Source: Patescibacteria group bacterium
Lineage (GTDB): Bacteria > Patescibacteriota > Patescibacteriia > JAHIZJ01
Assembly: GCA_041650335.1 (NCBI GenBank)
Contig: JBAZLK010000003.1
Location: 1 to 55,764, forward strand
Reading direction: 5' to 3'
Length of the DNA stretch: 55,764 nucleotides
Shown here: one piece after another, positions 1 through 55,764 of the stretch
Numbering within the stretch: the first letter of the stretch is position 1
Layout: the number at the start of each line of letters is the position of its first letter
Translations under genes and position numbers: made by a program
The notes under the pieces: generated by a model
The model's input: only the letters and a program-made list of their open reading frames with translations
What the model was told of the DNA's origin: nothing
Databases searched by the model: none

Positions 1-1700
1 TGATAGTTGAGGGCGTCTTTCGGACTAATATCAAGTCCGCTCTTCGCCGCTGCTGTTGCCAGAGTAATGAGCTGTCGCGCCTTGTCAATGTCGGCTTGCG
101 TCGTTGGTGAAATACTGCCGGCTTCCTGAACGTAGGTTTGTCCGAGGGCGTAATAATAGGACGGCTCACGGCCATTGAGATCAATCGCCCGGCTGAAATT
201 CTTCTCGGCCTTTGCATAATCTCGGCTGATCAAAGCCCGGCTGCCATCGGCATAACGGAAATCACCAAGCCAGATTGTTACCGCCCCGTAGAGAAAGGCT
301 AAGCCCAAGACCACCAACAGAGAAAATGCAATCGAGCTGAAAAAACCTGAGGCAGGCGATGGCTTTGCCTCGAGAACCTGGGTTTCATCCTTTGTAAACA
401 GACTGACTCCGAGCGCCAAGAATAGCCAGAGTAGGAAAACAAGAACGAACGAGAAGGGGTAGAAAAAACTGACCACAAAAAGCCCCAGCCAGGAAAGGAT
501 GACCGTCAGGGCAATGAACCAGGTGGTATGATCGCCACGTTCTTTGACGAGCAACCGGATGGTCCGCCAGCCATGGCGCACGAACAGCCAGAGCCAAACG
601 AGCGTGACAATAATTCCGGTCGTTATGAGTATTTGCAGGAATTCGCTGGCACCCTTCAGAAAATTGAGATTCCAAATATTCGTGTTATTGAACGAGAGCG
701 GACGGTGCGTCGCAAACGCCCAAGAAAACATCTCCGGTCCGGTACCGAAGAGCGGCGCTTGCCGAAGCGTGGATTGAGCAATCGTCCAGGTCGTACCTTG
801 ACCGAGAACCACGTCGTCGGGAATCTGGATGTTTGTGACGGCGCTGACATTAACAAAGGTAAGGATTGCTGCCACGATCAGGAGAACTGTCGGCAAGATC
901 GCCCACCGTGATTCGATATCACGCGAACGGAGGGTCAAGAAAATCAGAAAAACGAAGAGCAGCCCGATCAGAACATACCAGACCATATTGATATCGATCA
1001 GAACAAGAACGACATATTCAAGAAGTCCAGCGATAATCAGGAACAGCCGCCAGCCCGGTTTCTTTGAAACAACCAGTAGACTCAAACTGGCTGTCAGGAT
1101 CACCGCCAAATAAATCCCGAGGACGACCGAAGAATTAAAGACGGGATTAAAGGTAATTGCCTTCGTCGCTTCGGAGCCGAAAATATACACCTGCAACATT
1201 TGAAGGAAACTGATCAGGGCGACGAGGCCGCCGGCAACCAGTGTTGTCTTGAGAATTTTCAGGATGTCTTTGATTGCCCGAAAATTATTTACTACCAGAA
1301 AATAGAACAAGACCAGGAACAGCACCACCACAACGCTGTGATGGTAATAATTGGCTGTACCGACTACGCTGGTATACCAGTTCTTTGAAAAAAGCGTTAC
1401 CAAAATATACAGAAGGCCAAAGATCACCACCGGTATATCCAAGGCGGTCCGGCGGAATCGGAAACCTTTTCGGAAAACAATCTTGCCGAGCCAGGCCAGG
1501 ACACCGATCAGCGTCAGCAGGCTGAACAAGAGCGTTTTATTTAGATCGAAAACCGTCCGGGTTGTCGTCAAAAAGAAGAGCGGCACGAGCAAGACCGCCA
1601 GATAGACCGCCCCTCGGATAATAAAGTCAAAAATGGAATTCGCGTCCTTGTGAAACAGACCCGAGAGAGAAAACCGGCTGCGCTGTTGGATGATGTCCAT
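1..1700 (-). CDS. Polytopic membrane protein, O-antigen ligase (Wzy_C)-like with C-terminal TPR-like region; 3' end runs off the window
   Basis: Not in the supplied ORF track because there is no stop inside the window. My own reverse-complement translation from ATG at 1700..1698 stays open for 566 codons to base 3. It begins MDIIQQRSRFSLSGLFHKDANSIFDFIIRGAVYLAVLLVPLFFLTTT and has many hydrophobic helices. It contains RQAPLFGTGPEMFSWAF (typical flank of Wzy_C-type proteins), then TPR-like DYAKAEKNFSRAIDLNGREPSYYYALGQTYVQEA. Confidence 0.55.
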   Translation of the reverse strand, partial: MDIIQQRSRFSLSGLFHKDANSIFDFIIRGAVYLAVLLVPLFFLTTTRTVFDLNKTLLFSLLTLIGVLAWLGKIVFRKGFRFRRTALDIPVVIFGLLYILVTLFSKNWYTSVVGTANYYHHSVVVVLFLVLFYFLVVNNFRAIKDILKILKTTLVAGGLVALISFLQMLQVYIFGSEATKAITFNPVFNSSVVLGIYLAVILTASLSLLVVSKKPGWRLFLIIAGLLEYVVLVLIDINMVWYVLIGLLFVFLIFLTLRSRDIESRWAILPTVLLIVAAILTFVNVSAVTNIQIPDDVVLGQGTTWTIAQSTLRQAPLFGTGPEMFSWAFATHRPLSFNNTNIWNLNFLKGASEFLQILITTGIIVTLVWLWLFVRHGWRTIRLLVKERGDHTTWFIALTVILSWLGLFVVSFFYPFSFVLVFLLWLFLALGVSLFTKDETQVLEAKPSPASGFFSSIAFSLLVVLGLAFLYGAVTIWLGDFRYADGSRALISRDYAKAEKNFSRAIDLNGREPSYYYALGQTYVQEAGSISPTTQADIDKARQLITLATAAAKSGLDISPKDALNY

Positions 1701-1714
1701 ACGTGCGTATAAAA

Positions 1715-2572
1715 TTATGAAGTAAGTTTATTGATTAAGGCTCGGAGTTCTTCGTCGGAGTAAAACTCGACACGAATCGCGCCGCGGCCTTTGCGTTTAC
1801 TAATTTTTACCTTGGTTCCGAGAACACCGGCAAGCCTCGCCTCATACTCGGCCACTTGCGGATCACCGCCCAGAGAGCGTCGGTGCGTCCGGACGGTCAC
1901 TTGTCGGATCTGTTGTTCAACATCACGAACAGTGAGTTTTCCCGCCACAATCCGCTGAAAATACTTGAGCTGTTCGGCCGGCGTCGGTAAACTTAAAAGG
2001 GCTTTCGCGTGACCCTCCGAAATCCTGCCATCCATTATAGCCCGTTTGATGTCATCAGGCAAATGTAAAAATCGAAGGGTATTTGCCACCTGGCTCCGGC
2101 TTTGGCCGATCTTTTTCGCAACCTCGTCCTGCGTCAGGCTGAATTCTTCAATGAGCTGGGAATACGCCCGCGCCCGGTCGATCGCGTTCAGATCTTCGCG
2201 CTGGATATTCTCAATCAAGGCGAGCTCGAGCTTCTCCACTTCTTCCGACGGCCGGGCAATGACGGGAACGGTCTTTAATCCGAGATACTTCGCGGCTTGA
2301 AACCGGCGCTCGCCAGCGATAAGTTGATACCCGTTCCGGACCGGCGTCACGAGAAGCGGTTGCAGGATGCCGTGGACCTTGATCGAGTTCATCAGATCCT
2401 CCAAGTCATGACGGTCTATTTTTGAGCGCGGCTGACGCGGGTTCGCGGTAATTTTATCCAAGGGTATTTCTAATACTTCCTTTTTCGAGCCGGTGGAATC
2501 GGCGGCGGCCGAACTGACCGAGGTCGGAATAAGTGAGCCTAAACCGCGACCAAGACCTTGATAGCTACTCAT
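1715..2572 (-). CDS. parB: Chromosome partitioning protein ParB/Spo0J
   Basis: 285 aa. ParB box LIAGERRFQAAKYLGLKTVPVI; HTH SLTQDEVAKKIGQSRSQVANTLRFLHLP. Overlaps the parA stop by 8 nt. Confidence 0.9.
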   Translation of the reverse strand: MSSYQGLGRGLGSLIPTSVSSAAADSTGSKKEVLEIPLDKITANPRQPRSKIDRHDLEDLMNSIKVHGILQPLLVTPVRNGYQLIAGERRFQAAKYLGLKTVPVIARPSEEVEKLELALIENIQREDLNAIDRARAYSQLIEEFSLTQDEVAKKIGQSRSQVANTLRFLHLPDDIKRAIMDGRISEGHAKALLSLPTPAEQLKYFQRIVAGKLTVRDVEQQIRQVTVRTHRRSLGGDPQVAEYEARLAGVLGTKVKISKRKGRGAIRVEFYSDEELRALINKLTS

Positions 2573-3362
2573 GTTTGGTATTGTTAGTTAATGGAAATTC
2601 CGTTTCAATAACCTCGCGGCCAAGACGTTCATAGGCCCGGGCCGCCCGTGACGAGGCGGCGTAATCGCGGATCGGCTTCCCGTGACTGGGCGCTTCGGCC
2701 AGTTTAATGTTCCGCGGGATGACGGTTCTGAAAATCCGGTGAGGAAAATATTTGTAGAGTTCATCCATCACTGCTTGGGTCAGGCGGTACCGCGGATCAT
2801 ACATCGTCATGACCGCGCCCAAGACAGCCAGTTCCGGTTTGAGATTTTTTTTGACCAGGTCGATGGTTTGGAGCAGCTGGCTTAAGCCTTCGAGGGCGTA
2901 GTATTCGCACTGGACTGGGATCAGTACCTCCTGGGAAGCCACCAGCCCATTCACCGTCAAGAGGCCGAGCGAGGGCGGACTGTCGATAATGATATAATCA
3001 TAGTCAGAAGTGATCTCCCGAAGGTTGTCGTGGAGCAAAAATTCCCGCCGCGGCAGATTCACGAGCTCAACCGTTGCTCCGGCCAGCGAGATCGTAGCCG
3101 GCGCGACGTTCAAACCGTATAAATGGGTATCATGAATGACTTCGCGCACCGACATCGGCGAGACAAGTACCTCATAAATGCCCTTCTCGAGCTCGCGGTG
3201 GTTGAAGCCAAGACCGCTCGTGGCGTTGGCCTGCGGGTCAATGTCAATAAGCAGCACATATTTTCCAAGCGCCGCGAGCGAGGCGCCGAGATTTATGGCC
3301 GTTGTCGTTTTTCCTACGCCCCCCTTCTGATTGACGACTGAAATTATCCGGGACATATTCAA
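2565..3362 (-). CDS. parA: ParA/Soj family partition ATPase
   Basis: 265 aa. Deviant Walker A VNQKGGVGKTTTAINLGASLA; IIIDSPPSLG; typical ParA length and position upstream of parB. Confidence 0.9.
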   Translation of the reverse strand: MNMSRIISVVNQKGGVGKTTTAINLGASLAALGKYVLLIDIDPQANATSGLGFNHRELEKGIYEVLVSPMSVREVIHDTHLYGLNVAPATISLAGATVELVNLPRREFLLHDNLREITSDYDYIIIDSPPSLGLLTVNGLVASQEVLIPVQCEYYALEGLSQLLQTIDLVKKNLKPELAVLGAVMTMYDPRYRLTQAVMDELYKYFPHRIFRTVIPRNIKLAEAPSHGKPIRDYAASSRAARAYERLGREVIETEFPLTNNTKHE

Positions 3363-3387
3363 AAAAGATGGTTAGGTAACTGCCGTT

Positions 3388-3416
3388 AGTATACAAGAAA
3401 ATCAAATATTTTTCAA
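3388..3416 (-). promoter_or_regulatory. Sigma70-type promoter upstream of parAB
   Basis: On the minus strand: TTGAAA (3416..3411), 17-nt spacer, TATACT (3393..3388), about 25 nt upstream of the parA ATG. Confidence 0.45.
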
Positions 3417-3491
3417 TGCTCGAATGTCGGTCAATCCCGCCTGGGATGAAATTGACAAAGCGGCGGTATTTCCGTACCATTATTGGCGTGC

Positions 3492-3578
3492 GCCGGAGTG
3501 GCGGAACTGGCATACGCGCGCGACTCAAAATCGCGTTCCCGCAAGGGATTGAGGGTTCGACTCCCTCCTCCGGCACCA
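3492..3578 (+). tRNA. tRNA-Leu (anticodon CAA), long variable arm, CCA encoded
   Basis: GCCGGAG acceptor pairs with CTCCGGC. Anticodon stem CGCGA/TCGCG with loop CTCAAAA. Variable arm TTCCCGCAAGGGATT. T arm GAGGG-TTCGACT-CCCTC. Ends ACCA. Confidence 0.9.
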
Positions 3579-3651
3579 GCTGGCCTGGACAAAAATACGG
3601 AAATAACTGGAATATAAAAAAACCGGATGCGTGTCCGCGTTTTTTTATTCC

Positions 3652-5400
3652 TTATGCTTCTGAAGTGGCGCTTTGTTGTCGCCAGAGGGCTGCGTACAGT
3701 CCGCCACTGTTCAGCAACGTCTGATGATTTCCCTGTTCAATAATTTTTCCTTTTTCCAGGACATAAATCCGGTCCGCCCGTGCAATCGTTGAGAGCCGAT
3801 GCGCGACGAGCACGGTAATAAGGTTTGGCCGCGTCGCCACCACCTGATCAATCGTTTCGGTGATCGCCTGCTCGGTGATCGAATCGAGGCTGCTGGTCGC
3901 TTCATCAAAAATTATCAGGTCGGGATTGCGCAGGAGCGATCGGGCAATCGCCAGCCGCTGTTTTTCACCGCCGGATATTTTGATCCCGCCCTCGCCGATT
4001 TTCGTGTCCAGCCCCAGTCCCCCGCGCTCAAGCAATGAGCTGGCAGCCGCGGCTGCCAGCACCCGCCGGCATTCGTCGTCTGACGCGTGGGGATTGACGA
4101 AGAGCAGATTTTCACGGATCGTGCCGGCAAAGAGCTGCGTATCTTGCGAGACAAGACCGATCTTTCGGCGGTATGCTTCGAGATCAATATTATCGAGGCG
4201 GATGTTATTAATACAGACAAGGCCGGCCTGAGCCGCGTACAGACCGACGATGAGCTTCATGATCGTTGTCTTGCCTGAACCCGACGGCCCGACAAAGGCG
4301 ACTTTTTCGCCTGCTTGGACGCGGAAGTTTATATCGGAGATGGCCGGCCGACTGGCGCTCTGATGCTGGTAGCGCACGTGTTCGAACTCTATTGTTTGGA
4401 GCGGCCCGAGCGTCACTGCCTGAGCCGGTTTCGGCTCGGGTTTCATTATGAGGACGGCTTCGAGAATTTCCACGCTCGCGCGCGCCTCTTGATATTGCGT
4501 CGCGACTTGGCCGAAATCGGCCAAAGGCGTGAAAATAAAGAAGGAGTAGATAAACAAACTGAACAGTTGGCCGATCGTGATTTTACCGTCGAACAATAGC
4601 CAGAGCATGAGGAGTAGCAACGCGGAGCGCAAGGTATTTACCAATGTTCCCTGAATAAAACTTAAGCGCCGAATTATGCGTATTTTCCGAAGCTCGAGAC
4701 TGAGTATCTTTTCGTTGACTGCATTGAGTCGTTTTATTTCCTGATCATCCAGGCCGAGGCTCTTCACCAATTCGACATTCCGGATCGTCTCAGTGGTTGA
4801 ACCGGCCAGGTCGGCTGTTTCGCGCACAACATTCTGCTGGGCCTGTTTCACGCTGCGGCTGATGAGATAGGTAACGCCGGAGATAATCGGAATGACGAGA
4901 AAGAAAAGAAGTCCAATCGTCCAGTGGACAATGGTTGCATAGATCAAAACAAAGACAACGCCGACGGCCGCGAAAAAGACCGTGCTGATGAGACTGGTAA
5001 TCAGTGTCTGGGTATCGGTCCGGGCCTTCTGTAATTTTTGCAGAAGTTCGCCGGAACGCTGGTCTTCAAAAACCGAATACGGCAACGAGAGTGCGTGCTC
5101 GACGCTGGTGGCATACAGCCGCGTGCCGAGCCGTTGGGTGATGACGTTGGTATAATAATCCTGGAAATTCTTTGCCACCCGGGAGACGAACGCCACGCCC
5201 ATGGAGGCCAGCAGCCAAACGATAATGCCGCGGAAAAATTGACCGGCCGTGAAATGCCCGACCTGCTGGGCAAACCGGTCGATAATAATCCGGAATATTT
5301 GCGGATCCAACAACGAAAAAACTTGGTTAACCGCGGCCAGCGCCAACGCCAAAGCAAGTGTTTTCTTATACCGGCTGAGATATTTCCAGATAAATTTCAT
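3652..5400 (-). CDS. ABC transporter, fused permease/ATPase (type I exporter, MsbA/MdlB-like)
   Basis: 582 aa. N-terminal multi-TM exporter domain. NBD with Walker A GPSGSGKTT, signature ISGGEKQRLAIARSL, Walker B LIIFDEATSSLD. Confidence 0.9.
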   Translation of the reverse strand: MKFIWKYLSRYKKTLALALALAAVNQVFSLLDPQIFRIIIDRFAQQVGHFTAGQFFRGIIVWLLASMGVAFVSRVAKNFQDYYTNVITQRLGTRLYATSVEHALSLPYSVFEDQRSGELLQKLQKARTDTQTLITSLISTVFFAAVGVVFVLIYATIVHWTIGLLFFLVIPIISGVTYLISRSVKQAQQNVVRETADLAGSTTETIRNVELVKSLGLDDQEIKRLNAVNEKILSLELRKIRIIRRLSFIQGTLVNTLRSALLLLMLWLLFDGKITIGQLFSLFIYSFFIFTPLADFGQVATQYQEARASVEILEAVLIMKPEPKPAQAVTLGPLQTIEFEHVRYQHQSASRPAISDINFRVQAGEKVAFVGPSGSGKTTIMKLIVGLYAAQAGLVCINNIRLDNIDLEAYRRKIGLVSQDTQLFAGTIRENLLFVNPHASDDECRRVLAAAAASSLLERGGLGLDTKIGEGGIKISGGEKQRLAIARSLLRNPDLIIFDEATSSLDSITEQAITETIDQVVATRPNLITVLVAHRLSTIARADRIYVLEKGKIIEQGNHQTLLNSGGLYAALWRQQSATSEA

Positions 5401-5524
5401 ATTATTTTCGATATATTAGTATGAAAGATTATAGCATATTCTCGGCGGTCCTTCCAGACCGCTTGATTCTTTTGCTGAAGTAGTATAGTATACAAATGCA
5501 CTAAACAGAGTGTTTTTTCGTAAC

Positions 5525-5537
5525 GACGCGGGGTGGA
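5525..5537 (+). repeat. 13-nt direct copy of the 5' end of the downstream initiator tRNA (GACGCGGGGTGGA)
   Basis: Identical 13-mer at 5525..5537 and 5641..5653. The second copy is 2 nt of flank plus tRNA bases 1-11. Confidence 0.6.
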
Positions 5538-5642
5538 CCCGCCTTCGCTCGTACTATTGTTCGAGCTTCGGTCGGGCGAGATATCGTTTATCGACGTGAT
5601 CTTGTCGTTCGAAGCTCTGACGACAGTCAGAGCGCAGTATGA

Positions 5643-5718
5643 CGCGGGGTGGAGCAGTTGGCAGCTCGCAAGGCTCATAACCTTGAGGTCGCCGGTTCGA
5701 GTCCGGCCCCCGCACCCA
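5643..5718 (+). tRNA. tRNA-Met (CAU), initiator type
   Basis: Cloverleaf: CGCGGGG / GAGC..GCTC / CAAGG-CTCATAA-CCTTG / GCCGG-TTCGAGT-CCGGC / CCCCGCA-C-CCA. C1 opposite A72 (unpaired) and A11:U24 are initiator hallmarks. Only 2 of the usual 3 G:C pairs lie next to the anticodon loop. Confidence 0.85.
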
Positions 5719-5869
5719 TAAACGACTCGCTGACGCTCGCATTTATGGCTGGCGCCCGCATGATTCGGCGAGTCATTTATGCCCTGTATTTGTTCCGAGT
5801 CAGGTAGGCTTTGATGAACACGGTTCAGGGCTGCTTACAAAAAAACGGCTTGGGGGCACTGAGGCTTGC

Positions 5870-6184
5870 ATGATCTCGTGGCATTATGTGTATATACTTT
5901 TGAGTCAAAAAGATGCGCATTTCTACATTGGTTCATCGGATAATGTTTTTCATCGCGTACAACAGCATAATCTTGGATTAAACGTATCGACGGCACCGAG
6001 AAGACCGCTAACACTCATCTACTACGAAGCGCACCGTTCCAAAAAGGATGCATTACGAAGGGAAAACTATTTTAAAACCACCAAGGGTAAGGTAACGCTT
6101 CGGTCAATAATCAGGTCTTTTCTGAAAAGCACGGACAATGCCTCACCCCGGGTACTGCCTCTGGCGTGTACCCGAACGAAGTGA
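5870..6184 (+). CDS. GIY-YIG nuclease family protein (small stand-alone UPF0213-like)
   Basis: 104 aa. YVYILLSQKDAHFYIGSSDNVFHRVQQHN and RRENYFKTTKGK fit the GIY..YIG..R..H..E pattern. Sits between two tRNA genes. Confidence 0.8.
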   Translation: MISWHYVYILLSQKDAHFYIGSSDNVFHRVQQHNLGLNVSTAPRRPLTLIYYEAHRSKKDALRRENYFKTTKGKVTLRSIIRSFLKSTDNASPRVLPLACTRTK

Positions 6185-6193
6185 GTGGTTCAC

Positions 6194-6270
6194 GCCAGGG
6201 TAGCTCAGCTGGTTAGAGCGTGGGACTCATAAGCCCAAGGTCGAGGGTTCGAACCCCTCCCCTGGTACCA
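6194..6270 (+). tRNA. tRNA with CAU anticodon, elongator type (Met or lysidine-modified Ile2; cannot be distinguished by eye)
   Basis: GCCAGGG acceptor (G1:U72 wobble). D arm GCTC..GAGC with C11:G24. Anticodon loop CTCATAA. T arm GAGGG-TTCGAAC-CCCTC. Ends ACCA. Confidence 0.85.
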
Positions 6271-6294
6271 GGCACCATCATTAAATACTATAGA

Positions 6295-6495
6295 ATGCTG
6301 AAAAAAGTCTTAACGATCGTTCTTGGTGTTATCGGCTTTTCGACGATCGGCTACGGTTTTTTTAAACCCGATATAAAAGGCAACGATCCGATATATTTTG
6401 CCTCGTTTGTCGCAATCGTCCTGGTTACGCTCCTACAAGCCTGGCCAACAAGGAAGGTGGATAAAAAGAATAACGTCTCCTCGCTACCGCAATAA
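6295..6495 (+). CDS. Small hypothetical membrane protein (2 predicted TM helices)
   Basis: The track ORF 6220..6495 starts inside the tRNA. The first plausible start is ATG 6295 (MLKKVLTIVLGVIGFSTIGYGFF...FASFVAIVLVTLLQAW). No recognisable family. Confidence 0.35.
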   Translation: MLKKVLTIVLGVIGFSTIGYGFFKPDIKGNDPIYFASFVAIVLVTLLQAWPTRKVDKKNNVSSLPQ

Positions 6496-6531
6496 TTCGA
6501 CATTCTTCTTATTATCTGTATACCCTAATAC

Positions 6532-7065
6532 ATGTTTCTCACTACTCACGCCGCCGCGGGCGTTCTGATTAGCCAGCGTTTTGAGTCGCCGGTGGTCGTT
6601 TTTTTTGTCTCAATCGTCGTCCATTTTATCATGGACTTCATTCCCCACGGCGATGAAATGCTCTACCAGGAATGGGACGAAAGGAAGCGCCGTCGGGCAA
6701 TACTGCTGGGGCTTATCGATTTTCTGCTGGTCATCGTAATGATCGGCGTGCTTTACAAGACCACTGAACTACCGCGCTTTGCCCTGGTTTCGGCCGGTCT
6801 CGCCGGTTCGCTGCTGCCTGATCTTGTCTCCCATGTTTTCCCATGGATTCATCAAAAATTCCGCGAAGTATTTATTTTCCGCTCGCTCGGCTTTTTAAAG
6901 AAGAAAATATTCCTACTCCACCCCCTGATGGAACGGCACAATATCCTGCATGACAAGTTTCATCAATTTTTCGATCAGTTCTTGGATTACCGGATCTCGC
7001 CGGCTGCCGGTTTGGCGATCCAGGTGCTTATCGTCGTCGTGTTTTTGATCTCTGAATTCCGTTAA
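6532..7065 (+). CDS. Membrane protein, possibly DUF457/YdjM-like membrane-bound metal-dependent hydrolase (paralog 1)
   Basis: 177 aa. MFLTTHAAAGVLISQ, HFIMDFIPHGDE, LLPDLVSH, several TM helices. The family call is tentative. Confidence 0.5.
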   Translation: MFLTTHAAAGVLISQRFESPVVVFFVSIVVHFIMDFIPHGDEMLYQEWDERKRRRAILLGLIDFLLVIVMIGVLYKTTELPRFALVSAGLAGSLLPDLVSHVFPWIHQKFREVFIFRSLGFLKKKIFLLHPLMERHNILHDKFHQFFDQFLDYRISPAAGLAIQVLIVVVFLISEFR

Positions 7066-7066
7066 C

Positions 7067-7576
7067 ATGTTTCTCACTGTTCACGCTTCAGCCGGTCTAT
7101 TCATCGGTCAAACACTCCACCAGCCCGTCTGGTCGTTTTTTTGTGCGCTCGGCTCGCATTATCTGCTTGATATTATCCCGCACGGGGACGAAGGGATCGG
7201 TTGGTGGATACACGGCCGGCCGAAACGCATTTGGTGGATTGGCCTGGTCGATCTCAGCGCCGTTTTCTTGTTGGTTATGATGTTTTTTCACTTTCGATCA
7301 ACTCCAAACGTCTGGCCATTTGTCTGGGCGTTGATCGGCGCCCTCTTGCCAGACTTTCTCTCGGAAACAAATTATCAAATACGCCAGGCCAGGGCGCCCC
7401 TCCATCAATTCGCCCAGACGATTAATAAAATCCCTTTCTTTGACCGTTTCTTATATACACATAATACCTTTCATCATCGGCTCCATTGGCTGATTAAACG
7501 CCACCTGCCTTGGCGCCTGGGCATACTTTTCCAATTCCTTCTCGCCGGCGCGTTTTTCATGTTGGCGTTATTATAA
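7067..7576 (+). CDS. Membrane protein, paralog 2 of the preceding gene
   Basis: 169 aa. MFLTVHASAGLFIGQ, HYLLDIIPHGDE, LLPDFLSE are collinear with the 6532..7065 product. Starts 1 nt after its stop. Confidence 0.5.
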   Translation: MFLTVHASAGLFIGQTLHQPVWSFFCALGSHYLLDIIPHGDEGIGWWIHGRPKRIWWIGLVDLSAVFLLVMMFFHFRSTPNVWPFVWALIGALLPDFLSETNYQIRQARAPLHQFAQTINKIPFFDRFLYTHNTFHHRLHWLIKRHLPWRLGILFQFLLAGAFFMLALL

Positions 7577-7610
7577 AAAAAAGAGGGGCGAGTTCCGAAG
7601 AACCCACCCC
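7573..7610 (-). terminator. Rho-independent terminator of the GC-rich 2-gene module
   Basis: Minus strand: GGGGTGGGTTC-TTCG-GAACTCGCCCC (11-bp stem including G:U pairs, TTCG loop) followed by TCTTTTTTTT. Starts 4 nt after the stop at 7615. Confidence 0.7.
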
Positions 7611-7614
7611 TGTG

Positions 7615-8973
7615 CTACATACCTGCGAGGACCGGCTCGTTCATCACGTGAATGATGACGCGAGCCGTTCCTTTGTTGTCGAAATAGCAGCTGACCCCAT
7701 CCGTTTCGGGCTGATAGCGATTATCACCCTGGCGGACGGTGTCGTTGATGTCCAACCACAATGTCCCGCTGGCATTGACCTGGACGTAGCCGATCTGATC
7801 ACCGGGCGGAAAGGCGGGAAACCACTCCCCGCGCTGGCCGATCCGGTAGATCAATGCACCGGCCGGCGCCTCTTTGGTGTAGAACCAGTTCGGCGCCCGG
7901 AAGATCCGAGGATAGGCCAGCTGGCCCTGGTGGAGACAGCCGCGGACATCGGCCGTGTATGTCTTCGTCGAGTCATCAGTGACTTCCCGAAGCCATTCGT
8001 ACCGGGTCGAGTCCACCTGCTCGTACGCCAGGTACTGGCCTGGCCGTATCGTCAGCGCCACCGGATGCGGGCCGCGGCTCGACACTTCGAAGGCCACCAG
8101 ATACCTGGTATCGTCGAGCTTTTGCGTGAGCGGGGGCGCAATGACCGGCCCGAGAGCTTCCCCATAGAAACCCTTGACGGGCTTATGGGTCAGTGACGGG
8201 AAGCCGACCTTGAGAAGGCCGGCGCCGCTCAAACCCAGTAGGGCCAGTGCAAGCATCATCGCGGGAACTAGTCGCGTTGCCCGGTTCATACCCATGGCAA
8301 CCAGCGAAAGGATGAAGCCGAGCAAGACCATCTGGGAAGCGCTCTCGAAGCCGAGCCAACCGCTGACCGTGTGGAACAGGATCTTCAGATACAGCGGCAT
8401 GCTCGCGGTCAGTGGCGGGATCAAGACGGTACAGGCGAAGAAGATGACGGCCATCTGAATGATAGCCAGTCCCTCCTTCCCGCCCGGCAGACTCGTCACC
8501 TTCCGCTTGATCATATACCGCGCGATCAGCCAGGCGAACAGGAGCGTGAGCAGCGGAATCGCGAACTGCATGGACTTGTAGATGTTCCAGGCGGTGTCGG
8601 GGTTGAACCAGGGATAGACCCTCTTGAGCGCGGCGACAGCCGACTGGTACTGCTCCGCCTGGCGCTGGAGCGCGGCGCCGACGTTCTCGGTCACCGGGTG
8701 AGTCTTGATATAGACAATCCTGGCCCAGAGGGGCTGGTTGTCTGTGTCGATGACCGACTGGTACTTCACATACCCGGGGATCGTGCAAACCGCGACAATG
8801 ATGACAAAGAGCGGAACCACGATCCTCGTCAGCTTGGAGAGGAAGTAGTCGCCGAGCCCGATGTGCACCGGTTCGCCCGCGGTTGCCCTGGCTTTTCGTT
8901 TCTTGATCTCAACAATGCTGAAGACCACCGTCAAGATGTAGACGATGATCAGTAGCCACCAGAACCATGACAT
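7615..8973 (-). CDS. Hypothetical polytopic membrane protein with beta-rich C-terminal domain (GC-rich cassette)
   Basis: 452 aa. GGAGG 8 nt upstream of the ATG. N-terminal TM, then central TM cluster. C-terminal GEWFPAFPPGDQIGYVQVNASGTLWLDINDTVRQGDNRYQPETDG faintly recalls LecA/PA-IL-like sandwich domains (weak). Confidence 0.6.
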   Translation of the reverse strand: MSWFWWLLIIVYILTVVFSIVEIKKRKARATAGEPVHIGLGDYFLSKLTRIVVPLFVIIVAVCTIPGYVKYQSVIDTDNQPLWARIVYIKTHPVTENVGAALQRQAEQYQSAVAALKRVYPWFNPDTAWNIYKSMQFAIPLLTLLFAWLIARYMIKRKVTSLPGGKEGLAIIQMAVIFFACTVLIPPLTASMPLYLKILFHTVSGWLGFESASQMVLLGFILSLVAMGMNRATRLVPAMMLALALLGLSGAGLLKVGFPSLTHKPVKGFYGEALGPVIAPPLTQKLDDTRYLVAFEVSSRGPHPVALTIRPGQYLAYEQVDSTRYEWLREVTDDSTKTYTADVRGCLHQGQLAYPRIFRAPNWFYTKEAPAGALIYRIGQRGEWFPAFPPGDQIGYVQVNASGTLWLDINDTVRQGDNRYQPETDGVSCYFDNKGTARVIIHVMNEPVLAGM

Positions 8974-9032
8974 ACCGTGTACCTCCGTTGAGTATGGAAG
9001 GGGCTACCCGTCACGAGCAGCCCCGACCAGTT

Positions 9033-10931
9033 CTACTTGCTTGCCGGAGGAGGCGGGCCTGAACCTTTCGATTCGTCCTTGCCTCCCTTTCCCTTGTCGT
9101 CGCCCTTGTCACCTCCGCCAGTTTTGCCCTTTCGTCCGATCAATTCGGCCGTCAAGGCGCTGTTTGCTTCCTGACCGCCACCGACGATGACGACAGCGCC
9201 GGGCGGAAGGTGCGTCAGCGTGTCCTGTTGAACCAGAGCGGCGGCGAGATCACCTTGACGGCGATAGGCCATGCCGCGTTTGTCGATGGCTGCCGCCTCG
9301 GCATCGGCCTTGATCTGCAGCGCTCTGCCTCTCTTGTCGGCTTCGTATTCGATACGTAACAGTTCTGCGTCCTTCTCGTCGGACGGGTTGACGTCCGTGA
9401 TCGCCATGTCGGTGATCACAAATCCGAACCTCCGCAAGGAACGCAGCGCCTGGAGAACGCCCGCTTCGGCCGGCTTGAAGTTGACCTTGTCGCTGTCCGG
9501 CTCCATCTCGAGTGTCACCGGTTCGCCCTTGGCACAGCGTGACACTGTCGTTGAGAGCTTGTCCTTGTTGCCGTAGGCGGCGGTGAACGACAGTTTCCGG
9601 ATCAACGACCGCATGAAATCGAGCAGGATCTGGACGACGGCGTGTTCCCAGTCGTCGACCTCATAGATCGCCCGATAGGGGTTGCGGATTCGGCCGAAAA
9701 CGACGAAGCTAATAGACACAGCCGGCCCGCTCAGGGTTTCCGCTTTCGGAATGGTGATCTGGATGCGGATTTGCGCCAGCGAGAGATCGGACCGGAGCTT
9801 CCGTTCCTGGCACACGGGATGACCCTTGGCGTCGGTTGTCCAGACACCCAGCTCCCGGATCGGACGGATGACGTCAAATCCGGGGATGCCAATCACCTGA
9901 ACACCGCCAAGCAGTTTCGCCCGCGGCTTCTCAAACGTCGGGCAATCTTCGATCGCCCAACGGATGTGATGCGCCGGCAGACGGAGATCGGGCGAGAATG
10001 CGGTTTCCTCTTGAAGTTCGTCGAGTGTGATGAGATCGTGTTGGTCGAACAGCTCAGTCCAGCCTTCCACCATCTCAAGACCTTCGAGTACTTCCATGAC
10101 ACGAGCCATTGACAGCCTCGGGCTTGCTTCTGTTGTCCACCTGATGAATGACTCGGCGAGATCGCGCGCACCGGCTTTGTCGAGCCGATCCGTGGCCGGA
10201 TCTGCACCCAGCCATGACGTGGCCAGTGTGTCGGTCTTGATGGCGCGTGCTAAACGTTCAGCTAGCCATTTGCGCGTACGCTTCTCATCTTCAGGGAGAT
10301 CTTCAGGTAGATTGCCGAGTGAGAGCAAGAACATGAGTCCGTTCAACCGTGATGACGCGACGCTGGTAATGTGGGTACGGTTGCGATACGCCCAGAGGAT
10401 CCAGCGGAAGCGCTTCTCCCGCTCGACCACCCTGAACGTCGCTTCGTAGACGGTCGTGAGCCCGTAGTCCGCCTTCACCATTGAATCGATCGCGCCCACG
10501 AGGAGCACGAAGTAGATGATGATGGCGACGATCTCCGGAACAACATGACCCCGGGCAGCGATCAGGATGATTGCGATCACGATGACCGACATGACCAGAA
10601 TGATCGACCAGTACGTCTTGCCCGGCCCGCTCACCATCAGATTGTTCTTGTAAAACAGCCCCAGCGCCTCCAGCCAGCCGACCGGGCGGCTGAGTTTCTG
10701 CCTCTGTTTGCGTCGATACCACCACCACCAGCCTCCGAAGAGGCCGGCGAGGATACCGACCACGAGCAGGGTCATAACCAGCTGCGTCAAACCGTGAGTA
10801 ACGGTAGCCGCAGCGGACCGAAGGCCAACGAGTCTCAAAACAGCCAGAATCAGTAGAATGGCCACGGCAGCAATGAACAGCGGGTAGATAACCCGCAGCA
10901 CACTCTTCCACCGAAACGTACGTCCGAACAT
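9033..10931 (-). CDS. Membrane protein with C-terminal SPFH/Band-7 (flotillin/prohibitin-like) domain (GC-rich cassette)
   Basis: 632 aa. About 4 N-terminal TM helices. C-terminal FVITDMAITDVNPSDEKDAELLRIEYEADKRGRALQIKADAEAAAIDKRGMA is typical of SPFH C-terminal regions. Gly/Lys-rich tail. GGAGG RBS. Confidence 0.55.
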   Translation of the reverse strand: MFGRTFRWKSVLRVIYPLFIAAVAILLILAVLRLVGLRSAAATVTHGLTQLVMTLLVVGILAGLFGGWWWWYRRKQRQKLSRPVGWLEALGLFYKNNLMVSGPGKTYWSIILVMSVIVIAIILIAARGHVVPEIVAIIIYFVLLVGAIDSMVKADYGLTTVYEATFRVVEREKRFRWILWAYRNRTHITSVASSRLNGLMFLLSLGNLPEDLPEDEKRTRKWLAERLARAIKTDTLATSWLGADPATDRLDKAGARDLAESFIRWTTEASPRLSMARVMEVLEGLEMVEGWTELFDQHDLITLDELQEETAFSPDLRLPAHHIRWAIEDCPTFEKPRAKLLGGVQVIGIPGFDVIRPIRELGVWTTDAKGHPVCQERKLRSDLSLAQIRIQITIPKAETLSGPAVSISFVVFGRIRNPYRAIYEVDDWEHAVVQILLDFMRSLIRKLSFTAAYGNKDKLSTTVSRCAKGEPVTLEMEPDSDKVNFKPAEAGVLQALRSLRRFGFVITDMAITDVNPSDEKDAELLRIEYEADKRGRALQIKADAEAAAIDKRGMAYRRQGDLAAALVQQDTLTHLPPGAVVIVGGGQEANSALTAELIGRKGKTGGGDKGDDKGKGGKDESKGSGPPPPASK

Positions 10932-11070
10932 GAGCCACCTCCTCAGGCTTTCGCCTCTATAACCGTTTGGATGCCCTGTATTTCCATGCTTACCCGCCGA
11001 TTACCGCTAGGTTAAGCGTTACCAAACGAAAATCCGTAGATAACATGTCAAACAGCGAGTCTGACCCGCG

Positions 11071-11099
11071 ATAGTAGCAAATTGTTTTCGTTTTGTCAA
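11071..11099 (-). promoter_or_regulatory. Sigma70-type promoter of the SPFH cassette
   Basis: Minus strand: TTGACA (11099..11094), 17 nt, TACTAT (11076..11071). About 135-nt leader to the ATG at 10931. Confidence 0.55.
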
Positions 11100-11154
11100 G
11101 GTCTTTGGAAAACAAAAAATCGCCAAACTGGGACGCGTGACGATACTTCTCTTC

Positions 11155-11934
11155 TTAGACCTTGTTGGATTGTGGAGGTCTGACCAGAAAAATAACCAAA
11201 AGACCGCAGATTATCGTAACAATCGAAAACCACTGGCTCGGATGCAGGTTGAAATACGTCAGTGGGTCAGACCCAATCAAGTCAGTCGCCCGCCAAAAAT
11301 CGGCGACAAAGCGGAAAATTCCATAGAGGACAAAAAACAGTCCGCTCAACCAGCCGGGCCGGTCCGCGATAAATGTCGCCTTTCGCAATCGCCAAAAAAT
11401 CATAAACACAACTAGCCCAAAAATGATTTCATAAAAAGCCATATCATGGCGGCTTGTTCCGTCAGCCAGTTTCACGCCCCATGGCACCGTGGTCAATTTC
11501 CCAAGATGGTCATGGACGAAGAAACAGCCGAGCCGGCCCACGGCCAGGCCGAGCGGCAACGAAAAGATGATTGTATCGGCATGCGCCCAAAACGGAAATT
11601 TCTTTATTTTTAAATAGAGCCAGCCGGCGAAGACAGCGCCGACCAAACCGCCGTAGATACCGAGTCCGCCTTCCCAAAGCTTGATAATATCAAGCGGCTG
11701 GTTTTGAAATTGCGACCATTCGTTTAAGACGTAAAATATCCGGGCACCGACAAACGCCGACACGATAATGACTATCGCTAAATCAAGTATTATCGCTACA
11801 GACTGTTTTTTCCGTTTTGCTTCGGACATGCTAAGCAGAACCCCGACCAATAAGCCGGCCGCCACCAATAAACCCCAAACATTTATCGTGATCGGTCCGA
11901 GGCTGAAGGAGTCTATTTCAAAATATGGGATCAT
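11155..11934 (-). CDS. lgt: Prolipoprotein diacylglyceryl transferase
   Basis: 259 aa, polytopic. WEGGLGIYGGLVGAVFAGWLY and GRLGCFFVHDHLG motifs are typical of Lgt. Confidence 0.9.
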   Translation of the reverse strand: MIPYFEIDSFSLGPITINVWGLLVAAGLLVGVLLSMSEAKRKKQSVAIILDLAIVIIVSAFVGARIFYVLNEWSQFQNQPLDIIKLWEGGLGIYGGLVGAVFAGWLYLKIKKFPFWAHADTIIFSLPLGLAVGRLGCFFVHDHLGKLTTVPWGVKLADGTSRHDMAFYEIIFGLVVFMIFWRLRKATFIADRPGWLSGLFFVLYGIFRFVADFWRATDLIGSDPLTYFNLHPSQWFSIVTIICGLLVIFLVRPPQSNKV

Positions 11935-12286
11935 CGTAACATCGAGTAAATAAAAAACGCATTGTCAGCGTCTTTTCTCTTCTTCAACTACCCTTGGCAC
12001 GCTACCCGTGTGCTTTCAGAAAAATATGGAGATGCTCTTTTTCCATGATCGCCCCGCACTTGCAGCGCTTCGGTTCATCCGCGCTCGCCCAGCACCAGGG
12101 ACAAACGTACCGTTCGCGTGAGAGCAAGCGGGCCTTGGTCGGTTGTCGGCGATAAGAAACTTTTACTTTCATACTGCCATCAATACTACAATTTTCTCGA
12201 AATGCCGGAAGTTGATGGACTGTTGAAAAGACGTAAAAACTGTGTATGAAACTGTTGAAAAGATCATTCTTTTGGCCAACGCCAGC

Positions 12287-13081
12287 TTAGTTCAGCGTCG
12301 CCGAATTTGTTCCGTTGATATCAAGGTTTTCCGGATTCAGTTCTGGGATAAACGCGTCAAGCAAGTCATAGAAATCCTGCTTGGTCAACGCTCCTTCGAT
12401 CCGATACCCATTAATAAACATAGTTGGCGTTCCTTGGACACGGGCAGCCAATCCTTCTCGATAATCTGTTTTTACCTGCTCGGCATACTTCCGGCTCTCA
12501 AGACATTCGGTAAACACTGAAACGTCCAGTCCGATGCCCTGGGCAAGCGTGATCAGGCTCGCTTGGTCGTTGGCGGCCGGCTGCAGCCAGTACCGATCGT
12601 GGAAAAGCCAAAACTTTCCTTGTTCGTGGGCGCATTTACCCGCTTCCGCCAGTCGAACAGAGGTGGCATCAGTCTGCTCGACAAAATCCCGATAGATCAG
12701 TCGTACGCTTGTACCGTATTCAGACGCTATCTCTCGAACTGCCTGACTGGTTGCCTGACACTCTTCACAGGCAAAGTCCGAGAACTCAACTATGACGACC
12801 AGAGGTTTTGTTTCACCGATGGCCGGACGATCAATTGCCTCAACCTCGCGGTGCTGATCAGGCGACAGCCGGTCCACCGCTGACGTTGCTTGAGATTGAC
12901 GGTCGTCAGCTGACGTTCTCGCATTGAATACATGATTCGTCCAGAGAATAATCCCGAGCCCGAGCAAAGACAATCCGATGACGAGCAACAACAACCCCCA
13001 CCGACGGAATTGCCGTGATGAGGGTTTATTGGTCTGACGTATATTCATGTGCTCGGCCATGCGAAACCTCCTTTTCAACAA
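12287..13081 (-). CDS. Membrane-anchored DsbA-family thiol:disulfide oxidoreductase
   Basis: 264 aa. N-terminal TM anchor. Thioredoxin fold with FSDFACEECQ (CxxC) and VQGTPTMFINGYRIEG (cis-Pro loop region). Confidence 0.8.
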   Translation of the reverse strand: MLKRRFRMAEHMNIRQTNKPSSRQFRRWGLLLLVIGLSLLGLGIILWTNHVFNARTSADDRQSQATSAVDRLSPDQHREVEAIDRPAIGETKPLVVIVEFSDFACEECQATSQAVREIASEYGTSVRLIYRDFVEQTDATSVRLAEAGKCAHEQGKFWLFHDRYWLQPAANDQASLITLAQGIGLDVSVFTECLESRKYAEQVKTDYREGLAARVQGTPTMFINGYRIEGALTKQDFYDLLDAFIPELNPENLDINGTNSATLN

Positions 13082-13110
13082 ACTGCTTCGTACCGTTCGC
13101 GTGTCCGAGA

Positions 13111-13929
13111 TTACTTGCCAATAATCGCTTTTACCTGAGCTTCAAGTGACGCGTATGGAACGGCGCCACCGAGTTCGGTTCCGTTCAAGAAATTGCCTGG
13201 CGTGCCCTGGACACCGTTGCTCGTACCGACGGTCGTATCGTTCGTGACGATGCTAGCCGTTGTCTTATTGGTGATGCAATCGTTAAATTGTGTCGCGTTC
13301 AAGCCAAGGTCCTTGGCAATCTGTTTGTACAGATCGGTGCCGAGAGTTGACTGATTTTCATATAGCTTGTCGGCGTATTCCCAGAAAATGTCATTCCCTT
13401 TCTGTTTGGCGGCGCACTCGGCGGCAATGGCGGCCGGCGTCGCCTCAGGATGAAAGCTGAGCGGAAAGTTCTTGAACACCCAGCGGACATCGTTCGGATA
13501 TGCCTTCATCAGCTGTACCATCGTTTCATGAAACTTCTCGCAATACGGGCATTGGAAGTCTGACCATTCAAGAATCGTTACTTTTGCGTCTTTGTTGCCC
13601 CGGACATGATCAGTATCGGCAATGGCATAGTCGGTAGTCAGCGGCGCGCTGGGCGCAGTATTTGTATTGGTGTTGGCATTTGCGCCAGCGACTGCCTTAT
13701 TGGCATTGTTGGTGTTGCTATTTTTTGCGGCTGTTTCTGGAAAACCGCCTTTAAAATAGATGCCCAGCATGATAAAAAATCCGATTGAAAACAAAAGCAT
13801 CATGCCGCCGACTAGACCAAAGAGAAAACTGGCTTTGGCAGATAAGTTGGCGAAAATGCCTTTTACGCCTGAGACACCAGATGGACTTTCTGGTCGGTCT
13901 TGACCGTGATACCCTTCAGCATATTGCAT
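13111..13929 (-). CDS. Membrane-anchored DsbA-family thiol:disulfide oxidoreductase
   Basis: 272 aa. TM anchor, N/T/A-rich linker, WSDFQCPYCEKFH (CPYC) and VQGTPGNFLNG. Confidence 0.85.
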   Translation of the reverse strand: MQYAEGYHGQDRPESPSGVSGVKGIFANLSAKASFLFGLVGGMMLLFSIGFFIMLGIYFKGGFPETAAKNSNTNNANKAVAGANANTNTNTAPSAPLTTDYAIADTDHVRGNKDAKVTILEWSDFQCPYCEKFHETMVQLMKAYPNDVRWVFKNFPLSFHPEATPAAIAAECAAKQKGNDIFWEYADKLYENQSTLGTDLYKQIAKDLGLNATQFNDCITNKTTASIVTNDTTVGTSNGVQGTPGNFLNGTELGGAVPYASLEAQVKAIIGK

Positions 13930-13980
13930 AGTACGCGTTCTCCTTTAAATTAAAAAGTTAAGCAGCGTAACTAATAGTGT

Positions 13981-14009
13981 ATAGTACGTGAATTTTATTA
14001 ACTTGTCAA
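13981..14009 (-). promoter_or_regulatory. Sigma70-type promoter upstream of the two DsbA-like genes
   Basis: Minus strand: TTGACA (14009..14004), 17 nt, TACTAT (13986..13981). Confidence 0.55.
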
Positions 14010-14113
14010 ATAGCTTTTTCTCCACAGTCAGCCTTTTTACTGAACCTTCAGCTTGCTTTCAGCTTTTTTTATAAAATAATAAAAAAACTCTCGTTAACCC
14101 CTGGTTGGAATCA

Positions 14114-14650
14114 TTACTTTTTACGATATTTCTTTATAACGATTACAATTGCCGTTGCGCCAAGTAACGGCCAGACAATCATAAAAATGGTCAGATAGAG
14201 CGTGCTCTTTTTTTGCAGACCATTACTACTTTCCTGTTCGGGATGCGCTAGATATTCATAATATTGGTCGAGGGCTTGCTGGGGTGAATCGCACCGCACC
14301 GCTTGGCATTGGATGATAGTGTTTTCAATCTCGCTCGTGATAGCGGCGCTATACCCGACATAGACATTCTTACCGACAAAGACAGTCGGAGTCTGCCGGC
14401 TCGGCATCTGATAGAGCGTCAGCAGGTCTTCAAAAATAGCCCGGTTGTCAGTGTCCGTGCTCACGTCAAAGGTCGCTAAAATAATACTATACTTGTTTTT
14501 GAAACCGGCCAGCGTATCATTCATCGATTGACAGCTCGGGCAGCCGCTTTCATAGAAATAAAACACTTCCACCGTTTCTTTCGCCTGGGTGGGTCGAGCG
14601 GCGAGTACCGCCGCAACGACGATAAGGCTGACGAGTAGGTATTTCTTCAT
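14114..14650 (-). CDS. Exported thioredoxin/glutaredoxin-like protein with C-terminal TM anchor
   Basis: 178 aa. Signal peptide MKKYLLVSLIVVAAVLAARPTQA; FYFYESGCPSCQSM (CxxC); C-terminal hydrophobic helix then KKYRKK. Confidence 0.6.
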   Translation of the reverse strand: MKKYLLVSLIVVAAVLAARPTQAKETVEVFYFYESGCPSCQSMNDTLAGFKNKYSIILATFDVSTDTDNRAIFEDLLTLYQMPSRQTPTVFVGKNVYVGYSAAITSEIENTIIQCQAVRCDSPQQALDQYYEYLAHPEQESSNGLQKKSTLYLTIFMIVWPLLGATAIVIVIKKYRKK

Positions 14651-14651
14651 C

Positions 14652-16331
14652 TTAAAAACGGACTACTTGTTTAGGCTGAAGCGGATGCGTCTGATCGTTC
14701 CGGCGAGGCGGTTGCGCTGGCTGAGGTTTTGGTCGCTGGTTATTATTCTGTTTATTTTTGGGGTGCTGGTTTGGTGGTGGCGGTTGACCGGGCCGCTTCA
14801 TTTGTTTAAAAAATACCGGCTCTTGTTTGAGGGCCGTCTGCAAGCTAATCGCCTGCGGAACCGCTGGCTCATCTTCAACGATCTGAACACCCGTTTCTTC
14901 GTCAGCATCATTGCTGGCTAGATTTATTTTCACGCGCTGATTGGCGCCGCCCGTCTTCAGCTGGACGTCGCTCCGCGGACGACCATTGGTTGGCACTGTC
15001 TCAATCGCGCCATCATCGTCATCGCCGTTCTCGCTTGGTTCCACGCCGGCCCACCGAGATATCTTTTCCTCAACCACTTGGCGGGCGGTTGAGTACCGTT
15101 CCCGGGAAACCTTGATAATTTTTTCATGAGTCTCTTCTGCCTCGGCCGTGTAGAGAGGCGGCAGCCCTCGAGCTGAAAAAGGCTCTGAGGCAACGCCATC
15201 AATCATGAGTTTGAGGTACATTTCAAACTTGGTCAGGTTGACGAGATCGTTTTGCATGAAAATGGGCTCGAACTCCTTTTCGAGGAACTCCGCGTCGGCG
15301 GCGCCAACCCGGAAGCAAACTAAGGTACCAACGTTTCCGAAAACCGCCGCCTGAACCGTTTCGTCAAGCTGCTCAATGTATTGATGGGCGATAATCAGAT
15401 CAAGCCGATATTTTCGGGCTTCGGACAGGATGTTCGCGAAACTCTCCGTGGCAAAATTTTGAAATTCATCCACGTACAGGAAGAAATCGCGGCGCTCTAA
15501 TTCCGGCATATCGACCCGGCTCATCGCGGCGAGCTGGAGTTTCGTGATCATCATCGCGCCAAGCAAAGCGGCATTATCCTCGCCGATCCGTCCTTTCGAC
15601 AGATTCAGTAACAGTATTTTCCCACTGTCCATGATATCACGCATGTCAATCGAGCTTTTTGTCTGACCGACAATATTTCGGATGATCGAGCTCGATAAAA
15701 ATTGCCCGACTTTGTTCTGGATCGGAGAAATTGCCTCGGTCCGAAATTGATTGCTATAGGCGGCATATTCATCAAGCCAGAACGCCTTGAGAATCGGGTC
15801 GGTCAGGCGGGTGACAACCTTCTTCCGATATTTATTATCGACAAGCAGACGGGTAATGCCAAGCAGGGTTGAGCCGGGGTACTCGAGTAAAGACAAAACC
15901 GTGTTCCGAAGCACGTATTCCAACCGCGGGCCCCAGGAGTCAGCCCAGATTTTTTTGAATACGCCCACCAGGCCCGAAGCCACCAGATGTCGGTGAACGG
16001 GGTTTACTGACTCCAGGACGTTAAAGGCGATCGGATAATCAATATCAGCCGGATTGAAATAGATCACGTCGTTCGTTCGATTGGCCGGAATAAAATCAAG
16101 GAGTTTTTCGACCAGATCGCCGTGCGGGTCCACGACCGCAAGCCCGTGACCGGCCTGAATGTCAGAGACAATCATGTTCTCAAGCAGCGTCGTTTTTCCC
16201 ATGCCGGTTTTTCCGATGACATACATATGCCGGCGCCGGTCATCCAATTTTATGCCAAAACGCCGTTTTTGATTACGGAAGTTCGTTTCTCCAAAAAGGG
16301 TGATGTAGTTTTTTGGCTCGGGCATTGTCAT
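14652..16331 (-). CDS. TrwB/TraD/VirD4-family (type IV coupling-protein-like) P-loop ATPase, soluble form
   Basis: 559 aa. Walker A VIGKTGMGKTTLL followed by VVDPHGDL; Walker B FFLYVDEFQNF; ARKYRLDLIIAHQYIEQL. No N-terminal TM. Last ~100 aa are P/Q/N-rich. Confidence 0.7.
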   Translation of the reverse strand: MTMPEPKNYITLFGETNFRNQKRRFGIKLDDRRRHMYVIGKTGMGKTTLLENMIVSDIQAGHGLAVVDPHGDLVEKLLDFIPANRTNDVIYFNPADIDYPIAFNVLESVNPVHRHLVASGLVGVFKKIWADSWGPRLEYVLRNTVLSLLEYPGSTLLGITRLLVDNKYRKKVVTRLTDPILKAFWLDEYAAYSNQFRTEAISPIQNKVGQFLSSSIIRNIVGQTKSSIDMRDIMDSGKILLLNLSKGRIGEDNAALLGAMMITKLQLAAMSRVDMPELERRDFFLYVDEFQNFATESFANILSEARKYRLDLIIAHQYIEQLDETVQAAVFGNVGTLVCFRVGAADAEFLEKEFEPIFMQNDLVNLTKFEMYLKLMIDGVASEPFSARGLPPLYTAEAEETHEKIIKVSRERYSTARQVVEEKISRWAGVEPSENGDDDDGAIETVPTNGRPRSDVQLKTGGANQRVKINLASNDADEETGVQIVEDEPAVPQAISLQTALKQEPVFFKQMKRPGQPPPPNQHPKNKQNNNQRPKPQPAQPPRRNDQTHPLQPKQVVRF

Positions 16332-16334
16332 AGG

Positions 16335-17951
16335 CTAGGCAAAAGGCAAATTGGGTGGCGGCTGACCAGCCGGCGGTTTCGTTGGTTCGGCCGGCGGGGG
16401 CGTGCTTGGAGTGGCGGTCGGCGGCGCAGCAAAAGGCGGCGGCGTCTGCGGCTGAGGCTGGACCGGTAGAGCAGCTGGCGGCGCTTGTTGCGGTCGAGGC
16501 TGAGTTGGCACAGTAGTCGGCGGAGGCACGACCGGGGTAACGGACGGCTGGAATGGCCGAAACGATGAGCCAAATTCCTGCATCGGCAAGCCGGCCGGCG
16601 GTTCGCCGCGTTTGCTTTCGATCTTGCTCACCAGCGGCGCCTTCACGGTTAGGACCGGGAAGTGGAAGATTGTCGCCAGCTCCTCGATATTCATGATGAT
16701 ACCTTTTCCGGCCAGGCGCTGTTTATAGGTTTTCATCAACCGCCGTTGACGACGGGCAAGACGAGAATTGTTGAAAAAGATAAAATTACTTTTTGTAAAC
16801 GTAACCTTGTCCGGCTTAAAACTGTTCATGTTCACGGTCGCGAACTGATTTAAGGCGCCAAAAACCGCGTTGATGCCGGTTCCTTTGTTTGTCAGCGCCT
16901 TTTCGGACAAATAGCAGTAGCGAAATTTCGTTTCATAAGCGCGCTTTGCCATTTTCACCTGCATCGCTTCAACGATTCCTTTTTCGCCCGGCGTCAGCTG
17001 CATCATCCAGTTTTTCGGCTTGGTCGGTTCCGGCTTGGTTTCACCCGGGGCGAAAAGCGAGGCAGTCAGAGTTTCATACGTTCCCTTGGCCACGCCGCCG
17101 ACCGGTCCGAGAAGCGGCTTTGCTTTGCTCTGTTCACCGATCATTTTATTGATAATGGTCCGGCCTTGCTCCATCCAGCCGGTTGAATCAGTCGGTCGGA
17201 TAACGAGCTGGATCCAGATCTGCTCGCCCTGCCTGAGCTTGCCTAATATTTCCAGCAAGCCCGCCATCGGATCAGCAAGCTGTTGCGACAAGCTGTGCTC
17301 AAAATCGACATAGGTGCGGATCGGAAATGCATTCGGCTTTGAAAACACGATACTCGATCCATAGAGATCATATTTATCGTTCGGGAATTTATCCGGCGCG
17401 TCTTTCGTATAGTCGTCGACCTCGGTAATGACGGAGTCAGGATATTGGGCGTAGAAAGCGGACTCGACCAGATCCCGGAACTGAACCGGCGTCCGGATCA
17501 TAAATTGAATATAGCCGCTGATGCTGGCCAGCTCAAGACTGAAGGTTAGTTGGACCTTCCCTTTCAAATATTTCTCAACAATGTTTGGTTTTGAGAGAAT
17601 ACCGGAAAACTGCGCATAGATTTGCTCAATCGCTTTTAGGTTCGGCTCGATTTCCCGTGGGACGTCGATGGCTAGCAGAACAAACTTCTGCGAGGCCATA
17701 AACCGGCGCTTGAGCGTCAGCTGCCAATATGAAATGCCAATGACGACAATGGAGGCGACAAACATCACCCACCCACCGCTAATAAAAAACTGCCAGAAGT
17801 AACCGAAGGGCAGGAGACTCCCAATAACCGAAGGCTCACTGACGTCAATCACGAATGGCATAAAACTTGCGTATAATTGTGGTTTAGGTGTTTGTTTCTT
17901 ACGACTGGACTGGTTGGGCTGGCGCTTTTTCGGCCAGACGGAAGCGTCCAT
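16335..17951 (-). CDS. Hypothetical membrane protein paired with the TraD-like ATPase; Pro-rich C-terminus
   Basis: 538 aa in the track. The first 53 nt overlap the upstream gene, so the start may instead be ATG 17861 (MPFVIDV). Two N-terminal TM helices, a globular middle, and a C-terminal ~90 aa that are mostly P/Q/T/A. The stop is 3 nt before the ATPase start. Confidence 0.6.
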   Translation of the reverse strand: MDASVWPKKRQPNQSSRKKQTPKPQLYASFMPFVIDVSEPSVIGSLLPFGYFWQFFISGGWVMFVASIVVIGISYWQLTLKRRFMASQKFVLLAIDVPREIEPNLKAIEQIYAQFSGILSKPNIVEKYLKGKVQLTFSLELASISGYIQFMIRTPVQFRDLVESAFYAQYPDSVITEVDDYTKDAPDKFPNDKYDLYGSSIVFSKPNAFPIRTYVDFEHSLSQQLADPMAGLLEILGKLRQGEQIWIQLVIRPTDSTGWMEQGRTIINKMIGEQSKAKPLLGPVGGVAKGTYETLTASLFAPGETKPEPTKPKNWMMQLTPGEKGIVEAMQVKMAKRAYETKFRYCYLSEKALTNKGTGINAVFGALNQFATVNMNSFKPDKVTFTKSNFIFFNNSRLARRQRRLMKTYKQRLAGKGIIMNIEELATIFHFPVLTVKAPLVSKIESKRGEPPAGLPMQEFGSSFRPFQPSVTPVVPPPTTVPTQPRPQQAPPAALPVQPQPQTPPPFAAPPTATPSTPPPAEPTKPPAGQPPPNLPFA

Positions 17952-19035
17952 CGGGTGCCTTGGCGAATCGTTTCTGATCGGTCAATGCCAAATGAATAGT
18001 GTTCTTTTTCACCAGCCGCTGTTTCAAGACCGCTTCAACGATTTGATCGCGGCTCATCGGCTCGACTGACTTTTTTAATATCTCGACGATAACGTCGGCG
18101 ACGACGCCCGGCTTGTAGCCCCATTCTTTCAGGGCATAAATGCCGCGGCCGACGAGGACGTAGCGATCGTTTAATATCAATTCGTTGTGGATGGTCGGTG
18201 GGTAGGCTTTGCGATTGTCAAAATGGATTTTGTTGATCCGTTCGGCGATCTTCGTGAAATGCATCGGCTTACCTTCTTTTTTCAAGATCAAGTAAATCTT
18301 GTCGTTCATCCGGCGCGGTACGATCGTGCCCCATTCGCTTAAGCCGTAGTCGCCAAAAGGATTGCGACTGATTTTCTGGCTCATCGTGGCGTACCCGATC
18401 AGCGCCTGATCGCTTACTTCCGGCTCGTTTGACCCGGCCGGATGCTTCTGTCGGTAGGTTTGGATCAATTCTTTCTCGGTCATTGGCTCACCTTTTGCCG
18501 TGATGATGGCGACCAGGCGGTCAATGACGTGACGGACTTGCTCAAGCGAACAGGTTGGGAGATACCAGGAAGCACAAAAATAGTCATTCTCTGGCTGGGC
18601 GATGAATTGCTTCGTCAACAGCCGAGAAAGAATGAACATCACCGACTGCCGGGCGATCGGCGTATCCGTCGAAAACTCAAAAAGTTGCTCGAGAAGCCGG
18701 TCTTTTGAAATAGCCCCACCATCCCGTTCAATCACGGTTTTTATCGTTTGATCAATCGGCTCGATGAGTTCACGAAAATTCTTCAAACCGCGGATTTTTT
18801 TTACGGCCGTGCTCTCGATTTGCCGGATCCGTTCTCGGGTCAAGTTATAGAATTGGCCGATTTCCTCCAACGTCTGCTTTGTTTTGCCATTCAGCCCATA
18901 TCGGCGCCGCAAGACGTCTTCTTCTTTATTCGTGAGTAATTTCAAAAGCGCCGCCACCGCCTCGGGCGGGTTGAATTCGCGCATTTGTTCGGTCTGCTTG
19001 CTGAGAATTACTTTGTCGAGAATTGAATCTTCCAT
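17899..19035 (-). CDS. Sigma-70 region-4-like plus HARE-HTH domain DNA-binding protein
   Basis: 378 aa. EDVLRRRYGLNGKTKQTLEEIGQFYNLTRERIRQIESTAVKKIR is region 4 (the -35 binding HTH). C-terminal PMHFTKIAERINKI...YVLVGRGIYALKEWGY resembles HARE-HTH. Regions 1-3 of a full sigma factor are not evident. Confidence 0.7.
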   Translation of the reverse strand: MEDSILDKVILSKQTEQMREFNPPEAVAALLKLLTNKEEDVLRRRYGLNGKTKQTLEEIGQFYNLTRERIRQIESTAVKKIRGLKNFRELIEPIDQTIKTVIERDGGAISKDRLLEQLFEFSTDTPIARQSVMFILSRLLTKQFIAQPENDYFCASWYLPTCSLEQVRHVIDRLVAIITAKGEPMTEKELIQTYRQKHPAGSNEPEVSDQALIGYATMSQKISRNPFGDYGLSEWGTIVPRRMNDKIYLILKKEGKPMHFTKIAERINKIHFDNRKAYPPTIHNELILNDRYVLVGRGIYALKEWGYKPGVVADVIVEILKKSVEPMSRDQIVEAVLKQRLVKKNTIHLALTDQKRFAKAPDGRFRLAEKAPAQPVQS

Positions 19036-19132
19036 AAAATGTATTTTTTTCCCAAATATTGAAGCAAAAACGGCAATGAACGATATTACTATACTTCAGG
19101 CACTCTGTCAATAATTTTTCTCCTCTATCATT

Positions 19133-19161
19133 AGTATAGCATAACATTGATAAAGTGTCAA
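19133..19161 (-). promoter_or_regulatory. Sigma70-type promoter upstream of the sigma-like gene
   Basis: Minus strand: TTGACA (19161..19156), 17 nt, TATACT (19138..19133). Confidence 0.55.
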
Positions 19162-19214
19162 GCTTTTGTATTCAAATATAAAATTGCCTTCTTGGCAACC
19201 TAAATACTACCCTC

Positions 19215-20123
19215 TTATCTCGCCTGACGACGCGTTTTCAGTTTTTGCCAAACCACCAGGAGCGGGCTGGCCACAAAGATTGATGAATACGTTCCGGCGA
19301 TGATTCCAACAATCATGGCAAAGACAAACCACCGAATAGAGTCGCCGCCGAAGAAATAGAGGGCGGTAAGGACGAAGAGTGTGGTTAATGATGTGTTGAG
19401 TGAGCGAGCCAGGGTCTGATTGATCGCTTGATTGATCGTTTCCTCAAAATTATTAGCCGCGCCGTGCAACATGTTTTCCCTGATCCGGTCAAAGACAACA
19501 ATTGTGTCGTGGACCGAGAAGCCGAGAATCGTTAAGAGGGCGGTGATAAAGAGCGCACCCACCTCAACCTGATAAAAATATCCGAGAAATGCGTAGACGC
19601 CGAGAATGACAATCATGTCGTGCACCAAGGCAATCACGGCCGCCACGCCCATGACCCAACTCGGAATGATCGTTGTTTTTGAAATTTTCCGAAAAGCGAT
19701 GGTGATATAGATGATAATGCCAAGCATAACAAAAATTACGGCTTGGACGGCGCGGGACTGCAGTTCCTTGCCGATCGTCGGTCCGACTGATTCAAAGCTT
19801 TCTTCCTGAACATTGCCGTAGCTCTGATTCAGCCCGTCGAGGAGGGCGGCTCGTTTCTCATTATCGATCGTTTGGGATCGGATCGTCATCCCCTGGTCGC
19901 CCGAGGGCTGGATAGACTCGGTTGGCAAGCCGAGTTCTTTCAGTTTCGCTTGGAGGTCCTGGGTATTCGGCCGATTGGCAGGAAAGTTCAGCTGCCAGAT
20001 CGTGCCACCTGTGAAATCAATATTCGGTTTCAGGCCACCGAGGGAAAGAAAAACAATGCCCGGGACCAAAATAAGGCCTGAGAGTACGAACCACCAATAT
20101 TTTTTTTGGATAATTCGATACAT
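19215..20123 (-). CDS. secF: Protein translocase subunit SecF
   Basis: 302 aa. NIDFTGGTIW, GFSVHDTIVVFDRIRENM, 6 TM pattern. Its start abuts the secD stop. Confidence 0.9.
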   Translation of the reverse strand: MYRIIQKKYWWFVLSGLILVPGIVFLSLGGLKPNIDFTGGTIWQLNFPANRPNTQDLQAKLKELGLPTESIQPSGDQGMTIRSQTIDNEKRAALLDGLNQSYGNVQEESFESVGPTIGKELQSRAVQAVIFVMLGIIIYITIAFRKISKTTIIPSWVMGVAAVIALVHDMIVILGVYAFLGYFYQVEVGALFITALLTILGFSVHDTIVVFDRIRENMLHGAANNFEETINQAINQTLARSLNTSLTTLFVLTALYFFGGDSIRWFVFAMIVGIIAGTYSSIFVASPLLVVWQKLKTRRQAR

Positions 20124-21787
20124 TAGTGAAATATGCCAAGTAATCGTTTATGCTTCACCAGCCATTCGCCCGCCAACAGTCGTAAGAGCGTGCGCGTAAC
20201 CGTAATCGCCGTGAACATGCTGACGAGAATGCCGATCGCCAGTGTCAGAGCAAAGCCCTTGATCAAGCTGGTCCCGAACCACGTCAGAATCAAACAGGTA
20301 ATCAAGCTGGACGCATTCGAATCGCGAATCGACAGCCAGGCGCGCCGGAAGCCTTCTTCGATCGCGCTCGCTAACGGCTTTCCAAGACGGATTTCTTCTT
20401 TCAAACGCTCGAAGATCAAGACATTCGCGTCAACCGCCATGCCAATGGACAAGATAAACCCGGCGACGCCAGCCAGAGTGAGCGTAACGGGCCAAAGCTT
20501 AAAAATCGCCAAAGAAATGAGTGAGTAGATGCCGAGAGCGATAATTGCCAGTAAACCCGGGAAGCGATAATAGACGATCATGAAAAAGGCAACGAGGGCA
20601 ATTCCGATTAAGCCGGCAAACAAGCTTTTTTGAACGGATAATTTTCCCAGCGAAGCGCCGATGTTCTGTTGGTTAACCAGACTAATGGGCACCGGCAACG
20701 CGCCAGAGTTTAATCGTTGTGCCAGGGTCTTAGCCTCATCGAGCGTAAAGGTGCCGGTAATAACCGCCTCACCGGAATCGATTTCCGTCTCCACCCGCGG
20801 CGTGCTGATCGGCGAGCCGTCAAGATAAATGGCTACGATCTTGCCCACATTTCGCTTGGTAATTTCACCGAAGAGTTTCTTCCCCTCGTCGTTAAACACC
20901 AGCGTCACTTGTGGCGCACTCGTATTGGGATCGAATTGGACATCGGCCCGCTTGAGCTGTTTCCCGGTCAGCCCGGTATTCACAAACTCAGGCGTACTCG
21001 AAGCCTCGGTTGACTCTTTTGTAAACAATATGTGACTGGCTCGGTCTTCAATAGTTTTTTGATCGCCTTCGCCCGTCGTGCGCTCATCGGTTTTCTTTAT
21101 GATGTGCCAGCCGTAGGAGGTTTCGACCAGCTGCGGATAGGTTTCTCCGACCTTCATCTTATCAAAAACGACGTTTTCAAATTCAGCCACCATTGTCCCT
21201 TTGGCAAAATAGCCAAGATCGCCTCCGTCCTCGCTCGTGCTAGTATCCTGGGAATACTCTTTTGCTAGGGCCGCAAAATCTGCATTTGGCGCCAACGCCA
21301 GCTGCAAGACTTCCTCAGCCTTGTTCTTTTGTTCGGCATTCAAGGCTTCAATGGCCTTTTTTTGCTCGTCGGTCAGCGGTTCAGGCGTCTTCTCTTCGCG
21401 AAACTCGAGGAGCGGGGTTTCGCCGATCCGCTTGATCGCATCATTGATATCAAAAACGCCGGCGATCTCAACAATCACCCGCCACTTGCCACCGACTTGG
21501 CTGGTCTGAATAACCGGCTCAGACACTCCGAACGCATTGATCCGGCGCTCAATCACGTCACGGACGCCATCCACGGCGTTTTTCTGGTCGGCTTTCGGCA
21601 CCTGCGAAACATCGGCTTCATAGACAAGCCGTGACCCGCCCTGGAGATCAAGACCGAGTTGAACGTTACCACGGACCCAGTTGCCGATTTTCAAATCCGG
21701 ACTCTTCGGAAAATCAAAATAGCCGGCGGCCAAGGCCAGCAACATGATTATGCCAAACGTAATCCAGACCTTTTTCCGTGGGGTCAT
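20123..21787 (-). CDS. secD: Protein translocase subunit SecD with an inserted parvulin (PpiC)-like segment
   Basis: 554 aa. N-terminal TM, LGLDLQGG, C-terminal TM bundle with SIGMAVDANVLIFERLKEE. Residues ~145-235 read DFAALAKEYSQDTSTSEDGGDLGYFAKGTMVAEFENVVFDKMKVGETYPQLVETSYGWHIIKK, a PpiC-type rotamase signature. Confidence 0.9.
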   Translation of the reverse strand: MTPRKKVWITFGIIMLLALAAGYFDFPKSPDLKIGNWVRGNVQLGLDLQGGSRLVYEADVSQVPKADQKNAVDGVRDVIERRINAFGVSEPVIQTSQVGGKWRVIVEIAGVFDINDAIKRIGETPLLEFREEKTPEPLTDEQKKAIEALNAEQKNKAEEVLQLALAPNADFAALAKEYSQDTSTSEDGGDLGYFAKGTMVAEFENVVFDKMKVGETYPQLVETSYGWHIIKKTDERTTGEGDQKTIEDRASHILFTKESTEASSTPEFVNTGLTGKQLKRADVQFDPNTSAPQVTLVFNDEGKKLFGEITKRNVGKIVAIYLDGSPISTPRVETEIDSGEAVITGTFTLDEAKTLAQRLNSGALPVPISLVNQQNIGASLGKLSVQKSLFAGLIGIALVAFFMIVYYRFPGLLAIIALGIYSLISLAIFKLWPVTLTLAGVAGFILSIGMAVDANVLIFERLKEEIRLGKPLASAIEEGFRRAWLSIRDSNASSLITCLILTWFGTSLIKGFALTLAIGILVSMFTAITVTRTLLRLLAGEWLVKHKRLLGIFH

Positions 21788-21795
21788 ACCCTAGC

Positions 21796-21823
21796 AGTAT
21801 AGCATATGAGGAAAAAATGACAA
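21796..21823 (-). promoter_or_regulatory. Sigma70-type promoter immediately upstream of secD
   Basis: Minus strand: TTGTCA (21823..21818), 16 nt, TATACT (21801..21796). Only 8 nt separate the -10 box from the secD ATG. Confidence 0.4.
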
Positions 21824-21843
21824 AGCACCCGTTTTTGGCTAAC

Positions 21844-23286
21844 CTAATCTACTTTTCTTACAGTGCCGGCTCCGGCATTTACCTCCACCCAGTCGCCGTC
21901 CCGGAAGACCTTGGTGGCGATTCGCGTGCCGACAACGCACGGTTTATGCATTTCCCGCGCCACGATCGCCGCGTGGCAAGTGATCCCGCCCTCGTCCGTG
22001 ACAATGGCCGCCGCGCGCTTCATTACTGGCACGTATTCCGGCAGTGTCATGCCGCAGACCAGGACATCGCCGGCCTTCACCTTTTGGCGCGCTTCCGCCA
22101 CGCCATTGCACACGCGCGCCCGCGCCCGGACAATGCCTTTAGTGACGCCAACGCCCTTTATGGCCGTATCATTGTGCCTTATGGTGCCGAGCAATTGATT
22201 TCGCTTTGCCAGTGCGCGTTGGCCGCTCAAGAGCGTGAAACTCGATCGATCAACTAGCGCGAGCAGTGTTTTCTTCCGGCGCGCCAGATCGGCCCGGTCG
22301 AATTTCCGACCGCGCAACAGCCGAATGATTTCGTGGGAATAATACCATTCAAGATCGTTAACCGGCACACGTAAGCGACGGGCGGCTTCGCGCAGCCAGA
22401 GGTGAAACGCATACATGGTGCGGCATTGCATTTCTTTCCGCCGATCGTGATAATAGGCGTAACGATCAAGCACGCGAAGCCAATATTTCACCGCCGGCCG
22501 GCAATGATACCGCTGTAATATTTTCGTGCGATTTTTAGCTGCCAGAGATGGCAATATTGCCATTCGATCAAGTTTTTTCTGTGCCGGCCGGTTTCGAAGG
22601 TACTGAAGGAGTTTCTTCAGATAAATATTTTCATTGACATAATTCACCTGCTCCCAGCCAAGCCCCGTCCACCAATACCGCTCATAGAGCCTGAAAACAT
22701 CGGCAGCCGGCAGGCCTTTCCGGATCGCCCGCTCGATCGCTAGCTCTTCCTCGGCCACATAGGTCTGATGGATCGGAACGGATAATTTCTTAAACAGTGC
22801 AATGTATTGTTTTTCAGATAGACAAATCGGGATGTTTCGACGGATTTTTTCATACATAAAATTCTCGAGTACCGCGTCAACTGCGTCGATATCGATATCC
22901 AGAAAACCATGAGCCGGGCCGGTTTCCTGAAAAAGCCAGTGCTGAAATTTTATTAGTTCCGGCTGGCTCAGCCCGCGCAGATCGAGATGACGGGCCCGCT
23001 CCGCCGCCCGATTCGCCCGGTCAATGCTGTTTTGGATTGACCGAAAATGGCGTTCCTGTCCCGCCCGGGTGGAACATTTTCGGATGACGTTTTTCCCGAC
23101 CGCGAACAGCTGTGCCTCGTCCCAGGCCCAGGTTAGGTTCAGGCCATGGCTCGTGTGAAGCACTCGATCAACTCGCGTCCCGTTGTATTTCGTACCAAAC
23201 ACCCGCACGCCGCGCAAGGCAATTTCAAGCCGGTAGGGCGGTACTACGCCGCGCGTGAAGATGAACCACGTAATACTTTTTGGCAT
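21844..23286 (-). CDS. PEP-utilizing enzyme mobile (swivel phospho-His) domain protein with unassigned N-terminal region
   Basis: 480 aa. C-terminal GDVLVCGMTLPEYVPVMKRAAAIVTDEGGITCHAAIVAREMHKPCVVG is the PEP-utilizer mobile-domain motif with the phospho-His. I did not recognise a nucleotide-binding or PEP/pyruvate domain. Confidence 0.7.
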   Translation of the reverse strand: MPKSITWFIFTRGVVPPYRLEIALRGVRVFGTKYNGTRVDRVLHTSHGLNLTWAWDEAQLFAVGKNVIRKCSTRAGQERHFRSIQNSIDRANRAAERARHLDLRGLSQPELIKFQHWLFQETGPAHGFLDIDIDAVDAVLENFMYEKIRRNIPICLSEKQYIALFKKLSVPIHQTYVAEEELAIERAIRKGLPAADVFRLYERYWWTGLGWEQVNYVNENIYLKKLLQYLRNRPAQKKLDRMAILPSLAAKNRTKILQRYHCRPAVKYWLRVLDRYAYYHDRRKEMQCRTMYAFHLWLREAARRLRVPVNDLEWYYSHEIIRLLRGRKFDRADLARRKKTLLALVDRSSFTLLSGQRALAKRNQLLGTIRHNDTAIKGVGVTKGIVRARARVCNGVAEARQKVKAGDVLVCGMTLPEYVPVMKRAAAIVTDEGGITCHAAIVAREMHKPCVVGTRIATKVFRDGDWVEVNAGAGTVRKVD

Positions 23287-23337
23287 ATCACATAAATACT
23301 GCGACCCCTTTGGATCGTTGGTTATTATATACAGACA

Positions 23338-24267
23338 TCATTTTATTGCTTTCTCTACCTTCAATTCCCGCCGCGACAGGTAAAAGAAGAATCCCACCAC
23401 GATAAATGTGATTACCGGCGAGACCCATGAATAGATATGGACGCTGAAACTTTCGAGCACCATGATCAAACCGAGCAGACCGATCGAATACATGGCGCCG
23501 TTTTTTAAATAAGCGTATTTTTTTACCGTATGTATTCCGTGGACGGTTAAATACCGGACGATGAACGCGCCGATGCCGTTTCCTACTAAAATAAGGGGTA
23601 CAGAAATGGTAAAAGCAAACGCGCCAAGCACGCCGTCAACCGAAAACGAGGCGTCAATGAGCTCAAGGTAGAGAACCTTGCTGATATCGCTCAGATGGCC
23701 GTGCATAAGCTGTTTCTCTTTTTCTTCGGCGTTCCGCTTGAAGCCGCTGACGATAAAAAAGGCCGTCGAACCGACAACTGCCCCGAGAGCGATGAACGGG
23801 TTGTGGCGGATCGTGGACCAAACAATGACGAGGAGTATGACCGAGGCGATGGCGTAAAACCAGAACCCGAGCTTGTGATGGATGTGCCGTTCGATGAAGA
23901 ACGCGTATTTCTTTTCTTCAAGAAACAGCCAGTGCAGGAACAAAAAGATCAAGAATATGCCGCCGCCGGCCAGCAGGATCGGTGCCTGCTTCTCTATCGC
24001 CTCCTTCGCGCCTCCGCCCTGCGAAAAGGTCGCCACAAACGCCTGCCCGATACTCAAACCAGGCGTCGATAGATAGACGATTAAAAGCGGTAGGAGTCCG
24101 CGGATGACGAACACGGCAAAAAATATACCGTAAATCAAAAACCAGCGCCGCCAGCGCGCTGACATGGTTCCAAGTACGTCCGCATTAACGACGGCGTTAT
24201 CAACGCTGGTGATCACCTCAAACAGCGTTAAACCCAGAACGACAACGATGATACTCTCAAAACTCAT
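23338..24267 (-). CDS. TerC/DUF475-family integral membrane protein
   Basis: 309 aa, polytopic. N-terminal LTLFEVITSVDNAVVNADVL and later LELIDASFSVDGVLGAFA resemble the duplicated (S)xDN/DG motifs of this family. Confidence 0.6.
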   Translation of the reverse strand: MSFESIIVVVLGLTLFEVITSVDNAVVNADVLGTMSARWRRWFLIYGIFFAVFVIRGLLPLLIVYLSTPGLSIGQAFVATFSQGGGAKEAIEKQAPILLAGGGIFLIFLFLHWLFLEEKKYAFFIERHIHHKLGFWFYAIASVILLVIVWSTIRHNPFIALGAVVGSTAFFIVSGFKRNAEEKEKQLMHGHLSDISKVLYLELIDASFSVDGVLGAFAFTISVPLILVGNGIGAFIVRYLTVHGIHTVKKYAYLKNGAMYSIGLLGLIMVLESFSVHIYSWVSPVITFIVVGFFFYLSRRELKVEKAIK

Positions 24268-24323
24268 ACTGTATATTTTGCCTGAAATTCGTCATTTTGT
24301 AAAGCAATAATTCTTACAAGCAA

Positions 24324-24351
24324 GCAGGCGAGGATGATCATCCTCGCCTGC
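24324..24351. repeat. Perfect 28-nt palindrome (14-bp stem) at the 3' end of the giant-protein operon; terminator-like without a clean U-tract
   Basis: GCAGGCGAGGATGA|TCATCCTCGCCTGC, located 24 nt downstream of the stop at 24375. Confidence 0.6.
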
Positions 24352-24374
24352 GATTATTTGCCTAATACCTTGTT

Positions 24375-25733
24375 TTATGTCACCAGCGTCAGCCGATTCT
24401 TCTCTTTCTTCACCGGCACCCACTTGAAGCTGCCGGTCACCGAGTCGATATAGGCGACTTTCAAATATTTCCGGCCGAGGAGATTAGCCAGCTTCGTCCC
24501 GATCCGGGCTGAATCCGACTCGAGCATTTGGAGACGCTGTTTTAGTAAATATTGGAGCCAAAGGCTGTAAAACACCGGGTCAGCCGGCTGGACGTCAAAC
24601 TGGGTCAACGATTCTGGTCCGTATTTTTCTTTCAGATAATCCCGAAAAACGCCGTCGGTTTTCATGACCATGGCTAAATCCTGGGTTTTCGCCATCACAT
24701 GCAGGAACGCAATCACGCGATTTCGGTTATTGCCTCGCACCGCCTCTTCAAACTCCGGCCGGATGTTCAGCTGTTCTTGACCGACTCGTTTCAGGATACT
24801 TTTTTCCTCCTCATAGATCGCCTTTTGCTCATCCGGGTTCTGGGAGTAGATTTTCAGGAGATTCTCGACGCCGAGTTGCTTTCGGCCCGTTCCGGCGCCC
24901 GTTATCGGACCGGGTATTGCCGTCGGCGCGTTCGTTGCCTGCAGATCGATTTTATCCAACGCTTCACTGATTACGGCAATACTTTTTTGTGATCTTTCAA
25001 ACTCGTTTTTGTAATTGATCAGGGTGCCTTCCCGAATCGTGCCGATGATATCGGGCAAATCGACCGGGGCGGCTGATTCGTATCCGGCCGGCGTATCGGA
25101 CGGAATTTTCAACCGTTCAGTCAGTTCAAAAAGTACTTGGAGTTTTTCTCGAGATTTCTTTGATAAACGGCGGGTGTTATCGCTTCCAACCAGGTAATTA
25201 GCGAGGTTTACGGGAGCTACCGGATTGAGGCCGAGAACGATGGTTTCATCAAGGAGCCAGTTTTTTATTGATCCGGGCTGTTCCTTGCCGTCTTTCGTTA
25301 CCGTTTCCTCGGTTACAACTTCCGTGTTTTCACGCAAGGCTTCTATTATTTCTTTCTTCAGTTTCTCGCGATCAGGAATCAGGATAATCGTCTCGAGTTT
25401 TTGGCGCACCTTTTCCTTCACGTCATAGCCGAATATTTGATACGTCAGTAAAAATGCATTTTTAAATAGCGGCACGATGATATTCCTGTCATAGAGCGGT
25501 AAGGCAACCCAGCGGCAACGCCGAACAATCGCGACGTAGGACTGGAAGAGTGGTGGATTTTCTGTTTCCAGCTGGGGCTGTAAACGCAAGAGGCGCGTTA
25601 GTGTTTCAGCCAGACGATAGGCTAATTGAAAATCGCCAAAATTTTCAATAAATTGGAGATGGGAATTATACCGCTCCAGCGTTTTCACGTCAGACAAGTT
25701 TGGCACTGGGTTTTTTGAAATTGGCTCGACCAT
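24375..25733 (-). CDS. Hypothetical soluble protein (last gene of the giant-protein operon)
   Basis: 452 aa, no TM or signal peptide seen, no family recognised. The start is 8 nt after the upstream stop. Confidence 0.7.
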   Translation of the reverse strand: MVEPISKNPVPNLSDVKTLERYNSHLQFIENFGDFQLAYRLAETLTRLLRLQPQLETENPPLFQSYVAIVRRCRWVALPLYDRNIIVPLFKNAFLLTYQIFGYDVKEKVRQKLETIILIPDREKLKKEIIEALRENTEVVTEETVTKDGKEQPGSIKNWLLDETIVLGLNPVAPVNLANYLVGSDNTRRLSKKSREKLQVLFELTERLKIPSDTPAGYESAAPVDLPDIIGTIREGTLINYKNEFERSQKSIAVISEALDKIDLQATNAPTAIPGPITGAGTGRKQLGVENLLKIYSQNPDEQKAIYEEEKSILKRVGQEQLNIRPEFEEAVRGNNRNRVIAFLHVMAKTQDLAMVMKTDGVFRDYLKEKYGPESLTQFDVQPADPVFYSLWLQYLLKQRLQMLESDSARIGTKLANLLGRKYLKVAYIDSVTGSFKWVPVKKEKNRLTLVT

Positions 25734-25741
25734 AAATTTGT

Positions 25742-28540
25742 TTACAATGGCACCATTTCGGATCCGGGCGCCGGCTGATCGGGTCCTCTATTTGTTACCG
25801 TTTTATCGATTTCGGACAACTCTCTGTTAATTTGCTCTAAGCGATCTTGGGAATTTTGACCGCCGGGCTCGCCGCTCGGACCGACGTAGCTCTTCAAGGC
25901 GTCGACAAATAAATCATACCGGTCAAGATTATGCTTAATGTAGACATCGTCCTGTTTATAATTTTCAAAACTCCCGATTGCTTTTTGGCTTTTTTCATCC
26001 ATTTCATCCCAATGTTTTCGCCGCGTCGCTTCGTTGTGTCCGGCGTATGTCCGCTGAACGTTTTGCCGCACGATTGCATTTTCACCCTCAAGTAGGTCAC
26101 TGTTTGACTTCACCATATGATAGGCCGTGCTCGGGTTAAACCGGTTATTGGCCATGAGTTTGATAAAGGAAGCCCACTTTTCCGACAATTGCTGGACGCC
26201 ATAGGCGGTCAGCCGGGCGTAGCGTCCCTTCGTCGGATCATTTGGATCGAAATGCCGCTCTTCCATAAAGGCCAAACGGTTGCCTTGACGAATGAGGTTT
26301 TCAAAATCGCGCTTGCCCATTTCAACGTTGACCCGCGCCTGTTGTTCGCTTTTGCCGCGTTGATAAAACGTACCGTCGCTCCGCATGCCGTTAGCCTGAC
26401 CAATGTTCCAGTGATTGGTCGACTCAGCCATATTGCTGACGTCATTTTCCAGCGCCAAAGCCGCTTGTTTATCATCATGCAATTGCTTCATGAGAACGTC
26501 GCGGAAAAACGCATGCGCACCATGGATACTATCGGGTAAATATTCGCCTTTCTTTACGACGGCCGCTCCCTTGCCTTCCCAATGTTCGGGGTTAAAGCCA
26601 TGTTCGGCAATGTAGGCGTCCCGTTCCTTTTCGTCCATGAAGCCGCCAGCATGAACCTTTTTTCCATCCGCGTCAACGCCGCCCATATGTTCATAATAAT
26701 TGTCCGATGAACGAGCAGCGTACATCATCGCCTCATTTTCATGGCCGACCCGCGCCGCTTGCAACATGATTGCCCGGACCGCCGATAAATCGCCACGCGC
26801 CACCGCGCCTTGGATTAATGAGATTAATTCTTCTTCGTTGGTCGTGGCATATTTCTTTGATTCCTCGCTATCAGCCGCCCGACGCATCTGTTGCCCCATA
26901 AAATCACGCGGTTTATACGCTTCCCAGCCGGCCACCTGTTCTTTCAAATTCTGCACGGCGGCTCTTTGGGCATTATATTCCGGATGTTCCGATTCCGCCT
27001 GGGCCAACGCCTCATCATCACTCATGCCACCAGCTCTTAATTCTTCTGCCCGGCGTTGAATGTCGTCTTCAGTTCCACGCAGATGATCCTGGGCTTCGCT
27101 CAACTGGCCTTCTTTACGCTTTTGGAAGGGTTCGCGCACCCAGGCCTTAATCCCTTTATTATAGAACAATCCCTGCATGTACGTTTCGGCAAATCCCGGC
27201 GCGCCAGCCGCTGTCAGTGGCGTCCAGAGCCGACCTTGTCGCAACCGCTCGTCGGCAAAAATATTCCCTTCGCGTTCCTCTCGAGCACGTTTCCGTTGCA
27301 AACCTGCTTTTAAGTTGTTATAAATATTCGCCGGATTCAGCTCGAGACCTTTACCAACACGTTGAAAACGCGTACCGGGTATCGACAGCGCGCCGGATTT
27401 AATTTTACGCGCTCCCCAGCCATACGCGGTTCCCGGCGCCCGAGCCAGCCACGCACCCGTGGCCGCCGCCATCCCGCCAGCCACCTTTGACCCCAGCCCG
27501 CTCCCAATCGTCCGCGTCTGCTGGGCAGCCATGACGGCGGCGTACAGCAAACCAATGGTCACAAAATAACTCATTAAATTGTCCGAAGTCGACATTTCCG
27601 AGATACCCGCGGCTAAACCGGTTGATTCCTGGCCTGCCTCGACGAACGCTCGCGTGCCCTCGGGTATGCCCTGCGTGATCTCCCGACCGACATTGCCTGG
27701 ATTTGTCGCCATAACCGCCATTGCCAGCCATAGATAAAAAGCGATAATTGGCCCAACCGTCACGTAATTACCGAACGTACTCCACCACTGGGTAGCCGCC
27801 TTCTTCAACGGACTAATCATTTCCCCAAGATAGGCCAGGGGCGACAGTACCACTAGGATCCAGAGCACGATGATCCGGCCGAGTAAAATAAAGATGATCA
27901 TGAGCACGGCGCCGATCATGAATAACAACAAGAAGATGCCAAGAGCGACGGCGGCGAATGCCTCGCCGACACTGGCGATCGCGCCCGTATCAGTTTCCTG
28001 AGCAAACATGAGCACCTTCTGCAGCCCGCTCGACGTTGTTAGATTCGCGGCGGCGGCATCGGCGAAACGCGAGGTAAAGGTATTCATGATGACCTGGCAC
28101 AGATCGATGAAAAAGCCGGCGATCGTCTTTGAAAAGTTCAGCAAGAACGCCATGATAATAAACTTCGGCAGGGTGCGTTTATAATGATAGCTCTCGATCC
28201 GCAGCACAGTGCCCCAAGAAATAGCCAGCAGGATCAGAACGAGGAAGACATTGCACATGTCGCGCACCACCACCCAGCCTTTATCAACCGCCGTTGTGTG
28301 GACAAAGTTATTAAACTGGACAAACGCCAGCATGATGTTGATCAGGACAACCAGGAGCTTCCCGAGCAGCGAGAGGATCATAAAGAACGGATAGGTCACC
28401 CACATCAGGATCCGATCGGTGATGCCCATCGCGGCGTGGATCGGCGTCCAGGTCACGAGAATACCGGCCAGCACGAAAATGCAGACGATCAGAATCGTGA
28501 GGCGCTGGGTTTTTCTTGTGGGTTGAAAGTTGATTTTCAT
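25742..28540 (-). CDS. Polytopic membrane protein (possible TrbL/VirB6-like N-terminal domain) with ~580-aa soluble C-terminal region
   Basis: 932 aa. About 7-8 TM helices in the first ~340 aa, with LLNFSKTIAGFFIDLCQVIMNTF reminiscent of TrbL/VirB6-type proteins (tentative). The remainder is charged and helical with no recognised domain. Confidence 0.7.
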   Translation of the reverse strand: MKINFQPTRKTQRLTILIVCIFVLAGILVTWTPIHAAMGITDRILMWVTYPFFMILSLLGKLLVVLINIMLAFVQFNNFVHTTAVDKGWVVVRDMCNVFLVLILLAISWGTVLRIESYHYKRTLPKFIIMAFLLNFSKTIAGFFIDLCQVIMNTFTSRFADAAAANLTTSSGLQKVLMFAQETDTGAIASVGEAFAAVALGIFLLLFMIGAVLMIIFILLGRIIVLWILVVLSPLAYLGEMISPLKKAATQWWSTFGNYVTVGPIIAFYLWLAMAVMATNPGNVGREITQGIPEGTRAFVEAGQESTGLAAGISEMSTSDNLMSYFVTIGLLYAAVMAAQQTRTIGSGLGSKVAGGMAAATGAWLARAPGTAYGWGARKIKSGALSIPGTRFQRVGKGLELNPANIYNNLKAGLQRKRAREEREGNIFADERLRQGRLWTPLTAAGAPGFAETYMQGLFYNKGIKAWVREPFQKRKEGQLSEAQDHLRGTEDDIQRRAEELRAGGMSDDEALAQAESEHPEYNAQRAAVQNLKEQVAGWEAYKPRDFMGQQMRRAADSEESKKYATTNEEELISLIQGAVARGDLSAVRAIMLQAARVGHENEAMMYAARSSDNYYEHMGGVDADGKKVHAGGFMDEKERDAYIAEHGFNPEHWEGKGAAVVKKGEYLPDSIHGAHAFFRDVLMKQLHDDKQAALALENDVSNMAESTNHWNIGQANGMRSDGTFYQRGKSEQQARVNVEMGKRDFENLIRQGNRLAFMEERHFDPNDPTKGRYARLTAYGVQQLSEKWASFIKLMANNRFNPSTAYHMVKSNSDLLEGENAIVRQNVQRTYAGHNEATRRKHWDEMDEKSQKAIGSFENYKQDDVYIKHNLDRYDLFVDALKSYVGPSGEPGGQNSQDRLEQINRELSEIDKTVTNRGPDQPAPGSEMVPL

Positions 28541-28566
28541 TATTTGCCGATGAATCGACGTCTTCG

Positions 28567-31500
28567 TTATTGCGTGATCACGATACTGCCATCAAAAAGG
28601 CTATTGCAGTATGCACCCGCGCCCTGACACTGCCCCTGATTCTGACAGATGCTCAGCGGAGTAGTGCCGCCGCGACAGGCGCCCACGCAGGTACCACCGC
28701 CACAGTTCTGATCGCTCGAACAATCAGCGCCTGTGTTGTCGCAATACCCGCTGCCCTTGTCCCAATTATCTTCAACAAAGACACGGACATAGCAGGTATC
28801 GGGACCGCCGCCGGCTGCTCCGCAATCTCCATAGGTATAGTCATGCGTCAAGGTATGATACGGCCCATTCGGGTCTGACCGCGGCGGGATACCGGGATTC
28901 TTTGGAAATGATTCCCAGTGGTTATTCCCCCAGTCAACAACAAACTTCTTGATCGGCATTTGCTCGGGATCGACCATGGAATTGAAGGTGACTGTGGCCG
29001 TGCCTGACCCATTCTTGATTTGCACCGGTCCGGTCCGGCCGTTGATCTTAATATTGAATACCGTTGGTTGCGCCCAGCAGAAATCAAACGGAAAGCCGGT
29101 GATGTCGTTCGGCCGATTATCCGACAGACCGCCTGAACCATTATGGACTTTGCATTGCTCCATCGCATTAAAGGCATTTGTATAGGCGGCTTTAAACGAA
29201 TTCAGGCTGAGGTCTGGCTCATACTTGGCCTCGGTCGGGTCTGGCGCCGAATCAGGCAAGCCGTTGCAATATTGTAGTTGTTTGCTTTGGCCATGCTGCG
29301 CTTGGATATGGCCGAGCGTGCAATTATCACCCGATCGGATGCCGCCTTCGCATTCCCAGTCGGCACATTCAGCGACACCGTTCGTACACGCACCAGGCAC
29401 TTCACAACAATCGGTTGCGTCTTGGCCGACCCGACATGGATTGCCGAGTAGATCGCCGCCCGTGCAAATACCGTTGTATTGGATACATGACCCGCCGGAA
29501 ATACCCGTGCAATTTGAGTCAGAGGCACAGGCTTGGCCGCACCAATAGCCGCAACCGGGTGGATTGCCGTTTTCATTCCAACCGCAGATCGCCTCGGCGC
29601 AAGAGCCTTCAGGGCAATCCCCCTGTCCTGAGCACGGTCGTCCGGCGTTAGTGCCACCGACGCAGACTTTATCAACACAGGAACTCCCAACCTCGCATGA
29701 GCCGTTTCCGCAGTTGGCGCCGCTGCCGCTGCATCGTTCCTTCTCTTCGCAAACCCCACCGTTACATACGCCGGCGTCACAACGGGCGTTATTTAAGCGG
29801 CAAATATCGGCATTAGCAATGCAGTTTTGTCCGCCCGGACAATAATTTGCCGGCTGATTATTCGAGGCACACAACGTACCCGCCGGGTTCCCGCTGCAGA
29901 CGCCGTCGGCGCAGAAGCCGCTTCGGCAGTCGCATTGGCCGATCGCGTCGTAGGTACATTTTAAGTTGATATTACAGGAATACCCGGCCGGGCAGGCCTT
30001 GGCCGGCAAACACGTGACGGTATGATCGCCAGAACAACGATCCCGGTTCCAACAAACCTGCGCGGGGTTTGCAAATAAACACAGAATACCGGCATTGCAA
30101 TCCGCATCTTGTATGCATTGCGTACCCGGATAATCACCAAAACCGTCGACATTATTATCACAATACTTGGAACAATTTTGTCCGGCATTGCAATCCAAGC
30201 CAGTATCTTTGCAGATTGAGACACTGGCACAGCTACCAATATTCGGACAATCGCAGGCTGCCGGGAGGTTCGATACGCACTTCTTCAGCGCACCTTGTAT
30301 CAAACACGACGAACCGGTCGGACAATTGTTGGCAATGTTGCACTGATCACTGCCGGCGTCTGCTCCACCGACGCACCGTTGGGCGACACAGGCGTTGCCG
30401 CCGCCCGGGCAGGCACCGAGACCGCACGGTATCGTCGGGTCATTGCTGCAGCGCTGGCTCATCTCGCAGACTTCGCCCGGCGCACAGCCGCACGGCGTCA
30501 TCGGACTTGGGTTGTCCGGGTCATTGCTAATACAGAGCTGACCTGAACATACGCCGTCGCCGATATTACACTCATCGTTGTTTTCACACCCAGTTCCTCT
30601 GAACGGGTATTGCGGATCATTGGCCTTGAAGCAGCCCATCGTCGTGATATCGACGCATTTGCCGTCAGACCATACCCAGACGCCGTAAACATCAGCGAAG
30701 ATCCGCTGGATGCGTCGCAATCCTAAACCTCCGCCCGTGGCCGTGTAATTCGTCGGCGGCTGGTTCGGTGGCGGCGGTTCACCCGGAGTTAACGGGCCGC
30801 TGAATTGTTCCGTCGCTGTATAGCGATTTGGGAAGACGTCATCGCAAATAGTTATTTCCGACCGGTCATAACGGAAGCCGGTCCACCAGCCCCAGCTATA
30901 CAACCGTTTATTGGCTTTGTGCTTGCATGAATATGGAACGCCAGCGCGCGGATAGCTAAGATAGTCAACCTCGTCAAAGCCGTGTTCTACACCCCGGTAC
31001 GGCGTCCAGCCCCAGTCCTGAGCGAAGGGCGAGAATGAACCCCCGCCTGTTTGCTGCTGCGGATCCCACCAGAGATAGATGATCGGTTGGTATTTCGAGC
31101 CCAGGTCCTTGGTCATTTCATACGGATTGCCCCAGACTGACGTGTAGTCCGTATCCCAGGTCGCCGGGTCGCCCGGTACGTTGGTCACATTATTCCCGGC
31201 ATGGCCAACTGAACCCGGGTAGGTCAAACTGCCGTATGGATTTGCATCATCGTTAAAGGTAACGCCAAGATCCCAAATCTGGGAGTAATTTCCTTTTATC
31301 CGCTCGGCCCAGGCCTTGTTCTGTCCGCTCGGATCGACTGTCTGACCGATCACATCACAGCGGTATGCGAGCACCTCGCCGATGTTTCCCGGCCAGGCTT
31401 CGCCGAGATGATTATGGCTTAGCCAACCGTCAAACGGTTGCCAAACACCCGGCGCAATTGGATTGAGTCCGTTTTGGTGGTTTGAATCCCACCAGTTATA

Positions 31501-34500
31501 CTGGAGGTTCTCACCGCCGCCGCCGCTGTGTGACCAGTATTCGCAGACATCAGAATCCGGTATTTCGTTCGGCACGCAGACATATAGGCATTTGTCCTGA
31601 TGGCCGCCGCCGCGGATGGCTTTTTCACAGAGCTTGCGATGATAGCCGAGCTCTTCGCAGGAATAGTGATTAGCATAATTGCAATTGCCATTGGAGAGAC
31701 CGTACGGCCGCCGGAACTCGTAGAACGATCCTTGGAGGCAGTAGTAGAGCGGCGCATCGCCAAAATAGCCGACCAGCTGATCCGTATCATCGGCTTCGCC
31801 GGAAATGACGTCAACCGGCCACCACTGCAGACAGATACTGCGGTTTTTCGGGTCGGTTTCGAGGCAGTAGCCTTTCCAGCCGCGATAAATCTTCCGCGCC
31901 GTACCGGTGGTCTTGGTATAGTCGCATGACAATGAGTTTGACTCCGGATAGAGCCGGCACGACCTGACCACAAAACGGGGATCGTTTGGAAGCTCGGGCG
32001 GCATCTGCGTGGATTTCTTTTCCAGCAAGGTCTGGAACATCACGTCATCCACCTGGAATTTTTGCAGTCCGGCGTTTCCACCCGCGTCCACAATACTGAG
32101 ATAGGTATTTTTAAATACCCCGTTGACAACCATCGCATTGCCAAGCGGCAAGGTAAAGATCTGCCAATTCATCGTGGCCGTAACCGTGCCAAAAATCTGA
32201 CACGGTCCCGCATCATCGTTATAGCAAAGCTGAACTTTTATCTTCGAATCTTGATCCGCTCGCAATTTCAGACTAATGACCAGCGGCTGGTTATCAAATA
32301 TGAGTGAATCGAGATTGATCTTCGCTCCCGAATCAGCGCCGGTCAAACCGCCCACCTCCATCACCCAGTTCTGTTTTGTCGGATCAAGCGGGTCTTCGAC
32401 CGCCTTCAGGGCGTTCGGCGGGTTGATGTTCCGCGGCTCCCAGGGCGAGGAGTTCTTAAACTGAAAGTCGTAATTCGGCAAATTCATACCAATGCCGATT
32501 TCTTGCATTGACCCGGTTGGGTAATACCCGTGGATGACCTGACAGACATTAGTCTCGCCGACACACTGATCGCAATAGGTCGGATTATTGAGATCGCACG
32601 CCGTATTATTTGGGCAAACGCCGCCGGGACAGTCGTCTGGTACCTGGCAGAGCATGCCATCCTTATCGCCGCCCTGACAGATGCCGTCGCGCCAGCAGAC
32701 CGTGTTTGAGTCTTCGCTGCACCGCCAATTATAGCCGACCCGCGCGTAGCCTGAATAATTTACGGAGTTGTCAACTTCCGTTTTATGATCAAATGTCAGA
32801 TCGGTCGGGTGCGCCGGCGGCGAAACCAGTCGATTCATATACTCGACGGTCGGGGTGGCATTTTCAAATTTCGGCGTTCGAATGCAATGAGAGGTCAAAC
32901 CACAATCGGCATCGATGAGACAGGGTCGAGAGGGATCGTTTTCACATTGCCCTTCACCGACCGGCTTGATGCACTGGCCGGACGTGCCGAGCTGACGACA
33001 GTTCCCGATATCATAACAGGTTAGTTCCTTCGAACCGTCGCTTTTCTCCACTTCGTAGCTCGTCTTGCAGTACAACCACTGATTACAGACCCGATCACGA
33101 TCAACTTTATAGACGCTGTTGGAATCGGCCGTGCATCCACCGCCGCCCGCGCACGTCTCCGGCGTTCCTCGGTTTGTATCCAGTTTCGCGTATGTTAAAT
33201 CGCTATCATAGGTAAGACCCTGTGAATTGGTGGTGTCGTTGAATAGCATGCACCCTTCATCTTTATTGACCACGCCAGCGCAACTCGCCGAGTCAAGCGT
33301 ATTATCAATATAATAGTAAGGTTGGCAGCCAGACAGATACTCGGGCGGGAGGGCGTCGTTCTGATAGGGCCGGCACTGTTGATCCGTCCGGTAAAACTCG
33401 CCCTGGTCGTTGTACTCAGCCCGGCAATTTGCGTTGCAGCCTTGGAAAACACAGGTGCTTTGAGGACAGTCAGCGTTGATTTTACAATTCTGCCCTCCGT
33501 TCGGGCCAGCTAAACAGACGCCGTCTGGCGTTACTTTATCTGGTGACGGCGTTTGGGGATCGCGATACTCACTGCAACCGCTGGCGCCATTTTGACATTT
33601 ACCAACCCAATACTCGGTACATTTCTGACCGGCTGGACACTGGCCATCGTCTTGGCATATCTTTTCTGCACAATAGCCGTCATTCGAGCTGTTCGCGTCG
33701 GCACAGCCATATGCGGCATCGTTTGGATCGGCGTCAGAATCGCAGGCTTGCCCGGCGCGTATTCCGCCATAACAGACTTCCGTCAAGTCGGAGCATAGGC
33801 CGTCGTTATTGCCGCTCGCCTGATCACAGCCATAGAGCGGATCTTTCGGATCAACTTGCGAATTGCATTTTTCTCCGGCCCGATAGCCGCCACGGCACGT
33901 CTCTTGCAGCCGCGGTCCACAGACCTTCGTTGGCATCGGCGATTCTGGATATTGCTCGCAGAGGCCACCGTTACATGAGGCCAGATCCCCCGGACCGAAG
34001 CACGCCGCGCCCGGATTATTTCCGCCAATACAGGAGTATTTTTGGACGGGACAGAATTTATCCGTTCCGCTCTTCAGCCAGGTATCATAAACCTCGCCTT
34101 GATATTTGAGACTCTTACGGAAATCGCAGACTTGGGCGTTCGGCTGCTTAAATTGCGTATAACTTCCGGAATCAGCGCCAATTTGGAATTGATCGCAGAA
34201 TGTTTCTTCTTTCGTACAGAGTGTTTGGTCGTACTCGTCGGGATTATTGATGAGATAGGTCGTCTTGAATTTCGTGACCCGGCCTTCCACGTCAAAACTC
34301 GGCAAACCAAGGCCTTCGCAACCCTTCGCCTTGGCTTGGCATTTATACTTCGCCGCGTTGACGACCGGCCGGACATTGTCCGCTTCTACTTTTACGCCTT
34401 TGTCTGCCGGCTCATAGGGGAAAGCTGTGGTCGAGTTGTGCGTTTCAATAGCGGCGGTACAGCCGACTTTCTCGGGCCGACAGAGATTCGTGAAGCTCTG

Positions 34501-37500
34501 AATATATTGATCGTTCCCTTCGCTGTCCGTATAGAGCGAGCAACCAACCCATTGGGCTGGGCATTCCTGATAGGTTTTGTACCGGAGATAAACGCTATCG
34601 CGGGTTTCCCAAACCGTAATATTATCAATAAAGAAGCCGGCGCCCGCTTCGATCGTCAGTACCTCGGCCGGGTCAGGCGCGCCAACAAAATGGGCAGGGC
34701 CGAGAACATAATGATTCCAATTCTCGTTGGTCGCAGTCACGCCAGCAACCGGCACAAAGTTTACTGCCGGGTTCGGTCCAAATTTCACCGTGATCTGGGC
34801 ATCGTCCGCTTCGGCCTTTGCCCAGAATTCAATCATGTAATCCTTGCCATCTTCAACCAGCTCACTAACAGCCGTTGACATATTGGGGGTTACCTTGGCT
34901 GAGCCGCCGCCGGCCTTGAGAGATTCCGTGCTCCAGGTGACGTTACCGGTCCAGCCGGCCGTATCGCCATCGTCAAAATTATCCGTGATGATCTTCCGAA
35001 TATTGTAACCAGTGCTCCCCCGATACTCGCGGCAGGCTGCCTGGTTAGCCGGACAGCGCACGCCCTGGTCGGGGATTGCATTATAAATTGTGTTATCGAG
35101 GGTATTCCGGAGCGGGTGGCAGTCTTCCGAACAGGTGATGGTGTTAAACATCGGGCAATAGTAGCTGTTGCCGCTCTGGTCATAGTATTGGGTGCAGCCG
35201 AAATCGTTCGGATCGCAACCGCACGCCCCGCCAGCCGTCATTTCGGGCGGTGAATTTGTGCTTCCTTTCAAATCCTCTGCGACCAGCTCAAATCCGTTGA
35301 CGTCATCGCCTTCCCAGCGATAGTAGGTCGCGCAGGTCGGATTCGGTTGTTCGCAGCGGCGGATGGCGCTGTAATACTCAAGCCCCTCGCCGCCCTGGGC
35401 GACGATATCGAGATTGGTATATTCTTCACAACCGACATAGGCCGCGTCGCAGGTTTTTCCCGTCGTGGCGATAAAAGTCGTCGATAATATTCCCGACCGG
35501 TCAACTAACGCCTGGTCAGTGCCATTTGAGACGGGCATCTGCTGATAATCTTTGCACCCGACAAATTCAGCCGGACAATAATCATCCGCGGTCACCACCG
35601 CCGGCACCTTATCGCCTTTTTCATCAGGCGTGTACATATCGCACCCGACTTCATCTACCCGGCAAGCGATCGAATCCTTCGACAAGCTGACGCTCACCTG
35701 GTCAAATTGTCCGCCGCTCAATAAAACCCTGATAAACGCCGCGTCCGGTTTATCGGCCTCAACCCCGAAGGTGACAAAATCCCATCGGCCGGTGTTTGTT
35801 TCACGCTGAGCGCGCGGATCGGCGCCAGCGACCGTCAGGTCACAGTCGGGAACCACGGCCCGGTTCTTATCACGACATTCGGTGAGGAGCGGGGTAGCGC
35901 CGCCGCCTTTCACCCAAGCCGAAACGTCATAGCGCGTACCATAGACGATCGGTACGTCCTGATATCCGCCGGAGCCGGAGTAATAATCCCCATATCCTTG
36001 CGTGGCATCGATGGCGGTACCAACCCAGCCGTCGGCTTGATGGTCGCCGGCGACATAATTGTCATTTGTGTCGTCTTTATAATAATCATGCCCGCTGTCG
36101 ATACTGAAGCTGGAATTCGAAATGTAATTTTCCGCTTTATTTTTCAAATACGCTTGATTAGCCGTGTCATACATCGCATAGGACGTGACCTCGCCCAGCT
36201 CAAGCTGAACGCCGTCAAGCGTAATCTCGCAATTCGGAAAAATTTTAAAAGCCACTTGGTTTGGATTTGAAGTCGGCGCAGGCGGATCCGTGTCGCCGAC
36301 CTCGCCAAACTGGCCGGTCACAACAACTCTCGACCAGCCGTCCGCGCTCGCCCGGTGGGAATCCAGCGGATCGACGTAATTCATCCAAGCCCCGCCGGTG
36401 TGGTTTCCGCCGATCTCAACGTGGATATTGTCACACGCGCCTTTTGCAAAGAAAGATGCGGTAAATTTCTTATGATAGACCGGCGATTCAGTGTCAAAGT
36501 AATACGCCGCCTCGCCGCTTGTCCGAACGGCGTAGGTACCATCCGTAGCATCGGTTGTTGCAAAGGTGTCACCGGCGAACTCCCATTTCCACTGCGAGTA
36601 ATCGGCCGCGAAGACGTCTGGATCGTTATCGTCGGCTGTCCCGGTAAACGTTTCAAAGCTTGAATTGGCCGCGAGATTACTCCCGGCGATAACGGGAATA
36701 TATTCCGTGCAACCACGATCACCGCTCGAGCACTTCATGACATTATTATCCAATCGGATCTGATCGCCGGCCGCGAGATAGTCAGGCTCGGCCGGATTGA
36801 CCAAATGCTCCGGGGAGCTGCAGACAAAGCCTTTTTCCTTATTATCATAATTCTGGCAGTACCATTGACAGCCGGCGTTATCCGCCGAGCAGGAATCGTG
36901 ATTGACCGTGCTCTCAATGAAAGATACTTCCTTGTTCTTTGAATCAATAAAGGTTTGGCAGGTATTTTCATAGGCCTGACAGGCGGTCCCGGAAAATCGC
37001 CAGATCGGTTTTTCCTCAGCGCAGTAGCCATAGAACAAGCAGGTGCCGTCATCGGCTTCCTGAATGCAGGTACGTTCATCGGCACAGTAGCTTCCCCGTT
37101 CAACCTGCCGCGACGGCGTGTCGCGAGAATCGATTACCCCGTCGCCGGTGGTATCATCCAGTTGGACCAGCGCATCAGCCACCAGCTGCTCGCCCGGCCC
37201 TTCTTTTTTGCAATATGTTTCGGGCGCCTTCAGCACCCAGTTTGGATCAATCAGGTGATAAAACGGATTATCTATTTGAACGCCCTGGGGATTAGTCCAT
37301 TTTTCATCATCATACAGATCGACCAGCTCTTTCAACCCAAATCCCTGGGCTGGCACAACGTAATTTTTTATATAGAGCGCGGCCGCTTCCCAGGTCGAGG
37401 GGATGACGCGATATTTACGCAGGATAACCAGGCTGCGGTAGGGATAGCCGTTGGTATATTCCGGCTCTTGTCCATTTTGATCAAAACCAAACGTGCCCGT

Positions 37501-38622
37501 ACTGTTGAGCGAGCCTTCTTCAAGAGCTTGTTTGACCGTGATGCGGCGATTAATCGCGTCCGCGAAGTTCTCGTCGATCACGCAATTATTGGTCACGCGG
37601 TACTCGCTCGGACAGGCGGCGAGTTCGCTCACGATATCGACCGGTCCGCGCGCTCGAAAAGTTGGTCGGACAAGTTCGGCAAAGTACCGTTTGGCCGCGG
37701 AGACGCCGCTTGTTGTCATTTCAAAGCTATCTCCGCCTGACGGAAGGACGCCTTTTTCAAAAATTGTTTTGTAGAGCCGGCTGATCAAGGTGTTGGTGAA
37801 CAAGGAAAACGCATCGGCCAGCGGCTCGCCCGTATAGACTTTGTCGGCGGCCGTACTTTCTTGGATTGACAGGTTGGCAACCGTGTTGACGTATTCTTTT
37901 GGCGTTTTCGTAATGCCGGTCACCAAATCCTTCACGCCGAGAAAAGAGCTGGCTGTCTGCTCTAAACGCATTTTTGCTTCCGCTTTTGCGACCGCCTTTT
38001 CGGTCTCATCCATGATCAAGAAGTAAGCGCCGATTTGCGATGACTTAACATCAAAGACGTGCTGAAAATCGACCATGTCCTGAAGCGACATCTTGGATAT
38101 CTTGTTGAAATTCTTGGCCATGTTCGTCACCGGACAGGAAGCTTTCGGCTCGAGTGTTTGCTTGGCGTAGACACCGAGCTTTAAACGAATGGCCGGATCG
38201 AATGATATCGTACACAGGCTCTCGCCGAAAAGGCTCTGAAATTCCGTATCGAGAAATTCGCCAGCCGCGCCGTCGGCAACCTGAGTGAGATACTTTCCGG
38301 GGTTTGAGATGAAGAGGGGTTTCTGCCCTTTACCGCCCGAGCCGATGTAGACGGCGGTATCATAGGCGATCTTATTTAAGAAATATGAAAGACCTTTTTT
38401 CCAAGCCACGGCCGCGGCGCTTTTCAGTACCTTATATATGGCGTCAGTGACATTGCGATGCTCTTGAGCAACGTCTTCAACGGGAATAACGGCTTGAACC
38501 TTGGTTGGGACAAAATAAAACACTCCCAAGCTAACAACGAGTGAGAGCGATAGCATAACGCCGACGACAAGAGCGCGTAATTTTTTAGCTCGGTCTTTTG
38601 TTTGAGAATGGCTCTGTGACAT
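28567..38622 (-). CDS. Giant (3351 aa) membrane-anchored, extremely Cys-rich surface protein with CBM4_9-like and PKD-like modules
   Basis: Single uninterrupted ORF. N-terminal anchor KKLRALVVGVMLSLSLVVSLGVFYFVP. At least four jelly-roll/CBM-like modules start near aa 648 (NSSFETFTG), 830 (NSSFSIDSG), 1210 (DNFDDGDTAGW) and 2047 (YDFQFKNSSPW). Dense Cys arrays occur throughout. A PKD-like module lies near aa 3165-3260 (VTFNSMVDPEQMPIKKFVVDWGNNH...HTLTHDYTYG). Confidence 0.9.
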   Translation of the reverse strand: MSQSHSQTKDRAKKLRALVVGVMLSLSLVVSLGVFYFVPTKVQAVIPVEDVAQEHRNVTDAIYKVLKSAAAVAWKKGLSYFLNKIAYDTAVYIGSGGKGQKPLFISNPGKYLTQVADGAAGEFLDTEFQSLFGESLCTISFDPAIRLKLGVYAKQTLEPKASCPVTNMAKNFNKISKMSLQDMVDFQHVFDVKSSQIGAYFLIMDETEKAVAKAEAKMRLEQTASSFLGVKDLVTGITKTPKEYVNTVANLSIQESTAADKVYTGEPLADAFSLFTNTLISRLYKTIFEKGVLPSGGDSFEMTTSGVSAAKRYFAELVRPTFRARGPVDIVSELAACPSEYRVTNNCVIDENFADAINRRITVKQALEEGSLNSTGTFGFDQNGQEPEYTNGYPYRSLVILRKYRVIPSTWEAAALYIKNYVVPAQGFGLKELVDLYDDEKWTNPQGVQIDNPFYHLIDPNWVLKAPETYCKKEGPGEQLVADALVQLDDTTGDGVIDSRDTPSRQVERGSYCADERTCIQEADDGTCLFYGYCAEEKPIWRFSGTACQAYENTCQTFIDSKNKEVSFIESTVNHDSCSADNAGCQWYCQNYDNKEKGFVCSSPEHLVNPAEPDYLAAGDQIRLDNNVMKCSSGDRGCTEYIPVIAGSNLAANSSFETFTGTADDNDPDVFAADYSQWKWEFAGDTFATTDATDGTYAVRTSGEAAYYFDTESPVYHKKFTASFFAKGACDNIHVEIGGNHTGGAWMNYVDPLDSHRASADGWSRVVVTGQFGEVGDTDPPAPTSNPNQVAFKIFPNCEITLDGVQLELGEVTSYAMYDTANQAYLKNKAENYISNSSFSIDSGHDYYKDDTNDNYVAGDHQADGWVGTAIDATQGYGDYYSGSGGYQDVPIVYGTRYDVSAWVKGGGATPLLTECRDKNRAVVPDCDLTVAGADPRAQRETNTGRWDFVTFGVEADKPDAAFIRVLLSGGQFDQVSVSLSKDSIACRVDEVGCDMYTPDEKGDKVPAVVTADDYCPAEFVGCKDYQQMPVSNGTDQALVDRSGILSTTFIATTGKTCDAAYVGCEEYTNLDIVAQGGEGLEYYSAIRRCEQPNPTCATYYRWEGDDVNGFELVAEDLKGSTNSPPEMTAGGACGCDPNDFGCTQYYDQSGNSYYCPMFNTITCSEDCHPLRNTLDNTIYNAIPDQGVRCPANQAACREYRGSTGYNIRKIITDNFDDGDTAGWTGNVTWSTESLKAGGGSAKVTPNMSTAVSELVEDGKDYMIEFWAKAEADDAQITVKFGPNPAVNFVPVAGVTATNENWNHYVLGPAHFVGAPDPAEVLTIEAGAGFFIDNITVWETRDSVYLRYKTYQECPAQWVGCSLYTDSEGNDQYIQSFTNLCRPEKVGCTAAIETHNSTTAFPYEPADKGVKVEADNVRPVVNAAKYKCQAKAKGCEGLGLPSFDVEGRVTKFKTTYLINNPDEYDQTLCTKEETFCDQFQIGADSGSYTQFKQPNAQVCDFRKSLKYQGEVYDTWLKSGTDKFCPVQKYSCIGGNNPGAACFGPGDLASCNGGLCEQYPESPMPTKVCGPRLQETCRGGYRAGEKCNSQVDPKDPLYGCDQASGNNDGLCSDLTEVCYGGIRAGQACDSDADPNDAAYGCADANSSNDGYCAEKICQDDGQCPAGQKCTEYWVGKCQNGASGCSEYRDPQTPSPDKVTPDGVCLAGPNGGQNCKINADCPQSTCVFQGCNANCRAEYNDQGEFYRTDQQCRPYQNDALPPEYLSGCQPYYYIDNTLDSASCAGVVNKDEGCMLFNDTTNSQGLTYDSDLTYAKLDTNRGTPETCAGGGGCTADSNSVYKVDRDRVCNQWLYCKTSYEVEKSDGSKELTCYDIGNCRQLGTSGQCIKPVGEGQCENDPSRPCLIDADCGLTSHCIRTPKFENATPTVEYMNRLVSPPAHPTDLTFDHKTEVDNSVNYSGYARVGYNWRCSEDSNTVCWRDGICQGGDKDGMLCQVPDDCPGGVCPNNTACDLNNPTYCDQCVGETNVCQVIHGYYPTGSMQEIGIGMNLPNYDFQFKNSSPWEPRNINPPNALKAVEDPLDPTKQNWVMEVGGLTGADSGAKINLDSLIFDNQPLVISLKLRADQDSKIKVQLCYNDDAGPCQIFGTVTATMNWQIFTLPLGNAMVVNGVFKNTYLSIVDAGGNAGLQKFQVDDVMFQTLLEKKSTQMPPELPNDPRFVVRSCRLYPESNSLSCDYTKTTGTARKIYRGWKGYCLETDPKNRSICLQWWPVDVISGEADDTDQLVGYFGDAPLYYCLQGSFYEFRRPYGLSNGNCNYANHYSCEELGYHRKLCEKAIRGGGHQDKCLYVCVPNEIPDSDVCEYWSHSGGGGENLQYNWWDSNHQNGLNPIAPGVWQPFDGWLSHNHLGEAWPGNIGEVLAYRCDVIGQTVDPSGQNKAWAERIKGNYSQIWDLGVTFNDDANPYGSLTYPGSVGHAGNNVTNVPGDPATWDTDYTSVWGNPYEMTKDLGSKYQPIIYLWWDPQQQTGGGSFSPFAQDWGWTPYRGVEHGFDEVDYLSYPRAGVPYSCKHKANKRLYSWGWWTGFRYDRSEITICDDVFPNRYTATEQFSGPLTPGEPPPPNQPPTNYTATGGGLGLRRIQRIFADVYGVWVWSDGKCVDITTMGCFKANDPQYPFRGTGCENNDECNIGDGVCSGQLCISNDPDNPSPMTPCGCAPGEVCEMSQRCSNDPTIPCGLGACPGGGNACVAQRCVGGADAGSDQCNIANNCPTGSSCLIQGALKKCVSNLPAACDCPNIGSCASVSICKDTGLDCNAGQNCSKYCDNNVDGFGDYPGTQCIQDADCNAGILCLFANPAQVCWNRDRCSGDHTVTCLPAKACPAGYSCNINLKCTYDAIGQCDCRSGFCADGVCSGNPAGTLCASNNQPANYCPGGQNCIANADICRLNNARCDAGVCNGGVCEEKERCSGSGANCGNGSCEVGSSCVDKVCVGGTNAGRPCSGQGDCPEGSCAEAICGWNENGNPPGCGYWCGQACASDSNCTGISGGSCIQYNGICTGGDLLGNPCRVGQDATDCCEVPGACTNGVAECADWECEGGIRSGDNCTLGHIQAQHGQSKQLQYCNGLPDSAPDPTEAKYEPDLSLNSFKAAYTNAFNAMEQCKVHNGSGGLSDNRPNDITGFPFDFCWAQPTVFNIKINGRTGPVQIKNGSGTATVTFNSMVDPEQMPIKKFVVDWGNNHWESFPKNPGIPPRSDPNGPYHTLTHDYTYGDCGAAGGGPDTCYVRVFVEDNWDKGSGYCDNTGADCSSDQNCGGGTCVGACRGGTTPLSICQNQGQCQGAGAYCNSLFDGSIVITQ

Positions 38623-38629
38623 GGTCGAA

Positions 38630-39472
38630 CTATTGATTTACACCGTTGATCGACTCAAGAAAGATGGCCTTGAGCGTTGCGTCGTCAATCTGCGACAGCG
38701 TTTCCGCCGGCACGCCCGAGGCAATCATTAATTCCCTGATTTCGGCCGGCGTAAGCTGGCTCAGTTGCGCCAGTGTCTGCTGATCGGTTTCGTTCAAATT
38801 CGAGGCATTCGTATTGTTCGTTACCGGCAGATTGGTGTTGCTGTTTGTCGACTCTTGGGAAAGCGCCTCGGCATACAGCTGCCGGAGCTCGACGTCGGAC
38901 AAGGCATTGAGCGTTTCGGCTGGCACGCCAGCCCCCTTCAGCGCATCCCGGAGCGCGCTTATGGAAACGTCCTCTGGAGCAGGGTTGGTATTCGAGTTTC
39001 CAGTGGTGTTCGTGTTGCCGTTTTGGTTGCTATTTGTGTTTGTTTGTTGATTGGTATTTTCCCCCGCGTTGACGTTCGTGTTTTGGTTGATATTGTATAA
39101 ATTTGCGAGATTGCTATAGCCATTCGTGTTCGTCACTGCAATGGTGCAGGATTTTCCCTGCGGACAATTCGGATCGGTGCCATTTGCCAGCTCCGTGTTA
39201 TCGGAAATCCCGTCGCTGTCAGAATCAGCCAGATAGGGAGAGGTGCGATGAATTTTCAATTCATCAAAATCGGAAAGGGTATCATTGTCGGTATCCTTGT
39301 CGCGCAAAGCAAGGATTTCTTTCCGCGCATTTACCGAATCAGAGGGTGACTCGGTCAACCCGGCAAACGGACTTTTTAGAGAGCGCGAGAGCTGAAAAAT
39401 TCCCAAACCTATTCCGAAACAGCCCACCACAAAAATGAGCGACCAGAGAGTTTTTGGCGAGACTTCTTTCAT
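38630..39472 (-). CDS. Membrane-anchored protein with thrombospondin type-3 (Ca-binding) repeats, Asn/Thr-rich spacer and GVPAETL repeats
   Basis: 280 aa. N-terminal TM. DKDTDNDTLSDFDE and DSDSDGISDNTELANGTDP are DxDxDGxxDxxE-type repeats. N/T-rich low-complexity stretch. Two copies of a (A/S)GVPAETL(N/S)x(L/I)(S/D)D..L motif. Confidence 0.8.
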   Translation of the reverse strand: MKEVSPKTLWSLIFVVGCFGIGLGIFQLSRSLKSPFAGLTESPSDSVNARKEILALRDKDTDNDTLSDFDELKIHRTSPYLADSDSDGISDNTELANGTDPNCPQGKSCTIAVTNTNGYSNLANLYNINQNTNVNAGENTNQQTNTNSNQNGNTNTTGNSNTNPAPEDVSISALRDALKGAGVPAETLNALSDVELRQLYAEALSQESTNSNTNLPVTNNTNASNLNETDQQTLAQLSQLTPAEIRELMIASGVPAETLSQIDDATLKAIFLESINGVNQ

Positions 39473-39545
39473 TTTGTTTATTGGCTTTTGTTTGGACTTT
39501 AAATATAGAAACTAAACTCAGAAACTGTGTATATTTTACCCCACC

Positions 39546-39574
39546 ATTATATCACAATAGCCCTCGTGTGTCAA
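39546..39574 (-). promoter_or_regulatory. Perfect-consensus sigma70 promoter of the giant-protein operon
   Basis: Minus strand: TTGACA (39574..39569), exactly 17 nt, TGaTATAAT (extended -10; TATAAT = 39551..39546). About 65-nt leader to the ATG at 39472. Confidence 0.65.
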
Positions 39575-39575
39575 C

Positions 39576-40421
39576 TTAATGACTTTTGCCAATATTAGCC
39601 ATTAAACTATTTTTGCTGAGTTCATATAAAGCCCCCCATTGTGCCAAAGAAAGTTCTTGCGCCCGCGCGTTTTGGGGTACTTTGCATTTGTCAAATAATT
39701 CTGTCAGCCGCTCGCGGGTCAGGTGAAAACCAGCACTCAAGTTGTTATGCAGTTGTTTCCGCCGGGCTGAAAAGCCGACCCGGAGAAATCGAAAAAAATC
39801 TCGGTCCGAAGACTGCGGCTCTCGTTTTACAGTAATTCGCACAACCGCAGAATCAACCTCGGGTGGTGGCCAAAAGCTCGTCCGCGGTACCATAAAAAGT
39901 TTTTCAACCGCGCCATAGAACTGCACTGAGAGTGAGAGGAGGCTGTGCTCCCCGGGCTGGGCGACGATCCGATCAGCTACCTCGGCCTGAACGAGTAGTA
40001 CCAGCCGCACTGGTTGCGGTTTTTGCGAAAGAAACTCTCGAATAATCAGGCTGGTGAGATAATACGGAATATTCGCAACGATGAGATAGCCGCGGTGAGA
40101 GAGTGCGGATGGCTGCTGCTTCCGCCAACGGATAACATCGTCTCGTATGAACTGGACATTGTTCGCTGGGCCGACATTTTTATGGAGGAGCGGGATCATA
40201 CTCCGATCGTTTTCGATCGTGACAACGCGACCGGCCGCCGGTGCCAAAAGCCGAGTCAAATTCCCCGGCCCAGACCCGATCTCGAGCACGGTGTCGTCCT
40301 TCTTCAGTCTGCCAGCGGCAGCAATTCGTTCCAGAATCTTTTGGTCCAACAGAAAACACTGGCCGCTTTTTTTCGACGGGTGGAGACCAAGTTCATGAAG
40401 CTGCTTTTTTATATCCATCAC
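39576..40421 (-). CDS. rsmA: 16S rRNA (adenine1518/1519-N6)-dimethyltransferase
   Basis: 281 aa. SAM motif VLEIGSGPGNLT; IVANIPYYLTS. Confidence 0.9.
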   Translation of the reverse strand: MMDIKKQLHELGLHPSKKSGQCFLLDQKILERIAAAGRLKKDDTVLEIGSGPGNLTRLLAPAAGRVVTIENDRSMIPLLHKNVGPANNVQFIRDDVIRWRKQQPSALSHRGYLIVANIPYYLTSLIIREFLSQKPQPVRLVLLVQAEVADRIVAQPGEHSLLSLSVQFYGAVEKLFMVPRTSFWPPPEVDSAVVRITVKREPQSSDRDFFRFLRVGFSARRKQLHNNLSAGFHLTRERLTELFDKCKVPQNARAQELSLAQWGALYELSKNSLMANIGKSH

Positions 40422-41584
40422 AAAATATTATACAGCAATGACATGCCGCCGGCTAACAGAAAGGCAAAAATGAATCCGACCGAGACACCGAACGCCTGCA
40501 TGACCACAAAGATGCTCGCGATCGCGACAAGCTTCCCGATCACCAATGACATTTCCAGAAAAAGCACCCCTTTCATAATGTCATAACGCCTGGCCCGATA
40601 ATAGGTAATCGCGGTCAGCGGCACATAGACCATGTTTTTGGAAATCCGGGACAACGAATCCAGTAAAAATATTTGAATGCCGGTACCGGCGAAGACGCGC
40701 AGCGTCCACGACAACGCATAGAGTGCCGAGCCAAGCTTGATCACCGGATGCTTGCGGTGTTTATCGCACACCCGGCCCACATAGACCGTCACCAGGGTAG
40801 TAATCAACGTGGCGAGCGCCACGACCGTACCGACAGCCAGCGACGTCTTCATTATTAGGTAGATGAAAACCGGCCACAAAACGAGCACGACTAATTCCTC
40901 GCCGAAACCGAGATAGGCCAGAAACTGGCGGCGGCGTTCTTTTTTCAAAAGACGGCGATAGGCCTTAATATATGAAAAAGAATGTGGCGTATACGGTTGC
41001 CGCGAAATTATGAGCGGGAAGTTCGATACCGCGATCAGGGCGATAACAACGATAAAAAGCGCCTGGTAACTCGAGAACGTGATGATCAGTCCGCCAACGA
41101 GCGGGCCAACAATGTAGACAAGGCTGTCGATCACGCGCAAGGTGCTGATCTCCCTCGCCTGCTCCCGTTCGTCTGAATAGCGCGCGAAGTCCGCGTGATA
41201 ACCCGGCCAGTAAAAGGTCTTCTGAAAGGCGAGAAAAACCGGGGCGAAGAAGATCAGCCAGCGATGCTGGGGTAAAATAAATAGGCTCAGGTAGTAACAA
41301 ATGAGGAAGAAGGTGCTGAAAAGAATGCTTCGCTCGTACCCTCGCGCGTTGGCGAATTTGGCGCCCAACGGCATGACGATAAAATACAAACAATAGGTAA
41401 TGAAAAAGAAAATGAGTATTTGCTGGACGGAAAACTTGAGCGTATACAAATAGATCGGCTCGAATATCATGACGGCGGCCGTGGCTAGATCCATGATCGC
41501 GACCGTTAAATACAATTCTTTCACCGGCCGAGTGAGCCGATGGGCGAAAAAGTGGGGCAGGTTGTAGTTAAAACGATTAAACAT
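40418..41584 (-). CDS. MFS transporter (paralog A)
   Basis: 388 aa, about 12 TM helices. Collinear similarity to the 42213..43385 product. Its stop overlaps the rsmA start by 4 nt. Confidence 0.75.
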   Translation of the reverse strand: MFNRFNYNLPHFFAHRLTRPVKELYLTVAIMDLATAAVMIFEPIYLYTLKFSVQQILIFFFITYCLYFIVMPLGAKFANARGYERSILFSTFFLICYYLSLFILPQHRWLIFFAPVFLAFQKTFYWPGYHADFARYSDEREQAREISTLRVIDSLVYIVGPLVGGLIITFSSYQALFIVVIALIAVSNFPLIISRQPYTPHSFSYIKAYRRLLKKERRRQFLAYLGFGEELVVLVLWPVFIYLIMKTSLAVGTVVALATLITTLVTVYVGRVCDKHRKHPVIKLGSALYALSWTLRVFAGTGIQIFLLDSLSRISKNMVYVPLTAITYYRARRYDIMKGVLFLEMSLVIGKLVAIASIFVVMQAFGVSVGFIFAFLLAGGMSLLYNIL

Positions 41585-42203
41585 GGCGTCGTTTTTTTAT
41601 GACGCGCGTACCCGGCCGAAAAACGCGCATGCCACGACTGGTGAATTGGATGATGCCCGAAGGCCGGCGCCGCGGCAAACGACCGGCATCGATCACAAGA
41701 TCGGGCAGGTCTGACCGCCGGCCGAACTGCCGCAATACTTCTCGGATCGAGTTGCTCGCGGGTTGTCTGCTGACATTCGCGCTGGTAGCCGTGATCGGCT
41801 GGCCATATGATTTGAGAAGCGCGCTAACGAAGCGCTGCCGCGGCCAACGGACCGCAATCGTCTGCCGCTGTCCCGTGAGCCACAGCGGAACGCGCTTCTG
41901 TTTCGGTAACACAACCGTCACCGGGCCGGGCCAAACCGATTTCAGGTTTTTTTCGTCACGCACGGTTGTAGCGGCAACACGCTTGAGTTGCGCTTGATTC
42001 GCGATCAAGACCGAAATCCCCTTCCGCGCTGATCGCCCTTTTATTTTCAGTATTTTTCTATATGCCCGCCGGCTGAACGGATCAGCGCCCAGACCATAGA
42101 GCGTATCCGTTGGATAGACGATCGTTCCGCCGCGTCGCAAAATCCGGCAGGCGCGCCGGATAATTGACGCTTGGTGTGAGGCTGTCAGCCGGACTATTTC
42201 CAT
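41577..42203 (-). CDS. tsaC: L-threonylcarbamoyladenylate synthase (TsaC/YwlC/Sua5 family, short form)
   Basis: 208 aa. GGTIVYPTDTLYGLGADP and ITATSANVSRQPA motifs. Confidence 0.85.
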   Translation of the reverse strand: MEIVRLTASHQASIIRRACRILRRGGTIVYPTDTLYGLGADPFSRRAYRKILKIKGRSARKGISVLIANQAQLKRVAATTVRDEKNLKSVWPGPVTVVLPKQKRVPLWLTGQRQTIAVRWPRQRFVSALLKSYGQPITATSANVSRQPASNSIREVLRQFGRRSDLPDLVIDAGRLPRRRPSGIIQFTSRGMRVFRPGTRVIKKRRHV

Positions 42204-42212
42204 GTCGGCAAA

Positions 42213-43385
42213 TTAAATTACGTTGATAAAGAGAGAAAATATCGCCGCGATCCAAAACAACGTATTCAAGCCGATAGCGCCGACCAAGAAAAACAGCAAG
42301 ACGAAAACGATTATCCGGCCGATATTGAGCGACATTTCGCGGAAGACGCTCATTTCATCGACGTAATGGCCGGCGTCGGCCATTTGTTCATAGGTCAAGG
42401 CATCGAACGGCGTCCGCATCACCGTACTGGCGAGGTTGTGATAGGTCGAGGCAATAAAAATCTGATAGCCGGTCGTGACAAATGTCTTCGCGCCCCAGCC
42501 GATCGCGTAAATCACCGTGCCCCAGCGCAGCAGCTTGTGTTTGGAAAAGGCGTCGGTAAACCGCCCCATGATGAGCTGGACGACAATCGTCACTAAAACC
42601 GCCAATGTCGAGACAGCGCCGATTTCGAAATAATTGTGATTCAATATTTGATAGATAAAGAGCGGCCAGATTGACAGACCAATTCCATTCTCCGCTCCTT
42701 CGGCGGCATAGGCAAACAGCAAACGTCGGTGTTTCGTAACCAGGAGGCGGTAGGTTTCAAAATAGCCGTAGGAAAACTTTTCTCTCACCGGACGGGTGAA
42801 GATTAGAGGGAAGATCGAGAGAAAAACCAAAATAACCACGATGATCAAGAGATTTTGATACCCGTATTTGGCAATGATGAAGCCGGCCGCGATCGGAATG
42901 GTGATGCCGACCAGATCGGCGATGGCATTGAAATAGCTGAGCTGCCGGCCGCGATTTCGGCGGCTCGTGAACTCAGCCAGCTCGGTGTGATACGGCACCC
43001 AGTATAAACACCGCCAGATAGTCGTCATCCCGATGGCTATCAGGATAAAAGTCCAAACGCCGTTTTGAACGAAATAATACGCGACGTAGGAAAGGGCTAA
43101 AAACGGTATGCCGATCATCATTGACCGCTTCAAGCCCAACCGGCTCATCGCCCGGGCGCCCGGCTGGATGAACAGGAGGTAAGCCAGCCATTCGAGGATG
43201 TAAAACACGATCACCGCCTTGAGCGAGTAATTCAGCTTCTCGTACAAAAAGATGGGCAAAAATATGCCCAGCAGGCTCGTGGCCGCGTTCTGGATCAAGC
43301 GCTGCGAATAGAGCGCGATGATGTCGGGCGTAAACTTTCCCTTTGGTTTTTCGAGTGAAAAGGCCTCTTTAGACATTCGGGACAA
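42213..43385 (-). CDS. MFS transporter (paralog B)
   Basis: 390 aa, about 12 TM helices. Its start overlaps the leuS stop region by 17 nt. Confidence 0.75.
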   Translation of the reverse strand: MSRMSKEAFSLEKPKGKFTPDIIALYSQRLIQNAATSLLGIFLPIFLYEKLNYSLKAVIVFYILEWLAYLLFIQPGARAMSRLGLKRSMMIGIPFLALSYVAYYFVQNGVWTFILIAIGMTTIWRCLYWVPYHTELAEFTSRRNRGRQLSYFNAIADLVGITIPIAAGFIIAKYGYQNLLIIVVILVFLSIFPLIFTRPVREKFSYGYFETYRLLVTKHRRLLFAYAAEGAENGIGLSIWPLFIYQILNHNYFEIGAVSTLAVLVTIVVQLIMGRFTDAFSKHKLLRWGTVIYAIGWGAKTFVTTGYQIFIASTYHNLASTVMRTPFDALTYEQMADAGHYVDEMSVFREMSLNIGRIIVFVLLFFLVGAIGLNTLFWIAAIFSLFINVI

Positions 43386-46300
43386 CCAGGTTTATTATTT
43401 TTCCTTTGACGTAGATTATTTTTTTCGGCTGCTGGCCGCTCAGGGATTTCCGAATTTTCTCGCGCGACAATGTCTGTTTGGTAACCTCGTCTTCGGACGC
43501 TTCGGCCGAGACAGTGACCCGGTCGCGCATTTTACCGTTGACCTGAATGATAATTTCAATTTCGGCATCATGTAAGAATCGTTCATCCGTCGTTGGCCAG
43601 CCGGCGACTGCGGCCAGTCCCTTGCCCCCGTGTTGAGCCCACAGTTCCTCGGCGAGATGAGGCGCAAACGGTGACAGAATCCGAAGGAAGGCAGTAAAAT
43701 CAGAGCTGCTAATTTCTCCCGCTTGACCCAGGTGATTGATAAAAATCATCAGCGCGCTGACCGCCGTATTGAACTTGAACGTCTCGAGATCGTGGCTGAC
43801 TTTTTGAAACGTCTGGTGAAGAAGTTTTTCCGTGGCCGCGTCCGTCTGTTTGCCGATTTTCTTTTGACTGTCCCAAACCTTGTCCAGAAAGCGCCGGACG
43901 CCGATCAACCCTTGGGTCGACCAAGGAATCGTGTCCTCGAACGGCCCCATAAACATCTCGTAAATCCGTAGGCTGTCAGCGCCGTATTGTTTCACCAGAT
44001 CATCGGGATTGATAACGTTACCGAAGCTTTTCGACATTTTGCGTCCGTCCTCAGCCAGAACAATGCCGTGCGAATGCCGCCGCCGATACGGTTCGGGATG
44101 AGGCACCAGGCCCTGATCGTATAAAAACTTGTGCCAGAAACGGGAATACAAAAGATGCAGGGTCGTGTGTTCCATGCCGCCGTTATAAATATCAACCGGC
44201 AACCAATGATCGAGCTTTTTCCGATCGGCGAAAACGGTCGGATTGTGCGGGTCGCAAAAACGCAGGTAGTACCACGACGAACCCGCCCAATTCGGCATGG
44301 TGTCGGTTTCGCGCTTCGCCGGCTTCTGGCAAATCGGGCATTTTGTGTTTACCCATTTTTTTATGCCGGCCAGGGGCGACTCGCCTGTATCCGTCGGCTG
44401 GTATTTCTTGACGTACGGCAATTCCACCGGCAACTGGTCCTCCGGCACGGGCACCGGACCGTGTTCGGGACAATGAATAATCGGGATCGGCTCGCCCCAG
44501 TAGTGCTGCCGCGAAAAGACCCAGTCGCGAAGTTTGTATTGGACGGCTGGCGCGCCAAACGCCTTGGCCATTTTTCCGATCGCCTCGTTGGATGACAACC
44601 CGTTATACGGGCCGGAATTGCAGACAACGCCTTCACCGGTGTAACAATTAGAATCCGACACGTAGGCCTCCCAGATGTATTTGAAGGAGGCTAAATTCAA
44701 CCATTCGCCCATTTTTGCTTTTTCTATCCAAACCGCCGTATGATGTTTCGTGTGTTCATCCGAAACTGGCTCCCTCGTTTCATCGACCAGTTCAAAAAGC
44801 ATGCCCTGCCCATACGCATACCGGTTTTCGTCTTTGTGCGTGGTAAAAAAATGGTTGTGCTGCTCGCCGCCAAGATTTTTTACGAACTTCAAATTCAGAT
44901 AACCGGTTTCTTCGCGGATTTCCCGACGGGCCGCTTCTTCATAGCTTTCCCCTTCATCAACGCCGCCGATAATACCGGAACGCCAGTCGTATTTTTCCCA
45001 GTCCAGACATAAAAAGGCGTTTTTCTTCTTGCTATAAACCAGGGCGTAGGCTGTTTTGCGTTTTACTGTTTTCTTGTTCGGTCGGAGCGCATCTTTATCT
45101 TCCGCATTTTTTGTGAAATACGGGGCAACCACCTGACGGATCGGCAAACCATATTTTTTCGCGAATTCATAATCCCGTTCATCGTGAGCGGGCACCGCCA
45201 TGATTGCGCCCGTACCGTAACTCAACAGCACATAGTCGGCCACCCAGATTGGAATTTCTTCATTATTTGCTGGATTAATCGCTTTCACCCCCTTCAACTC
45301 AACGCCGGTCTTTTCCTTTGCCAAATCGGTCCGGTCTAAATCCGACTTCTTCGTCGCTTTCTCGATATATTTTTCAACTTCTCCAAAATTTTGAATTTTA
45401 AATTTTAAATTTTGAATTATCTCATGCTCAGGCGCCACCACAAGGTAGGTGGCTCCGAAAATCGTATCCGGCCGGGTGGTAAAGACTGGTATCGCCGGGC
45501 TGAGCAATTGGCAGAGTGCGTCCGAATACGGCTTCAATTCAATAAATTCTTCGGCCGCGGTTTGATCATACGGGTAGCGTCCGGTCGCTTTTACGCGATA
45601 CAACGACCGGAGCGGGAAATGCCAGTCGATTTTTTCGTGCGGTTTCCTTGTGAGAATAATATCGCGGCGCGACTGACTCTGGGTTTCGCGGCCATCCGGG
45701 GTAATCAACACGAGAGCGTCAATCCAATATCCGGCCACGCCAGCTGGCTGCCTCTCGACGATTGTTTTATAGAAATCTAAGATCGCCTGTCCGATTTCTT
45801 TCGGCGCCAGGTCTTTTTCAGAACGGCCGCGGAGGGCATTTCGCTTCACCTGCGCCGGGTCGATCATTTCGCCGTCGATGAAAAGTCCGGTGTCTGTCCC
45901 GAGAATCGGTAAATCGGTTTTACCGAAATACGCCTTGGCTTTCCGCCGGGCGTTTTCGACGAGATTACTCTCTTCCGTTACATCAACGGTTGGTAATCCA
46001 GCTTCGGCGGGCGTGACAACTGACACCTCCGGCAAATATTTCGCGAGCAGTTTTTTCACCCGTTCAACCTTGCTCGGATTACTCGTGGCCAGCAATACCT
46101 TAATTCTTCCTTTTGAGTTCTGAATTTTGAATTGAATTTCCGCCCCTTCGCTCCGACCGATCCAATTGACTTGCTGGGTTTTTATCTTCTTCAAATAGTC
46201 GACGGTATCCAAATCTTTCAACAACCGATCAGCATAGGCGGTTATTTTCAGCATCCATTGTTTCTGGAGCCGGCGTGTGACCGGTGTCCCGCAGCGTTCG

Positions 46301-46845
46301 CATTTGCCCCCGATTACCTCTTCATTGGCTAAGCCGATCTTATCTTTCGGGCACCAGTTGATCGGGATCGTCGCCTGATAGGCCAAGCCCTTTTTATACA
46401 ACTGGAGAAAAATCCACTGCGTCCATTTGTAATAGTTCGGGTCGGTCGTATCGATTTCGCGCGACCAGTCAAATGAGAGACCGAGCGACTTCATTTGTTT
46501 TCGAAAAGTGGCGATGTTTGTATCGGTCGCCTGGCGGGGATGGACGCCCGTTTTGATGGCATAGTTTTCCGTCGGCAAGCCGAACGCGTCCCAACCAATG
46601 GGATAGAGCACGGCAAAACCTTTCAGGCGACTGTACCGCGCCAGCGCGTCGATGGCGCTATAACTGCGAACGTGACCGACATGAAGTCCGTCGCCCGATG
46701 GGTAAGGAAATTCGACCAAGAGATAGCGTTTTGTTTGCTCGGTATTTTCTGGCGCCTCAAAAACCGCCTGTTCCTGCCAGGTTTTTTGCCACTTCCGCTC
46801 AATTTTTTCCGGTTGATACCGCGTTCGTCGCGAAGACTGAGGCAT
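43369..46845 (-). CDS. leuS: Leucine--tRNA ligase with two extra inserted domains (Ham1/ITPase-like and Nudix)
   Basis: The track ORF starts at 46890. The start more likely is ATG 46845 (MPQSSRRTRYQPEKIERKWQKTWQ, the usual LeuRS N-terminus). HIGH motif is HVGH; KMSKS is present. CP1 editing motifs TTRPDTIFGATY and GTGAIMAVPAHDERDYEFA. Total ~1158 aa versus about 800-870 for typical bacterial LeuRS. Confidence 0.9.
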   Translation of the reverse strand: MPQSSRRTRYQPEKIERKWQKTWQEQAVFEAPENTEQTKRYLLVEFPYPSGDGLHVGHVRSYSAIDALARYSRLKGFAVLYPIGWDAFGLPTENYAIKTGVHPRQATDTNIATFRKQMKSLGLSFDWSREIDTTDPNYYKWTQWIFLQLYKKGLAYQATIPINWCPKDKIGLANEEVIGGKCERCGTPVTRRLQKQWMLKITAYADRLLKDLDTVDYLKKIKTQQVNWIGRSEGAEIQFKIQNSKGRIKVLLATSNPSKVERVKKLLAKYLPEVSVVTPAEAGLPTVDVTEESNLVENARRKAKAYFGKTDLPILGTDTGLFIDGEMIDPAQVKRNALRGRSEKDLAPKEIGQAILDFYKTIVERQPAGVAGYWIDALVLITPDGRETQSQSRRDIILTRKPHEKIDWHFPLRSLYRVKATGRYPYDQTAAEEFIELKPYSDALCQLLSPAIPVFTTRPDTIFGATYLVVAPEHEIIQNLKFKIQNFGEVEKYIEKATKKSDLDRTDLAKEKTGVELKGVKAINPANNEEIPIWVADYVLLSYGTGAIMAVPAHDERDYEFAKKYGLPIRQVVAPYFTKNAEDKDALRPNKKTVKRKTAYALVYSKKKNAFLCLDWEKYDWRSGIIGGVDEGESYEEAARREIREETGYLNLKFVKNLGGEQHNHFFTTHKDENRYAYGQGMLFELVDETREPVSDEHTKHHTAVWIEKAKMGEWLNLASFKYIWEAYVSDSNCYTGEGVVCNSGPYNGLSSNEAIGKMAKAFGAPAVQYKLRDWVFSRQHYWGEPIPIIHCPEHGPVPVPEDQLPVELPYVKKYQPTDTGESPLAGIKKWVNTKCPICQKPAKRETDTMPNWAGSSWYYLRFCDPHNPTVFADRKKLDHWLPVDIYNGGMEHTTLHLLYSRFWHKFLYDQGLVPHPEPYRRRHSHGIVLAEDGRKMSKSFGNVINPDDLVKQYGADSLRIYEMFMGPFEDTIPWSTQGLIGVRRFLDKVWDSQKKIGKQTDAATEKLLHQTFQKVSHDLETFKFNTAVSALMIFINHLGQAGEISSSDFTAFLRILSPFAPHLAEELWAQHGGKGLAAVAGWPTTDERFLHDAEIEIIIQVNGKMRDRVTVSAEASEDEVTKQTLSREKIRKSLSGQQPKKIIYVKGKIINLVVPNV

Positions 46846-47022
46846 GATCACGACACAATTAATTAATCGACGGCTCGTCTTCAAAAGCATATCATTTTTT
46901 TAGGGTTTTGCCACGTGAAAATCCATCATACGACTATACCTTGACAGTACCGGCCTCACATGATAACCTACTAAATATCCAAACGAAGTGATGCGATAAC
47001 GTAGCTAATATTAGCCAATTAA

Positions 47023-48396
47023 TTGGCTATTATTTCACGATTAAGGCCAAAGGCCATTAGCATTTACCTCAAAAAATACAGTCTTACCGCCCTCCGCCAG
47101 ACCATGCGCGGACTTTCTTATTTATTCAAAGGTTTGGCTCGGACGCTCAACCTGGTAATGATCCGGCCGATTCGAGTTATCGGCCGTGCCCTCCTCCGCT
47201 CCGTCCTTCCGCGCGTCTACCTGACTGTTTATTTTCCGATTAAACGGCGACTGATTGAGCGGTTTGCCTTTGCCAAAAGTAAAATTTGGTATCCGTTTGC
47301 ATCAAAGTATATCCTGCATTTTTTTCTTCTCGTCATGGCCGGCGGCGTTTTGGCGCATAGCATAAAAACTCGCGCGGTCTCAGCCGAAGAATTTGGCTCG
47401 GATAGTTTGATCAGCCAGTTTATCGGCTTGGATAATCAGATCATCGAAGAAACCGCCAACGCGACGCCGACCACTTCAATGAGCTACTTGAATCAAAAAG
47501 GGCTGGTCGGCGGCTCGAACCTAGAAGCGCAGGGGTTGGCTTCGGACGAGAGCGAGAACCTTAATCTCTCCCTGGCTCAAGGCGGCAGCTCGATCGTTAA
47601 ACCGAACATACCAACCACGGAAATCACCGACCAGCCGCGCGAGCTCGTGGACTATTATGTCGTTCAGGGCGGCGACACGGTCAGCACAATCGCCGACCAA
47701 TTTAACGTCTCCACAAATACTATTCTCTGGGAAAACCGCCTCGGTGCCAAGGACTATATTAAGCCTGGCGACAAACTGACCATTCTCCCGACCAGCGGCG
47801 TCTCGCATCAGATCAAAAAGGGCGATACGATTGCCAGCATCGCGAAAAAATACGGGGTCGAGACCCAGAAAATAATCGATTATAACCAACTCGCCTCGGC
47901 CGATGCCATCCAAGTCGATCAGATATTGATCGTGCCGGGCGGTATCGCGCCGGAAACCATTGCTCCGGCGGCACCGGCCACCGGCCTGGGTAAATATGTG
48001 AGCGGCGGCACACCTCCGCCACCGGCTCGGGTTCCAGCCTCGCAAAAAATGCTCTGGCCGACCGGCAGCCACCGCATTAATCAGTACTTTGGTTTTCGCC
48101 ATACCGGTCTCGATATTGATGGAAATATTGGTTCGCCCATCTATGCCGCCGAGGGTGGCCGTATTGAGGTTGTCGGCTGGGGAAAAGGATACGGTTTGCA
48201 TGTCATCATTAATCATGGCGGAGGCAAAAAGACGCTCTATGGGCACTTCAGTAAGGCATACGTTAATTCCGGCCAGCAGGTGAACAAAGGCGACTCAATC
48301 GGTCTCATGGGTTGCACCGGCTGGTGCACTGGCCCGCATCTTCACTTTGAGGTCATTATCAATGGGAAAAAGATCAACCCGTTGTCATATCTCTAA
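47023..48396 (+). CDS. M23 family metallopeptidase with two LysM domains
   Basis: 457 aa from TTG 47023 (alternative ATG at 47104). N-terminal TM. LysM YVVQGGDTVSTIADQFNVSTNTILWENRL and HQIKKGDTIASIAKKYGVETQKIIDYNQL. M23 motifs HTGLDIDGNIGSPIYAAEGG and GCTGWCTGPHLHFEV. Confidence 0.85.
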   Translation: MAIISRLRPKAISIYLKKYSLTALRQTMRGLSYLFKGLARTLNLVMIRPIRVIGRALLRSVLPRVYLTVYFPIKRRLIERFAFAKSKIWYPFASKYILHFFLLVMAGGVLAHSIKTRAVSAEEFGSDSLISQFIGLDNQIIEETANATPTTSMSYLNQKGLVGGSNLEAQGLASDESENLNLSLAQGGSSIVKPNIPTTEITDQPRELVDYYVVQGGDTVSTIADQFNVSTNTILWENRLGAKDYIKPGDKLTILPTSGVSHQIKKGDTIASIAKKYGVETQKIIDYNQLASADAIQVDQILIVPGGIAPETIAPAAPATGLGKYVSGGTPPPPARVPASQKMLWPTGSHRINQYFGFRHTGLDIDGNIGSPIYAAEGGRIEVVGWGKGYGLHVIINHGGGKKTLYGHFSKAYVNSGQQVNKGDSIGLMGCTGWCTGPHLHFEVIINGKKINPLSYL

Positions 48397-48422
48397 ATCA
48401 CCATATTTCGTGGTTCTGAAAA

Positions 48423-48450
48423 GTCGGCCAAATGGCCGTCTTTTTTTGTT
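48423..48450 (+). terminator. Rho-independent terminator after the M23 gene
   Basis: GTCGGCC-AAAT-GGCCGTC hairpin followed by TTTTTTT. Confidence 0.55.
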
Positions 48451-48766
48451 GATAACTGCATTGACAGCCTAATAATATGATGAAATAATATACCCGGAAG
48501 GAAGTCCACCTGCTGGGACTTCCGGACAGGGCAACTGACGCCTTCGCATGGACCGACCTCCTCTGGTGTATCCGACTGACCGGCACGGTCGCCTTCCTGA
48601 AAGGAGGAAGCGAATGCACAAAGTCGCTGTACTTTAAGGCCGAAGGCCAAGCCATTGCTCCGTCATGGCTCCGTGGCAATGGTTAAGCCTGCTCGGACCC
48701 GATCGTTCAACCTGAGCCTGGATCGTGTCTCTGTACCACTACCACCCCAACGGGAGGAAAGGTACG

Positions 48767-48937
48767 ATGCCCAAGAACCACAGGTCGGCGCCCGGATGCG
48801 GGCCGCCGACTCACGCCGAGATCGAGATGGGGACCATGACGGGCTTCGCGAAGAAGAAGGCCATGACCAGGGTCGCCAACAACGAGAAGAAGATCGCCGG
48901 CACGATCGCCGCCGAGATGGAGGAGACCGGGAGCTAG
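48767..48937 (+). CDS. Small hypothetical protein (56 aa) in the GC-rich cassette
   Basis: GGGAGGAAAGG ends 5 nt upstream of ATG 48767. MPKNHRSAPGCGPPTHAEIEMGTMTGFAKKKAMTRVANNEKKIAGTIAAEMEETGS. The only frame here with a protein-like composition. No family recognised. Confidence 0.35.
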   Translation: MPKNHRSAPGCGPPTHAEIEMGTMTGFAKKKAMTRVANNEKKIAGTIAAEMEETGS

Positions 48938-49176
48938 CGCATCCTGCGCCGACCCGGTACGTTCGAACGCCTCGCCATGGGCGGGGACCAGGGCGCGTGT
49001 GATCTATCCAGATCCGCCGCCCGTTTTTATTTGGGTTAACGAATATGAATGAACACAATATCCGCTAACAATACGAGCGTTTTTTTCTTTAGCCACACCA
49101 AATAACCCCGTTGAGCCCAATAAAAATATCCCATGTTTAAATTAGTCGGTAAGCGATAATGGGGTCTGGTTTTTTG

Positions 49177-49214
49177 TATAAAAAATCCCCGTGCAGCCAT
49201 ATGGCGACACGAGG
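49177..49214 (-). terminator. Rho-independent terminator of hutU
   Basis: Minus strand: CCTCGTGTCGCCA-TA-TGGCTGCACGGGG hairpin followed by ATTTTTTATA, about 35 nt after the stop at 49248. Confidence 0.6.
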
Positions 49215-49247
49215 AATGCTGTCTAGCAAACGGAACGATGTTGTCGG

Positions 49248-50885
49248 CTACGTCTCGTTGATCATCGGCAGGTCGATGTGATGATCAGCCGCGGCGCGTA
49301 CGGCCTCGTCATAGCCGGCGTCCGCGTGCCGGATAATCCCAGTGGCCGGATCGTTCGTGAAGACCCGCTCGGCCAGTTTCAGACACTCGCCGTCGCCGGT
49401 GATGACGAAGCACTGGCCAGCATGGACAGACTTGCCAATGCCGACGCCACCGCCCTGGTGCACGCTCACCCAGGTCGCGCCCGAGGACGCAGCCACGAGC
49501 GCGTTGAGGATCGGCCAGTCGGCGACCGCGTCTGTGCCATCCTTCATGCCCTCGGTCTCGCGGCTAGGTGAGGCCACCGAGCCGCAGTCGAGATGGTCGC
49601 GGCCGACCCAGATCGGTCCGATCTCGTGCCGATTCACCCGCTTCCAGATCTCATGGACCGCCGCCCAACGCTCGCCCATGCCGAGCCAGCAGACACGCGC
49701 CGGCAGGCCCGGCAGGCGGCTGAAGTCGATGTGCGTCTGCGCCTTCCCGATCCAGTTGCGCAGCATGGCGTTGTCGCCGAAGAGCTCGAGAATGATGCTG
49801 TCGATCACGGCGATGTCACGTGGATTGCCGGTGAGGGATACCACCCGGAACGGACCACGGCCCTGACAGAAGAGCGGCCGGACATATAGGAGCGCGAAGC
49901 CTTGGAACTCGAAAGCGCAGCCCAGACCGTTCTCCTGAGCCCTGAGACGTATACCGTTGCCGTATTCGAACGTCGTCGCGCCCAGCCGCTTCAGCGACAC
50001 CATGAAATGCACATGGTGCGAGATGGTCTCGAGCGCACGCCGCCGGTACTCATCGGGGTTCCCGGCCCGAAGCCGGTTGGCCTCGTCAAATGACAGGCTG
50101 GCCGGGTAGTACCCGACTAACGGATCATGTGCCGAGGTCTGGTCAGTCAGGATGTCGGGTATCTGATTGCGCCTGATCAAGTATTCGAGCAGATCAACGG
50201 CGTTGGCCCGGACCGCGATGGCAACTGCCTCCCGTGCTGCCCGGGCAGCGAACGCCCGATCAACTGCTTGACCAATGTCCGTGAACACCTCGTCGACCCA
50301 GCCCTCGCGCTGACAGCGCTCGATTTTAGCCGGATTGATCTCAGCGATCAGGATCGTCGCCCCGGTCATCTTCCCGGCCGGAGCCTGTGCCCCACCCATG
50401 TTACCGAGGCCGGCCGTGACAATGAGCTTGCCCGGACCGGCACCAGCAGCAGAGAACGTCTCGTATGTCCCCTGCATGATGCCCTGCTGGCCGATGAACG
50501 ACCATGACCCGGCGGTCATCTGGCCGTACATGATCAGACCGGCGCGCTCGAGCAGCCAGAATTCCTCGTCCATGCACCACTGCGGCACCATCAGGGAATT
50601 CGCGAACAGCGCCCGCGGCGAATGCTCGTGCGTCCGCAGCACGCCGGCCGGCTTGCCGCTCTGGACGAGCAGCGTCTCATCCGGCTTCAGTCGGCGGAGC
50701 GTCCGGTCAAAGACCTCGAAGCACTCCCAGTTCCGCGCGGCCTTGCCCCGGCCGCCGTAGATGATCAGTTCTTCAGGCACCGCGCCCTGCACCACGTTGT
50801 TGTACAACATGCGCAGCAGCGCTTCGATCTGCCAGTTCTTGCAGTGCAGTTCACTGCCCGTGATGAGTTTGATCGGCCAACCCAT
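49248..50885 (-). CDS. hutU: Urocanate hydratase
   Basis: Near full-length match by eye to urocanase: GRGKAARNWE, MYGQMTAGSW.FIGQQGIMQGTYETF, TDQTSAHDPL, GRDHLDCGSVASPSRETE, SVHQGGGVGIG. Start moved to ATG 50885 (AGGAGG 7 nt upstream). The track start 50957 lies upstream of the predicted transcription start. Confidence 0.9.
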   Translation of the reverse strand: MGWPIKLITGSELHCKNWQIEALLRMLYNNVVQGAVPEELIIYGGRGKAARNWECFEVFDRTLRRLKPDETLLVQSGKPAGVLRTHEHSPRALFANSLMVPQWCMDEEFWLLERAGLIMYGQMTAGSWSFIGQQGIMQGTYETFSAAGAGPGKLIVTAGLGNMGGAQAPAGKMTGATILIAEINPAKIERCQREGWVDEVFTDIGQAVDRAFAARAAREAVAIAVRANAVDLLEYLIRRNQIPDILTDQTSAHDPLVGYYPASLSFDEANRLRAGNPDEYRRRALETISHHVHFMVSLKRLGATTFEYGNGIRLRAQENGLGCAFEFQGFALLYVRPLFCQGRGPFRVVSLTGNPRDIAVIDSIILELFGDNAMLRNWIGKAQTHIDFSRLPGLPARVCWLGMGERWAAVHEIWKRVNRHEIGPIWVGRDHLDCGSVASPSRETEGMKDGTDAVADWPILNALVAASSGATWVSVHQGGGVGIGKSVHAGQCFVITGDGECLKLAERVFTNDPATGIIRHADAGYDEAVRAAADHHIDLPMINET

Positions 50886-50957
50886 CTGTCTGCCTCCTTT
50901 CCCCAGACCGCCCAACAGCCAGAGTGGAAAAACACCCGGTAGCAACACAATGCTCAT

Positions 50958-50986
50958 ACCTTACGAAACCGGGCGCGATCTGTCAA
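50958..50986 (-). promoter_or_regulatory. Candidate sigma70 promoter of hutU
   Basis: Minus strand: TTGACA (50986..50981), 17 nt, TAAGGT (50963..50958). Confidence 0.4.
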
Positions 50987-51018
50987 ACGGCGCAAATTAC
51001 GGCTTTACCTAGCCCATA

Positions 51019-51047
51019 TTGACAGATATCGGCCGCCATGATAGACT
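51019..51047 (+). promoter_or_regulatory. Candidate sigma70 promoter of the RRM protein gene
   Basis: TTGACA (51019..51024), 17 nt, TGaTAGACT (-10 at 51042..51047). About 90-nt leader. Confidence 0.45.
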
Positions 51048-51142
51048 GACCGCGCTTATCGTTTTGGGACAATCTAATGGTAACATTAGAGGATAAAGGT
51101 CTCCCGAAATTAGAGAGCGCTCTAATTAAGTGAACAGTACAA

Positions 51143-51478
51143 ATGGCAAAAAAACTGTACGTCGGAGGTTTATCCTACGATGTTACCGACGCCCAGCTGA
51201 ACGAGTTCTTCGCTCAAGCCGGGACCGTTGAGTCCGCTTCTGTGATCATCGACCGAATGACCGGCCGCTCGCGCGGTTTCGGCTTCGTCGAGATGGCCTC
51301 GGATGAGGACGCGAAAAAAGCGGTCGAAACCCTGAACGGTCAGGAATTCGCCGGACGGACCATTACCGTCAATGAAGCCCGACCCATGGCTGATCGCCCT
51401 CGCGGCGGTGGCGGTGGCGGCGGTTTCGGTGGCGGACGCGGTGGACGCGGTGGCTTCCAGCAACGACGCGACTACTAA
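51143..51478 (+). CDS. RRM-type RNA-binding protein with Gly-rich tail
   Basis: 111 aa. RNP-2 KLYVGGL, RNP-1 RGFGFVEM, C-terminal GGGGGGFGGGRGGRGG. Confidence 0.85.
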   Translation: MAKKLYVGGLSYDVTDAQLNEFFAQAGTVESASVIIDRMTGRSRGFGFVEMASDEDAKKAVETLNGQEFAGRTITVNEARPMADRPRGGGGGGGFGGGRGGRGGFQQRRDY

Positions 51479-51497
51479 GCTTCGATACGAAGTTTCG

Positions 51498-51530
51498 AAA
51501 AAAAGACCTTCTCTACGGAAGGTCTTTTTG
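51498..51530. terminator. Bidirectional rho-independent terminator between convergent genes
   Basis: AAAAAA-AGACCTTC-TCTACG-GAAGGTCT-TTTT, an 8-bp perfect stem flanked by A-run and T-run. Confidence 0.75.
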
Positions 51531-51537
51531 GTTCACG

Positions 51538-53046
51538 TTATTCCATAAATCGGTATTGCAACGCCTCCGCCACGTGATGTATTTGAATAATGGGACTACT
51601 CTCAAGATCGGCGATCGTCCGGCCGACTTTCAACAGGCGGGAGTATGACCGAGCCGAGAGCTGCAGTCGCGTCATGGCCGAACGAAGGAGGTCGCCGGTT
51701 TTACTGTTCAGTTCGCAATGCCGTGCAATCTCCCGACTGTCCATTTCCGAATTTACATATTTCCCTTGGCCGTGAAAGCGTTTTCGCTGGATCGTTCGCG
51801 CCGCCACCACGCGCTGGCGGATCATTTCGGAATTCTCCGCCGGCTGCCGCGATGTCAATTCTTCGTACTTTACCCGCGGTACGGGAAGATGAAGGTCAAT
51901 CCGGTCGAGTAAAGGACCGGATATTTTTTTTCGATAAAAAGCGACTTGCTGGGTTGAACAGGTGCAGGCTTTTTCTTTGTCGCCAAAAAAACCGCACGGG
52001 CAGGGGTTTTGGGCGGCCACAAGGATAAATCGCGCCGGAAAACGCAGGCTGCCGTGCACCCGACTGACATGGATGACGCCGTCCTCAAGCGGTTGGCGCA
52101 GACTCTCGAGAACCACCCGAGGGAATTCCGGCAGTTCGTCGAGAAACAGCACGCCTCGATGGGCCAGCGAGATTTCGCCCGGCCGGGGAATGCGACCACC
52201 GCCGATCAGCGAGGCAGCTGAGGCAGTATGGTGCGGCGAACGGAATGGCCGTTGCCAGATCATCGGCCGTTCGGGCGCAATCAGGCCGGAGATGCTGTAA
52301 ATTTGGGTAACCTCGAGCGATTCTTCCAGCTCAAGCTCAGGCAAGATCGAAATGAGCGCTTTCGCCAAAAGCGTTTTGCCAGATCCGGGTGGTCCGGAAA
52401 AAAGGAGGTTGTGCCCGCCCGCGGCGGCAATTTCGAGCGCCCGTTTTGCCTGTTCTTGTCCTTTTATCTGGGAAAAATTAACTGGATATTCAAGGCATTC
52501 CCGCTTCGACGCAGTCTGGGTAAACACGGTTAGCGGCGTCGTCCCCTCCAGATGGGCGATGAGCGCGTTCAGCGATTGAACCGGATAAACTTCAAGGCCG
52601 GGGATAAGCGCCGCCTCGGCCGCGTTCGCCGCGGGCAGAAATATTTGCCGCAGGCCGTGGCGTCTCGCCGCCTGCATGATTGAAAGCGTCCCGGTAACCG
52701 GTCGAAGGTATCCCTCTAAAGATAGCTCACCGATAAACAGCGCGTCGGAACTGACCGGCTGGATTTGACGCGAAGCCATCAGGATGCTGACCGCGATCGG
52801 TAAATCAAAACCTGGTCCTTCTTTTTTCATATCGGCCGGCGCCAGGTTCACCGTCACGCGCGTCGTCGGAAAACGAGCGGCGCTGTTCTTTATCGCTGAG
52901 CGGACCCGTTCGCGCGCTTCTTGGACGGCCAGGTCCGGCAATCCGACGATGAAAAATTTTGGCAGCCCCGAAGCGATATCCGCCTCGACCTCGACTAATT
53001 CGGCCTCGAGGCCGACCACGGCCGCTGATAACACTTTTCCAGGCAT
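51538..53046 (-). CDS. yifB: YifB/ComM family Mg-chelatase-like AAA ATPase
   Basis: About 502 aa from ATG 53046 (MPGKVLSAAVVGLEAELVEVEADI, the typical N-terminus). Walker A FSGPPGSGKTLLAK; GVLFLDELPEF; C-terminal SARSYSRLLKVGRTIADLE. Confidence 0.9.
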   Translation of the reverse strand: MPGKVLSAAVVGLEAELVEVEADIASGLPKFFIVGLPDLAVQEARERVRSAIKNSAARFPTTRVTVNLAPADMKKEGPGFDLPIAVSILMASRQIQPVSSDALFIGELSLEGYLRPVTGTLSIMQAARRHGLRQIFLPAANAAEAALIPGLEVYPVQSLNALIAHLEGTTPLTVFTQTASKRECLEYPVNFSQIKGQEQAKRALEIAAAGGHNLLFSGPPGSGKTLLAKALISILPELELEESLEVTQIYSISGLIAPERPMIWQRPFRSPHHTASAASLIGGGRIPRPGEISLAHRGVLFLDELPEFPRVVLESLRQPLEDGVIHVSRVHGSLRFPARFILVAAQNPCPCGFFGDKEKACTCSTQQVAFYRKKISGPLLDRIDLHLPVPRVKYEELTSRQPAENSEMIRQRVVAARTIQRKRFHGQGKYVNSEMDSREIARHCELNSKTGDLLRSAMTRLQLSARSYSRLLKVGRTIADLESSPIIQIHHVAEALQYRFME

Positions 53047-53120
53047 AGAAAAACAGGCTCGTCTCGCCTGCCATTTAAAACCTACCATGATGAATTAACC
53101 CATGTCAACCACTTCTTCTA

Positions 53121-53153
53121 GAAAAGAAAACCCCACAAGCATTGCCTGCGGGG
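53121..53153 (-). terminator. Rho-independent terminator of the GC-rich lipoprotein gene
   Basis: Minus strand: CCCCGCAGG-CAATG-CTTGTGGGG (9 bp including G:U pairs) followed by TTTTCTTTT. Confidence 0.65.
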
Positions 53154-53182
53154 CGGGAGGCGGTCAGAACCGCCGATACAGA

Positions 53183-53617
53183 TCAGGATTTGATCGGCTT
53201 GATCCCGGGAGAAAACATCATCCGGGCCAGGGAGTCCGCCGGATAGGGCGAGAACATCAGCACCGATGCACGCGACATGGGATCGCAGAGATCCCTGGCG
53301 GCCGAGACGACACCGATGACACGATCCCACTTGGCGAAATCCTGTAGCTCGATCGGCTTGACCAGCTCTTGCTTCCAAGCCTTGTACAAGATGGTCGTGC
53401 GGCCGTCGACGTTGGCCAGGAACCTGAGCCGTCCGTCGAGATCCTCCACTCCGACGAGACACAGACCATCGGTGTTCTGGATGATCATGCGGCCGGAGAG
53501 CGCCTCATACGTCAGGTATTCTGGATTCATGGTCAGTGCCGGATGAGTGGCGCACCCACCGACAAACAGTGCGGCGACCAGAACCAGAGCGGCAAACAAC
53601 GACTGCAGCAGTCTCAT
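53183..53617 (-). CDS. Hypothetical lipoprotein (GC-rich cassette)
   Basis: Start set to ATG 53617 (AAGGAGAGG upstream). MRLLQSLFAALVLVAALFVGGC is a signal peptide plus lipobox (FVGG|C). About 144 aa. No family recognised. Confidence 0.65.
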   Translation of the reverse strand: MRLLQSLFAALVLVAALFVGGCATHPALTMNPEYLTYEALSGRMIIQNTDGLCLVGVEDLDGRLRFLANVDGRTTILYKAWKQELVKPIELQDFAKWDRVIGVVSAARDLCDPMSRASVLMFSPYPADSLARMMFSPGIKPIKS

Positions 53618-53766
53618 AATGAAACCTCTCCTTTCCGCGATGTACCAACTTCTGTCTAGGCGCGAGTTGTCAACCAAGTAATTTAGCAGAAAACACGGCT
53701 TCTGTCAATACCCTAGCCGGGTAAAACATTTATTATCATTTATTAACCTGCTATGATAACAATATT

Positions 53767-54414
53767 ATGCTCGGTTTTCTCCATAAAAAAACAACTCGGC
53801 GTATCTTGGGCGAATTCGGTTTTTCCGAATCCGCGCAGACCCTGGTCGTTTCATCCTGCGTCTGGCCTGACGCGGTTCGGTATTTTGATGACCGCTACCA
53901 TGCTCAAACCCCTCTCCGATCTGACGGCCGGCCGCAACCGGCTGATGAGGCCGCTTTACGCTTCAGCCTGCTCTTGTCTGTATTAATCAATAAAATACAA
54001 TCGGACGAACCAGCCGAACGGCTCGTGTGGCTGGGCTGCTGCCTGCATCTTGTCCAAGACCTGGCCGTCCACCAGGGCAATACCGGCCCGGAGCATTTCT
54101 GGCAATTATTTTGGCTGTGGAAATTCCCCGACATTGCGCCAGCAGATGTTCGACGAGCGCGTGATTTCAGCCGACAATTTCTCTCTGCTATCCGCATGAA
54201 ATTCGGCGAAGCGTTTTGGCACGATCTCAAAACCACGCCCATCCCCGCCCTAACGCCAAACCAGTTGCGCCAGCGCCTTCTTGGAAAAAGTGATTTTTCC
54301 TGGCGTTCCGTCTTTCAATTTGTCCGCAGCGTCTGGCAATATCTCTGGTGGCCGCGATCAGCTAAGCGTACGCGTTGGGACATTGCGGCAGTCTTGCGGC
54401 AGGCCTTACAATAA
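53767..54414 (+). CDS. Hypothetical protein
   Basis: 215 aa. CCLHLVQDLAVHQGNTGPEH faintly resembles metal-binding His/Asp motifs of zinc phospholipase C-like folds (weak, not relied on). Confidence 0.55.
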   Translation: MLGFLHKKTTRRILGEFGFSESAQTLVVSSCVWPDAVRYFDDRYHAQTPLRSDGRPQPADEAALRFSLLLSVLINKIQSDEPAERLVWLGCCLHLVQDLAVHQGNTGPEHFWQLFWLWKFPDIAPADVRRARDFSRQFLSAIRMKFGEAFWHDLKTTPIPALTPNQLRQRLLGKSDFSWRSVFQFVRSVWQYLWWPRSAKRTRWDIAAVLRQALQ

Positions 54415-54420
54415 ACACAC

Positions 54421-54452
54421 AAAAACAGCACCGACGACCGGGCTGTTTTTTT
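54421..54452. terminator. Candidate bidirectional terminator between convergent genes
   Basis: AAAAACAGC-ACCGACGACCGG-GCTGTTTTTTT, a short stem flanked by A-run and T-run. Confidence 0.45.
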
Positions 54453-54459
54453 GTTACTC

Positions 54460-54930
54460 TTATTTTTCCGCCGGTTGCTTTTTGGCGCTCGGCCGGAGCC
54501 ATGAGAGGAGGACAAGAATGACTCCGCCGATGATAAGCACATCGGCAAAATTAAATACCGGCCAACCAAAAAGATTGAAGTAGTCGATCACGCGGCGATA
54601 CACAAGCCGATCAATCAGGTTGCTCAGCGCCCCAACGCAAACTAAGCTCAAACCCCAAATGAGAAATATTTGCTTGTGCCGAAACGACTGAATCAGCCAG
54701 ACCAACACACCAGCAATCGCCACCCCGACAGCGGCGATGATCACCGGATACGGTACGGTCAAACCAAACCCGATGCCGGTGTTCGTAAAATACCCATAGA
54801 CTAAATGCGAACCGAGTAACGGCCGAGGCGCGCTCAGTTGTTTCGCGACGAGCTTACCGGCTTGGTCCGTGAATAACACAAGCCAGAGCAAAAGCGCGTA
54901 GATGAAGGGATAGCGAAAGGGATTAAGCAT
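54460..54930 (-). CDS. lspA: Lipoprotein signal peptidase (signal peptidase II)
   Basis: 156 aa. NTGIGFG; NLIDRLVYRRVIDYF; FNFADVLI. 4 TM pattern. GGAGG RBS. Confidence 0.9.
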   Translation of the reverse strand: MLNPFRYPFIYALLLWLVLFTDQAGKLVAKQLSAPRPLLGSHLVYGYFTNTGIGFGLTVPYPVIIAAVGVAIAGVLVWLIQSFRHKQIFLIWGLSLVCVGALSNLIDRLVYRRVIDYFNLFGWPVFNFADVLIIGGVILVLLSWLRPSAKKQPAEK

Positions 54931-55391
54931 GGCAAATAAAAATCCTCCATCCCTAGTATAGCTGTTCGGGTCGAGGACGACAAATTGTTTCCCAAAAAGA
55001 AGAAGCCGCGAATGCCCTATAGAAAGATTATATGGCCTGCGGCCTCCATCGTCATAGCTCGATCCTCGTTGGATAGTTTGACAACTCCACTCGTGAAGCG
55101 TTCAAACTATCCAACGAAGGCATTCCCGCCATAACGTTATTGCGTTGTTCTATCCGGCTGTCGAACACGCGAATCTCACACCGTTCTTGTGGTATGCCCC
55201 GAAACCCGAAGGTTTTAAAGCGTACCTTTTTGATTTTTGTTTTCCCTTTTTGGGGGGAATTTTTTTTGGTTTTCAGCCTGCCGGAAAGGCAAGCGTTTCG
55301 AACAGTGTGAAATTCCCATCCCTGGTGTTGTAGAAGGGGTATCTCACACCATTCCGGCATGAAATCGATATACTGTCAATGTTCTAGCTCC
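54931..55391 (-). other. Long structured untranslated region (candidate lspA leader or independent ncRNA)
   Basis: About 460 nt with no convincing ORF, lying between a near-consensus promoter and lspA. Contains a perfect 15-16 bp hairpin (55066..55117), two GGTGTGAGAT boxes, a complementary TCACAC box and an A-rich tract. Confidence 0.3.
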
Positions 55392-55420
55392 AGTATAGCA
55401 AAGAAAATAGGCCTTGTCAA
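55392..55420 (-). promoter_or_regulatory. Near-consensus sigma70 promoter reading toward lspA
   Basis: Minus strand: TTGACA (55420..55415), 17 nt, TATACT (55397..55392). Confidence 0.55.
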
Positions 55421-55529
55421 GAGCGAGTATTTGAACCGTTTTATCCTAATACTAGCCACTATCTTATTTATTTGCTTTTGCGGTGCGTTGTGAGCAACTT
55501 GTGAAGAACATGTGGCGTTATCCACACGG

Positions 55530-55764
55530 TCATTTATACGGTTCAATGCAGAACGTCAGATAAATATTTTGATCTTTGGTGGCGTCCGCCACGAAAACGC
55601 GTGCGGCATACTGTCCGTACTCAGGGCTGAGCAGCAGTTGGTCACGATTGACCACAAGCAGACGCTTGCCTGAGATTTTGCGGACGCAGGCTGGTTCATC
55701 AGCCATGCTCGATTGCTTCGCGATTGCTTCTATCATGGCCGGCGCATTGGAAACGACCACCCGA
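55530..55764 (-). CDS. Hypothetical protein, 5' end probably outside the window
   Basis: The frame is open to the last base of the window. The track start is a GTG at 55760. No family recognised. Confidence 0.35.
   Translation of the reverse strand, partial: RVVVSNAPAMIEAIAKQSSMADEPACVRKISGKRLLVVNRDQLLLSPEYGQYAARVFVADATKDQNIYLTFCIEPYK

Follow-up and report, generated by a model that had tools for sequence, protein, structure and literature searches.

We propose that a four-gene cassette on the minus strand of a Patescibacteria contig encodes the envelope and surface arm of a chromosomal T4SS-like machine of ABY1-type Patescibacteria, related to the Gram-positive MPF-FATA conjugation apparatus, and we consider this reading probable. 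The window, by which we mean the whole stretch of DNA that was analysed (55,764 nt), holds genes for a TSP3 membrane protein, a giant CBM-bearing protein, a polytopic VirB6/TrbL-like protein and a ~450-aa protein (p452), and diverse ABY1-type Patescibacteria keep them in this order. About 40 related loci carry PrgI/VirB3, TrsD-like and VirB4 genes directly next to the cassette, which identifies it as one arm of the Patescibacteria T4SS described by Wang et al. 2023 (PMC10633639) and Quinonero-Coronel et al. 2025 (PMC12102498).

The four minus-strand open reading frames (280, 3351, 932 and 452 aa) are separated by gaps of only 7, 26 and 8 nt (Table 1). The putative promoter lies 73 nt 5' of the start codon of gene 1 and is the sole 12/12 sigma-70 match, with an upstream TG, in an 18-kb scan (23000..41000). 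The palindrome behind the last gene is the strongest hairpin in the same scan (12 pairs, 8 of them GC) and, despite a weak T-tail (TTGCTTGT), it probably acts as a bidirectional transcription terminator. Judged from this layout, the four genes are predicted to be one transcription unit, and the operon is as the first-pass annotation had described it in its ORFs, gaps, promoter and closing palindrome.

Table 1. Positions in the window of the cassette genes, their domains and associated elements.
Feature	Position	Strand	Remarks
Promoter TTGACA-N17-TGaTATAAT, sigma-70-type	39546..39574	-	sequence; promoter function predicted
Gene 1, TSP3 membrane protein	38630..39472	-	280 aa
Gene 2, giant protein	28567..38622	-	3351 aa
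Giant aa 1-44, probable Sec signal peptide	38491..38622	-	hydrophobic segment and AxA-type site; cleavage predicted
Giant aa 45-560, conserved N-domain	36943..38490	-	alignments and conservation profile
Giant aa ~1211-1340, CBM_4_9-like jelly-roll module	34603..34992	-	Pfam
Giant aa ~2650-3100, extreme Cys density	29323..30675	-	15 Cys per 100 aa
Giant aa ~3185-3290, moderately conserved C-terminal module	28753..29070	-	'PKD-like' in the first-pass annotation
Gene 3, VirB6/TrbL-like polytopic protein	25742..28540	-	932 aa
Gene 3 aa 1-345, VirB6/TrbL-like polytopic domain	27506..28540	-	signal-like helix and ~7 TM helices
Gene 3 aa 346-932, long charged tail	25742..27505	-	'extended VirB6'; hypervariable between relatives
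Gene 4, p452, two helical domains (aa 16-240 and 289-450)	24375..25733	-	452 aa; AF2 pLDDT 93.1
Hypervariable block, VirB6 tail aa ~468-932 and p452 N-domain aa 1-~285	24878..27139	.	comparison with L001
28-nt perfect palindrome GCAGGCGAGGATGATCATCCTCGCCTGC	24324..24351	-	23 nt past the last stop codon
VirD4/TraD-like coupling-protein ATPase	14652..16331	-	outside the operon; only other T4SS-type gene in the window

The assignment to a T4SS begins with the product of gene 3. Its polytopic domain holds ~7 hydrophobic helices, in line with the five or more TM segments of VirB6/TrbL proteins, and is followed by a hydrophilic tail of ~590 aa, which opens with a cluster of positive charges and is probably cytoplasmic. 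We found 69 homologues, every named one from Patescibacteria and some with PF04610 or PF19590; TrbL (PF04610) is matched by 9 of 43 homologues (best E 1.1e-5), and the window's own protein falls below every Pfam TrbL threshold, its homology being transitive and profile-based. At an hhalign probability of 93.3% (E 2.7e-7), the family profile aligns with a VirB6-like protein from the T4SS locus of a Bacillus plasmid, and searches of the PDB by sequence with the VirB6-like protein and the A1 and A5 profiles gave only chance or coiled-coil-type matches. Through its homologues and family profile, the protein is best read as an extended VirB6/TrbL homologue; the TM count, the TrbL matches of the homologues and the hhalign result all agree with its earlier characterization as a polytopic protein of TrbL/VirB6-like flavour with a long soluble tail.

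Synteny was surveyed in 87 related loci. The order of all four genes, which the first-pass annotation had suggested looking for in related genomes, is conserved in many relatives and holds at 25-64% VirB6 identity (L001, L003, L005, L006, L007). VirB6-like relatives occur in at least 536 GTDB species genomes, the named taxa being Kerfeld-, Falkow-, Komeili-, Veblen-, Buchanan-, Magasanik- and Uhrbacteria. PrgI/VirB3, a TraC/TrsD-like gene and VirB4 lie within 4-7 kb downstream of the cassette in 40-43 of the 87 loci, with gaps of a few bases between the cassette and these genes in the ~40 contiguous cases; one locus (L057) is a tight nine-gene cluster in which Pfam gives PrgI, TraC_F_IV and P-loop_TraG/AAA_10. 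This contiguity contradicts the initial impression that no described system has such an architecture. In a tree of the VirB6 N-domain, loci with and without an adjacent VirB4 arm interleave, which indicates that we are dealing with orthologues and not with a separate paralogue. In one clade, the VirB6 genes adjacent to VirB4 lack a homologue of the giant on their upstream side, and the giant is therefore not obligatory for the machine. Homologues of VirB3, TrsD and VirB4 are absent from the 55.8-kb window, and the cassette is likewise separated from the VirB3/VirB4 arm in ~18 non-redundant relatives, so that T4SS function in this particular genome is an extrapolation: here the VirB3/VirB4 ATPase arm does not adjoin the cassette and would have to be encoded elsewhere. 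In the split loci, the cassette keeps another recurrent neighbour, namely genes for PEP-utilizers-domain proteins.

The giant protein contains 192 Cys (5.7%). Its N-terminal hydrophobic segment closes with an AxA-type site (..KVQA/VIPV, the slash marking the site), and A-x-A is found at the same alignment position in homologues, which makes a cleavable Sec signal peptide likelier than a TM anchor. No TM segment, hydrophobic tail, LPXTG or other sortase motif was found at the C-terminus. The N-domain is the best conserved portion of the protein, with GGKGQKPLF, YPYRSLVILRKYRVIP and LIDPNWVLKAP motifs followed by the first Cys knot. Its AF2 model (pLDDT 54) is confident for aa ~323-473 only, the N-terminal part being mainly helical at low confidence, and with this poor model as query Foldseek returned nothing from the PDB below E 0.85. 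The N-domain has no Pfam match and no tblastn match among 72,556 plasmids, a sequence search with it gave 12 fragmentary matches only, and the protein as a whole matched nothing in the PDB by sequence. CBM_4_9 (PF02018) is detected in the whole protein at 31.5 bits (cut-off 25.9, E 2.7e-7), with weaker copies near aa 876-909 and 2050-2154; scanned as segments, single modules score 14.7-21.8 bits, under the cut-off. Hairpin motifs of the form Cx5GCxxY, which flank the modules, are kept in homologues and occur 11 times (1.55 +/- 1.3 in shuffles). Carbohydrate binding by these modules is a prediction from weak CBM_4_9 similarity.

Of the 70 loci with upstream room, 44-55 encode a homologue of the giant (1967-3229 aa) 5' of the VirB6-like gene, and the alignment of these homologues shows a conserved base and variable distal regions. 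Conserved core regions cover aa 1-600, 1000-1500, 1800-1900 and 2200-2300, and about one-third of the sequence is confined to particular lineages and varies strongly, including the Cys-densest part (aa ~2650-3100; alignment occupancy 0.1-0.4). Near the C-terminus conservation is moderate (identity 0.24 and occupancy 0.70 in the aa 3201-3300 bin), and tblastn with aa 2600-3351 matched 32 loci. PKD (PF00801/PF18911) gave no match at E<=1 on C-terminal segments. Hence, of the earlier picture of a TM-anchored, Cys-dense protein with CBM-like and PKD-like modules, the Cys density and the CBM-like modules stand, while the TM anchor gives way to the conserved AxA site and the PKD-like modules find no backing in Pfam. 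Pfam revealed no SLH or other S-layer domain in the whole protein or its segments, and no PrgB adhesin or Ig domains; Pfam and NCBIfam scans of the whole protein and of 400-aa segments revealed no toxin, RHS/YD, RTX, peptidase or nuclease domain. By Pfam, neither of the two large proteins belongs to the S-layer, RHS or MARTX families, which the first-pass annotation had named as alternative identities. Likeness to VirB5/TrbJ was sought in Pfam and among PDB folds and yielded no match, a weak test since the AF2 model is poor. Taken together, the giant is an exported, Cys-rich, CBM-bearing protein that is plausibly used for host contact.

The product of gene 1 is bitopic, with a single TM segment at aa 8-26, followed by a TSP3 repeat region (~aa 57-105), an N/T-rich linker and two ~35-aa helical repeats. 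It matches TSP3_bac (PF18884) at 25.7 bits (cut-off 25, E 1e-5), its orthologue in the nine-gene cluster reaches 41.6 bits to the same bacterial repeat, and NCBIfam gives weak matches to the TSP3 regions of MtsD and CglD. The repeat region is predicted to be extracellular and Ca-binding, in keeping with the TM-anchored protein with thrombospondin type-3 Ca-binding repeats recognized previously. Orthologues lie immediately 5' of the giant gene in 23 loci, which are nearly all loci with a flank long enough. We considered and rejected a lipoprotein assignment (VVGC, Cys18), the Cys lying inside the TM helix and being missing from a homologue. A fusion of the TSP3 protein to the giant N-terminus (P0073) was likewise set aside as interaction evidence, because it is a lone case and retains the giant's own signal peptide; it is probably a read-through or gene-calling artefact.

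The fourth protein, p452, has neither a TM segment nor a Pfam match, as expected from its initial listing as a 452-aa soluble unknown. Foldseek found no match to its fold in the PDB or BFVD at E<=1e-3, and no Pfam family emerged across 73 members; ten longer fusion variants contributed one isolated weak match to NOG1_N (Pfam). Its profile matches 1789 clusters at 50% identity, and in 43 loci its gene lies directly 3' of the VirB6-like gene. In two proteins (P0134 and P0177), which carry no signal or TM segment, the VirB6 tail domain is fused to the p452 domain. Comparison with the nearest relative (L001) exposes a hypervariable block that spans the end of gene 3 and the beginning of gene 4: DNA identity is ~90% in its upstream flank and 84% in its downstream flank, and inside it there is a lone 191-nt match at 70.7%. 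Protein identity across the block runs from 96-100% to 18-74% and back to 92-98%, and the VirB6 tail and the p452 N-domain co-diverge. That the strain-level hypervariability is confined to these two regions suggests a specificity determinant.

Other genes of the window include those for SecD with a PPIC rotamase insert, SecF, a TraD/VirD4-like ATPase, Lgt, LspA, one Trx/TraF-like protein and two DsbA-like proteins. The first-pass annotation had listed SecDF with a PPIase-like insert, three DsbA/thioredoxin genes, lgt and lspA, all of which are present, and had combined them into a dedicated apparatus. We rejected the latter idea: these genes adjoin the cassette only in the nearest relative (L001/L008), and the neighbours in distant relatives are unrelated. 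Of the 'TraD-like ATPase pair' also reported there, one member is indeed an ATPase (Pfam TrwB_AAD_bind, E 3e-12; NCBIfam SXT_TraD, E 2e-14; both well short of the full-length NCBIfam cut-offs), and the other is a membrane protein that is not homologous to it and matches nothing in Pfam or NCBIfam. The ATPase is a possible T4SS partner of the cassette, which it adjoins in the nearest relative only. Among the small ORFs scanned in the window there was no VirB2-like pilin array.

Published work describes the T4SS of Patescibacteria as MPF-FATA-like, reports it to be essential in Southlakia and detected no PrgB-like adhesin (PMC10633639; PMC12102498). The cassette resembles it in its chromosomal locus, in the grouping of VirB6, VirB3/PrgI, TrsD and VirB4 in relatives, in the VirD4-like gene encoded apart from the other T4SS genes, and in that no relaxase gene was noticed; its position near parAB is consistent with the reported origin-proximal location. 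The experimental system, however, comes from Saccharimonadia, whereas this cassette is found in ABY1-type lineages. Published descriptions of the Patescibacteria T4SS, as far as they could be searched, mention no adhesin, giant protein, TSP3 protein or p452 beside virB6.

With the MPF-FATA systems (pCF10; the Bacillus mycoides p139 locus, L088), the cassette shares an extended VirB6-like protein composed of a TM domain and a long tail and, in its relatives, the PrgI/VirB3 and VirB4 neighbours. Surface-protein genes lie 5' of channel genes, collinear with prgA/B/C of pCF10, the gene order of which is prgA/B/C ... prgH-prgI-prgJ. No similarity of the giant to PrgB or PrgC is detectable, however, and it lacks an LPXTG motif; the operon has no relaxase, oriT or VirB1-like hydrolase, and the annotation of the Bacillus locus contains no counterpart of p452. 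The cassette locus is chromosomal and probably not conjugative. VirB5, the protein of the pilus tip or stalk that sits on VirB6 in Gram-negative T4SSs, is encoded immediately 5' of virB6 in virB operons. The giant likewise is encoded directly 5' of virB6, has a Sec signal and a mainly helical N-terminal AF2 model (at low confidence), and is proposed to contact target cells, but it is ~15 times larger than VirB5 and no sequence or fold similarity was found, which leaves the resemblance positional. Extended VirB6 proteins and the TraG-Eex specificity system of F/SXT elements, the latter reportedly described by Marrero and Waldor in 2005 and 2007, may offer an analogy in a VirB6-family membrane domain with a large extra domain, the polymorphic cytoplasmic region resembling a specificity determinant. 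The cassette differs in that we identified no Eex-like small membrane protein, in that a soluble partner in the cytoplasm takes part in the polymorphism, and in that no conjugation function is evident. The CPR bacterium Vampirococcus lugosii has multi-kilodalton exported surface proteins with interaction domains that are thought to mediate host attachment (PMC8080830); the giant resembles these by description, in being exported, carrying interaction domains and having a proposed role in attachment, although they are not linked to a T4SS or VirB6.

We infer that the giant is the missing adhesin or stalk of the Patescibacteria T4SS. The VirB6-like protein would form the membrane translocon platform, with its N-terminus outward and its tail in the cytoplasm, where p452 would dock on that tail; the two would make up a polymorphic module that may confer specificity for a substrate or partner. 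The giant would cross the membrane through Sec and fold oxidatively on the outside, DsbA-type enzymes being encoded nearby. Its conserved N-domain would hold it at the machine, via the outer face of VirB6 and/or the Ca-binding TSP3 protein, and its jelly-roll/CBM modules and variable Cys-rich distal parts would project outward to glycans of the host envelope, in a role resembling that of the PrgB/PrgC adhesins of pCF10 or of VirB5 on VirB6. The polytopic protein, earlier taken as a platform for the giant, is better read as a T4SS translocon component, given that the giant carries its own Sec signal. A more ambitious version, which we hold only tentatively, makes the giant the long-missing extracellular contact organ of this T4SS, in the VirB5 position with its N-domain on VirB6 and a glycan-binding reach to the host, and makes the VirB6 tail with p452 a new polymorphic cytoplasmic subunit that sets substrate or partner specificity and is swapped between strains by recombination.

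An autonomous system, close to the idea of the first-pass annotation, in which a VirB6-derived protein and its cytoplasmic partner were co-opted and now assemble, anchor or power a giant surface tether with no need of VirB4 or the other T4SS components, would account for the conservation of the four genes as a unit, for the cassette's own strong promoter and terminator, for the separation from the VirB3/VirB4 arm in the window and ~18 other non-redundant loci, and for the PEP-utilizers-domain neighbours retained by the split loci. We nevertheless think it unlikely, in view of the ~40 loci that join the cassette to VirB3, TrsD and VirB4, and because the interleaving of split and unsplit loci on the tree places the same orthologue in the canonical T4SS locus of sister lineages. 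Moreover, these bacteria commonly have their T4SS genes dispersed (PMC12102498), and a giant with its own Sec signal needs no dedicated exporter.

Alternatively, the giant and the TSP3 protein could form a wall-spanning stalk or sheath of the T4SS, replacing the VirB7/9/10 core or VirB8/PrgC-type components, with the CBM-like modules binding the cell's own peptidoglycan or wall glycans. The conserved core regions suggest a structural scaffold, the giant gene sits beside VirB6 in the place that VirB5 has in virB operons, VirB8 homologues are rare in Patescibacteria, and monoderm T4SSs have no identified wall-spanning channel (PMC12102498). Yet the variability of a third of the giant is more typical of a host-facing adhesin, and some VirB4-adjacent VirB6 genes have no giant gene beside them; we rate such a conduit as scarcely more than a slim chance. 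That the giant is itself cargo, either a secreted effector or a polymorphic toxin, whose variable C-terminal region would be toxic and which would be delivered to the host, the neighbouring genes serving its release, strikes us as highly improbable. Its C-terminal third is indeed variable and lineage-specific, and the Patescibacteria T4SS is suspected of protein export (PMC10633639), but the domain scans of the giant recovered nothing of a toxin, no small immunity-like gene follows it (the next gene downstream being the VirB6-like one), its 192 Cys favour a stable extracellular structural protein, and its Sec signal peptide fits poorly with a T4SS substrate, since such substrates are taken up from the cytoplasm.

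The ultrasmall Patescibacteria make up perhaps a quarter of bacterial diversity, and most of them seem to spend their lives attached to other cells. No T4SS other than theirs is known to be essential for the growth of its owner. The machinery of which the cassette would be the surface and channel half is already known. What appear to be undescribed are the Sec-exported giant with its jelly-roll/CBM modules and conserved N-domain, the cytoplasmic two-domain helical protein p452, for which no structural relative was found in the PDB or BFVD, and the hypervariable block of VirB6 tail and p452 N-domain. The cassette thereby gives three candidates in a large environmental class, the ABY1-type lineages: a glycan-binding giant tied to VirB6, a Ca-binding membrane tether and a partner of the VirB6 tail. 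A specificity determinant in the VirB6 tail and p452 N-domain might account in part for host range, or for discrimination between self and non-self, among uncultured Patescibacteria.

The cassette consists of four consecutive minus-strand open reading frames separated by gaps of 7, 26 and 8 nt, which encode a thrombospondin type-3 (TSP3) repeat protein (gene 1), a giant protein (gene 2), a VirB6-like protein (gene 3) and a protein that we call p452 (gene 4). The ORF list agrees in this with the first-pass annotation, and the boundaries assigned there also hold: the perfect promoter upstream of gene 1 is the sole 12/12 match in a scan of 18 kb on both strands, and the perfect palindrome that closes the unit is the strongest hairpin of the same scan, with a weak T-tail. 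Because the only 12/12 promoter match and the strongest hairpin bound the cassette, and the junction sequences between its genes contain no hairpins, the simplest reading is that all four genes would be transcribed together as a single unit of 15.2 kb.

Positions of the cassette and of other features of the window (forward-strand coordinates)
Feature	Position	Strand	Size	Basis
parB, parA	1715..3362	-
Pair of large proteins without significant annotation	7615..10931	-	452 aa and 632 aa
VirD4/TraD-like ATPase	14652..16331
Membrane protein	16335..17951	-	538 aa
SecD	20123..21787	-
PEP-utilizers-domain protein	21844..23286	-
Perfect palindrome	24324..24351		28 nt	18-kb hairpin scan
Gene 4, p452	24375..25733	-	452 aa	ORF list
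Variable block	~24878..27139
Gene 3, VirB6-like	25742..28540	-	932 aa	ORF list
Gene 2, giant	28567..38622	-	3351 aa	ORF list
Gene 1, TSP3 protein	38630..39472	-	280 aa	ORF list
Promoter, TTGACA-N17-TATAAT with TG before the -10	39574..39546	-		motif scan
Leucyl-tRNA synthetase	43369..46890	-	1173 aa
Right part with higher G+C (0.56-0.58)	48000..54000

Gene 3 had been described as a polytopic protein with TrbL/VirB6-like character and a long soluble tail, and its product indeed has ~7 hydrophobic helices, all within aa 1-345, with a charged tail of ~590 aa behind them. We detected 69 homologues, and those with a named taxon are all from Patescibacteria; some bear PF04610 (TrbL) or PF19590 (TrbL_3), one is labelled VirB6-like by JGI, and individual scans gave a TrbL match in 9 of 43. 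The family profile also aligns with a 1344-aa "type IV secretion system protein" from a Bacillus mycoides plasmid (hhalign probability 93.3%, E 2.7e-7), whose gene is flanked by PrgI-X-VirB4 on one side and by a lysozyme-family gene on the other. The TrbL matches and this alignment indicate that the product of gene 3 is a VirB6 of the extended, Gram-positive kind.

The order of the cassette is conserved in relatives. In all five contigs examined, which carry gene 3 homologues at 64%, 33%, ~34%, 42% and 26% identity, a CBM_4_9-bearing giant (2758-3395 aa) is encoded upstream and an unannotated protein of 345-459 aa downstream, with the TSP3 gene ahead of the giant gene wherever the flank is long enough, and the outer neighbours vary from contig to contig. 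Among 87 related loci, tblastn matched the middle region of the giant in 61, its N-domain in 45, p452 in 43 and the TSP3 protein in 23, a count that the 10-kb flank restricts. In 44 of the 70 loci that have more than 3 kb of upstream sequence, an ORF of 1500 aa or longer lies within 3 kb upstream. The 29 complete giants recovered from related loci measure 1967-3229 aa, with 3.2-4.4% Cys. With each GTDB species represented by one genome, a scan turned up a relative of the VirB6-like protein in at least 536 genomes, and the informative names among these all belong to candidate phyla (Kerfeld-, Falkow-, Komeili-, Veblen-, Buchanan-, Magasanik- and Uhrbacteria) that we take to be of the ABY1 type, from record names and GTDB taxonomy rather than from a phylogeny.

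Whether the cassette is an autonomous system or part of a type IV secretion system (T4SS) bears on the earlier statement that no described system with such an architecture was known to its author. Within the 55.8-kb window there are no homologues of VirB3, TrsD or VirB4, and the VirD4-like ATPase is the sole other T4SS-type gene. The decisive evidence comes from the downstream side: in 40-43 of the 87 loci, genes for a cytoplasmic protein rich in Pro, for PrgI (VirB3), for a TraC/TrsD-like protein and for VirB4 come after the cassette, within 4-7 kb. At locus L057, on an 881-kb contig, nine same-strand genes run from the cassette into this VirB4 arm in the order TSP3, giant (2865 aa), VirB6-like (1222 aa), p452-like, 521-aa protein, PrgI, TraC_F_IV-like, VirB4 and lipoprotein, with gaps of 2-53 nt and one exception of 240 nt. 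In a neighbour-joining tree of VirB6 N-domains, VirB4-adjacent and VirB4-distant loci interleave, which shows that gene 3 is orthologous to the virB6 of the T4SS and that splitting of the locus has occurred repeatedly. The claim of an undescribed architecture thus falls, given this contiguity and a Patescibacteria T4SS that is already described. The two further unannotated genes that flank VirB3-TrsD-VirB4 at L057 are themselves conserved in relatives; they encode the 521-aa Pro-rich cytoplasmic protein (15197..16762) and a 184-aa lipoprotein with an LTAC lipobox (19825..20379), a possible candidate for the VirB8-like component that has been reported in ABY1.

Gene 1 encodes a bitopic membrane protein that contains a region of bacterial (Ca-binding) TSP3 repeats, as had been proposed. 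For the giant, the first-pass annotation stands in its dense Cys content (192 residues, 5.7%) and its CBM-like modules (CBM_4_9 at 31.5 bits on the whole protein, with 3-4 weak modules; CBM-like stretches lie at aa ~650-980, 1205-1340 and 2050-2200), but not in its membrane anchor: the N-terminal hydrophobic stretch ends in an AxA-type site conserved among homologues, so a cleavable Sec signal, with predicted cleavage after Ala44, is more likely than an anchor, and a C-terminal anchor or sortase motif is absent. Pfam scans of the whole protein and of segments found similarity only to the CBM_4_9-type jelly-roll; PKD profiles gave no match, and the PKD-like module previously assigned is withdrawn. 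A short motif, Cx5GCxxY, occurs in 11 copies, against 1.55 +/- 1.3 in shuffled sequences; it brackets the jelly-roll modules and is kept in homologues. When the giant is aligned with 25 complete homologues, its base (aa 1-600) and three core blocks (aa 1000-1500, 1800-1900 and 2200-2300) prove to be conserved, with variable inserts in between, and the extremely Cys-dense region (aa 2650-3100) is essentially lineage-specific. One homologous protein, P0073 (895 aa, from a JGI contig of 3068 bp), joins the TSP3 protein and the giant N-terminus, including the giant's signal peptide, in one ORF; this could be a true fusion, or else result from loss of a stop codon or from an error in gene calling.

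The product of gene 4 remains the soluble protein without a family that it was first taken to be: it has neither signal peptide nor TM segment, Pfam/NCBIfam give only a sub-threshold PAS match, and profile and sequence searches of PDB and Pfam were empty. Its profile nevertheless matches 1789 clusters among 1.84 billion representative proteins (365 at E<=1e-30), mostly of 420-480 aa. An AlphaFold2 model built on an alignment of 73 family members (pLDDT 93.1) consists of two helical domains, each with a small beta-sheet at its end, and has no significant match among PDB and BFVD structures.

Two longer p452-family proteins, P0134 and P0177 (752 and 769 aa), have at their N-terminus a region with homology to the tail domain in which the VirB6-like proteins end (aa 755-974 of the homologue P0018; aa 669-813 of the window protein), and they form a Rosetta-stone link between genes 3 and 4. 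Neither fusion has a signal or TM segment, and the beginning of the gene 3 tail is rich in positive charges, which together place the tail in the cytoplasm, in all likelihood, and link it functionally to p452. Comparison with the nearest relative (loci L001/L008) reveals the same association in another form. The giant is 95.7% identical between the two, and DNA identity is ~90% upstream and 84-90% downstream of a variable block (11384..13672 in L001) in which similarity is reduced to one 191-nt match of 70.7%. This block spans the VirB6 tail and the p452 N-domain: gene 3 is 86-100% identical over aa 1-400 and 18-74% over aa 400-932, and p452 is 24-54% identical over aa 1-300 and 92-98% over aa 301-450. 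At the block, protein identity falls from 96-100% to 18-54%. Other pairs follow the same trend (for example, 80-86% in the TM domain vs 28-40% in the tail). Tail and p452 N-domain thus act as a single block that either evolves fast or is exchanged by recombination. A precedent exists in the cytoplasmic specificity determinants of TraG, a VirB6-family protein, and its exclusion partner Eex.

Upstream of the cassette lies ksgA with MFS and Sua5 genes; downstream follow genes for a TerC/DUF475 protein, a PEP-utilizers-domain protein, SecD, SecF and a sigma-70 r4/HARE-HTH protein, and further on the 538-aa membrane protein, the ATPase, one Trx/TraF-like and two DsbA-like proteins, and lgt, with lspA near the opposite end of the window. 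The SecDF with a PPIase-like insert, the three DsbA/thioredoxin genes, lgt and lspA are thus present as reported, but a dedicated apparatus is not supported: their order is local to one lineage, and the outer neighbours differ in relatives. Even so, a giant with this many Cys residues has an obvious, if generic, need for an oxidase of the DsbA type. The supposed TraD-like ATPase pair contains one such ATPase; the other gene encodes the 538-aa protein, which has a TM segment and a Pro-rich C-terminus, gives no Pfam/NCBIfam match and is not paralogous to the ATPase. The adjacency of the two is kept in L001, as is the PPIC-type rotamase domain (aa 143-235) inserted in the periplasmic P1 region of SecD. 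Proteins of ~450-540 aa in which a PEP-utilizers mobile domain at the C-terminus is all that can be recognised are encoded on the downstream side of the cassette at 18 of the 87 loci (L006 16189..20767 and L007 17552..20355 among them), and 2-3 paralogues often lie in tandem; in 16 of these 18 loci the VirB3/VirB4 arm was not found downstream. Elsewhere in the window, the leucyl-tRNA synthetase has extra Pfam matches to Ham1p_like (aa 265-339) and NUDIX (aa 611-725) amid its catalytic, editing and anticodon-binding domains, and such an insertion or fusion is unusual for this enzyme. The position of parB and parA at the left end suggests a replication origin nearby; T4SS genes reportedly lie near dnaA in some Patescibacteria. 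The unannotated pair, of which the 632-aa protein has a weak SPFH/Band 7 match, occupies the highest-G+C stretch (0.60), and the right part carries urocanase and Mg-chelatase/ComM-like ATPase genes.

We propose that the VirB6-like protein would be the membrane platform of the machine, with p452 docking on its cytoplasmic tail. The giant would be exported by Sec, acquire its disulfide bonds outside the cell, and be kept at the machine by its conserved N-domain (aa 45-560), perhaps also by the Ca-binding TSP3 membrane protein; the CBM-like modules and variable Cys-rich distal parts would face a host envelope. It may then be a functional counterpart of the pCF10 adhesins PrgB/PrgC, or of VirB5 on VirB6; the VirB5 likeness is one of position only, because the structure model of the giant N-domain is poor. 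Less probably, the cassette would be an autonomous system, or the giant would be a wall-spanning conduit rather than an adhesin or, least probably, an effector or toxin.

The T4SS of Patescibacteria is MPF-FATA-like and lacks a relaxase, comprises VirB1, B3, B4, B6, (B8) and D4 with VirB2-like pilins, and is essential in Southlakia epibionticum (PMC10633639, PMC12102498, PMC12857230). A survey of these systems did not detect adhesins such as PrgB, and its text mentions neither a giant protein, nor a TSP3 protein, nor a conserved cytoplasmic partner beside virB6 (PMC12102498); a wider literature search returned only general remarks that giant proteins of CPR may mediate attachment. Hence, the cassette is an extension of the known T4SS and not a categorically new system, and it adds to that system three uncharacterised families tied to VirB6, namely the giant N-domain family, the TSP3 partner and p452, together with a polymorphic tail/p452 block.

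Follow-up and report, generated by a model that had tools for sequence, protein, structure and literature searches.

Organisation of the locus

The window (the whole stretch of 55764 nucleotides that was analysed) carries a giant gene on its minus strand (28567–38622), an intact open reading frame (ORF) encoding 3351 amino acids followed by a stop codon. The gene belongs to a conserved operon with three other genes on the same strand: a small upstream partner (38630–39472; 280 aa), a downstream partner (25742–28540; 932 aa) and a fourth gene (24375–25733; 452 aa). The small partner has one transmembrane (TM) helix and matches Pfam TSP3_bac (E 1e-5). Its predicted double Ca-binding loop (DTDxDGLSDYDE ... 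DSDSDGxSDKxE) is invariant in 20 aligned relatives, and CPxGxxC, an Asn/Thr-rich linker and a helical C-terminal repeat are also present. Of 80 loci, 68 have it next to the giant gene; in the window, 7 nt separate its stop codon from the ATG of the giant gene. The 932-aa partner, which starts 26 nt after the giant stop codon, has ca. seven predicted TM helices confined to residues 1–350 and a long, charged helical tail. It follows the giant gene in 52 of the 80 loci, the remainder being mostly truncated by contig ends. The 452-aa gene product lacks TM segments and is unmatched by any family; relatives were present in four loci, within the limited flank. The order small partner–giant–7-TM protein is kept across relatives that are only 30–55% identical. 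Neither this operon with its two membrane proteins nor the large conserved family had been noticed in the first-pass annotation of this DNA.

A sigma-70 promoter lies upstream of the small partner (39546–39574, minus strand; TTGACA, 17 nt, TG-TATAAT; 12/12 consensus), and an exact TTGACA-N16-18-TATAAT was found at the same location in 18 diverged relatives; this perfect, recurring consensus points to high expression. A hairpin directly 3′ of the fourth gene (24324–24351; 12-bp stem, 8 G-C pairs) is the likely terminator of a unit of ca. 15.2 kb. Three exported thioredoxin-fold genes, two DsbA-like and one encoding a membrane-anchored thioredoxin with CPSC, lie outside the operon (12287–14650, minus strand) within ca. 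16 kb of the giant gene, and a DsbA-like gene was also found near the giant relative in metagenome contig L001. They are candidates for the oxidative-folding machinery of a protein with 192 Cys.

A VirD4-type coupling ATPase is encoded ca. 9 kb downstream, and Pfam TrbL (PF04610) was matched in 4 of 20 relatives of the 932-aa partner (best E 3.4e-5). PrgH and TcpH, Gram-positive VirB6 analogues, have a polytopic N-terminus and a long tail, and the 7-TM protein, with its polytopic N-terminal membrane domain and long soluble tail, resembles them in architecture. These points, and a survey in which no PrgB-like adhesin was found for the Patescibacteria system (PMC12102498), favour a reading in which the 7-TM protein is a VirB6/TrbL-type channel subunit and the giant protein is the surface part of a type IV secretion-like apparatus, an adhesin or wall-spanning extension that contacts the host for transfer. 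We regard this as distinctly unlikely. The window copy of the 7-TM protein is below detection by TrbL, a PDB profile search with it found no VirB6, no VirB4 is encoded in the 55.8-kb window, and the operon is surrounded by housekeeping genes. VirD4-like genes in these genomes are usually distant from virB4 and may be exapted (PMC12102498), and the type IV systems described so far do not have a giant exported protein as conserved partner (PMC12102498).

Integrity of the giant reading frame

A single giant ORF filling 18% of the window had been described from the sequence and was confirmed: from ATG to stop it comprises 3351 codons with no internal stop, that is, 10056 of 55764 bases (18.0%). 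As ca. 3 stops per 64 codons are expected in random sequence, a chance frame of this length is implausible. A product of identical length was found in a 96%-identical relative (locus L003), and the 3351-aa product was also recovered from an independent assembly (Logan SRR8542065). Among related loci in which the giant gene is not truncated by a contig end, 59 have a single intact ORF of 2185–3808 aa, including that on the closed chromosome CP181398.1.

The homologue is broken by frame changes in metagenome contigs L001 (4.8×) and L002, both of low coverage, which would fit an error of assembly or annotation or a pseudogene undergoing decay. This explanation is effectively refuted by the 59 intact loci and by the recovery of the same product from independent assemblies. 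The giant gene is also free of tandem and long direct DNA repeats able to cause misjoins. Against L003, the protein is 95.6% identical with four single-codon indels and no others, and dN/dS is 0.049 over the whole gene at a dS of 0.48. In the same comparison the individual modules past the first 45 residues gave values of 0.014–0.114. The strong selection that the first-pass annotation had postulated is therefore purifying. Neither frameshift nor misassembly was found, and no known giant-protein family claims the protein.

The giant gene was also considered as the target of a diversity-generating retroelement. This was rejected: no template/variable-type direct repeat pair was found in positions 24000–40000, no reverse transcriptase among the scanned ORFs, and dN/dS is low throughout.

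N-terminal segment and N-terminal domain

The N-terminal segment (aa 1–45; 38488–38622, minus strand) consists of a basic stretch, a hydrophobic segment of ca. 22 residues and VQA/V. It had been read as a TM anchor. The hydrophobic segment is present, but in the aligned N-termini of relatives an A-x-A consensus stands past it, which makes a cleavable Sec signal likelier than a permanent anchor; the segment is probably a Sec signal peptide, or else a signal anchor. At the other end of the protein, the C-terminus (...AYCNSLFDGSIVITQ) has neither an LPXTG motif nor a hydrophobic tail for sortase anchoring.

The following domain (aa 46–480; 37183–38487, minus strand) defines the family and is one of its best-conserved blocks, with residues that are invariant across the family alignment. 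A helical part with AYDTA..GSGGKGQKPLF is followed by an alpha/beta part with GYPYRSLVILRKYRIIP..W and LIDPNWVLKAP. Pfam, NCBIfam, PHROGs and PDB sequences gave no match to this domain, and Foldseek yielded no PDB analogue; within the N-terminal model, AF2 is confident only at residues ca. 320–529.

CBM-type modules, predicted jelly rolls

At least four modules of CBM4_9 type had been proposed, near residues 648, 830, 1210 and 2047, of which three were borne out. When the whole protein was scanned, module C (aa 1206–1345; 34588–35007, minus strand) reached 31.5 bits with Pfam CBM_4_9 (PF02018), which has a gathering score of 25.9 (E 2.7e-7; alignment over aa 1211–1281); in a 400-aa segment scanned alone it scores 21.8 bits. 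Of 16 full-length relatives, 14 also match CBM_4_9 (best E 6.3e-20). Module A (aa 646–815; 36178–36687, minus strand) and module D (aa 2041–2200; 32023–32502, minus strand) were identified as CBM4_9-like by hhalign: A (aa 640–815) aligns with C (aa 1205–1345) at 97.5% and E 5.9e-12, C with D (aa 2040–2200) at 97.5% and E 7.7e-12, and A with D at 91.2%. By these profile comparisons, the giant protein has three mutually homologous, predicted jelly rolls of CBM4_9 type; the Cys-rich linkers described between them are also present.

The fourth copy, near residue 830, was not supported. Module B (aa 816–985; 35668–36177, minus strand) is CBM-like by motif only and does not match the CBM profile of module C (hhalign 3.4%); its values against A and D are 12.7% and 49%. 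This insert is lineage-specific: its occupancy among the 59 relatives is 6–19%, and only the three closest have it. It is still constrained, as its dN/dS is 0.062.

The AF2 model of module A contains beta strands at a pLDDT of mostly 35–58. A Foldseek search with the AF2 model of aa 40–820, the quality of which is modest, returned jelly-roll matches at E ca. 1e-3 to 1e-4: CBM6-type and porphyran-binding CBMs, on which the model superposes weakly, a binary-toxin receptor-binding domain and phage tail host-specificity proteins. The best matches, to iota Ib, CDTb RBD1 and the phage tail jelly rolls, have 13–22% identity and indicate a shared fold only. The alignments span 135–160 columns, the length of one jelly roll, and are assigned here to module A.

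Characterised CBM 4/9 copies are appended to glycoside hydrolases; those of the giant protein, which has no detectable catalytic domain, are embedded in ca. 2700 residues of Cys-rich sequence that has no known relatives. A secreted, cellulosome-like scaffold for polysaccharide processing, with the CBMs targeting the substrate and the conserved domains acting as novel catalytic modules or enzyme docks, was weighed against this background. Dockerin_1 was matched, in addition to CBM_4_9, in 4 of 16 relatives, the small partner has a dockerin/TSP3-like double Ca-loop, and an enzyme could hide in the large conserved domains. We nevertheless judge such a scaffold to be very unlikely, as neither the window protein nor the 16 relatives have a glycoside hydrolase, lyase, esterase or cohesin signature, no cohesin match was found anywhere, and Dockerin_1 is without a match in the window protein. 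The extreme Cys content and the hairpin repeats favour a structural over a catalytic role.

Cysteine-rich regions and C-terminal domain

The giant protein contains 192 Cys (5.7%) and 10.2% Gly. The Cys are spread unevenly: 5 in residues 1–500, bursts thereafter and 15 per 100 aa across residues 2700–3100. The nearly Cys-free N-terminal ca. 480 residues of the first-pass annotation, and the Cys bursts that follow, were thus found again; an example is CADERTCIQEADDGTCLFYGYCAEE (aa 513–537), the Cys of which are invariant across the family. The same annotation had spoken of a Cys-knot, which was not established. In the family, 60 Cys positions are conserved at ≥70%, including 13 C-x6-C pairs, and the actual pattern is one of ca. 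13 invariant C-x6-C hairpins; the sole "knot" match (spatzle, E 9.3) is meaningless, and model confidence is low in the Cys-rich parts.

An EF-hand/dockerin-like loop (DTTGDGVIDSRD) and the first Cys-rich module (aa 481–645; 36688–37182, minus strand) follow the N-terminal domain; Cys 513, 519, 528, 534, 548, 555, 578, 585, 631 and 638 are invariant. Two Cys-rich spacers flank module C. The first (aa 986–1205; 35008–35667, minus strand) has C-x6-C hairpins at 987, 1016, 1058, 1136 and 1190; conservation across the whole protein is highest within it, at aa 1051–1200. The second (aa 1346–1520; 34063–34587, minus strand) has such hairpins at 1354, 1381, 1428 and 1469. Residues 986–1205 and 1381–1476 share a homologous triple-hairpin unit (hhalign 79.9%, E 1.4e-5). 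The next Cys-rich region (aa 1521–2040; 32503–34062, minus strand) has a conserved core (aa 1650–1900) between lineage-specific parts with C-x-GG-x3-G-x2-C motifs (aa 1550–1650 and 1900–2000); a segment-wise Pfam scan gave no family match.

Past module D, a Cys motif block leads into a Trp/Tyr/Gly-rich region (aa 2201–2650; 30673–32022, minus strand), which contains the conserved block RSCRLYP..C.Y....GW.GYCLE.DP....CL.WWPVD. Its 39-sequence profile found nothing in PDB or Pfam. The Trp/Gly/Tyr-rich character described earlier holds for aa 2300–2600, with 5–7 Trp per 100 aa. The Cys/Gly array (aa 2651–3140; 29203–30672, minus strand; ca. 15 Cys per 100 aa) had been given as ca. 470 residues; it is present, but at an occupancy of ca. 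10–15% among the 59 relatives it is a lineage-specific insert outside the family core. Internal similarity is weak, dN/dS is 0.074, and NCBIfam and Pfam gave no family match.

A C-terminal beta-rich domain with the conserved motif VDWG(D/N)..H.Y.Y..DNW(G/D) and a Cys-rich tail complete the protein (aa 3141–3351; 28570–29202, minus strand). The tail had been predicted and has 7 Cys in the final 51 residues. The proposed PKD-like module found little support: a Pfam search of the window protein at E≤5 gave no PKD match (PF00801/PF18911), and in 2–3 of 45 relatives PKD was matched below the cut-off (E 0.002–0.008). The domain gave a weak match to designed Ig domains (E 0.007) and, with its WG(D/N)..H.Y.Y motif, possibly has an Ig/PKD-like fold.

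Pfam scans of aa 2281–3351 in 400-aa segments gave nothing at E≤5, an NCBIfam scan gave no family at E≤1, and the curated models of the Myxococcus cysteine-rich repeat and other known bacterial Cys-rich repeats were unmatched. In all, Pfam, NCBIfam and PDB gave no match to ca. 80% of the giant protein, the N-terminal domain included.

Family, distribution and conservation

An exhaustive profile search returned 1189 cluster representatives at E≤1e-30, and thus a large unnamed family in Patescibacteria. Among the matches listed, most have 2400–3350 aa and are aligned at the N-terminus; relatives are labelled Falkowbacteria, Kerfeldbacteria, Buchananbacteria and Parcubacteria. Judged by these profiles, the protein is a member of a very widespread, undescribed family of giant proteins of the ultra-small Patescibacteria. 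The 80 giant loci each come from a different assembly, apparently with one locus per genome, and in most of them the giant locus has a fixed position by LeuRS, Sua5 and KsgA. Lineage-specific insertions also occur, namely module B, the Cys/Gly array and, in some relatives, dockerins.

Host-facing adhesins usually diversify. The conservation seen here (95.6% identity at dS 0.48; CBM dN/dS 0.014–0.114) is at least as compatible with a housekeeping role in the envelope. A serious rival, though on balance improbable, is a scaffold of the cell's own envelope, S-layer-like in role: an abundant coat or wall tether, with CBM-type modules that recognise peptidoglycan or wall polysaccharide of the same cell and the membrane partners as its base. 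The class-wide occurrence as an apparently single locus per genome, the fixed position, the very strong purifying selection on every module and the abundance implied by the conserved perfect consensus promoter all argue for it. CBM4_9 modules, however, are known mainly as binders of soluble or amorphous beta-glucan and xylan, not of peptidoglycan, and no SLH, S-layer or other known wall-binding domain was matched in the window protein or the 16 relatives. A 3351-aa multi-lectin design with lineage-specific insertions also looks more like an outward-facing binding organelle. In favour of the envelope scaffold, the giant protein is unlike the hypervariable FhaB-type proteins of >5000 aa from the same class (PMC11809585).

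Comparison with known large surface proteins

The large Cys-rich exported proteins of Peribacteria and other CPR bacteria, compared here by description only, resemble the giant protein with its probable signal peptide in having a signal peptide, ca. 6–7% Cys and no functional annotation; rigidity and a role in attachment have been proposed for them (PMC4736985). They form a multi-gene cluster with strain variation (PMC4736985), whereas the giant protein is the product of one conserved gene that keeps its operon and its place in the genome and is under strong purifying selection; the N-terminal domain and the C-x6-C hairpin repeats are features of its own.

With giant repeat adhesins (RTX/Bap proteins such as LapA, SiiE and MpIBP, and FhaB-type proteins), the giant protein shares a length of several thousand residues, (predicted) surface exposure and ligand-binding modules on a long extender. 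It differs from them in having no tandem Ig-like or RTX repeats, type I secretion signal, TPS/FhaB domain or LPXTG motif; tandem repeats were absent from both DNA and protein, and no Big or RTX Pfam model was matched. Its predicted secretion signal is N-terminal and Sec-type, unlike that of RTX/Bap adhesins, and its extender is non-repetitive and probably disulfide-based. FhaB-type exoproteins have been proposed for Patescibacterium danicum, the giants of which have no full-length homologues (PMC11809585), whereas the present family numbers >1000.

Proposed function

The reading that we prefer, with confidence a little short of even, is a highly expressed, disulfide-stapled, lectin-bearing surface fibre for attachment. 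Patescibacteria would have a conserved envelope complex of three parts, with the giant protein as its large extracellular subunit. This protein would be exported via Sec, and exported DsbA-type enzymes would oxidise its ca. 190 Cys. The conserved N-terminal domain, aided by the Ca-loop protein and the 7-TM protein, would hold it at the membrane, from which it would project outward as a long, protease-resistant stalk of disulfide-stapled C-x6-C hairpin units and Cys-/Trp-rich blocks, with the three CBM4_9-type jelly rolls along the stalk and the beta-rich C-terminal domain at its end. The jelly rolls would bind a polysaccharide conserved across hosts and so tether the cell to a partner cell or a glycan matrix.

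Secretion and disulfide formation are suggested by the signal-like N-terminal segment, the conserved Cys and the nearby DsbA-like and membrane thioredoxin genes, and glycan binding by the CBM_4_9 matches, the three homologous modules, the Foldseek matches to CBMs, toxin receptor-binding domains and phage host-specificity proteins, and the dockerins of some relatives. The retained gene order and the intergenic gaps of 7 and 26 nt speak for a complex with the two membrane proteins. CBM-fold modules also act as protein-binding or purely structural domains. The first-pass annotation had proposed glycan-binding modules on a long disulfide-stiffened stalk that contacts another cell's envelope polysaccharide. 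Given the purifying selection, the CBM4_9 modules with their Cys-rich spacers and the Foldseek matches, an exported, disulfide-stabilised, glycan-binding stalk is a fair reading; its shape and anchoring are conjecture, as the models of the protein segments are poor (mean pLDDT 46 and 56). The strong conservation, CBMs included, could reflect a conserved ligand, and the cell's own wall is equally possible as that ligand. The surface fibre is in keeping with the lifestyle of cultivated Patescibacteria, which are epibionts that need adhesins (PMC10633639), and with the attachment role proposed for large Cys-rich exported proteins of related bacteria (PMC4736985).

Significance

Most Patescibacteria are uncultivated, and we know of no mechanism by which, beyond the Saccharibacteria, host cells are recognised and held. 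The giant gene is among the largest in genomes of roughly 1 Mb. A survey of type IV systems in Patescibacteria found no adhesin (PMC12102498).

A more far-reaching reading, which we consider unlikely, is that the operon encodes an unrecognised class-wide envelope nanomachine with a VirB6-like membrane platform and a disulfide-stapled lectin fibre of ca. 3000 residues, serving as both host tether and uptake conduit. If true, the N-terminal domain and the C-x6-C hairpin repeats would be new folds, and the fibre would be part of a conduit that takes host material into metabolically dependent cells.

The family contributes ca. 2700 conserved residues without known relatives, including a repeated, putatively disulfide-bonded hairpin unit. 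As it is conserved and not hypervariable, the giant protein lends itself to study at the family level: structure prediction should benefit from deep alignments, the three lectin-type modules can be expressed and tested, and Patescibacteria cells could be sorted or imaged with the protein as a surface marker. Its gene size, >1000 clusters, fixed operon and position, consensus promoter and purifying selection make this giant family a strong candidate for a class-wide host-contact or envelope apparatus.

Gene integrity and distribution

The giant protein is encoded on the minus strand (28567..38622) by a single open reading frame, as the first-pass annotation had stated; it begins with ATG, counts 3351 codons without an internal stop and fills 18.0 % of the window. 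The possibility that such a frame is an assembly artefact was rejected and can be set aside for practical purposes: the gene is one intact ORF (2185–3808 aa) in 59 related loci that are not truncated at a contig end, and independent assemblies contain it. The exact sequence of the neighbouring 280-aa protein precedes the giant ORF in two of these, where the giant was called as 3351 aa (Logan SRR8542065) and, from a later start, as 3329 aa (ENA ERZ27247363). In locus L003, a relative with ∼96 % identity, the length is also exactly 3351 aa. The gene is free of tandem repeats and of long direct repeats at the DNA level, which removes the usual cause of misassembly of giant genes. Frame changes split the gene in two low-coverage contigs, in which the tblastn pieces are collinear.

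One genome per species was screened by a pattern search derived from a five-sequence alignment; a relative is encoded in 158 species, and 80 loci were retrieved. All 80 come from Patescibacteria-type metagenome-assembled genomes (Falkowbacteria, Buchananbacteria, Kerfeldbacteria, Parcubacteria), and the Kerfeldbacteria loci include the closed chromosome CP181398.1. Some operon-bearing records (L027, L068, L079 and many "TPA_asm: uncultured Gammaproteobacteria" entries among L003–L082) are labelled as other phyla (Zixibacteria, Omnitrophota, Alpha- and Gammaproteobacteria); the contigs were probably binned or labelled wrongly. An exhaustive HMMER search of 1.84 billion cluster representatives with an N-terminal profile matched 2081 representatives at E≤1e-3, of which 1189 reached E≤1e-30. 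Among the best 150 of the 2081, most are 2400–3350 aa long and match at their own N-terminus. Word-indexed searches gave 10, 2 and 24 matches, all fragments of ≤1391 aa. Family members are named in databases only as "hypothetical protein" or "carbohydrate binding domain-containing protein, partial".

Composition, conserved core and inserts

The protein contains 192 Cys (5.7 %) and 10.2 % Gly. The first 500 residues hold only five Cys, and beyond them the density climbs in bursts to 15 Cys per 100 residues at aa 2700–3100, which agrees with the nearly Cys-free start and Cys bursts described earlier. The N-terminus consists of a basic stretch, a hydrophobic segment of ∼22 residues and then VQA|V. 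The hydrophobic segment of the proposed transmembrane anchor was thus recovered; together with the A-x-A consensus at the matching site in relatives, it favours a probable cleavable Sec signal over a permanent anchor.

A 60-sequence alignment was used to separate the conserved core (aa 51–650, 1000–1500, 1650–1900, 2200–2300, 2400–2500 and 3150–3300) from lineage-specific inserts (aa 850–950, 1550–1650 and 1900–2000, and aa 2650–3150, the whole Cys/Gly array, with an occupancy of about 10–15 %). Sixty Cys positions of the giant are conserved at ≥70 %. The motif C-x5-[GA]-C-x2-[YFL] occurs thirteen times (for example, CSADNAGCQWY, CDAAYVGCEEY and CPANQAACREY), and throughout the family its Cys vary little or not at all. 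Three successive hairpins of this kind (aa 987–1065) align in register with three others (aa 1381–1476; hhalign 79.9 %, E 1.4e-5), from which duplication of a triple-hairpin unit flanking the central jelly roll is deduced. A cystine knot was set aside, as no evidence supported it.

Domain assignment

Whole-protein scanning with Pfam gave CBM_4_9 at aa 1211–1281 (31.5 bits, cut-off 25.9; 21.8 bits when the 400-aa segment was scanned alone), and this was the sole match to the giant in Pfam scans of 400-aa segments (E≤5), NCBIfam and PHROGs. Among 16 full-length relatives, Pfam detected CBM_4_9 in 14 (best E 6e-20) and Dockerin_1 in four, with no other family recurrent. Profile–profile comparison of family alignments found aa 640–815, 1205–1345 and 2040–2200 to be mutually homologous (97.5 %, 97.5 % and 91 %). 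Three of the at least four CBM-like modules claimed initially were therefore retained, as jelly rolls A (aa 646–815), C (aa 1206–1345) and D (aa 2041–2200), which are predicted members of CBM_4_9. The fourth, near aa 830, was not: the module at aa ∼820–985 is confined to the three closest relatives and shows no significant likeness to a CBM, with 3.4 % to the profile of CBM C, 12.7 % to module A and 49 % to D. A cellulosome-like or enzymatic role for the giant is very improbable, since no catalytic signature was found in it.

The PKD-like module could not be upheld, PKD being detected in only 2–3 of 45 relatives (E 0.002–0.008). The C-terminal domain carries a conserved VDWG(D/N)...H.Y.Y...DNW motif and is matched by designed Ig domains at E 0.007; a possible Ig/PKD-like sandwich is suggested. 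All the remaining sequence, comprising the N-terminal domain, aa 2201–2650 (with the striking block RSCRLYP...GW.GYCLE.DP...WWPVD) and the Cys/Gly array, was without matches in Pfam, NCBIfam, PHROGs and the sequences of the PDB. Searching the PDB by sequence and by profile with the whole giant, the N-terminal profile and aa 2195–2650 gave nothing meaningful.

Structure models

AlphaFold2 models of aa 1–600 and aa 40–820 had mean pLDDT values of 46 and 56, respectively, with shallow alignments (11 and 27 sequences); only aa ∼320–529 were confidently modelled. Foldseek searches against the PDB found no analogue of the N-terminal domain, including this confident part. The model gave matches of jelly-roll length (E about 1e-3 to 1e-4) to CBMs, a lectin, phage tail host-specificity proteins and the receptor-binding domain of the iota and CDT binary toxins; we assign these to the first jelly roll.

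Operon and gene neighbourhood

The conserved gene order is LeuRS, (MFS), Sua5, (MFS), KsgA, 280-aa protein, giant, 932-aa protein, and it is kept where the giants are only 30–55 % identical. Of the 80 loci, 68 have the 280-aa gene (38630..39472, minus strand) next to the giant and 52 have the 932-aa gene (25742..28540, minus strand) there; loci without one of these neighbours are mostly cut by contig ends. Seven nt separate the stop codon of the 280-aa gene from the giant ATG, and 26 nt lie between the giant stop and the start of the 932-aa gene. A perfect sigma-70 promoter (12/12, extended TG; 39574–39546, minus strand) upstream of the 280-aa gene and a hairpin with a 12-bp stem 3′ of the fourth gene (24375..25733, minus strand; 452 aa) define a transcription unit of ∼15.2 kb. 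Exact TTGACA-N16-18-TATAAT occurs in the matching position in 18 diverged relatives (L003–L006, L013, L018, L019, L021, L030–L032, L035, L043–L046, L061 and L071) that are otherwise only 30–55 % identical at the protein level, and this conservation points to strong expression of the operon.

The 280-aa partner has one TM helix, a CPxGxxC motif and a helical C-terminal repeat; its double Ca-binding loop (DTDxDGLSDYDE, about 23 residues, DSDSDGxSDKxE; Pfam TSP3_bac) is invariant and laid out like a dockerin. In the 932-aa partner, aa 1–350 contain about seven TM helices and are followed by a long charged helical tail, whose TolA-type matches were discarded as low-complexity; a PDB profile search with this protein gave nothing meaningful. 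Pfam detected TrbL/VirB6 in four of its 20 relatives (best E 3.4e-5) and gave no such match for the window copy. A link between the giant and a type IV secretion-like system through this VirB6-like partner is possible but weak, and we consider it quite unlikely; a VirD4-like ATPase is present in the window and VirB4 is absent from it.

Elsewhere in the window are SecDF and an envelope gene run (11155–17951, minus strand) comprising this VirD4/TrwB-like coupling ATPase, two DsbA-like genes, Lgt, a membrane-anchored thioredoxin (CPSC; weak TraF-like match) and a 538-aa membrane protein matching phrog_5156. In SecD (20123–21787, minus strand), a Rotamase domain (PPIC-type peptidyl-prolyl isomerase; aa 143–235) lies between the N-terminal and P1-head parts. 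A 378-aa protein (17899–19035, minus strand) combines sigma-70 region 4 alone with a HARE-HTH domain, which is unusual for a sigma-like factor. LeuRS (43369–46890, minus strand; 1173 aa) contains Pfam matches to NUDIX (aa 611–725) and Ham1p_like (aa 265–339) within the synthetase, which look like an inserted nucleotide-sanitising domain; NUDIX was also matched in the LeuRS beside the relative in locus L001. A protein with two LysM domains and an M23 peptidase is encoded on the opposite strand (47023–48396, plus strand), 8 kb upstream of the operon; it is a wall hydrolase of the type that has been considered to stand in for VirB1 in Patescibacteria (PMC12102498). The window starts with a ParB/ParA pair (1715–3362, minus strand), followed by genes for tRNA-Leu(caa) and two tRNA-Met (3492–3578, 5643–5718 and 6194–6270, plus strand).

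Selection

The window gene was compared with that of L003 by using a codon alignment with four single-codon indels, which was needed because compensating single-codon indels make ungapped dN/dS meaningless. The overall value of 0.049 (dN=0.023, dS=0.48) bears out the strong selection postulated for a gene of this size. Every module past residue 45 gave 0.014–0.114, including the lineage-specific insert at aa 816–985 (0.062) and the Cys/Gly array (0.074); an excess of replacements is confined to the first 45 residues, the signal or anchor segment (eight non-synonymous versus one synonymous). The operon is class-wide, selected and probably highly expressed.

Interpretation

As its main product the operon encodes a Cys-rich, probably exported protein of 3351 aa that carries three modules of CBM4_9 type. 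Its export signal, invariant Cys pairs and neighbouring DsbA genes suggest that the cysteines would form disulfides. The hairpin units and unmatched blocks may then form a stiff extender, held at the cell surface by the N-terminal domain and the two membrane partners, with the jelly rolls predicted to bind polysaccharide. Tentatively, the giant is read as a fibre on the cell surface that would attach the cell to a partner cell or glycan matrix. This fits the epibiotic life of cultivated Patescibacteria (PMC10633639) and an earlier proposal of attachment for Cys-rich giants (PMC4736985). The main rival, in which the giant serves as a structural part of the cell's own envelope, is rated as less likely; housekeeping-like conservation, fixed synteny and very low dN/dS suit it better than they suit a host-specificity determinant. 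The FhaB-type giants of the same class, by contrast, are hypervariable (PMC11809585).

The giant as a whole belongs to none of the RTX/Bap, FhaB, LPXTG, S-layer (SLH), scaffoldin and DGR-target groups, every defining feature that was looked for being absent; the readings as a repeat adhesin, as an LPXTG-anchored protein and as a DGR target were dropped. Large Cys-rich exported proteins are already a known theme in Patescibacteria-type bacteria. A literature search, which was not exhaustive, found no description of this specific family, which appears to be undescribed. The family is marked by its conserved N-terminal domain, repeated C-x6-C hairpins and three-lectin layout; its operon also encodes two membrane partners and is preceded by a consensus promoter that is itself conserved.

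Follow-up and report, generated by a model that had tools for sequence, protein, structure and literature searches.

The only leucyl-tRNA synthetase (LeuRS) of this patescibacterium probably hosts, in loops of the editing domain CP1, two active and autonomous nucleotide house-cleaning enzymes that are merely carried by the essential protein, a reading to which we give a probability of roughly 0.6. The gene, leuS, lies in the window (the whole 55,764-nucleotide stretch of DNA that was analysed) and codes for a bacterial-type LeuRS within which an ITPase/Ham1-fold domain (module 1) and a Nudix hydrolase domain (module 2) are nested. The modules would be co-expressed with LeuRS and kept by it, and the aminoacylation and editing chemistry of the synthetase would be left unaltered.

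A bacterial-type LeuRS interrupted twice within CP1

The leuS gene is a single uninterrupted, stop-free ORF (Table 1) with its true start probably at M16 (position 46845). Its product scores 981.2 bits on TIGR00396 leuS_bact (equivalog cut-off 548.4) and is the only LeuRS above that cut-off in a 1.24-Mb genome whose completeness is estimated at 100%. The host segments align end to end with the LeuRS of T. thermophilus (Tth; 1h3n, 717 bits), residues 24-262 corresponding to Tth 3-242, residues 466-588 to Tth 242-362 and residues 749-947 to Tth 376-580. Both class I motifs are kept, with HIGH in the form HVGH, and the CP1 editing motifs are intact, TTRPDT at residues 471-476 and GTGAIMAVPAHDERD at residues 559-573 (GTG...AHDERD, with the conserved Asp). 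PF13603 scores 198 bits over the whole protein, its best stretch being residues 466-596. Canonical bacterial LeuRS (TIGR00396; 1h3n/2byt, E. coli 4aq7/3zgz) have the segments, HIGH, KMSKS and the threonine-rich and Asp motifs in common with this protein, but the LeuRS described here has 203 + 160 extra residues that form two whole enzyme domains within CP1. The host appears to be a bona fide bacterial-type LeuRS and the cell's single functional copy, with leucylation and editing predicted from that sole-copy status.

Table 1. Features of the leuS locus, with nucleotide positions in the window and residue numbers in the encoded protein
Feature	Position	Strand	Residues	Remarks
leuS ORF	43369..46890	(-)	1173 aa	Sole LeuRS of the genome; TIGR00396 981 bits vs 548
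LeuRS N-terminal catalytic part and first CP1 strand	46105..46842	(-)	17-262	Matches Tth 3-242
HIGH motif (HVGH)	46672-46683	(-)	70-73	
Module 1, ITPase/Ham1-fold domain, divergent subfamily	45496..46104	(-)	263-465	PF01725 30.6 bits
CP1 core between the modules	45127..45495	(-)	466-588	TTRPDT and AHDERD motifs; matches Tth 242-362
Module 2, Nudix hydrolase domain	44647..45126	(-)	589-748	PF00293 46.6 bits
Nudix box GGVDEGESYEEAARREIREETGY	44899-44967	(-)	642-664	R656, E657, E660, E661
CP1 remainder, second catalytic half, anticodon-binding and C-terminal domains	43372..44646	(-)	749-1173	Aligned to Tth 376-876; PF08264 match
KMSKS motif	44026-44040	(-)	951-955	

All of the motifs that the original prediction quoted are present (ATSNPSK at residues 268-274 and GTDTG at residues 331-335 of module 1, the Nudix box, TTRPDT and the Asp-containing editing motif), and the coordinates that it gave for the extra blocks, ~45496..46107 and ~44656..45108, agree within a few codons with those obtained by alignment to 1h3n (Table 1). 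It had placed both inserts at the hinges of CP1, but the same alignment puts both of them inside the domain. Block 1 separates two strands, one that ends near Tth residue 241 and one that runs on into TTRPDT. Block 2 stands in place of Tth 363-375, a surface loop inside CP1 in the published structure. In a survey of domain insertions, the LeuRS editing domain is listed as an insert-only module and never as a host (PMC13114784), whereas here it is the host.

That the architecture is an artefact, produced by a chimeric assembly or by the frameshifted fusion of separate genes, has a negligible probability. LeuRS sequence flanks each module on both sides in one reading frame, and G136, another genome of this genus, has the same architecture across 1172 aligned residues. 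Both inserts are also present in P0002, P0003 and P0004, which come from independent MAGs. The recurrence of one continuous ORF in separate assemblies argues against the chimera that the original prediction had raised as a concern.

An intein was rejected as an identity for the inserts: no Hint or intein family appears among the Pfam matches up to E=1, and the junctions have I263 and A466, not the nucleophilic C, S or T. The modules resemble inteins in being in-frame extra sequence in conserved essential genes, in their patchiness and in their apparent horizontal movement, but differ from them in that they seem to be ordinary enzymes, presumably staying in the mature protein.

Module 1 is a distinct ITPase-fold domain

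The proposal of a Ham1 domain in the first block is borne out by the profile match, by the modelled fold and by the conservation of catalytic residues. Ham1p_like (PF01725) matches residues 265-339 above its cut-off of 22.5 bits (Table 1), covering profile positions 1-72 only. The AF2 model has a pLDDT of 92.6, and Foldseek matches it over its full length to the Ham1/RdgB/ITPA structures 3tqu, 6wwd, 1k7k, 2q16 and 2j4e (TM 0.66-0.78); hhalign pairs the module 1 alignment (A1) with canonical Ham1 from the same class along 186 columns, at a probability of 99.5%. Across the 17 sequences of A1, N271, K274, E306, K317, D333, K349, R350, R409, P426, R428 and Y431 are invariant. The first five of these align with their counterparts in RdgB and 3tqu, and we took this shared N, K, E, K and D as metal- and phosphate-binding residues.

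Module 1 shares with RdgB/Ham1/ITPA (PF01725; TIGR00042) the fold and the N-terminal S/T-x-N-x-x-K, E, N-A-x-x-K-A and D-x-G elements, but it is nested in another protein, and sequence likeness to RdgB/Ham1 is confined to its first ~75-78 residues. The RdgB/Ham1 N-terminal pattern of the original prediction therefore stands over those first ~75 residues, while the C-terminal specificity motifs differ: where canonical Ham1 has the invariant D of Y-D-x-I-F, module 1 has an R that is likewise invariant (F-P-L-R-x-L-Y), and the hhalign comparison with same-class Ham1 shows no C-terminal SHR. Y-D-x-I-F and S-H-R are invariant or nearly so in canonical Ham1 and have, in the ITPase literature, a role in base recognition. 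Module 1 also fails the equivalog cut-off of TIGR00042, at 27.9-31.3 bits against 145.35. Because its C-terminal specificity motifs differ from those of RdgB/Ham1, module 1 is a separate ITPase-fold subfamily and no RdgB equivalog. It would be an ITPase-fold nucleoside-triphosphate pyrophosphatase with the catalytic and phosphate-binding residues of Ham1 and a different base pocket, and since it is without the canonical specificity motifs, it may not hydrolyse ITP or XTP at all.

Module 1 is the only PF01725 match in the genome, and it could supply the cell's only ITPase-type activity. The sampled genomes with the module 1 subfamily, six out of six and belonging to four families, are without canonical Ham1, which is present in one relative per family in all four (G087, G085, G098 and G038). 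This argument from mutual exclusion is weak (roughly p=0.04, four lineages) because every kind of Ham1 is missing from about 45% of the genomes of the class.

Module 2 has an intact Nudix box

For the second block, a Nudix domain had been claimed, and profile, predicted fold, intact box and conserved catalytic residues bear this out. PF00293 (NUDIX; cut-off 21.1 bits) matches residues 611-725, and GGVDEGESYEEAARREIREETGY fits the Nudix box G-x5-E-x7-R-E-U-x-E-E-x-G-U. In the A2 alignment of 16 sequences, G642, E657, E660, E661, G663, K686 and W721 are invariant and the R is near-invariant. The AF2 model (pLDDT 95.2) has the alpha/beta/alpha Nudix fold, with 477 Foldseek matches in the PDB at E<=0.001; the top match is 2azw, an uncharacterised protein (TM 0.76/0.82), and 3i7u, MutT1, 9cxx and 1vc8 are among the others. 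The nearest neighbours of module 2 by sequence profile and by fold include Ap4A, Ap6A and MutT1-type structures. It shares the complete Nudix fold and box with 3i7u (A. aeolicus Ap4A hydrolase), 1vc8 (T. thermophilus Ndx1) and 9cxx (MutT1/Rv2985), but identity to these and to E. faecalis 2azw is just 17-20%, with no equivalog-level match, and K686 and W721 are conserved residues of the module 2 clade's own. Module 2 is probably a Nudix pyrophosphohydrolase, putatively of the (di)nucleoside-polyphosphate type.

That module 2 might recently have arisen from another Nudix gene of the genome was also considered and rejected, none of the 16 other Nudix ORFs matching it at E<=1e-8.

The loss of the canonical Ham1 base-recognition motifs from module 1, together with the failure of either module to reach an NCBIfam equivalog cut-off, could also be read as a sign that the modules are enzymes no longer and instead regulate or stabilise LeuRS, either as sensors that bind nucleotides or as added structural or RNA-binding parts. 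We find this highly improbable, since the invariant residues of both modules are precisely the catalytic ones that bind metal and phosphate. Free-standing homologues of module 1, described below, have the same invariant residues as the nested form, which fits an enzyme better than an add-on to LeuRS.

Nested enzymes in LeuRS and in other hosts

The original prediction held the two-hydrolase architecture to be undescribed, and full-text literature searches found no paper describing such a LeuRS; yet the architecture is not rare in databases, where it is widespread in Patescibacteria, and it belongs to a wider pattern of enzymes nested in other proteins. LeuRS length in related genomes, to which the original prediction had drawn attention, points the same way: long LeuRS are common, with at least 38 of the 145 sampled genomes of the class having one of at least 950 aa, and domain-sized inserts occur in about a quarter of the sampled LeuRS genes of the class. 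The inserts are patchy among close relatives, and in one of these, G087, the module 1 junction reads KFKIKVFTTRPDT and holds no insert. Site B is occupied in 114 of 120 homologues, a biased sample, and unrelated cargo (guanylate kinase, HAD and serine hydrolase domains) is found at similar positions. Such LeuRS are often misnamed in databases, as 'non-canonical purine NTP pyrophosphatase' or 'alpha/beta fold hydrolase'.

Searching 1.84 billion representatives with module 1 at E<=1e-30 gave 40 clusters, of which ~18 are free-standing and ~12 are in proteins of more than 900 aa. Within LeuRS, the Ham1-like subfamily occupies four different positions, site A and at least two other sites among them, and one is in the anticodon-binding domain. 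Beyond LeuRS, its hosts include an AlaRS of class II and a topoisomerase I from an archaeon, the latter with a LAGLIDADG intein of its own, and LeuRS is by far the commonest host among those found. G134 and G100 have homologues of module 1 that stand alone and are full-length (223-224 aa, 41-47% identical), and in both genomes LeuRS is insert-free and lies on a different contig from the free-standing Ham1-like gene; in G100, the neighbours of that gene look like truB, uvrB, ruvA and rpoB/C, judging their N-termini by eye. This spread of the Ham1-like subfamily over free-standing genes, further LeuRS sites, AlaRS and archaeal topoisomerase I favours autonomous enzymes over chemistry specific to LeuRS. 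The original prediction had offered gene economy, Ap4A hydrolysis and altered editing as possible functions, and the evidence leans instead to modules that act autonomously.

If, on the other hand, the modules cooperate with LeuRS on its mobile CP1, they could hydrolyse by-products or poisons of the synthetase reaction or act on tRNA-Leu ends, and candidate substrates would include Ap4A/ApnA formed from Leu-AMP and ATP, non-cognate aminoacyl-adenylates and adenylate-mimicking antibiotics. Several observations are consistent with such cooperation. Insertion sites in and around CP1 recur, tRNA synthetases (LeuRS and AlaRS) make up most of the hosts found, and the structural neighbours of module 2 include Ap4A/Ap6A hydrolases and diadenosine polyphosphatases. 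In the class sample, 16 of the 17 matches to the module 2 Nudix clade are in LeuRS-sized ORFs, a near-confinement that may point to a role tied to LeuRS instead of autonomy. There is also a precedent in dedicated nucleotide hydrolases that shield a synthetase from adenylate-analogue antibiotics, a Parcubacteria homologue included (bioRxiv 10.1101/2020.03.04.977132). We nevertheless consider cooperation unlikely, since it sits poorly with a Ham1-like subfamily for which an archaeal topoisomerase I also serves as host and which is found at four LeuRS positions, the anticodon-binding domain included, with free-standing copies that do not adjoin leuS in G100 and G134, with guanylate kinase, HAD and serine hydrolase domains at comparable positions and with the dispensability of module 1 in close relatives such as the insert-free G087.

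A purely host-agnostic model is insufficient, because LeuRS is the commonest host and particular loops recur. Extending the reading of autonomous, carried enzymes beyond this protein, we tentatively suggest as a possibility that ultra-small symbionts, small-genome archaea as well as Patescibacteria, systematically place autonomous enzymes of nucleotide salvage and house-cleaning in the permissive loops that large, essential information-processing enzymes offer, with the modules recombining between genes and between lineages. The range of cargo (Ham1-like, Nudix, HAD, serine hydrolase and guanylate kinase) and of hosts (LeuRS at several sites, AlaRS and archaeal topoisomerase I) would then reflect a safe harbour, intein-like but without splicing, in which essential genes would serve as carriers of an exchangeable set of accessory enzymes.

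Selection on the modules and exchange between leuS genes

Both modules are under purifying selection, with dN/dS relative to the congeneric G136 at 0.119 for module 1 and 0.046 for module 2, as against 0.064 for the host. GC3 is 0.60 in module 1 and 0.61 in the host, and slightly lower (0.53) in module 2, so that base composition is uninformative about recent transfer. Along leuS, synonymous divergence shows a downward step close to the left edge of module 2. The host tree groups P0001/2 with P0006 (98/98), while both module trees group P0001/2 with P0003/4 (97/97 and 97/98); AU tests reject the opposite groupings (p=0.0004 and 0.001), the groups having been picked after the trees were inspected. 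For the piece of CP1 core between the modules, the tree is without resolution and AU tests do not reject the host grouping (p about 0.3). The conflict between the module trees and the host tree suggests that the modules were exchanged between LeuRS genes by recombination, and it may be that they were swapped, possibly along with adjoining CP1 sequence, between the leuS genes of different lineages.

Such exchange could also be expected if the modules were mostly selfish, horizontally moving cassettes that persist much as inteins do, though without splicing, because their imprecise removal from an essential gene would be lethal; any benefit to the cell would be incidental. The incongruence of module and host trees fits this, as do the patchy presence in close relatives, the step in synonymous divergence near module 2 and the use of essential proteins as hosts, one of them with a real LAGLIDADG intein as well. 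We give it little credence, because purifying selection on the modules equals that on the host in strength, the catalytic residues are invariant, module GC3 is near the host value, and Pfam gives neither a Hint nor a homing endonuclease match for this protein.

Implications for synthetase architecture and symbiont metabolism

Few enzymes have been studied as well as the aminoacyl-tRNA synthetases, and CP1 is usually viewed as a self-contained editing module; as the host of two whole enzymes, it makes for a domain nested three deep. The NCBIfam exception model NF040702 (isoleucine--tRNA ligase, N-acetyltransferase domain-containing) likewise joins a class Ia synthetase and an unrelated catalytic domain in one polypeptide. 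Compared with that family as titled in NCBIfam, the LeuRS described here differs in having two hydrolases internal to CP1 and in drawing its cargo from an exchangeable set (Nudix, Ham1-like, serine hydrolase, HAD and guanylate kinase).

The two modules define a previously uncharacterised subfamily of the ITPase fold and a clade of LeuRS-bound Nudix domains, with substrates that are directly testable, and their nesting accounts for the recurrent misannotation of LeuRS genes as a pyrophosphatase or an alpha/beta fold hydrolase. If it is true that the modules are coupled to the synthetase reaction, they would represent a new kind of translation quality control or self-protection. The domain-sized inserts in about a quarter of the sampled LeuRS genes of the class show how accessory enzymes are packaged in gene-poor symbionts that need to scavenge and clean nucleotides.

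A LeuRS with two domains nested in CP1

The identity of the window's leuS product as a leucyl-tRNA synthetase (LeuRS) is clear from the whole ORF, which scores 981 bits against the NCBIfam bacterial LeuRS model (cut-off 548) and keeps all of the HIGH, KMSKS, TTRPDT and GTG..AHDERD motifs. Besides the class I catalytic, LeuRS editing and anticodon-binding domains, Pfam recovers Ham1p_like (30.6 bits, cut-off 22.5, aa 265-339, profile positions 1-72 only) and NUDIX (46.6 bits, cut-off 21.1, aa 611-725), both above their cut-offs, in agreement with the original prediction of two extra blocks of these kinds. Module boundaries are set by clean breaks in the alignment to Thermus thermophilus LeuRS (PDB 1h3n), where residues 24-262 match T. 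thermophilus 3-242, residues 466-588 match 242-362, and residues 749 onward match 376 onward. Module 1 follows the strand ending near T. thermophilus residue 241 and precedes the strand leading into TTRPDT. By this alignment both modules lie inside the CP1 editing domain, and not at its hinges as had been proposed.

Coordinates of the LeuRS gene, its nested modules and two further hosts of the Ham1-like module
Feature	Location	Strand	Description
leuS ORF	window 43369..46890	-	single ORF, 1173 aa
Module 1 (ITPase/Ham1 fold)	aa 263-465, nt 45496-46104	-	gap in 1h3n alignment
Module 2 (Nudix)	aa 589-748, nt 44647-45126	-	takes the place of T. thermophilus 363-375 in 1h3n alignment
P0198	Logan contig, 14 kb		class II AlaRS with guanylate kinase aa 534-711, Ham1-like module aa 726-925, serine hydrolase aa 965-1112
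P0150	L042:4001-8866, 271-kb ENA contig		1621-aa DNA topoisomerase I

A chimeric ORF is ruled out because the congeneric genome G136 and the independent MAG proteins P0002, P0003 and P0004 share the layout, so contiguity holds. Relative to the G136 orthologue, the host has a dN/dS of 0.064, module 1 of 0.119 and module 2 of 0.046; selection thus keeps both modules coding at about the stringency seen in the synthetase.

Predicted activities of the modules

Sequence similarity between module 1 and solved RdgB/Ham1 proteins covers only the first ~78 residues, yet its AlphaFold model (pLDDT 92.6) matches Ham1, RdgB and ITPA structures over the whole length (TM 0.66-0.78, 15-24% identity), which upholds the assignment to the Ham1 fold. 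When its profile is compared with that of canonical Ham1 from the same class, the match has 99.5% probability and spans 186 columns. In an alignment of 15 nested and 2 free-standing copies, N271, K274, R277, E306, N313, K317, D333, K349, R350, R409, P426, R428 and Y431 (LeuRS numbering) are invariant. The N-terminal residues shared with Ham1, which we take to be metal and phosphate binders as in other ITPases, are kept in all 17 sequences. However, where canonical Ham1 has Y-D-x-I-F with an invariant Asp, module 1 always has Arg at that position (F-P-L-R-x-L-Y), it has no C-terminal S-H-R motif, and scores fall far below the TIGR00042 equivalog cut-off (28-31 bits versus 145). On these three grounds module 1 is, as judged by sequence, a separate ITPase-fold subfamily, probably still an NTP pyrophosphatase.

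Module 2 has a complete Nudix box (G-x5-E-x7-RE-x2-EE-x-G, aa 642-664), as was first read by eye, in which E657, E660, E661 and G663 never vary among 16 diverse copies and R656 hardly does; its clade is further marked by two conserved residues of its own, K686 and W721. Among the solved structures closest to its model (pLDDT 95.2) are the uncharacterised Enterococcus faecalis Nudix 2azw (TM 0.76/0.82), Aquifex Ap4A hydrolase 3i7u, mycobacterial MutT1, diadenosine polyphosphatase Rv2985, T. thermophilus Ap6A hydrolase Ndx1, NudI and NudB. Module 2 reaches the cut-off of none of the equivalog models, and our best guess is a putative (di)nucleoside polyphosphate substrate.

Genome context

The window makes up contig 3 of a 24-contig genome of 1.24 Mb, estimated to be 100% complete, in which this leuS is the only LeuRS copy; database labels of its LeuRS homologues are Patescibacteria or Paceibacterota. 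Module 1 is the genome's only Ham1-type sequence, and 14 of 14 control genomes have one. Nudix-domain matches number 17 (16 intact ORFs including the LeuRS module, and one short match with stop codons), a very high load for this genome size, and four lie close together on contig 4 (e.g., C4:101917-104346). None of the 16 other Nudix ORFs resembles module 2 at E<=1e-8.

The neighbors of leuS (an MFS transporter, Sua5/YrdC, a second MFS transporter, KsgA and a divergently transcribed LysM-M23 peptidase) are five genes that give no hint of module function. The last 17 nt of leuS (window 43369-43385) are shared with the start of the MFS-transporter ORF that lies downstream (42213-43385), which suggests co-transcription. 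Elsewhere in the window, a giant 3351-aa ORF (28567-38622, minus strand) has a weak hit to carbohydrate-binding CBM_4_9 as its sole Pfam match and probably encodes a very large surface protein of the sort typical for these bacteria. A full-length urocanase gene with all three Pfam urocanase domains (49248-50957, minus strand) lies in a stretch of raised G+C (0.58 versus about 0.51) and may have been horizontally acquired.

Distribution and probable exchange

LeuRS length varies among relatives: of 151 sampled genomes of the class, 145 had a LeuRS match, and the ORF reaches at least 950 aa in at least 38 of these 145 over a baseline of 800-870 aa, with profile breaks clustering near positions 236-241, 354-377 and 436-442. 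Seventeen genomes have a member of the module 2 clade, and 16 of these matches are inside ORFs of 669-1558 aa. LeuRS hosts module 1 in the window's genome, G136, G020 and G035, and a free-standing form of 223-224 aa is present in G134 and G100, whose insert-free LeuRS (817 and 835 aa) are on a different contig; in neither genome does a free-standing Ham1-like gene adjoin leuS. Canonical Ham1 is absent from all six genomes with the module 1 subfamily, and in each of their four families a relative has it (G087, G085, G098 and G038), a pattern which suggests that the subfamily may do the same cellular job, if weakly, because about 45% of the class is without any Ham1. G087, from the family of the window's genome, is without module 1 (junction ...KFKIKVFTTRPDT) and carries a different Nudix at the CP1 site of module 2 (site B), with a serine hydrolase further on. 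In a biased sample of 120 database LeuRS homologues, inserts concentrate at about six sites, with a Nudix at site B in 106. Public annotation names several LeuRS after their cargo (P0003, P0004, P0015, P0042, P0059, P0061 and P0066, as "non-canonical purine NTP pyrophosphatase" or "alpha/beta fold hydrolase"), so that genomes can then seem to be without LeuRS.

Host and module trees differ. In the host tree P0001/P0002 group with P0006 (98/98), and in the trees of both modules their partners are P0003/P0004 (97/97 and 97/98). With groupings picked after the trees were seen, AU tests reject {P0001-P0004} on host data (p=0.0004), {P0001, P0002, P0006} on module data (p=0.001), and the module 1 pairing P0073+P0102 on the host (p=3e-5). 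The tree of the CP1 core piece between the modules (aa 466-588) has little resolution, and its data are compatible with the host grouping (AU p about 0.3). Between leuS of the window's genome (window 43372-46890) and of G136 (L030), synonymous divergence falls from about 0.4-0.5 over aa 17-588 to about 0.13-0.17 over about aa 600-1173, a drop that points to recombination within the gene, with a breakpoint close to where module 2 has its left edge.

At E<=1e-30, the module 1 profile recovered 40 clusters from 1.84 billion representative proteins; about 18 are free-standing, about 12 belong to proteins >900 aa and the remainder are fragments. Pfam scans place the module after the editing domain of one LeuRS (P0156) and within the anticodon-binding domain of another (P0154). 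In the alanyl-tRNA synthetase P0198, where an ASCH-like stretch is also visible by eye, all cargo is nested in the catalytic domain. The topoisomerase P0150 carries in one ORF a Nudix (aa 286-402), a Ham1-like module (aa 445-640, 148 bits) and a LAGLIDADG intein (aa 942-1369); its topA_arch score (635 bits versus cut-off 458) and adjacent uS7 and uS12 of archaeal/eukaryotic type identify it, by sequence, as archaeal. Given these four hosts, the Ham1-like module is bound to neither LeuRS, CP1 nor tRNA synthetases.

Autonomous cargo or coupled function

The best-supported reading is that the window LeuRS would be fully functional while carrying two catalytically competent pyrophosphohydrolases. 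If the modules were coupled to the synthetase, they might hydrolyse ApnA, adenylates or adenylate-mimicking inhibitors, and this would fit the near-exclusivity of the module 2 clade to LeuRS, its ApnA-type structural neighbors, and the published precedent of hydrolases guarding a synthetase against adenylate-analogue antibiotics (bioRxiv 10.1101/2020.03.04.977132). We regard coupling as the main rival, though the less likely reading, and favor modules that would act autonomously, since free-standing copies unlinked to leuS exist, the insertions are found in varied hosts and at varied sites, loops of this kind also hold unrelated cargo, and module 1 is missing from close relatives.

Our literature search found no published description of a LeuRS with nested Ham1-like and Nudix domains. 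A 2026 domain-insertion survey has the LeuRS editing domain as insert-only, with no case as host (PMC13114784); the window LeuRS, whose editing domain hosts two modules, is a counter-example. The finding is real and undescribed in print, yet one case of a recurrent pattern, and the archaeal topoisomerase I widens the host range of the Ham1-like module beyond synthetases.
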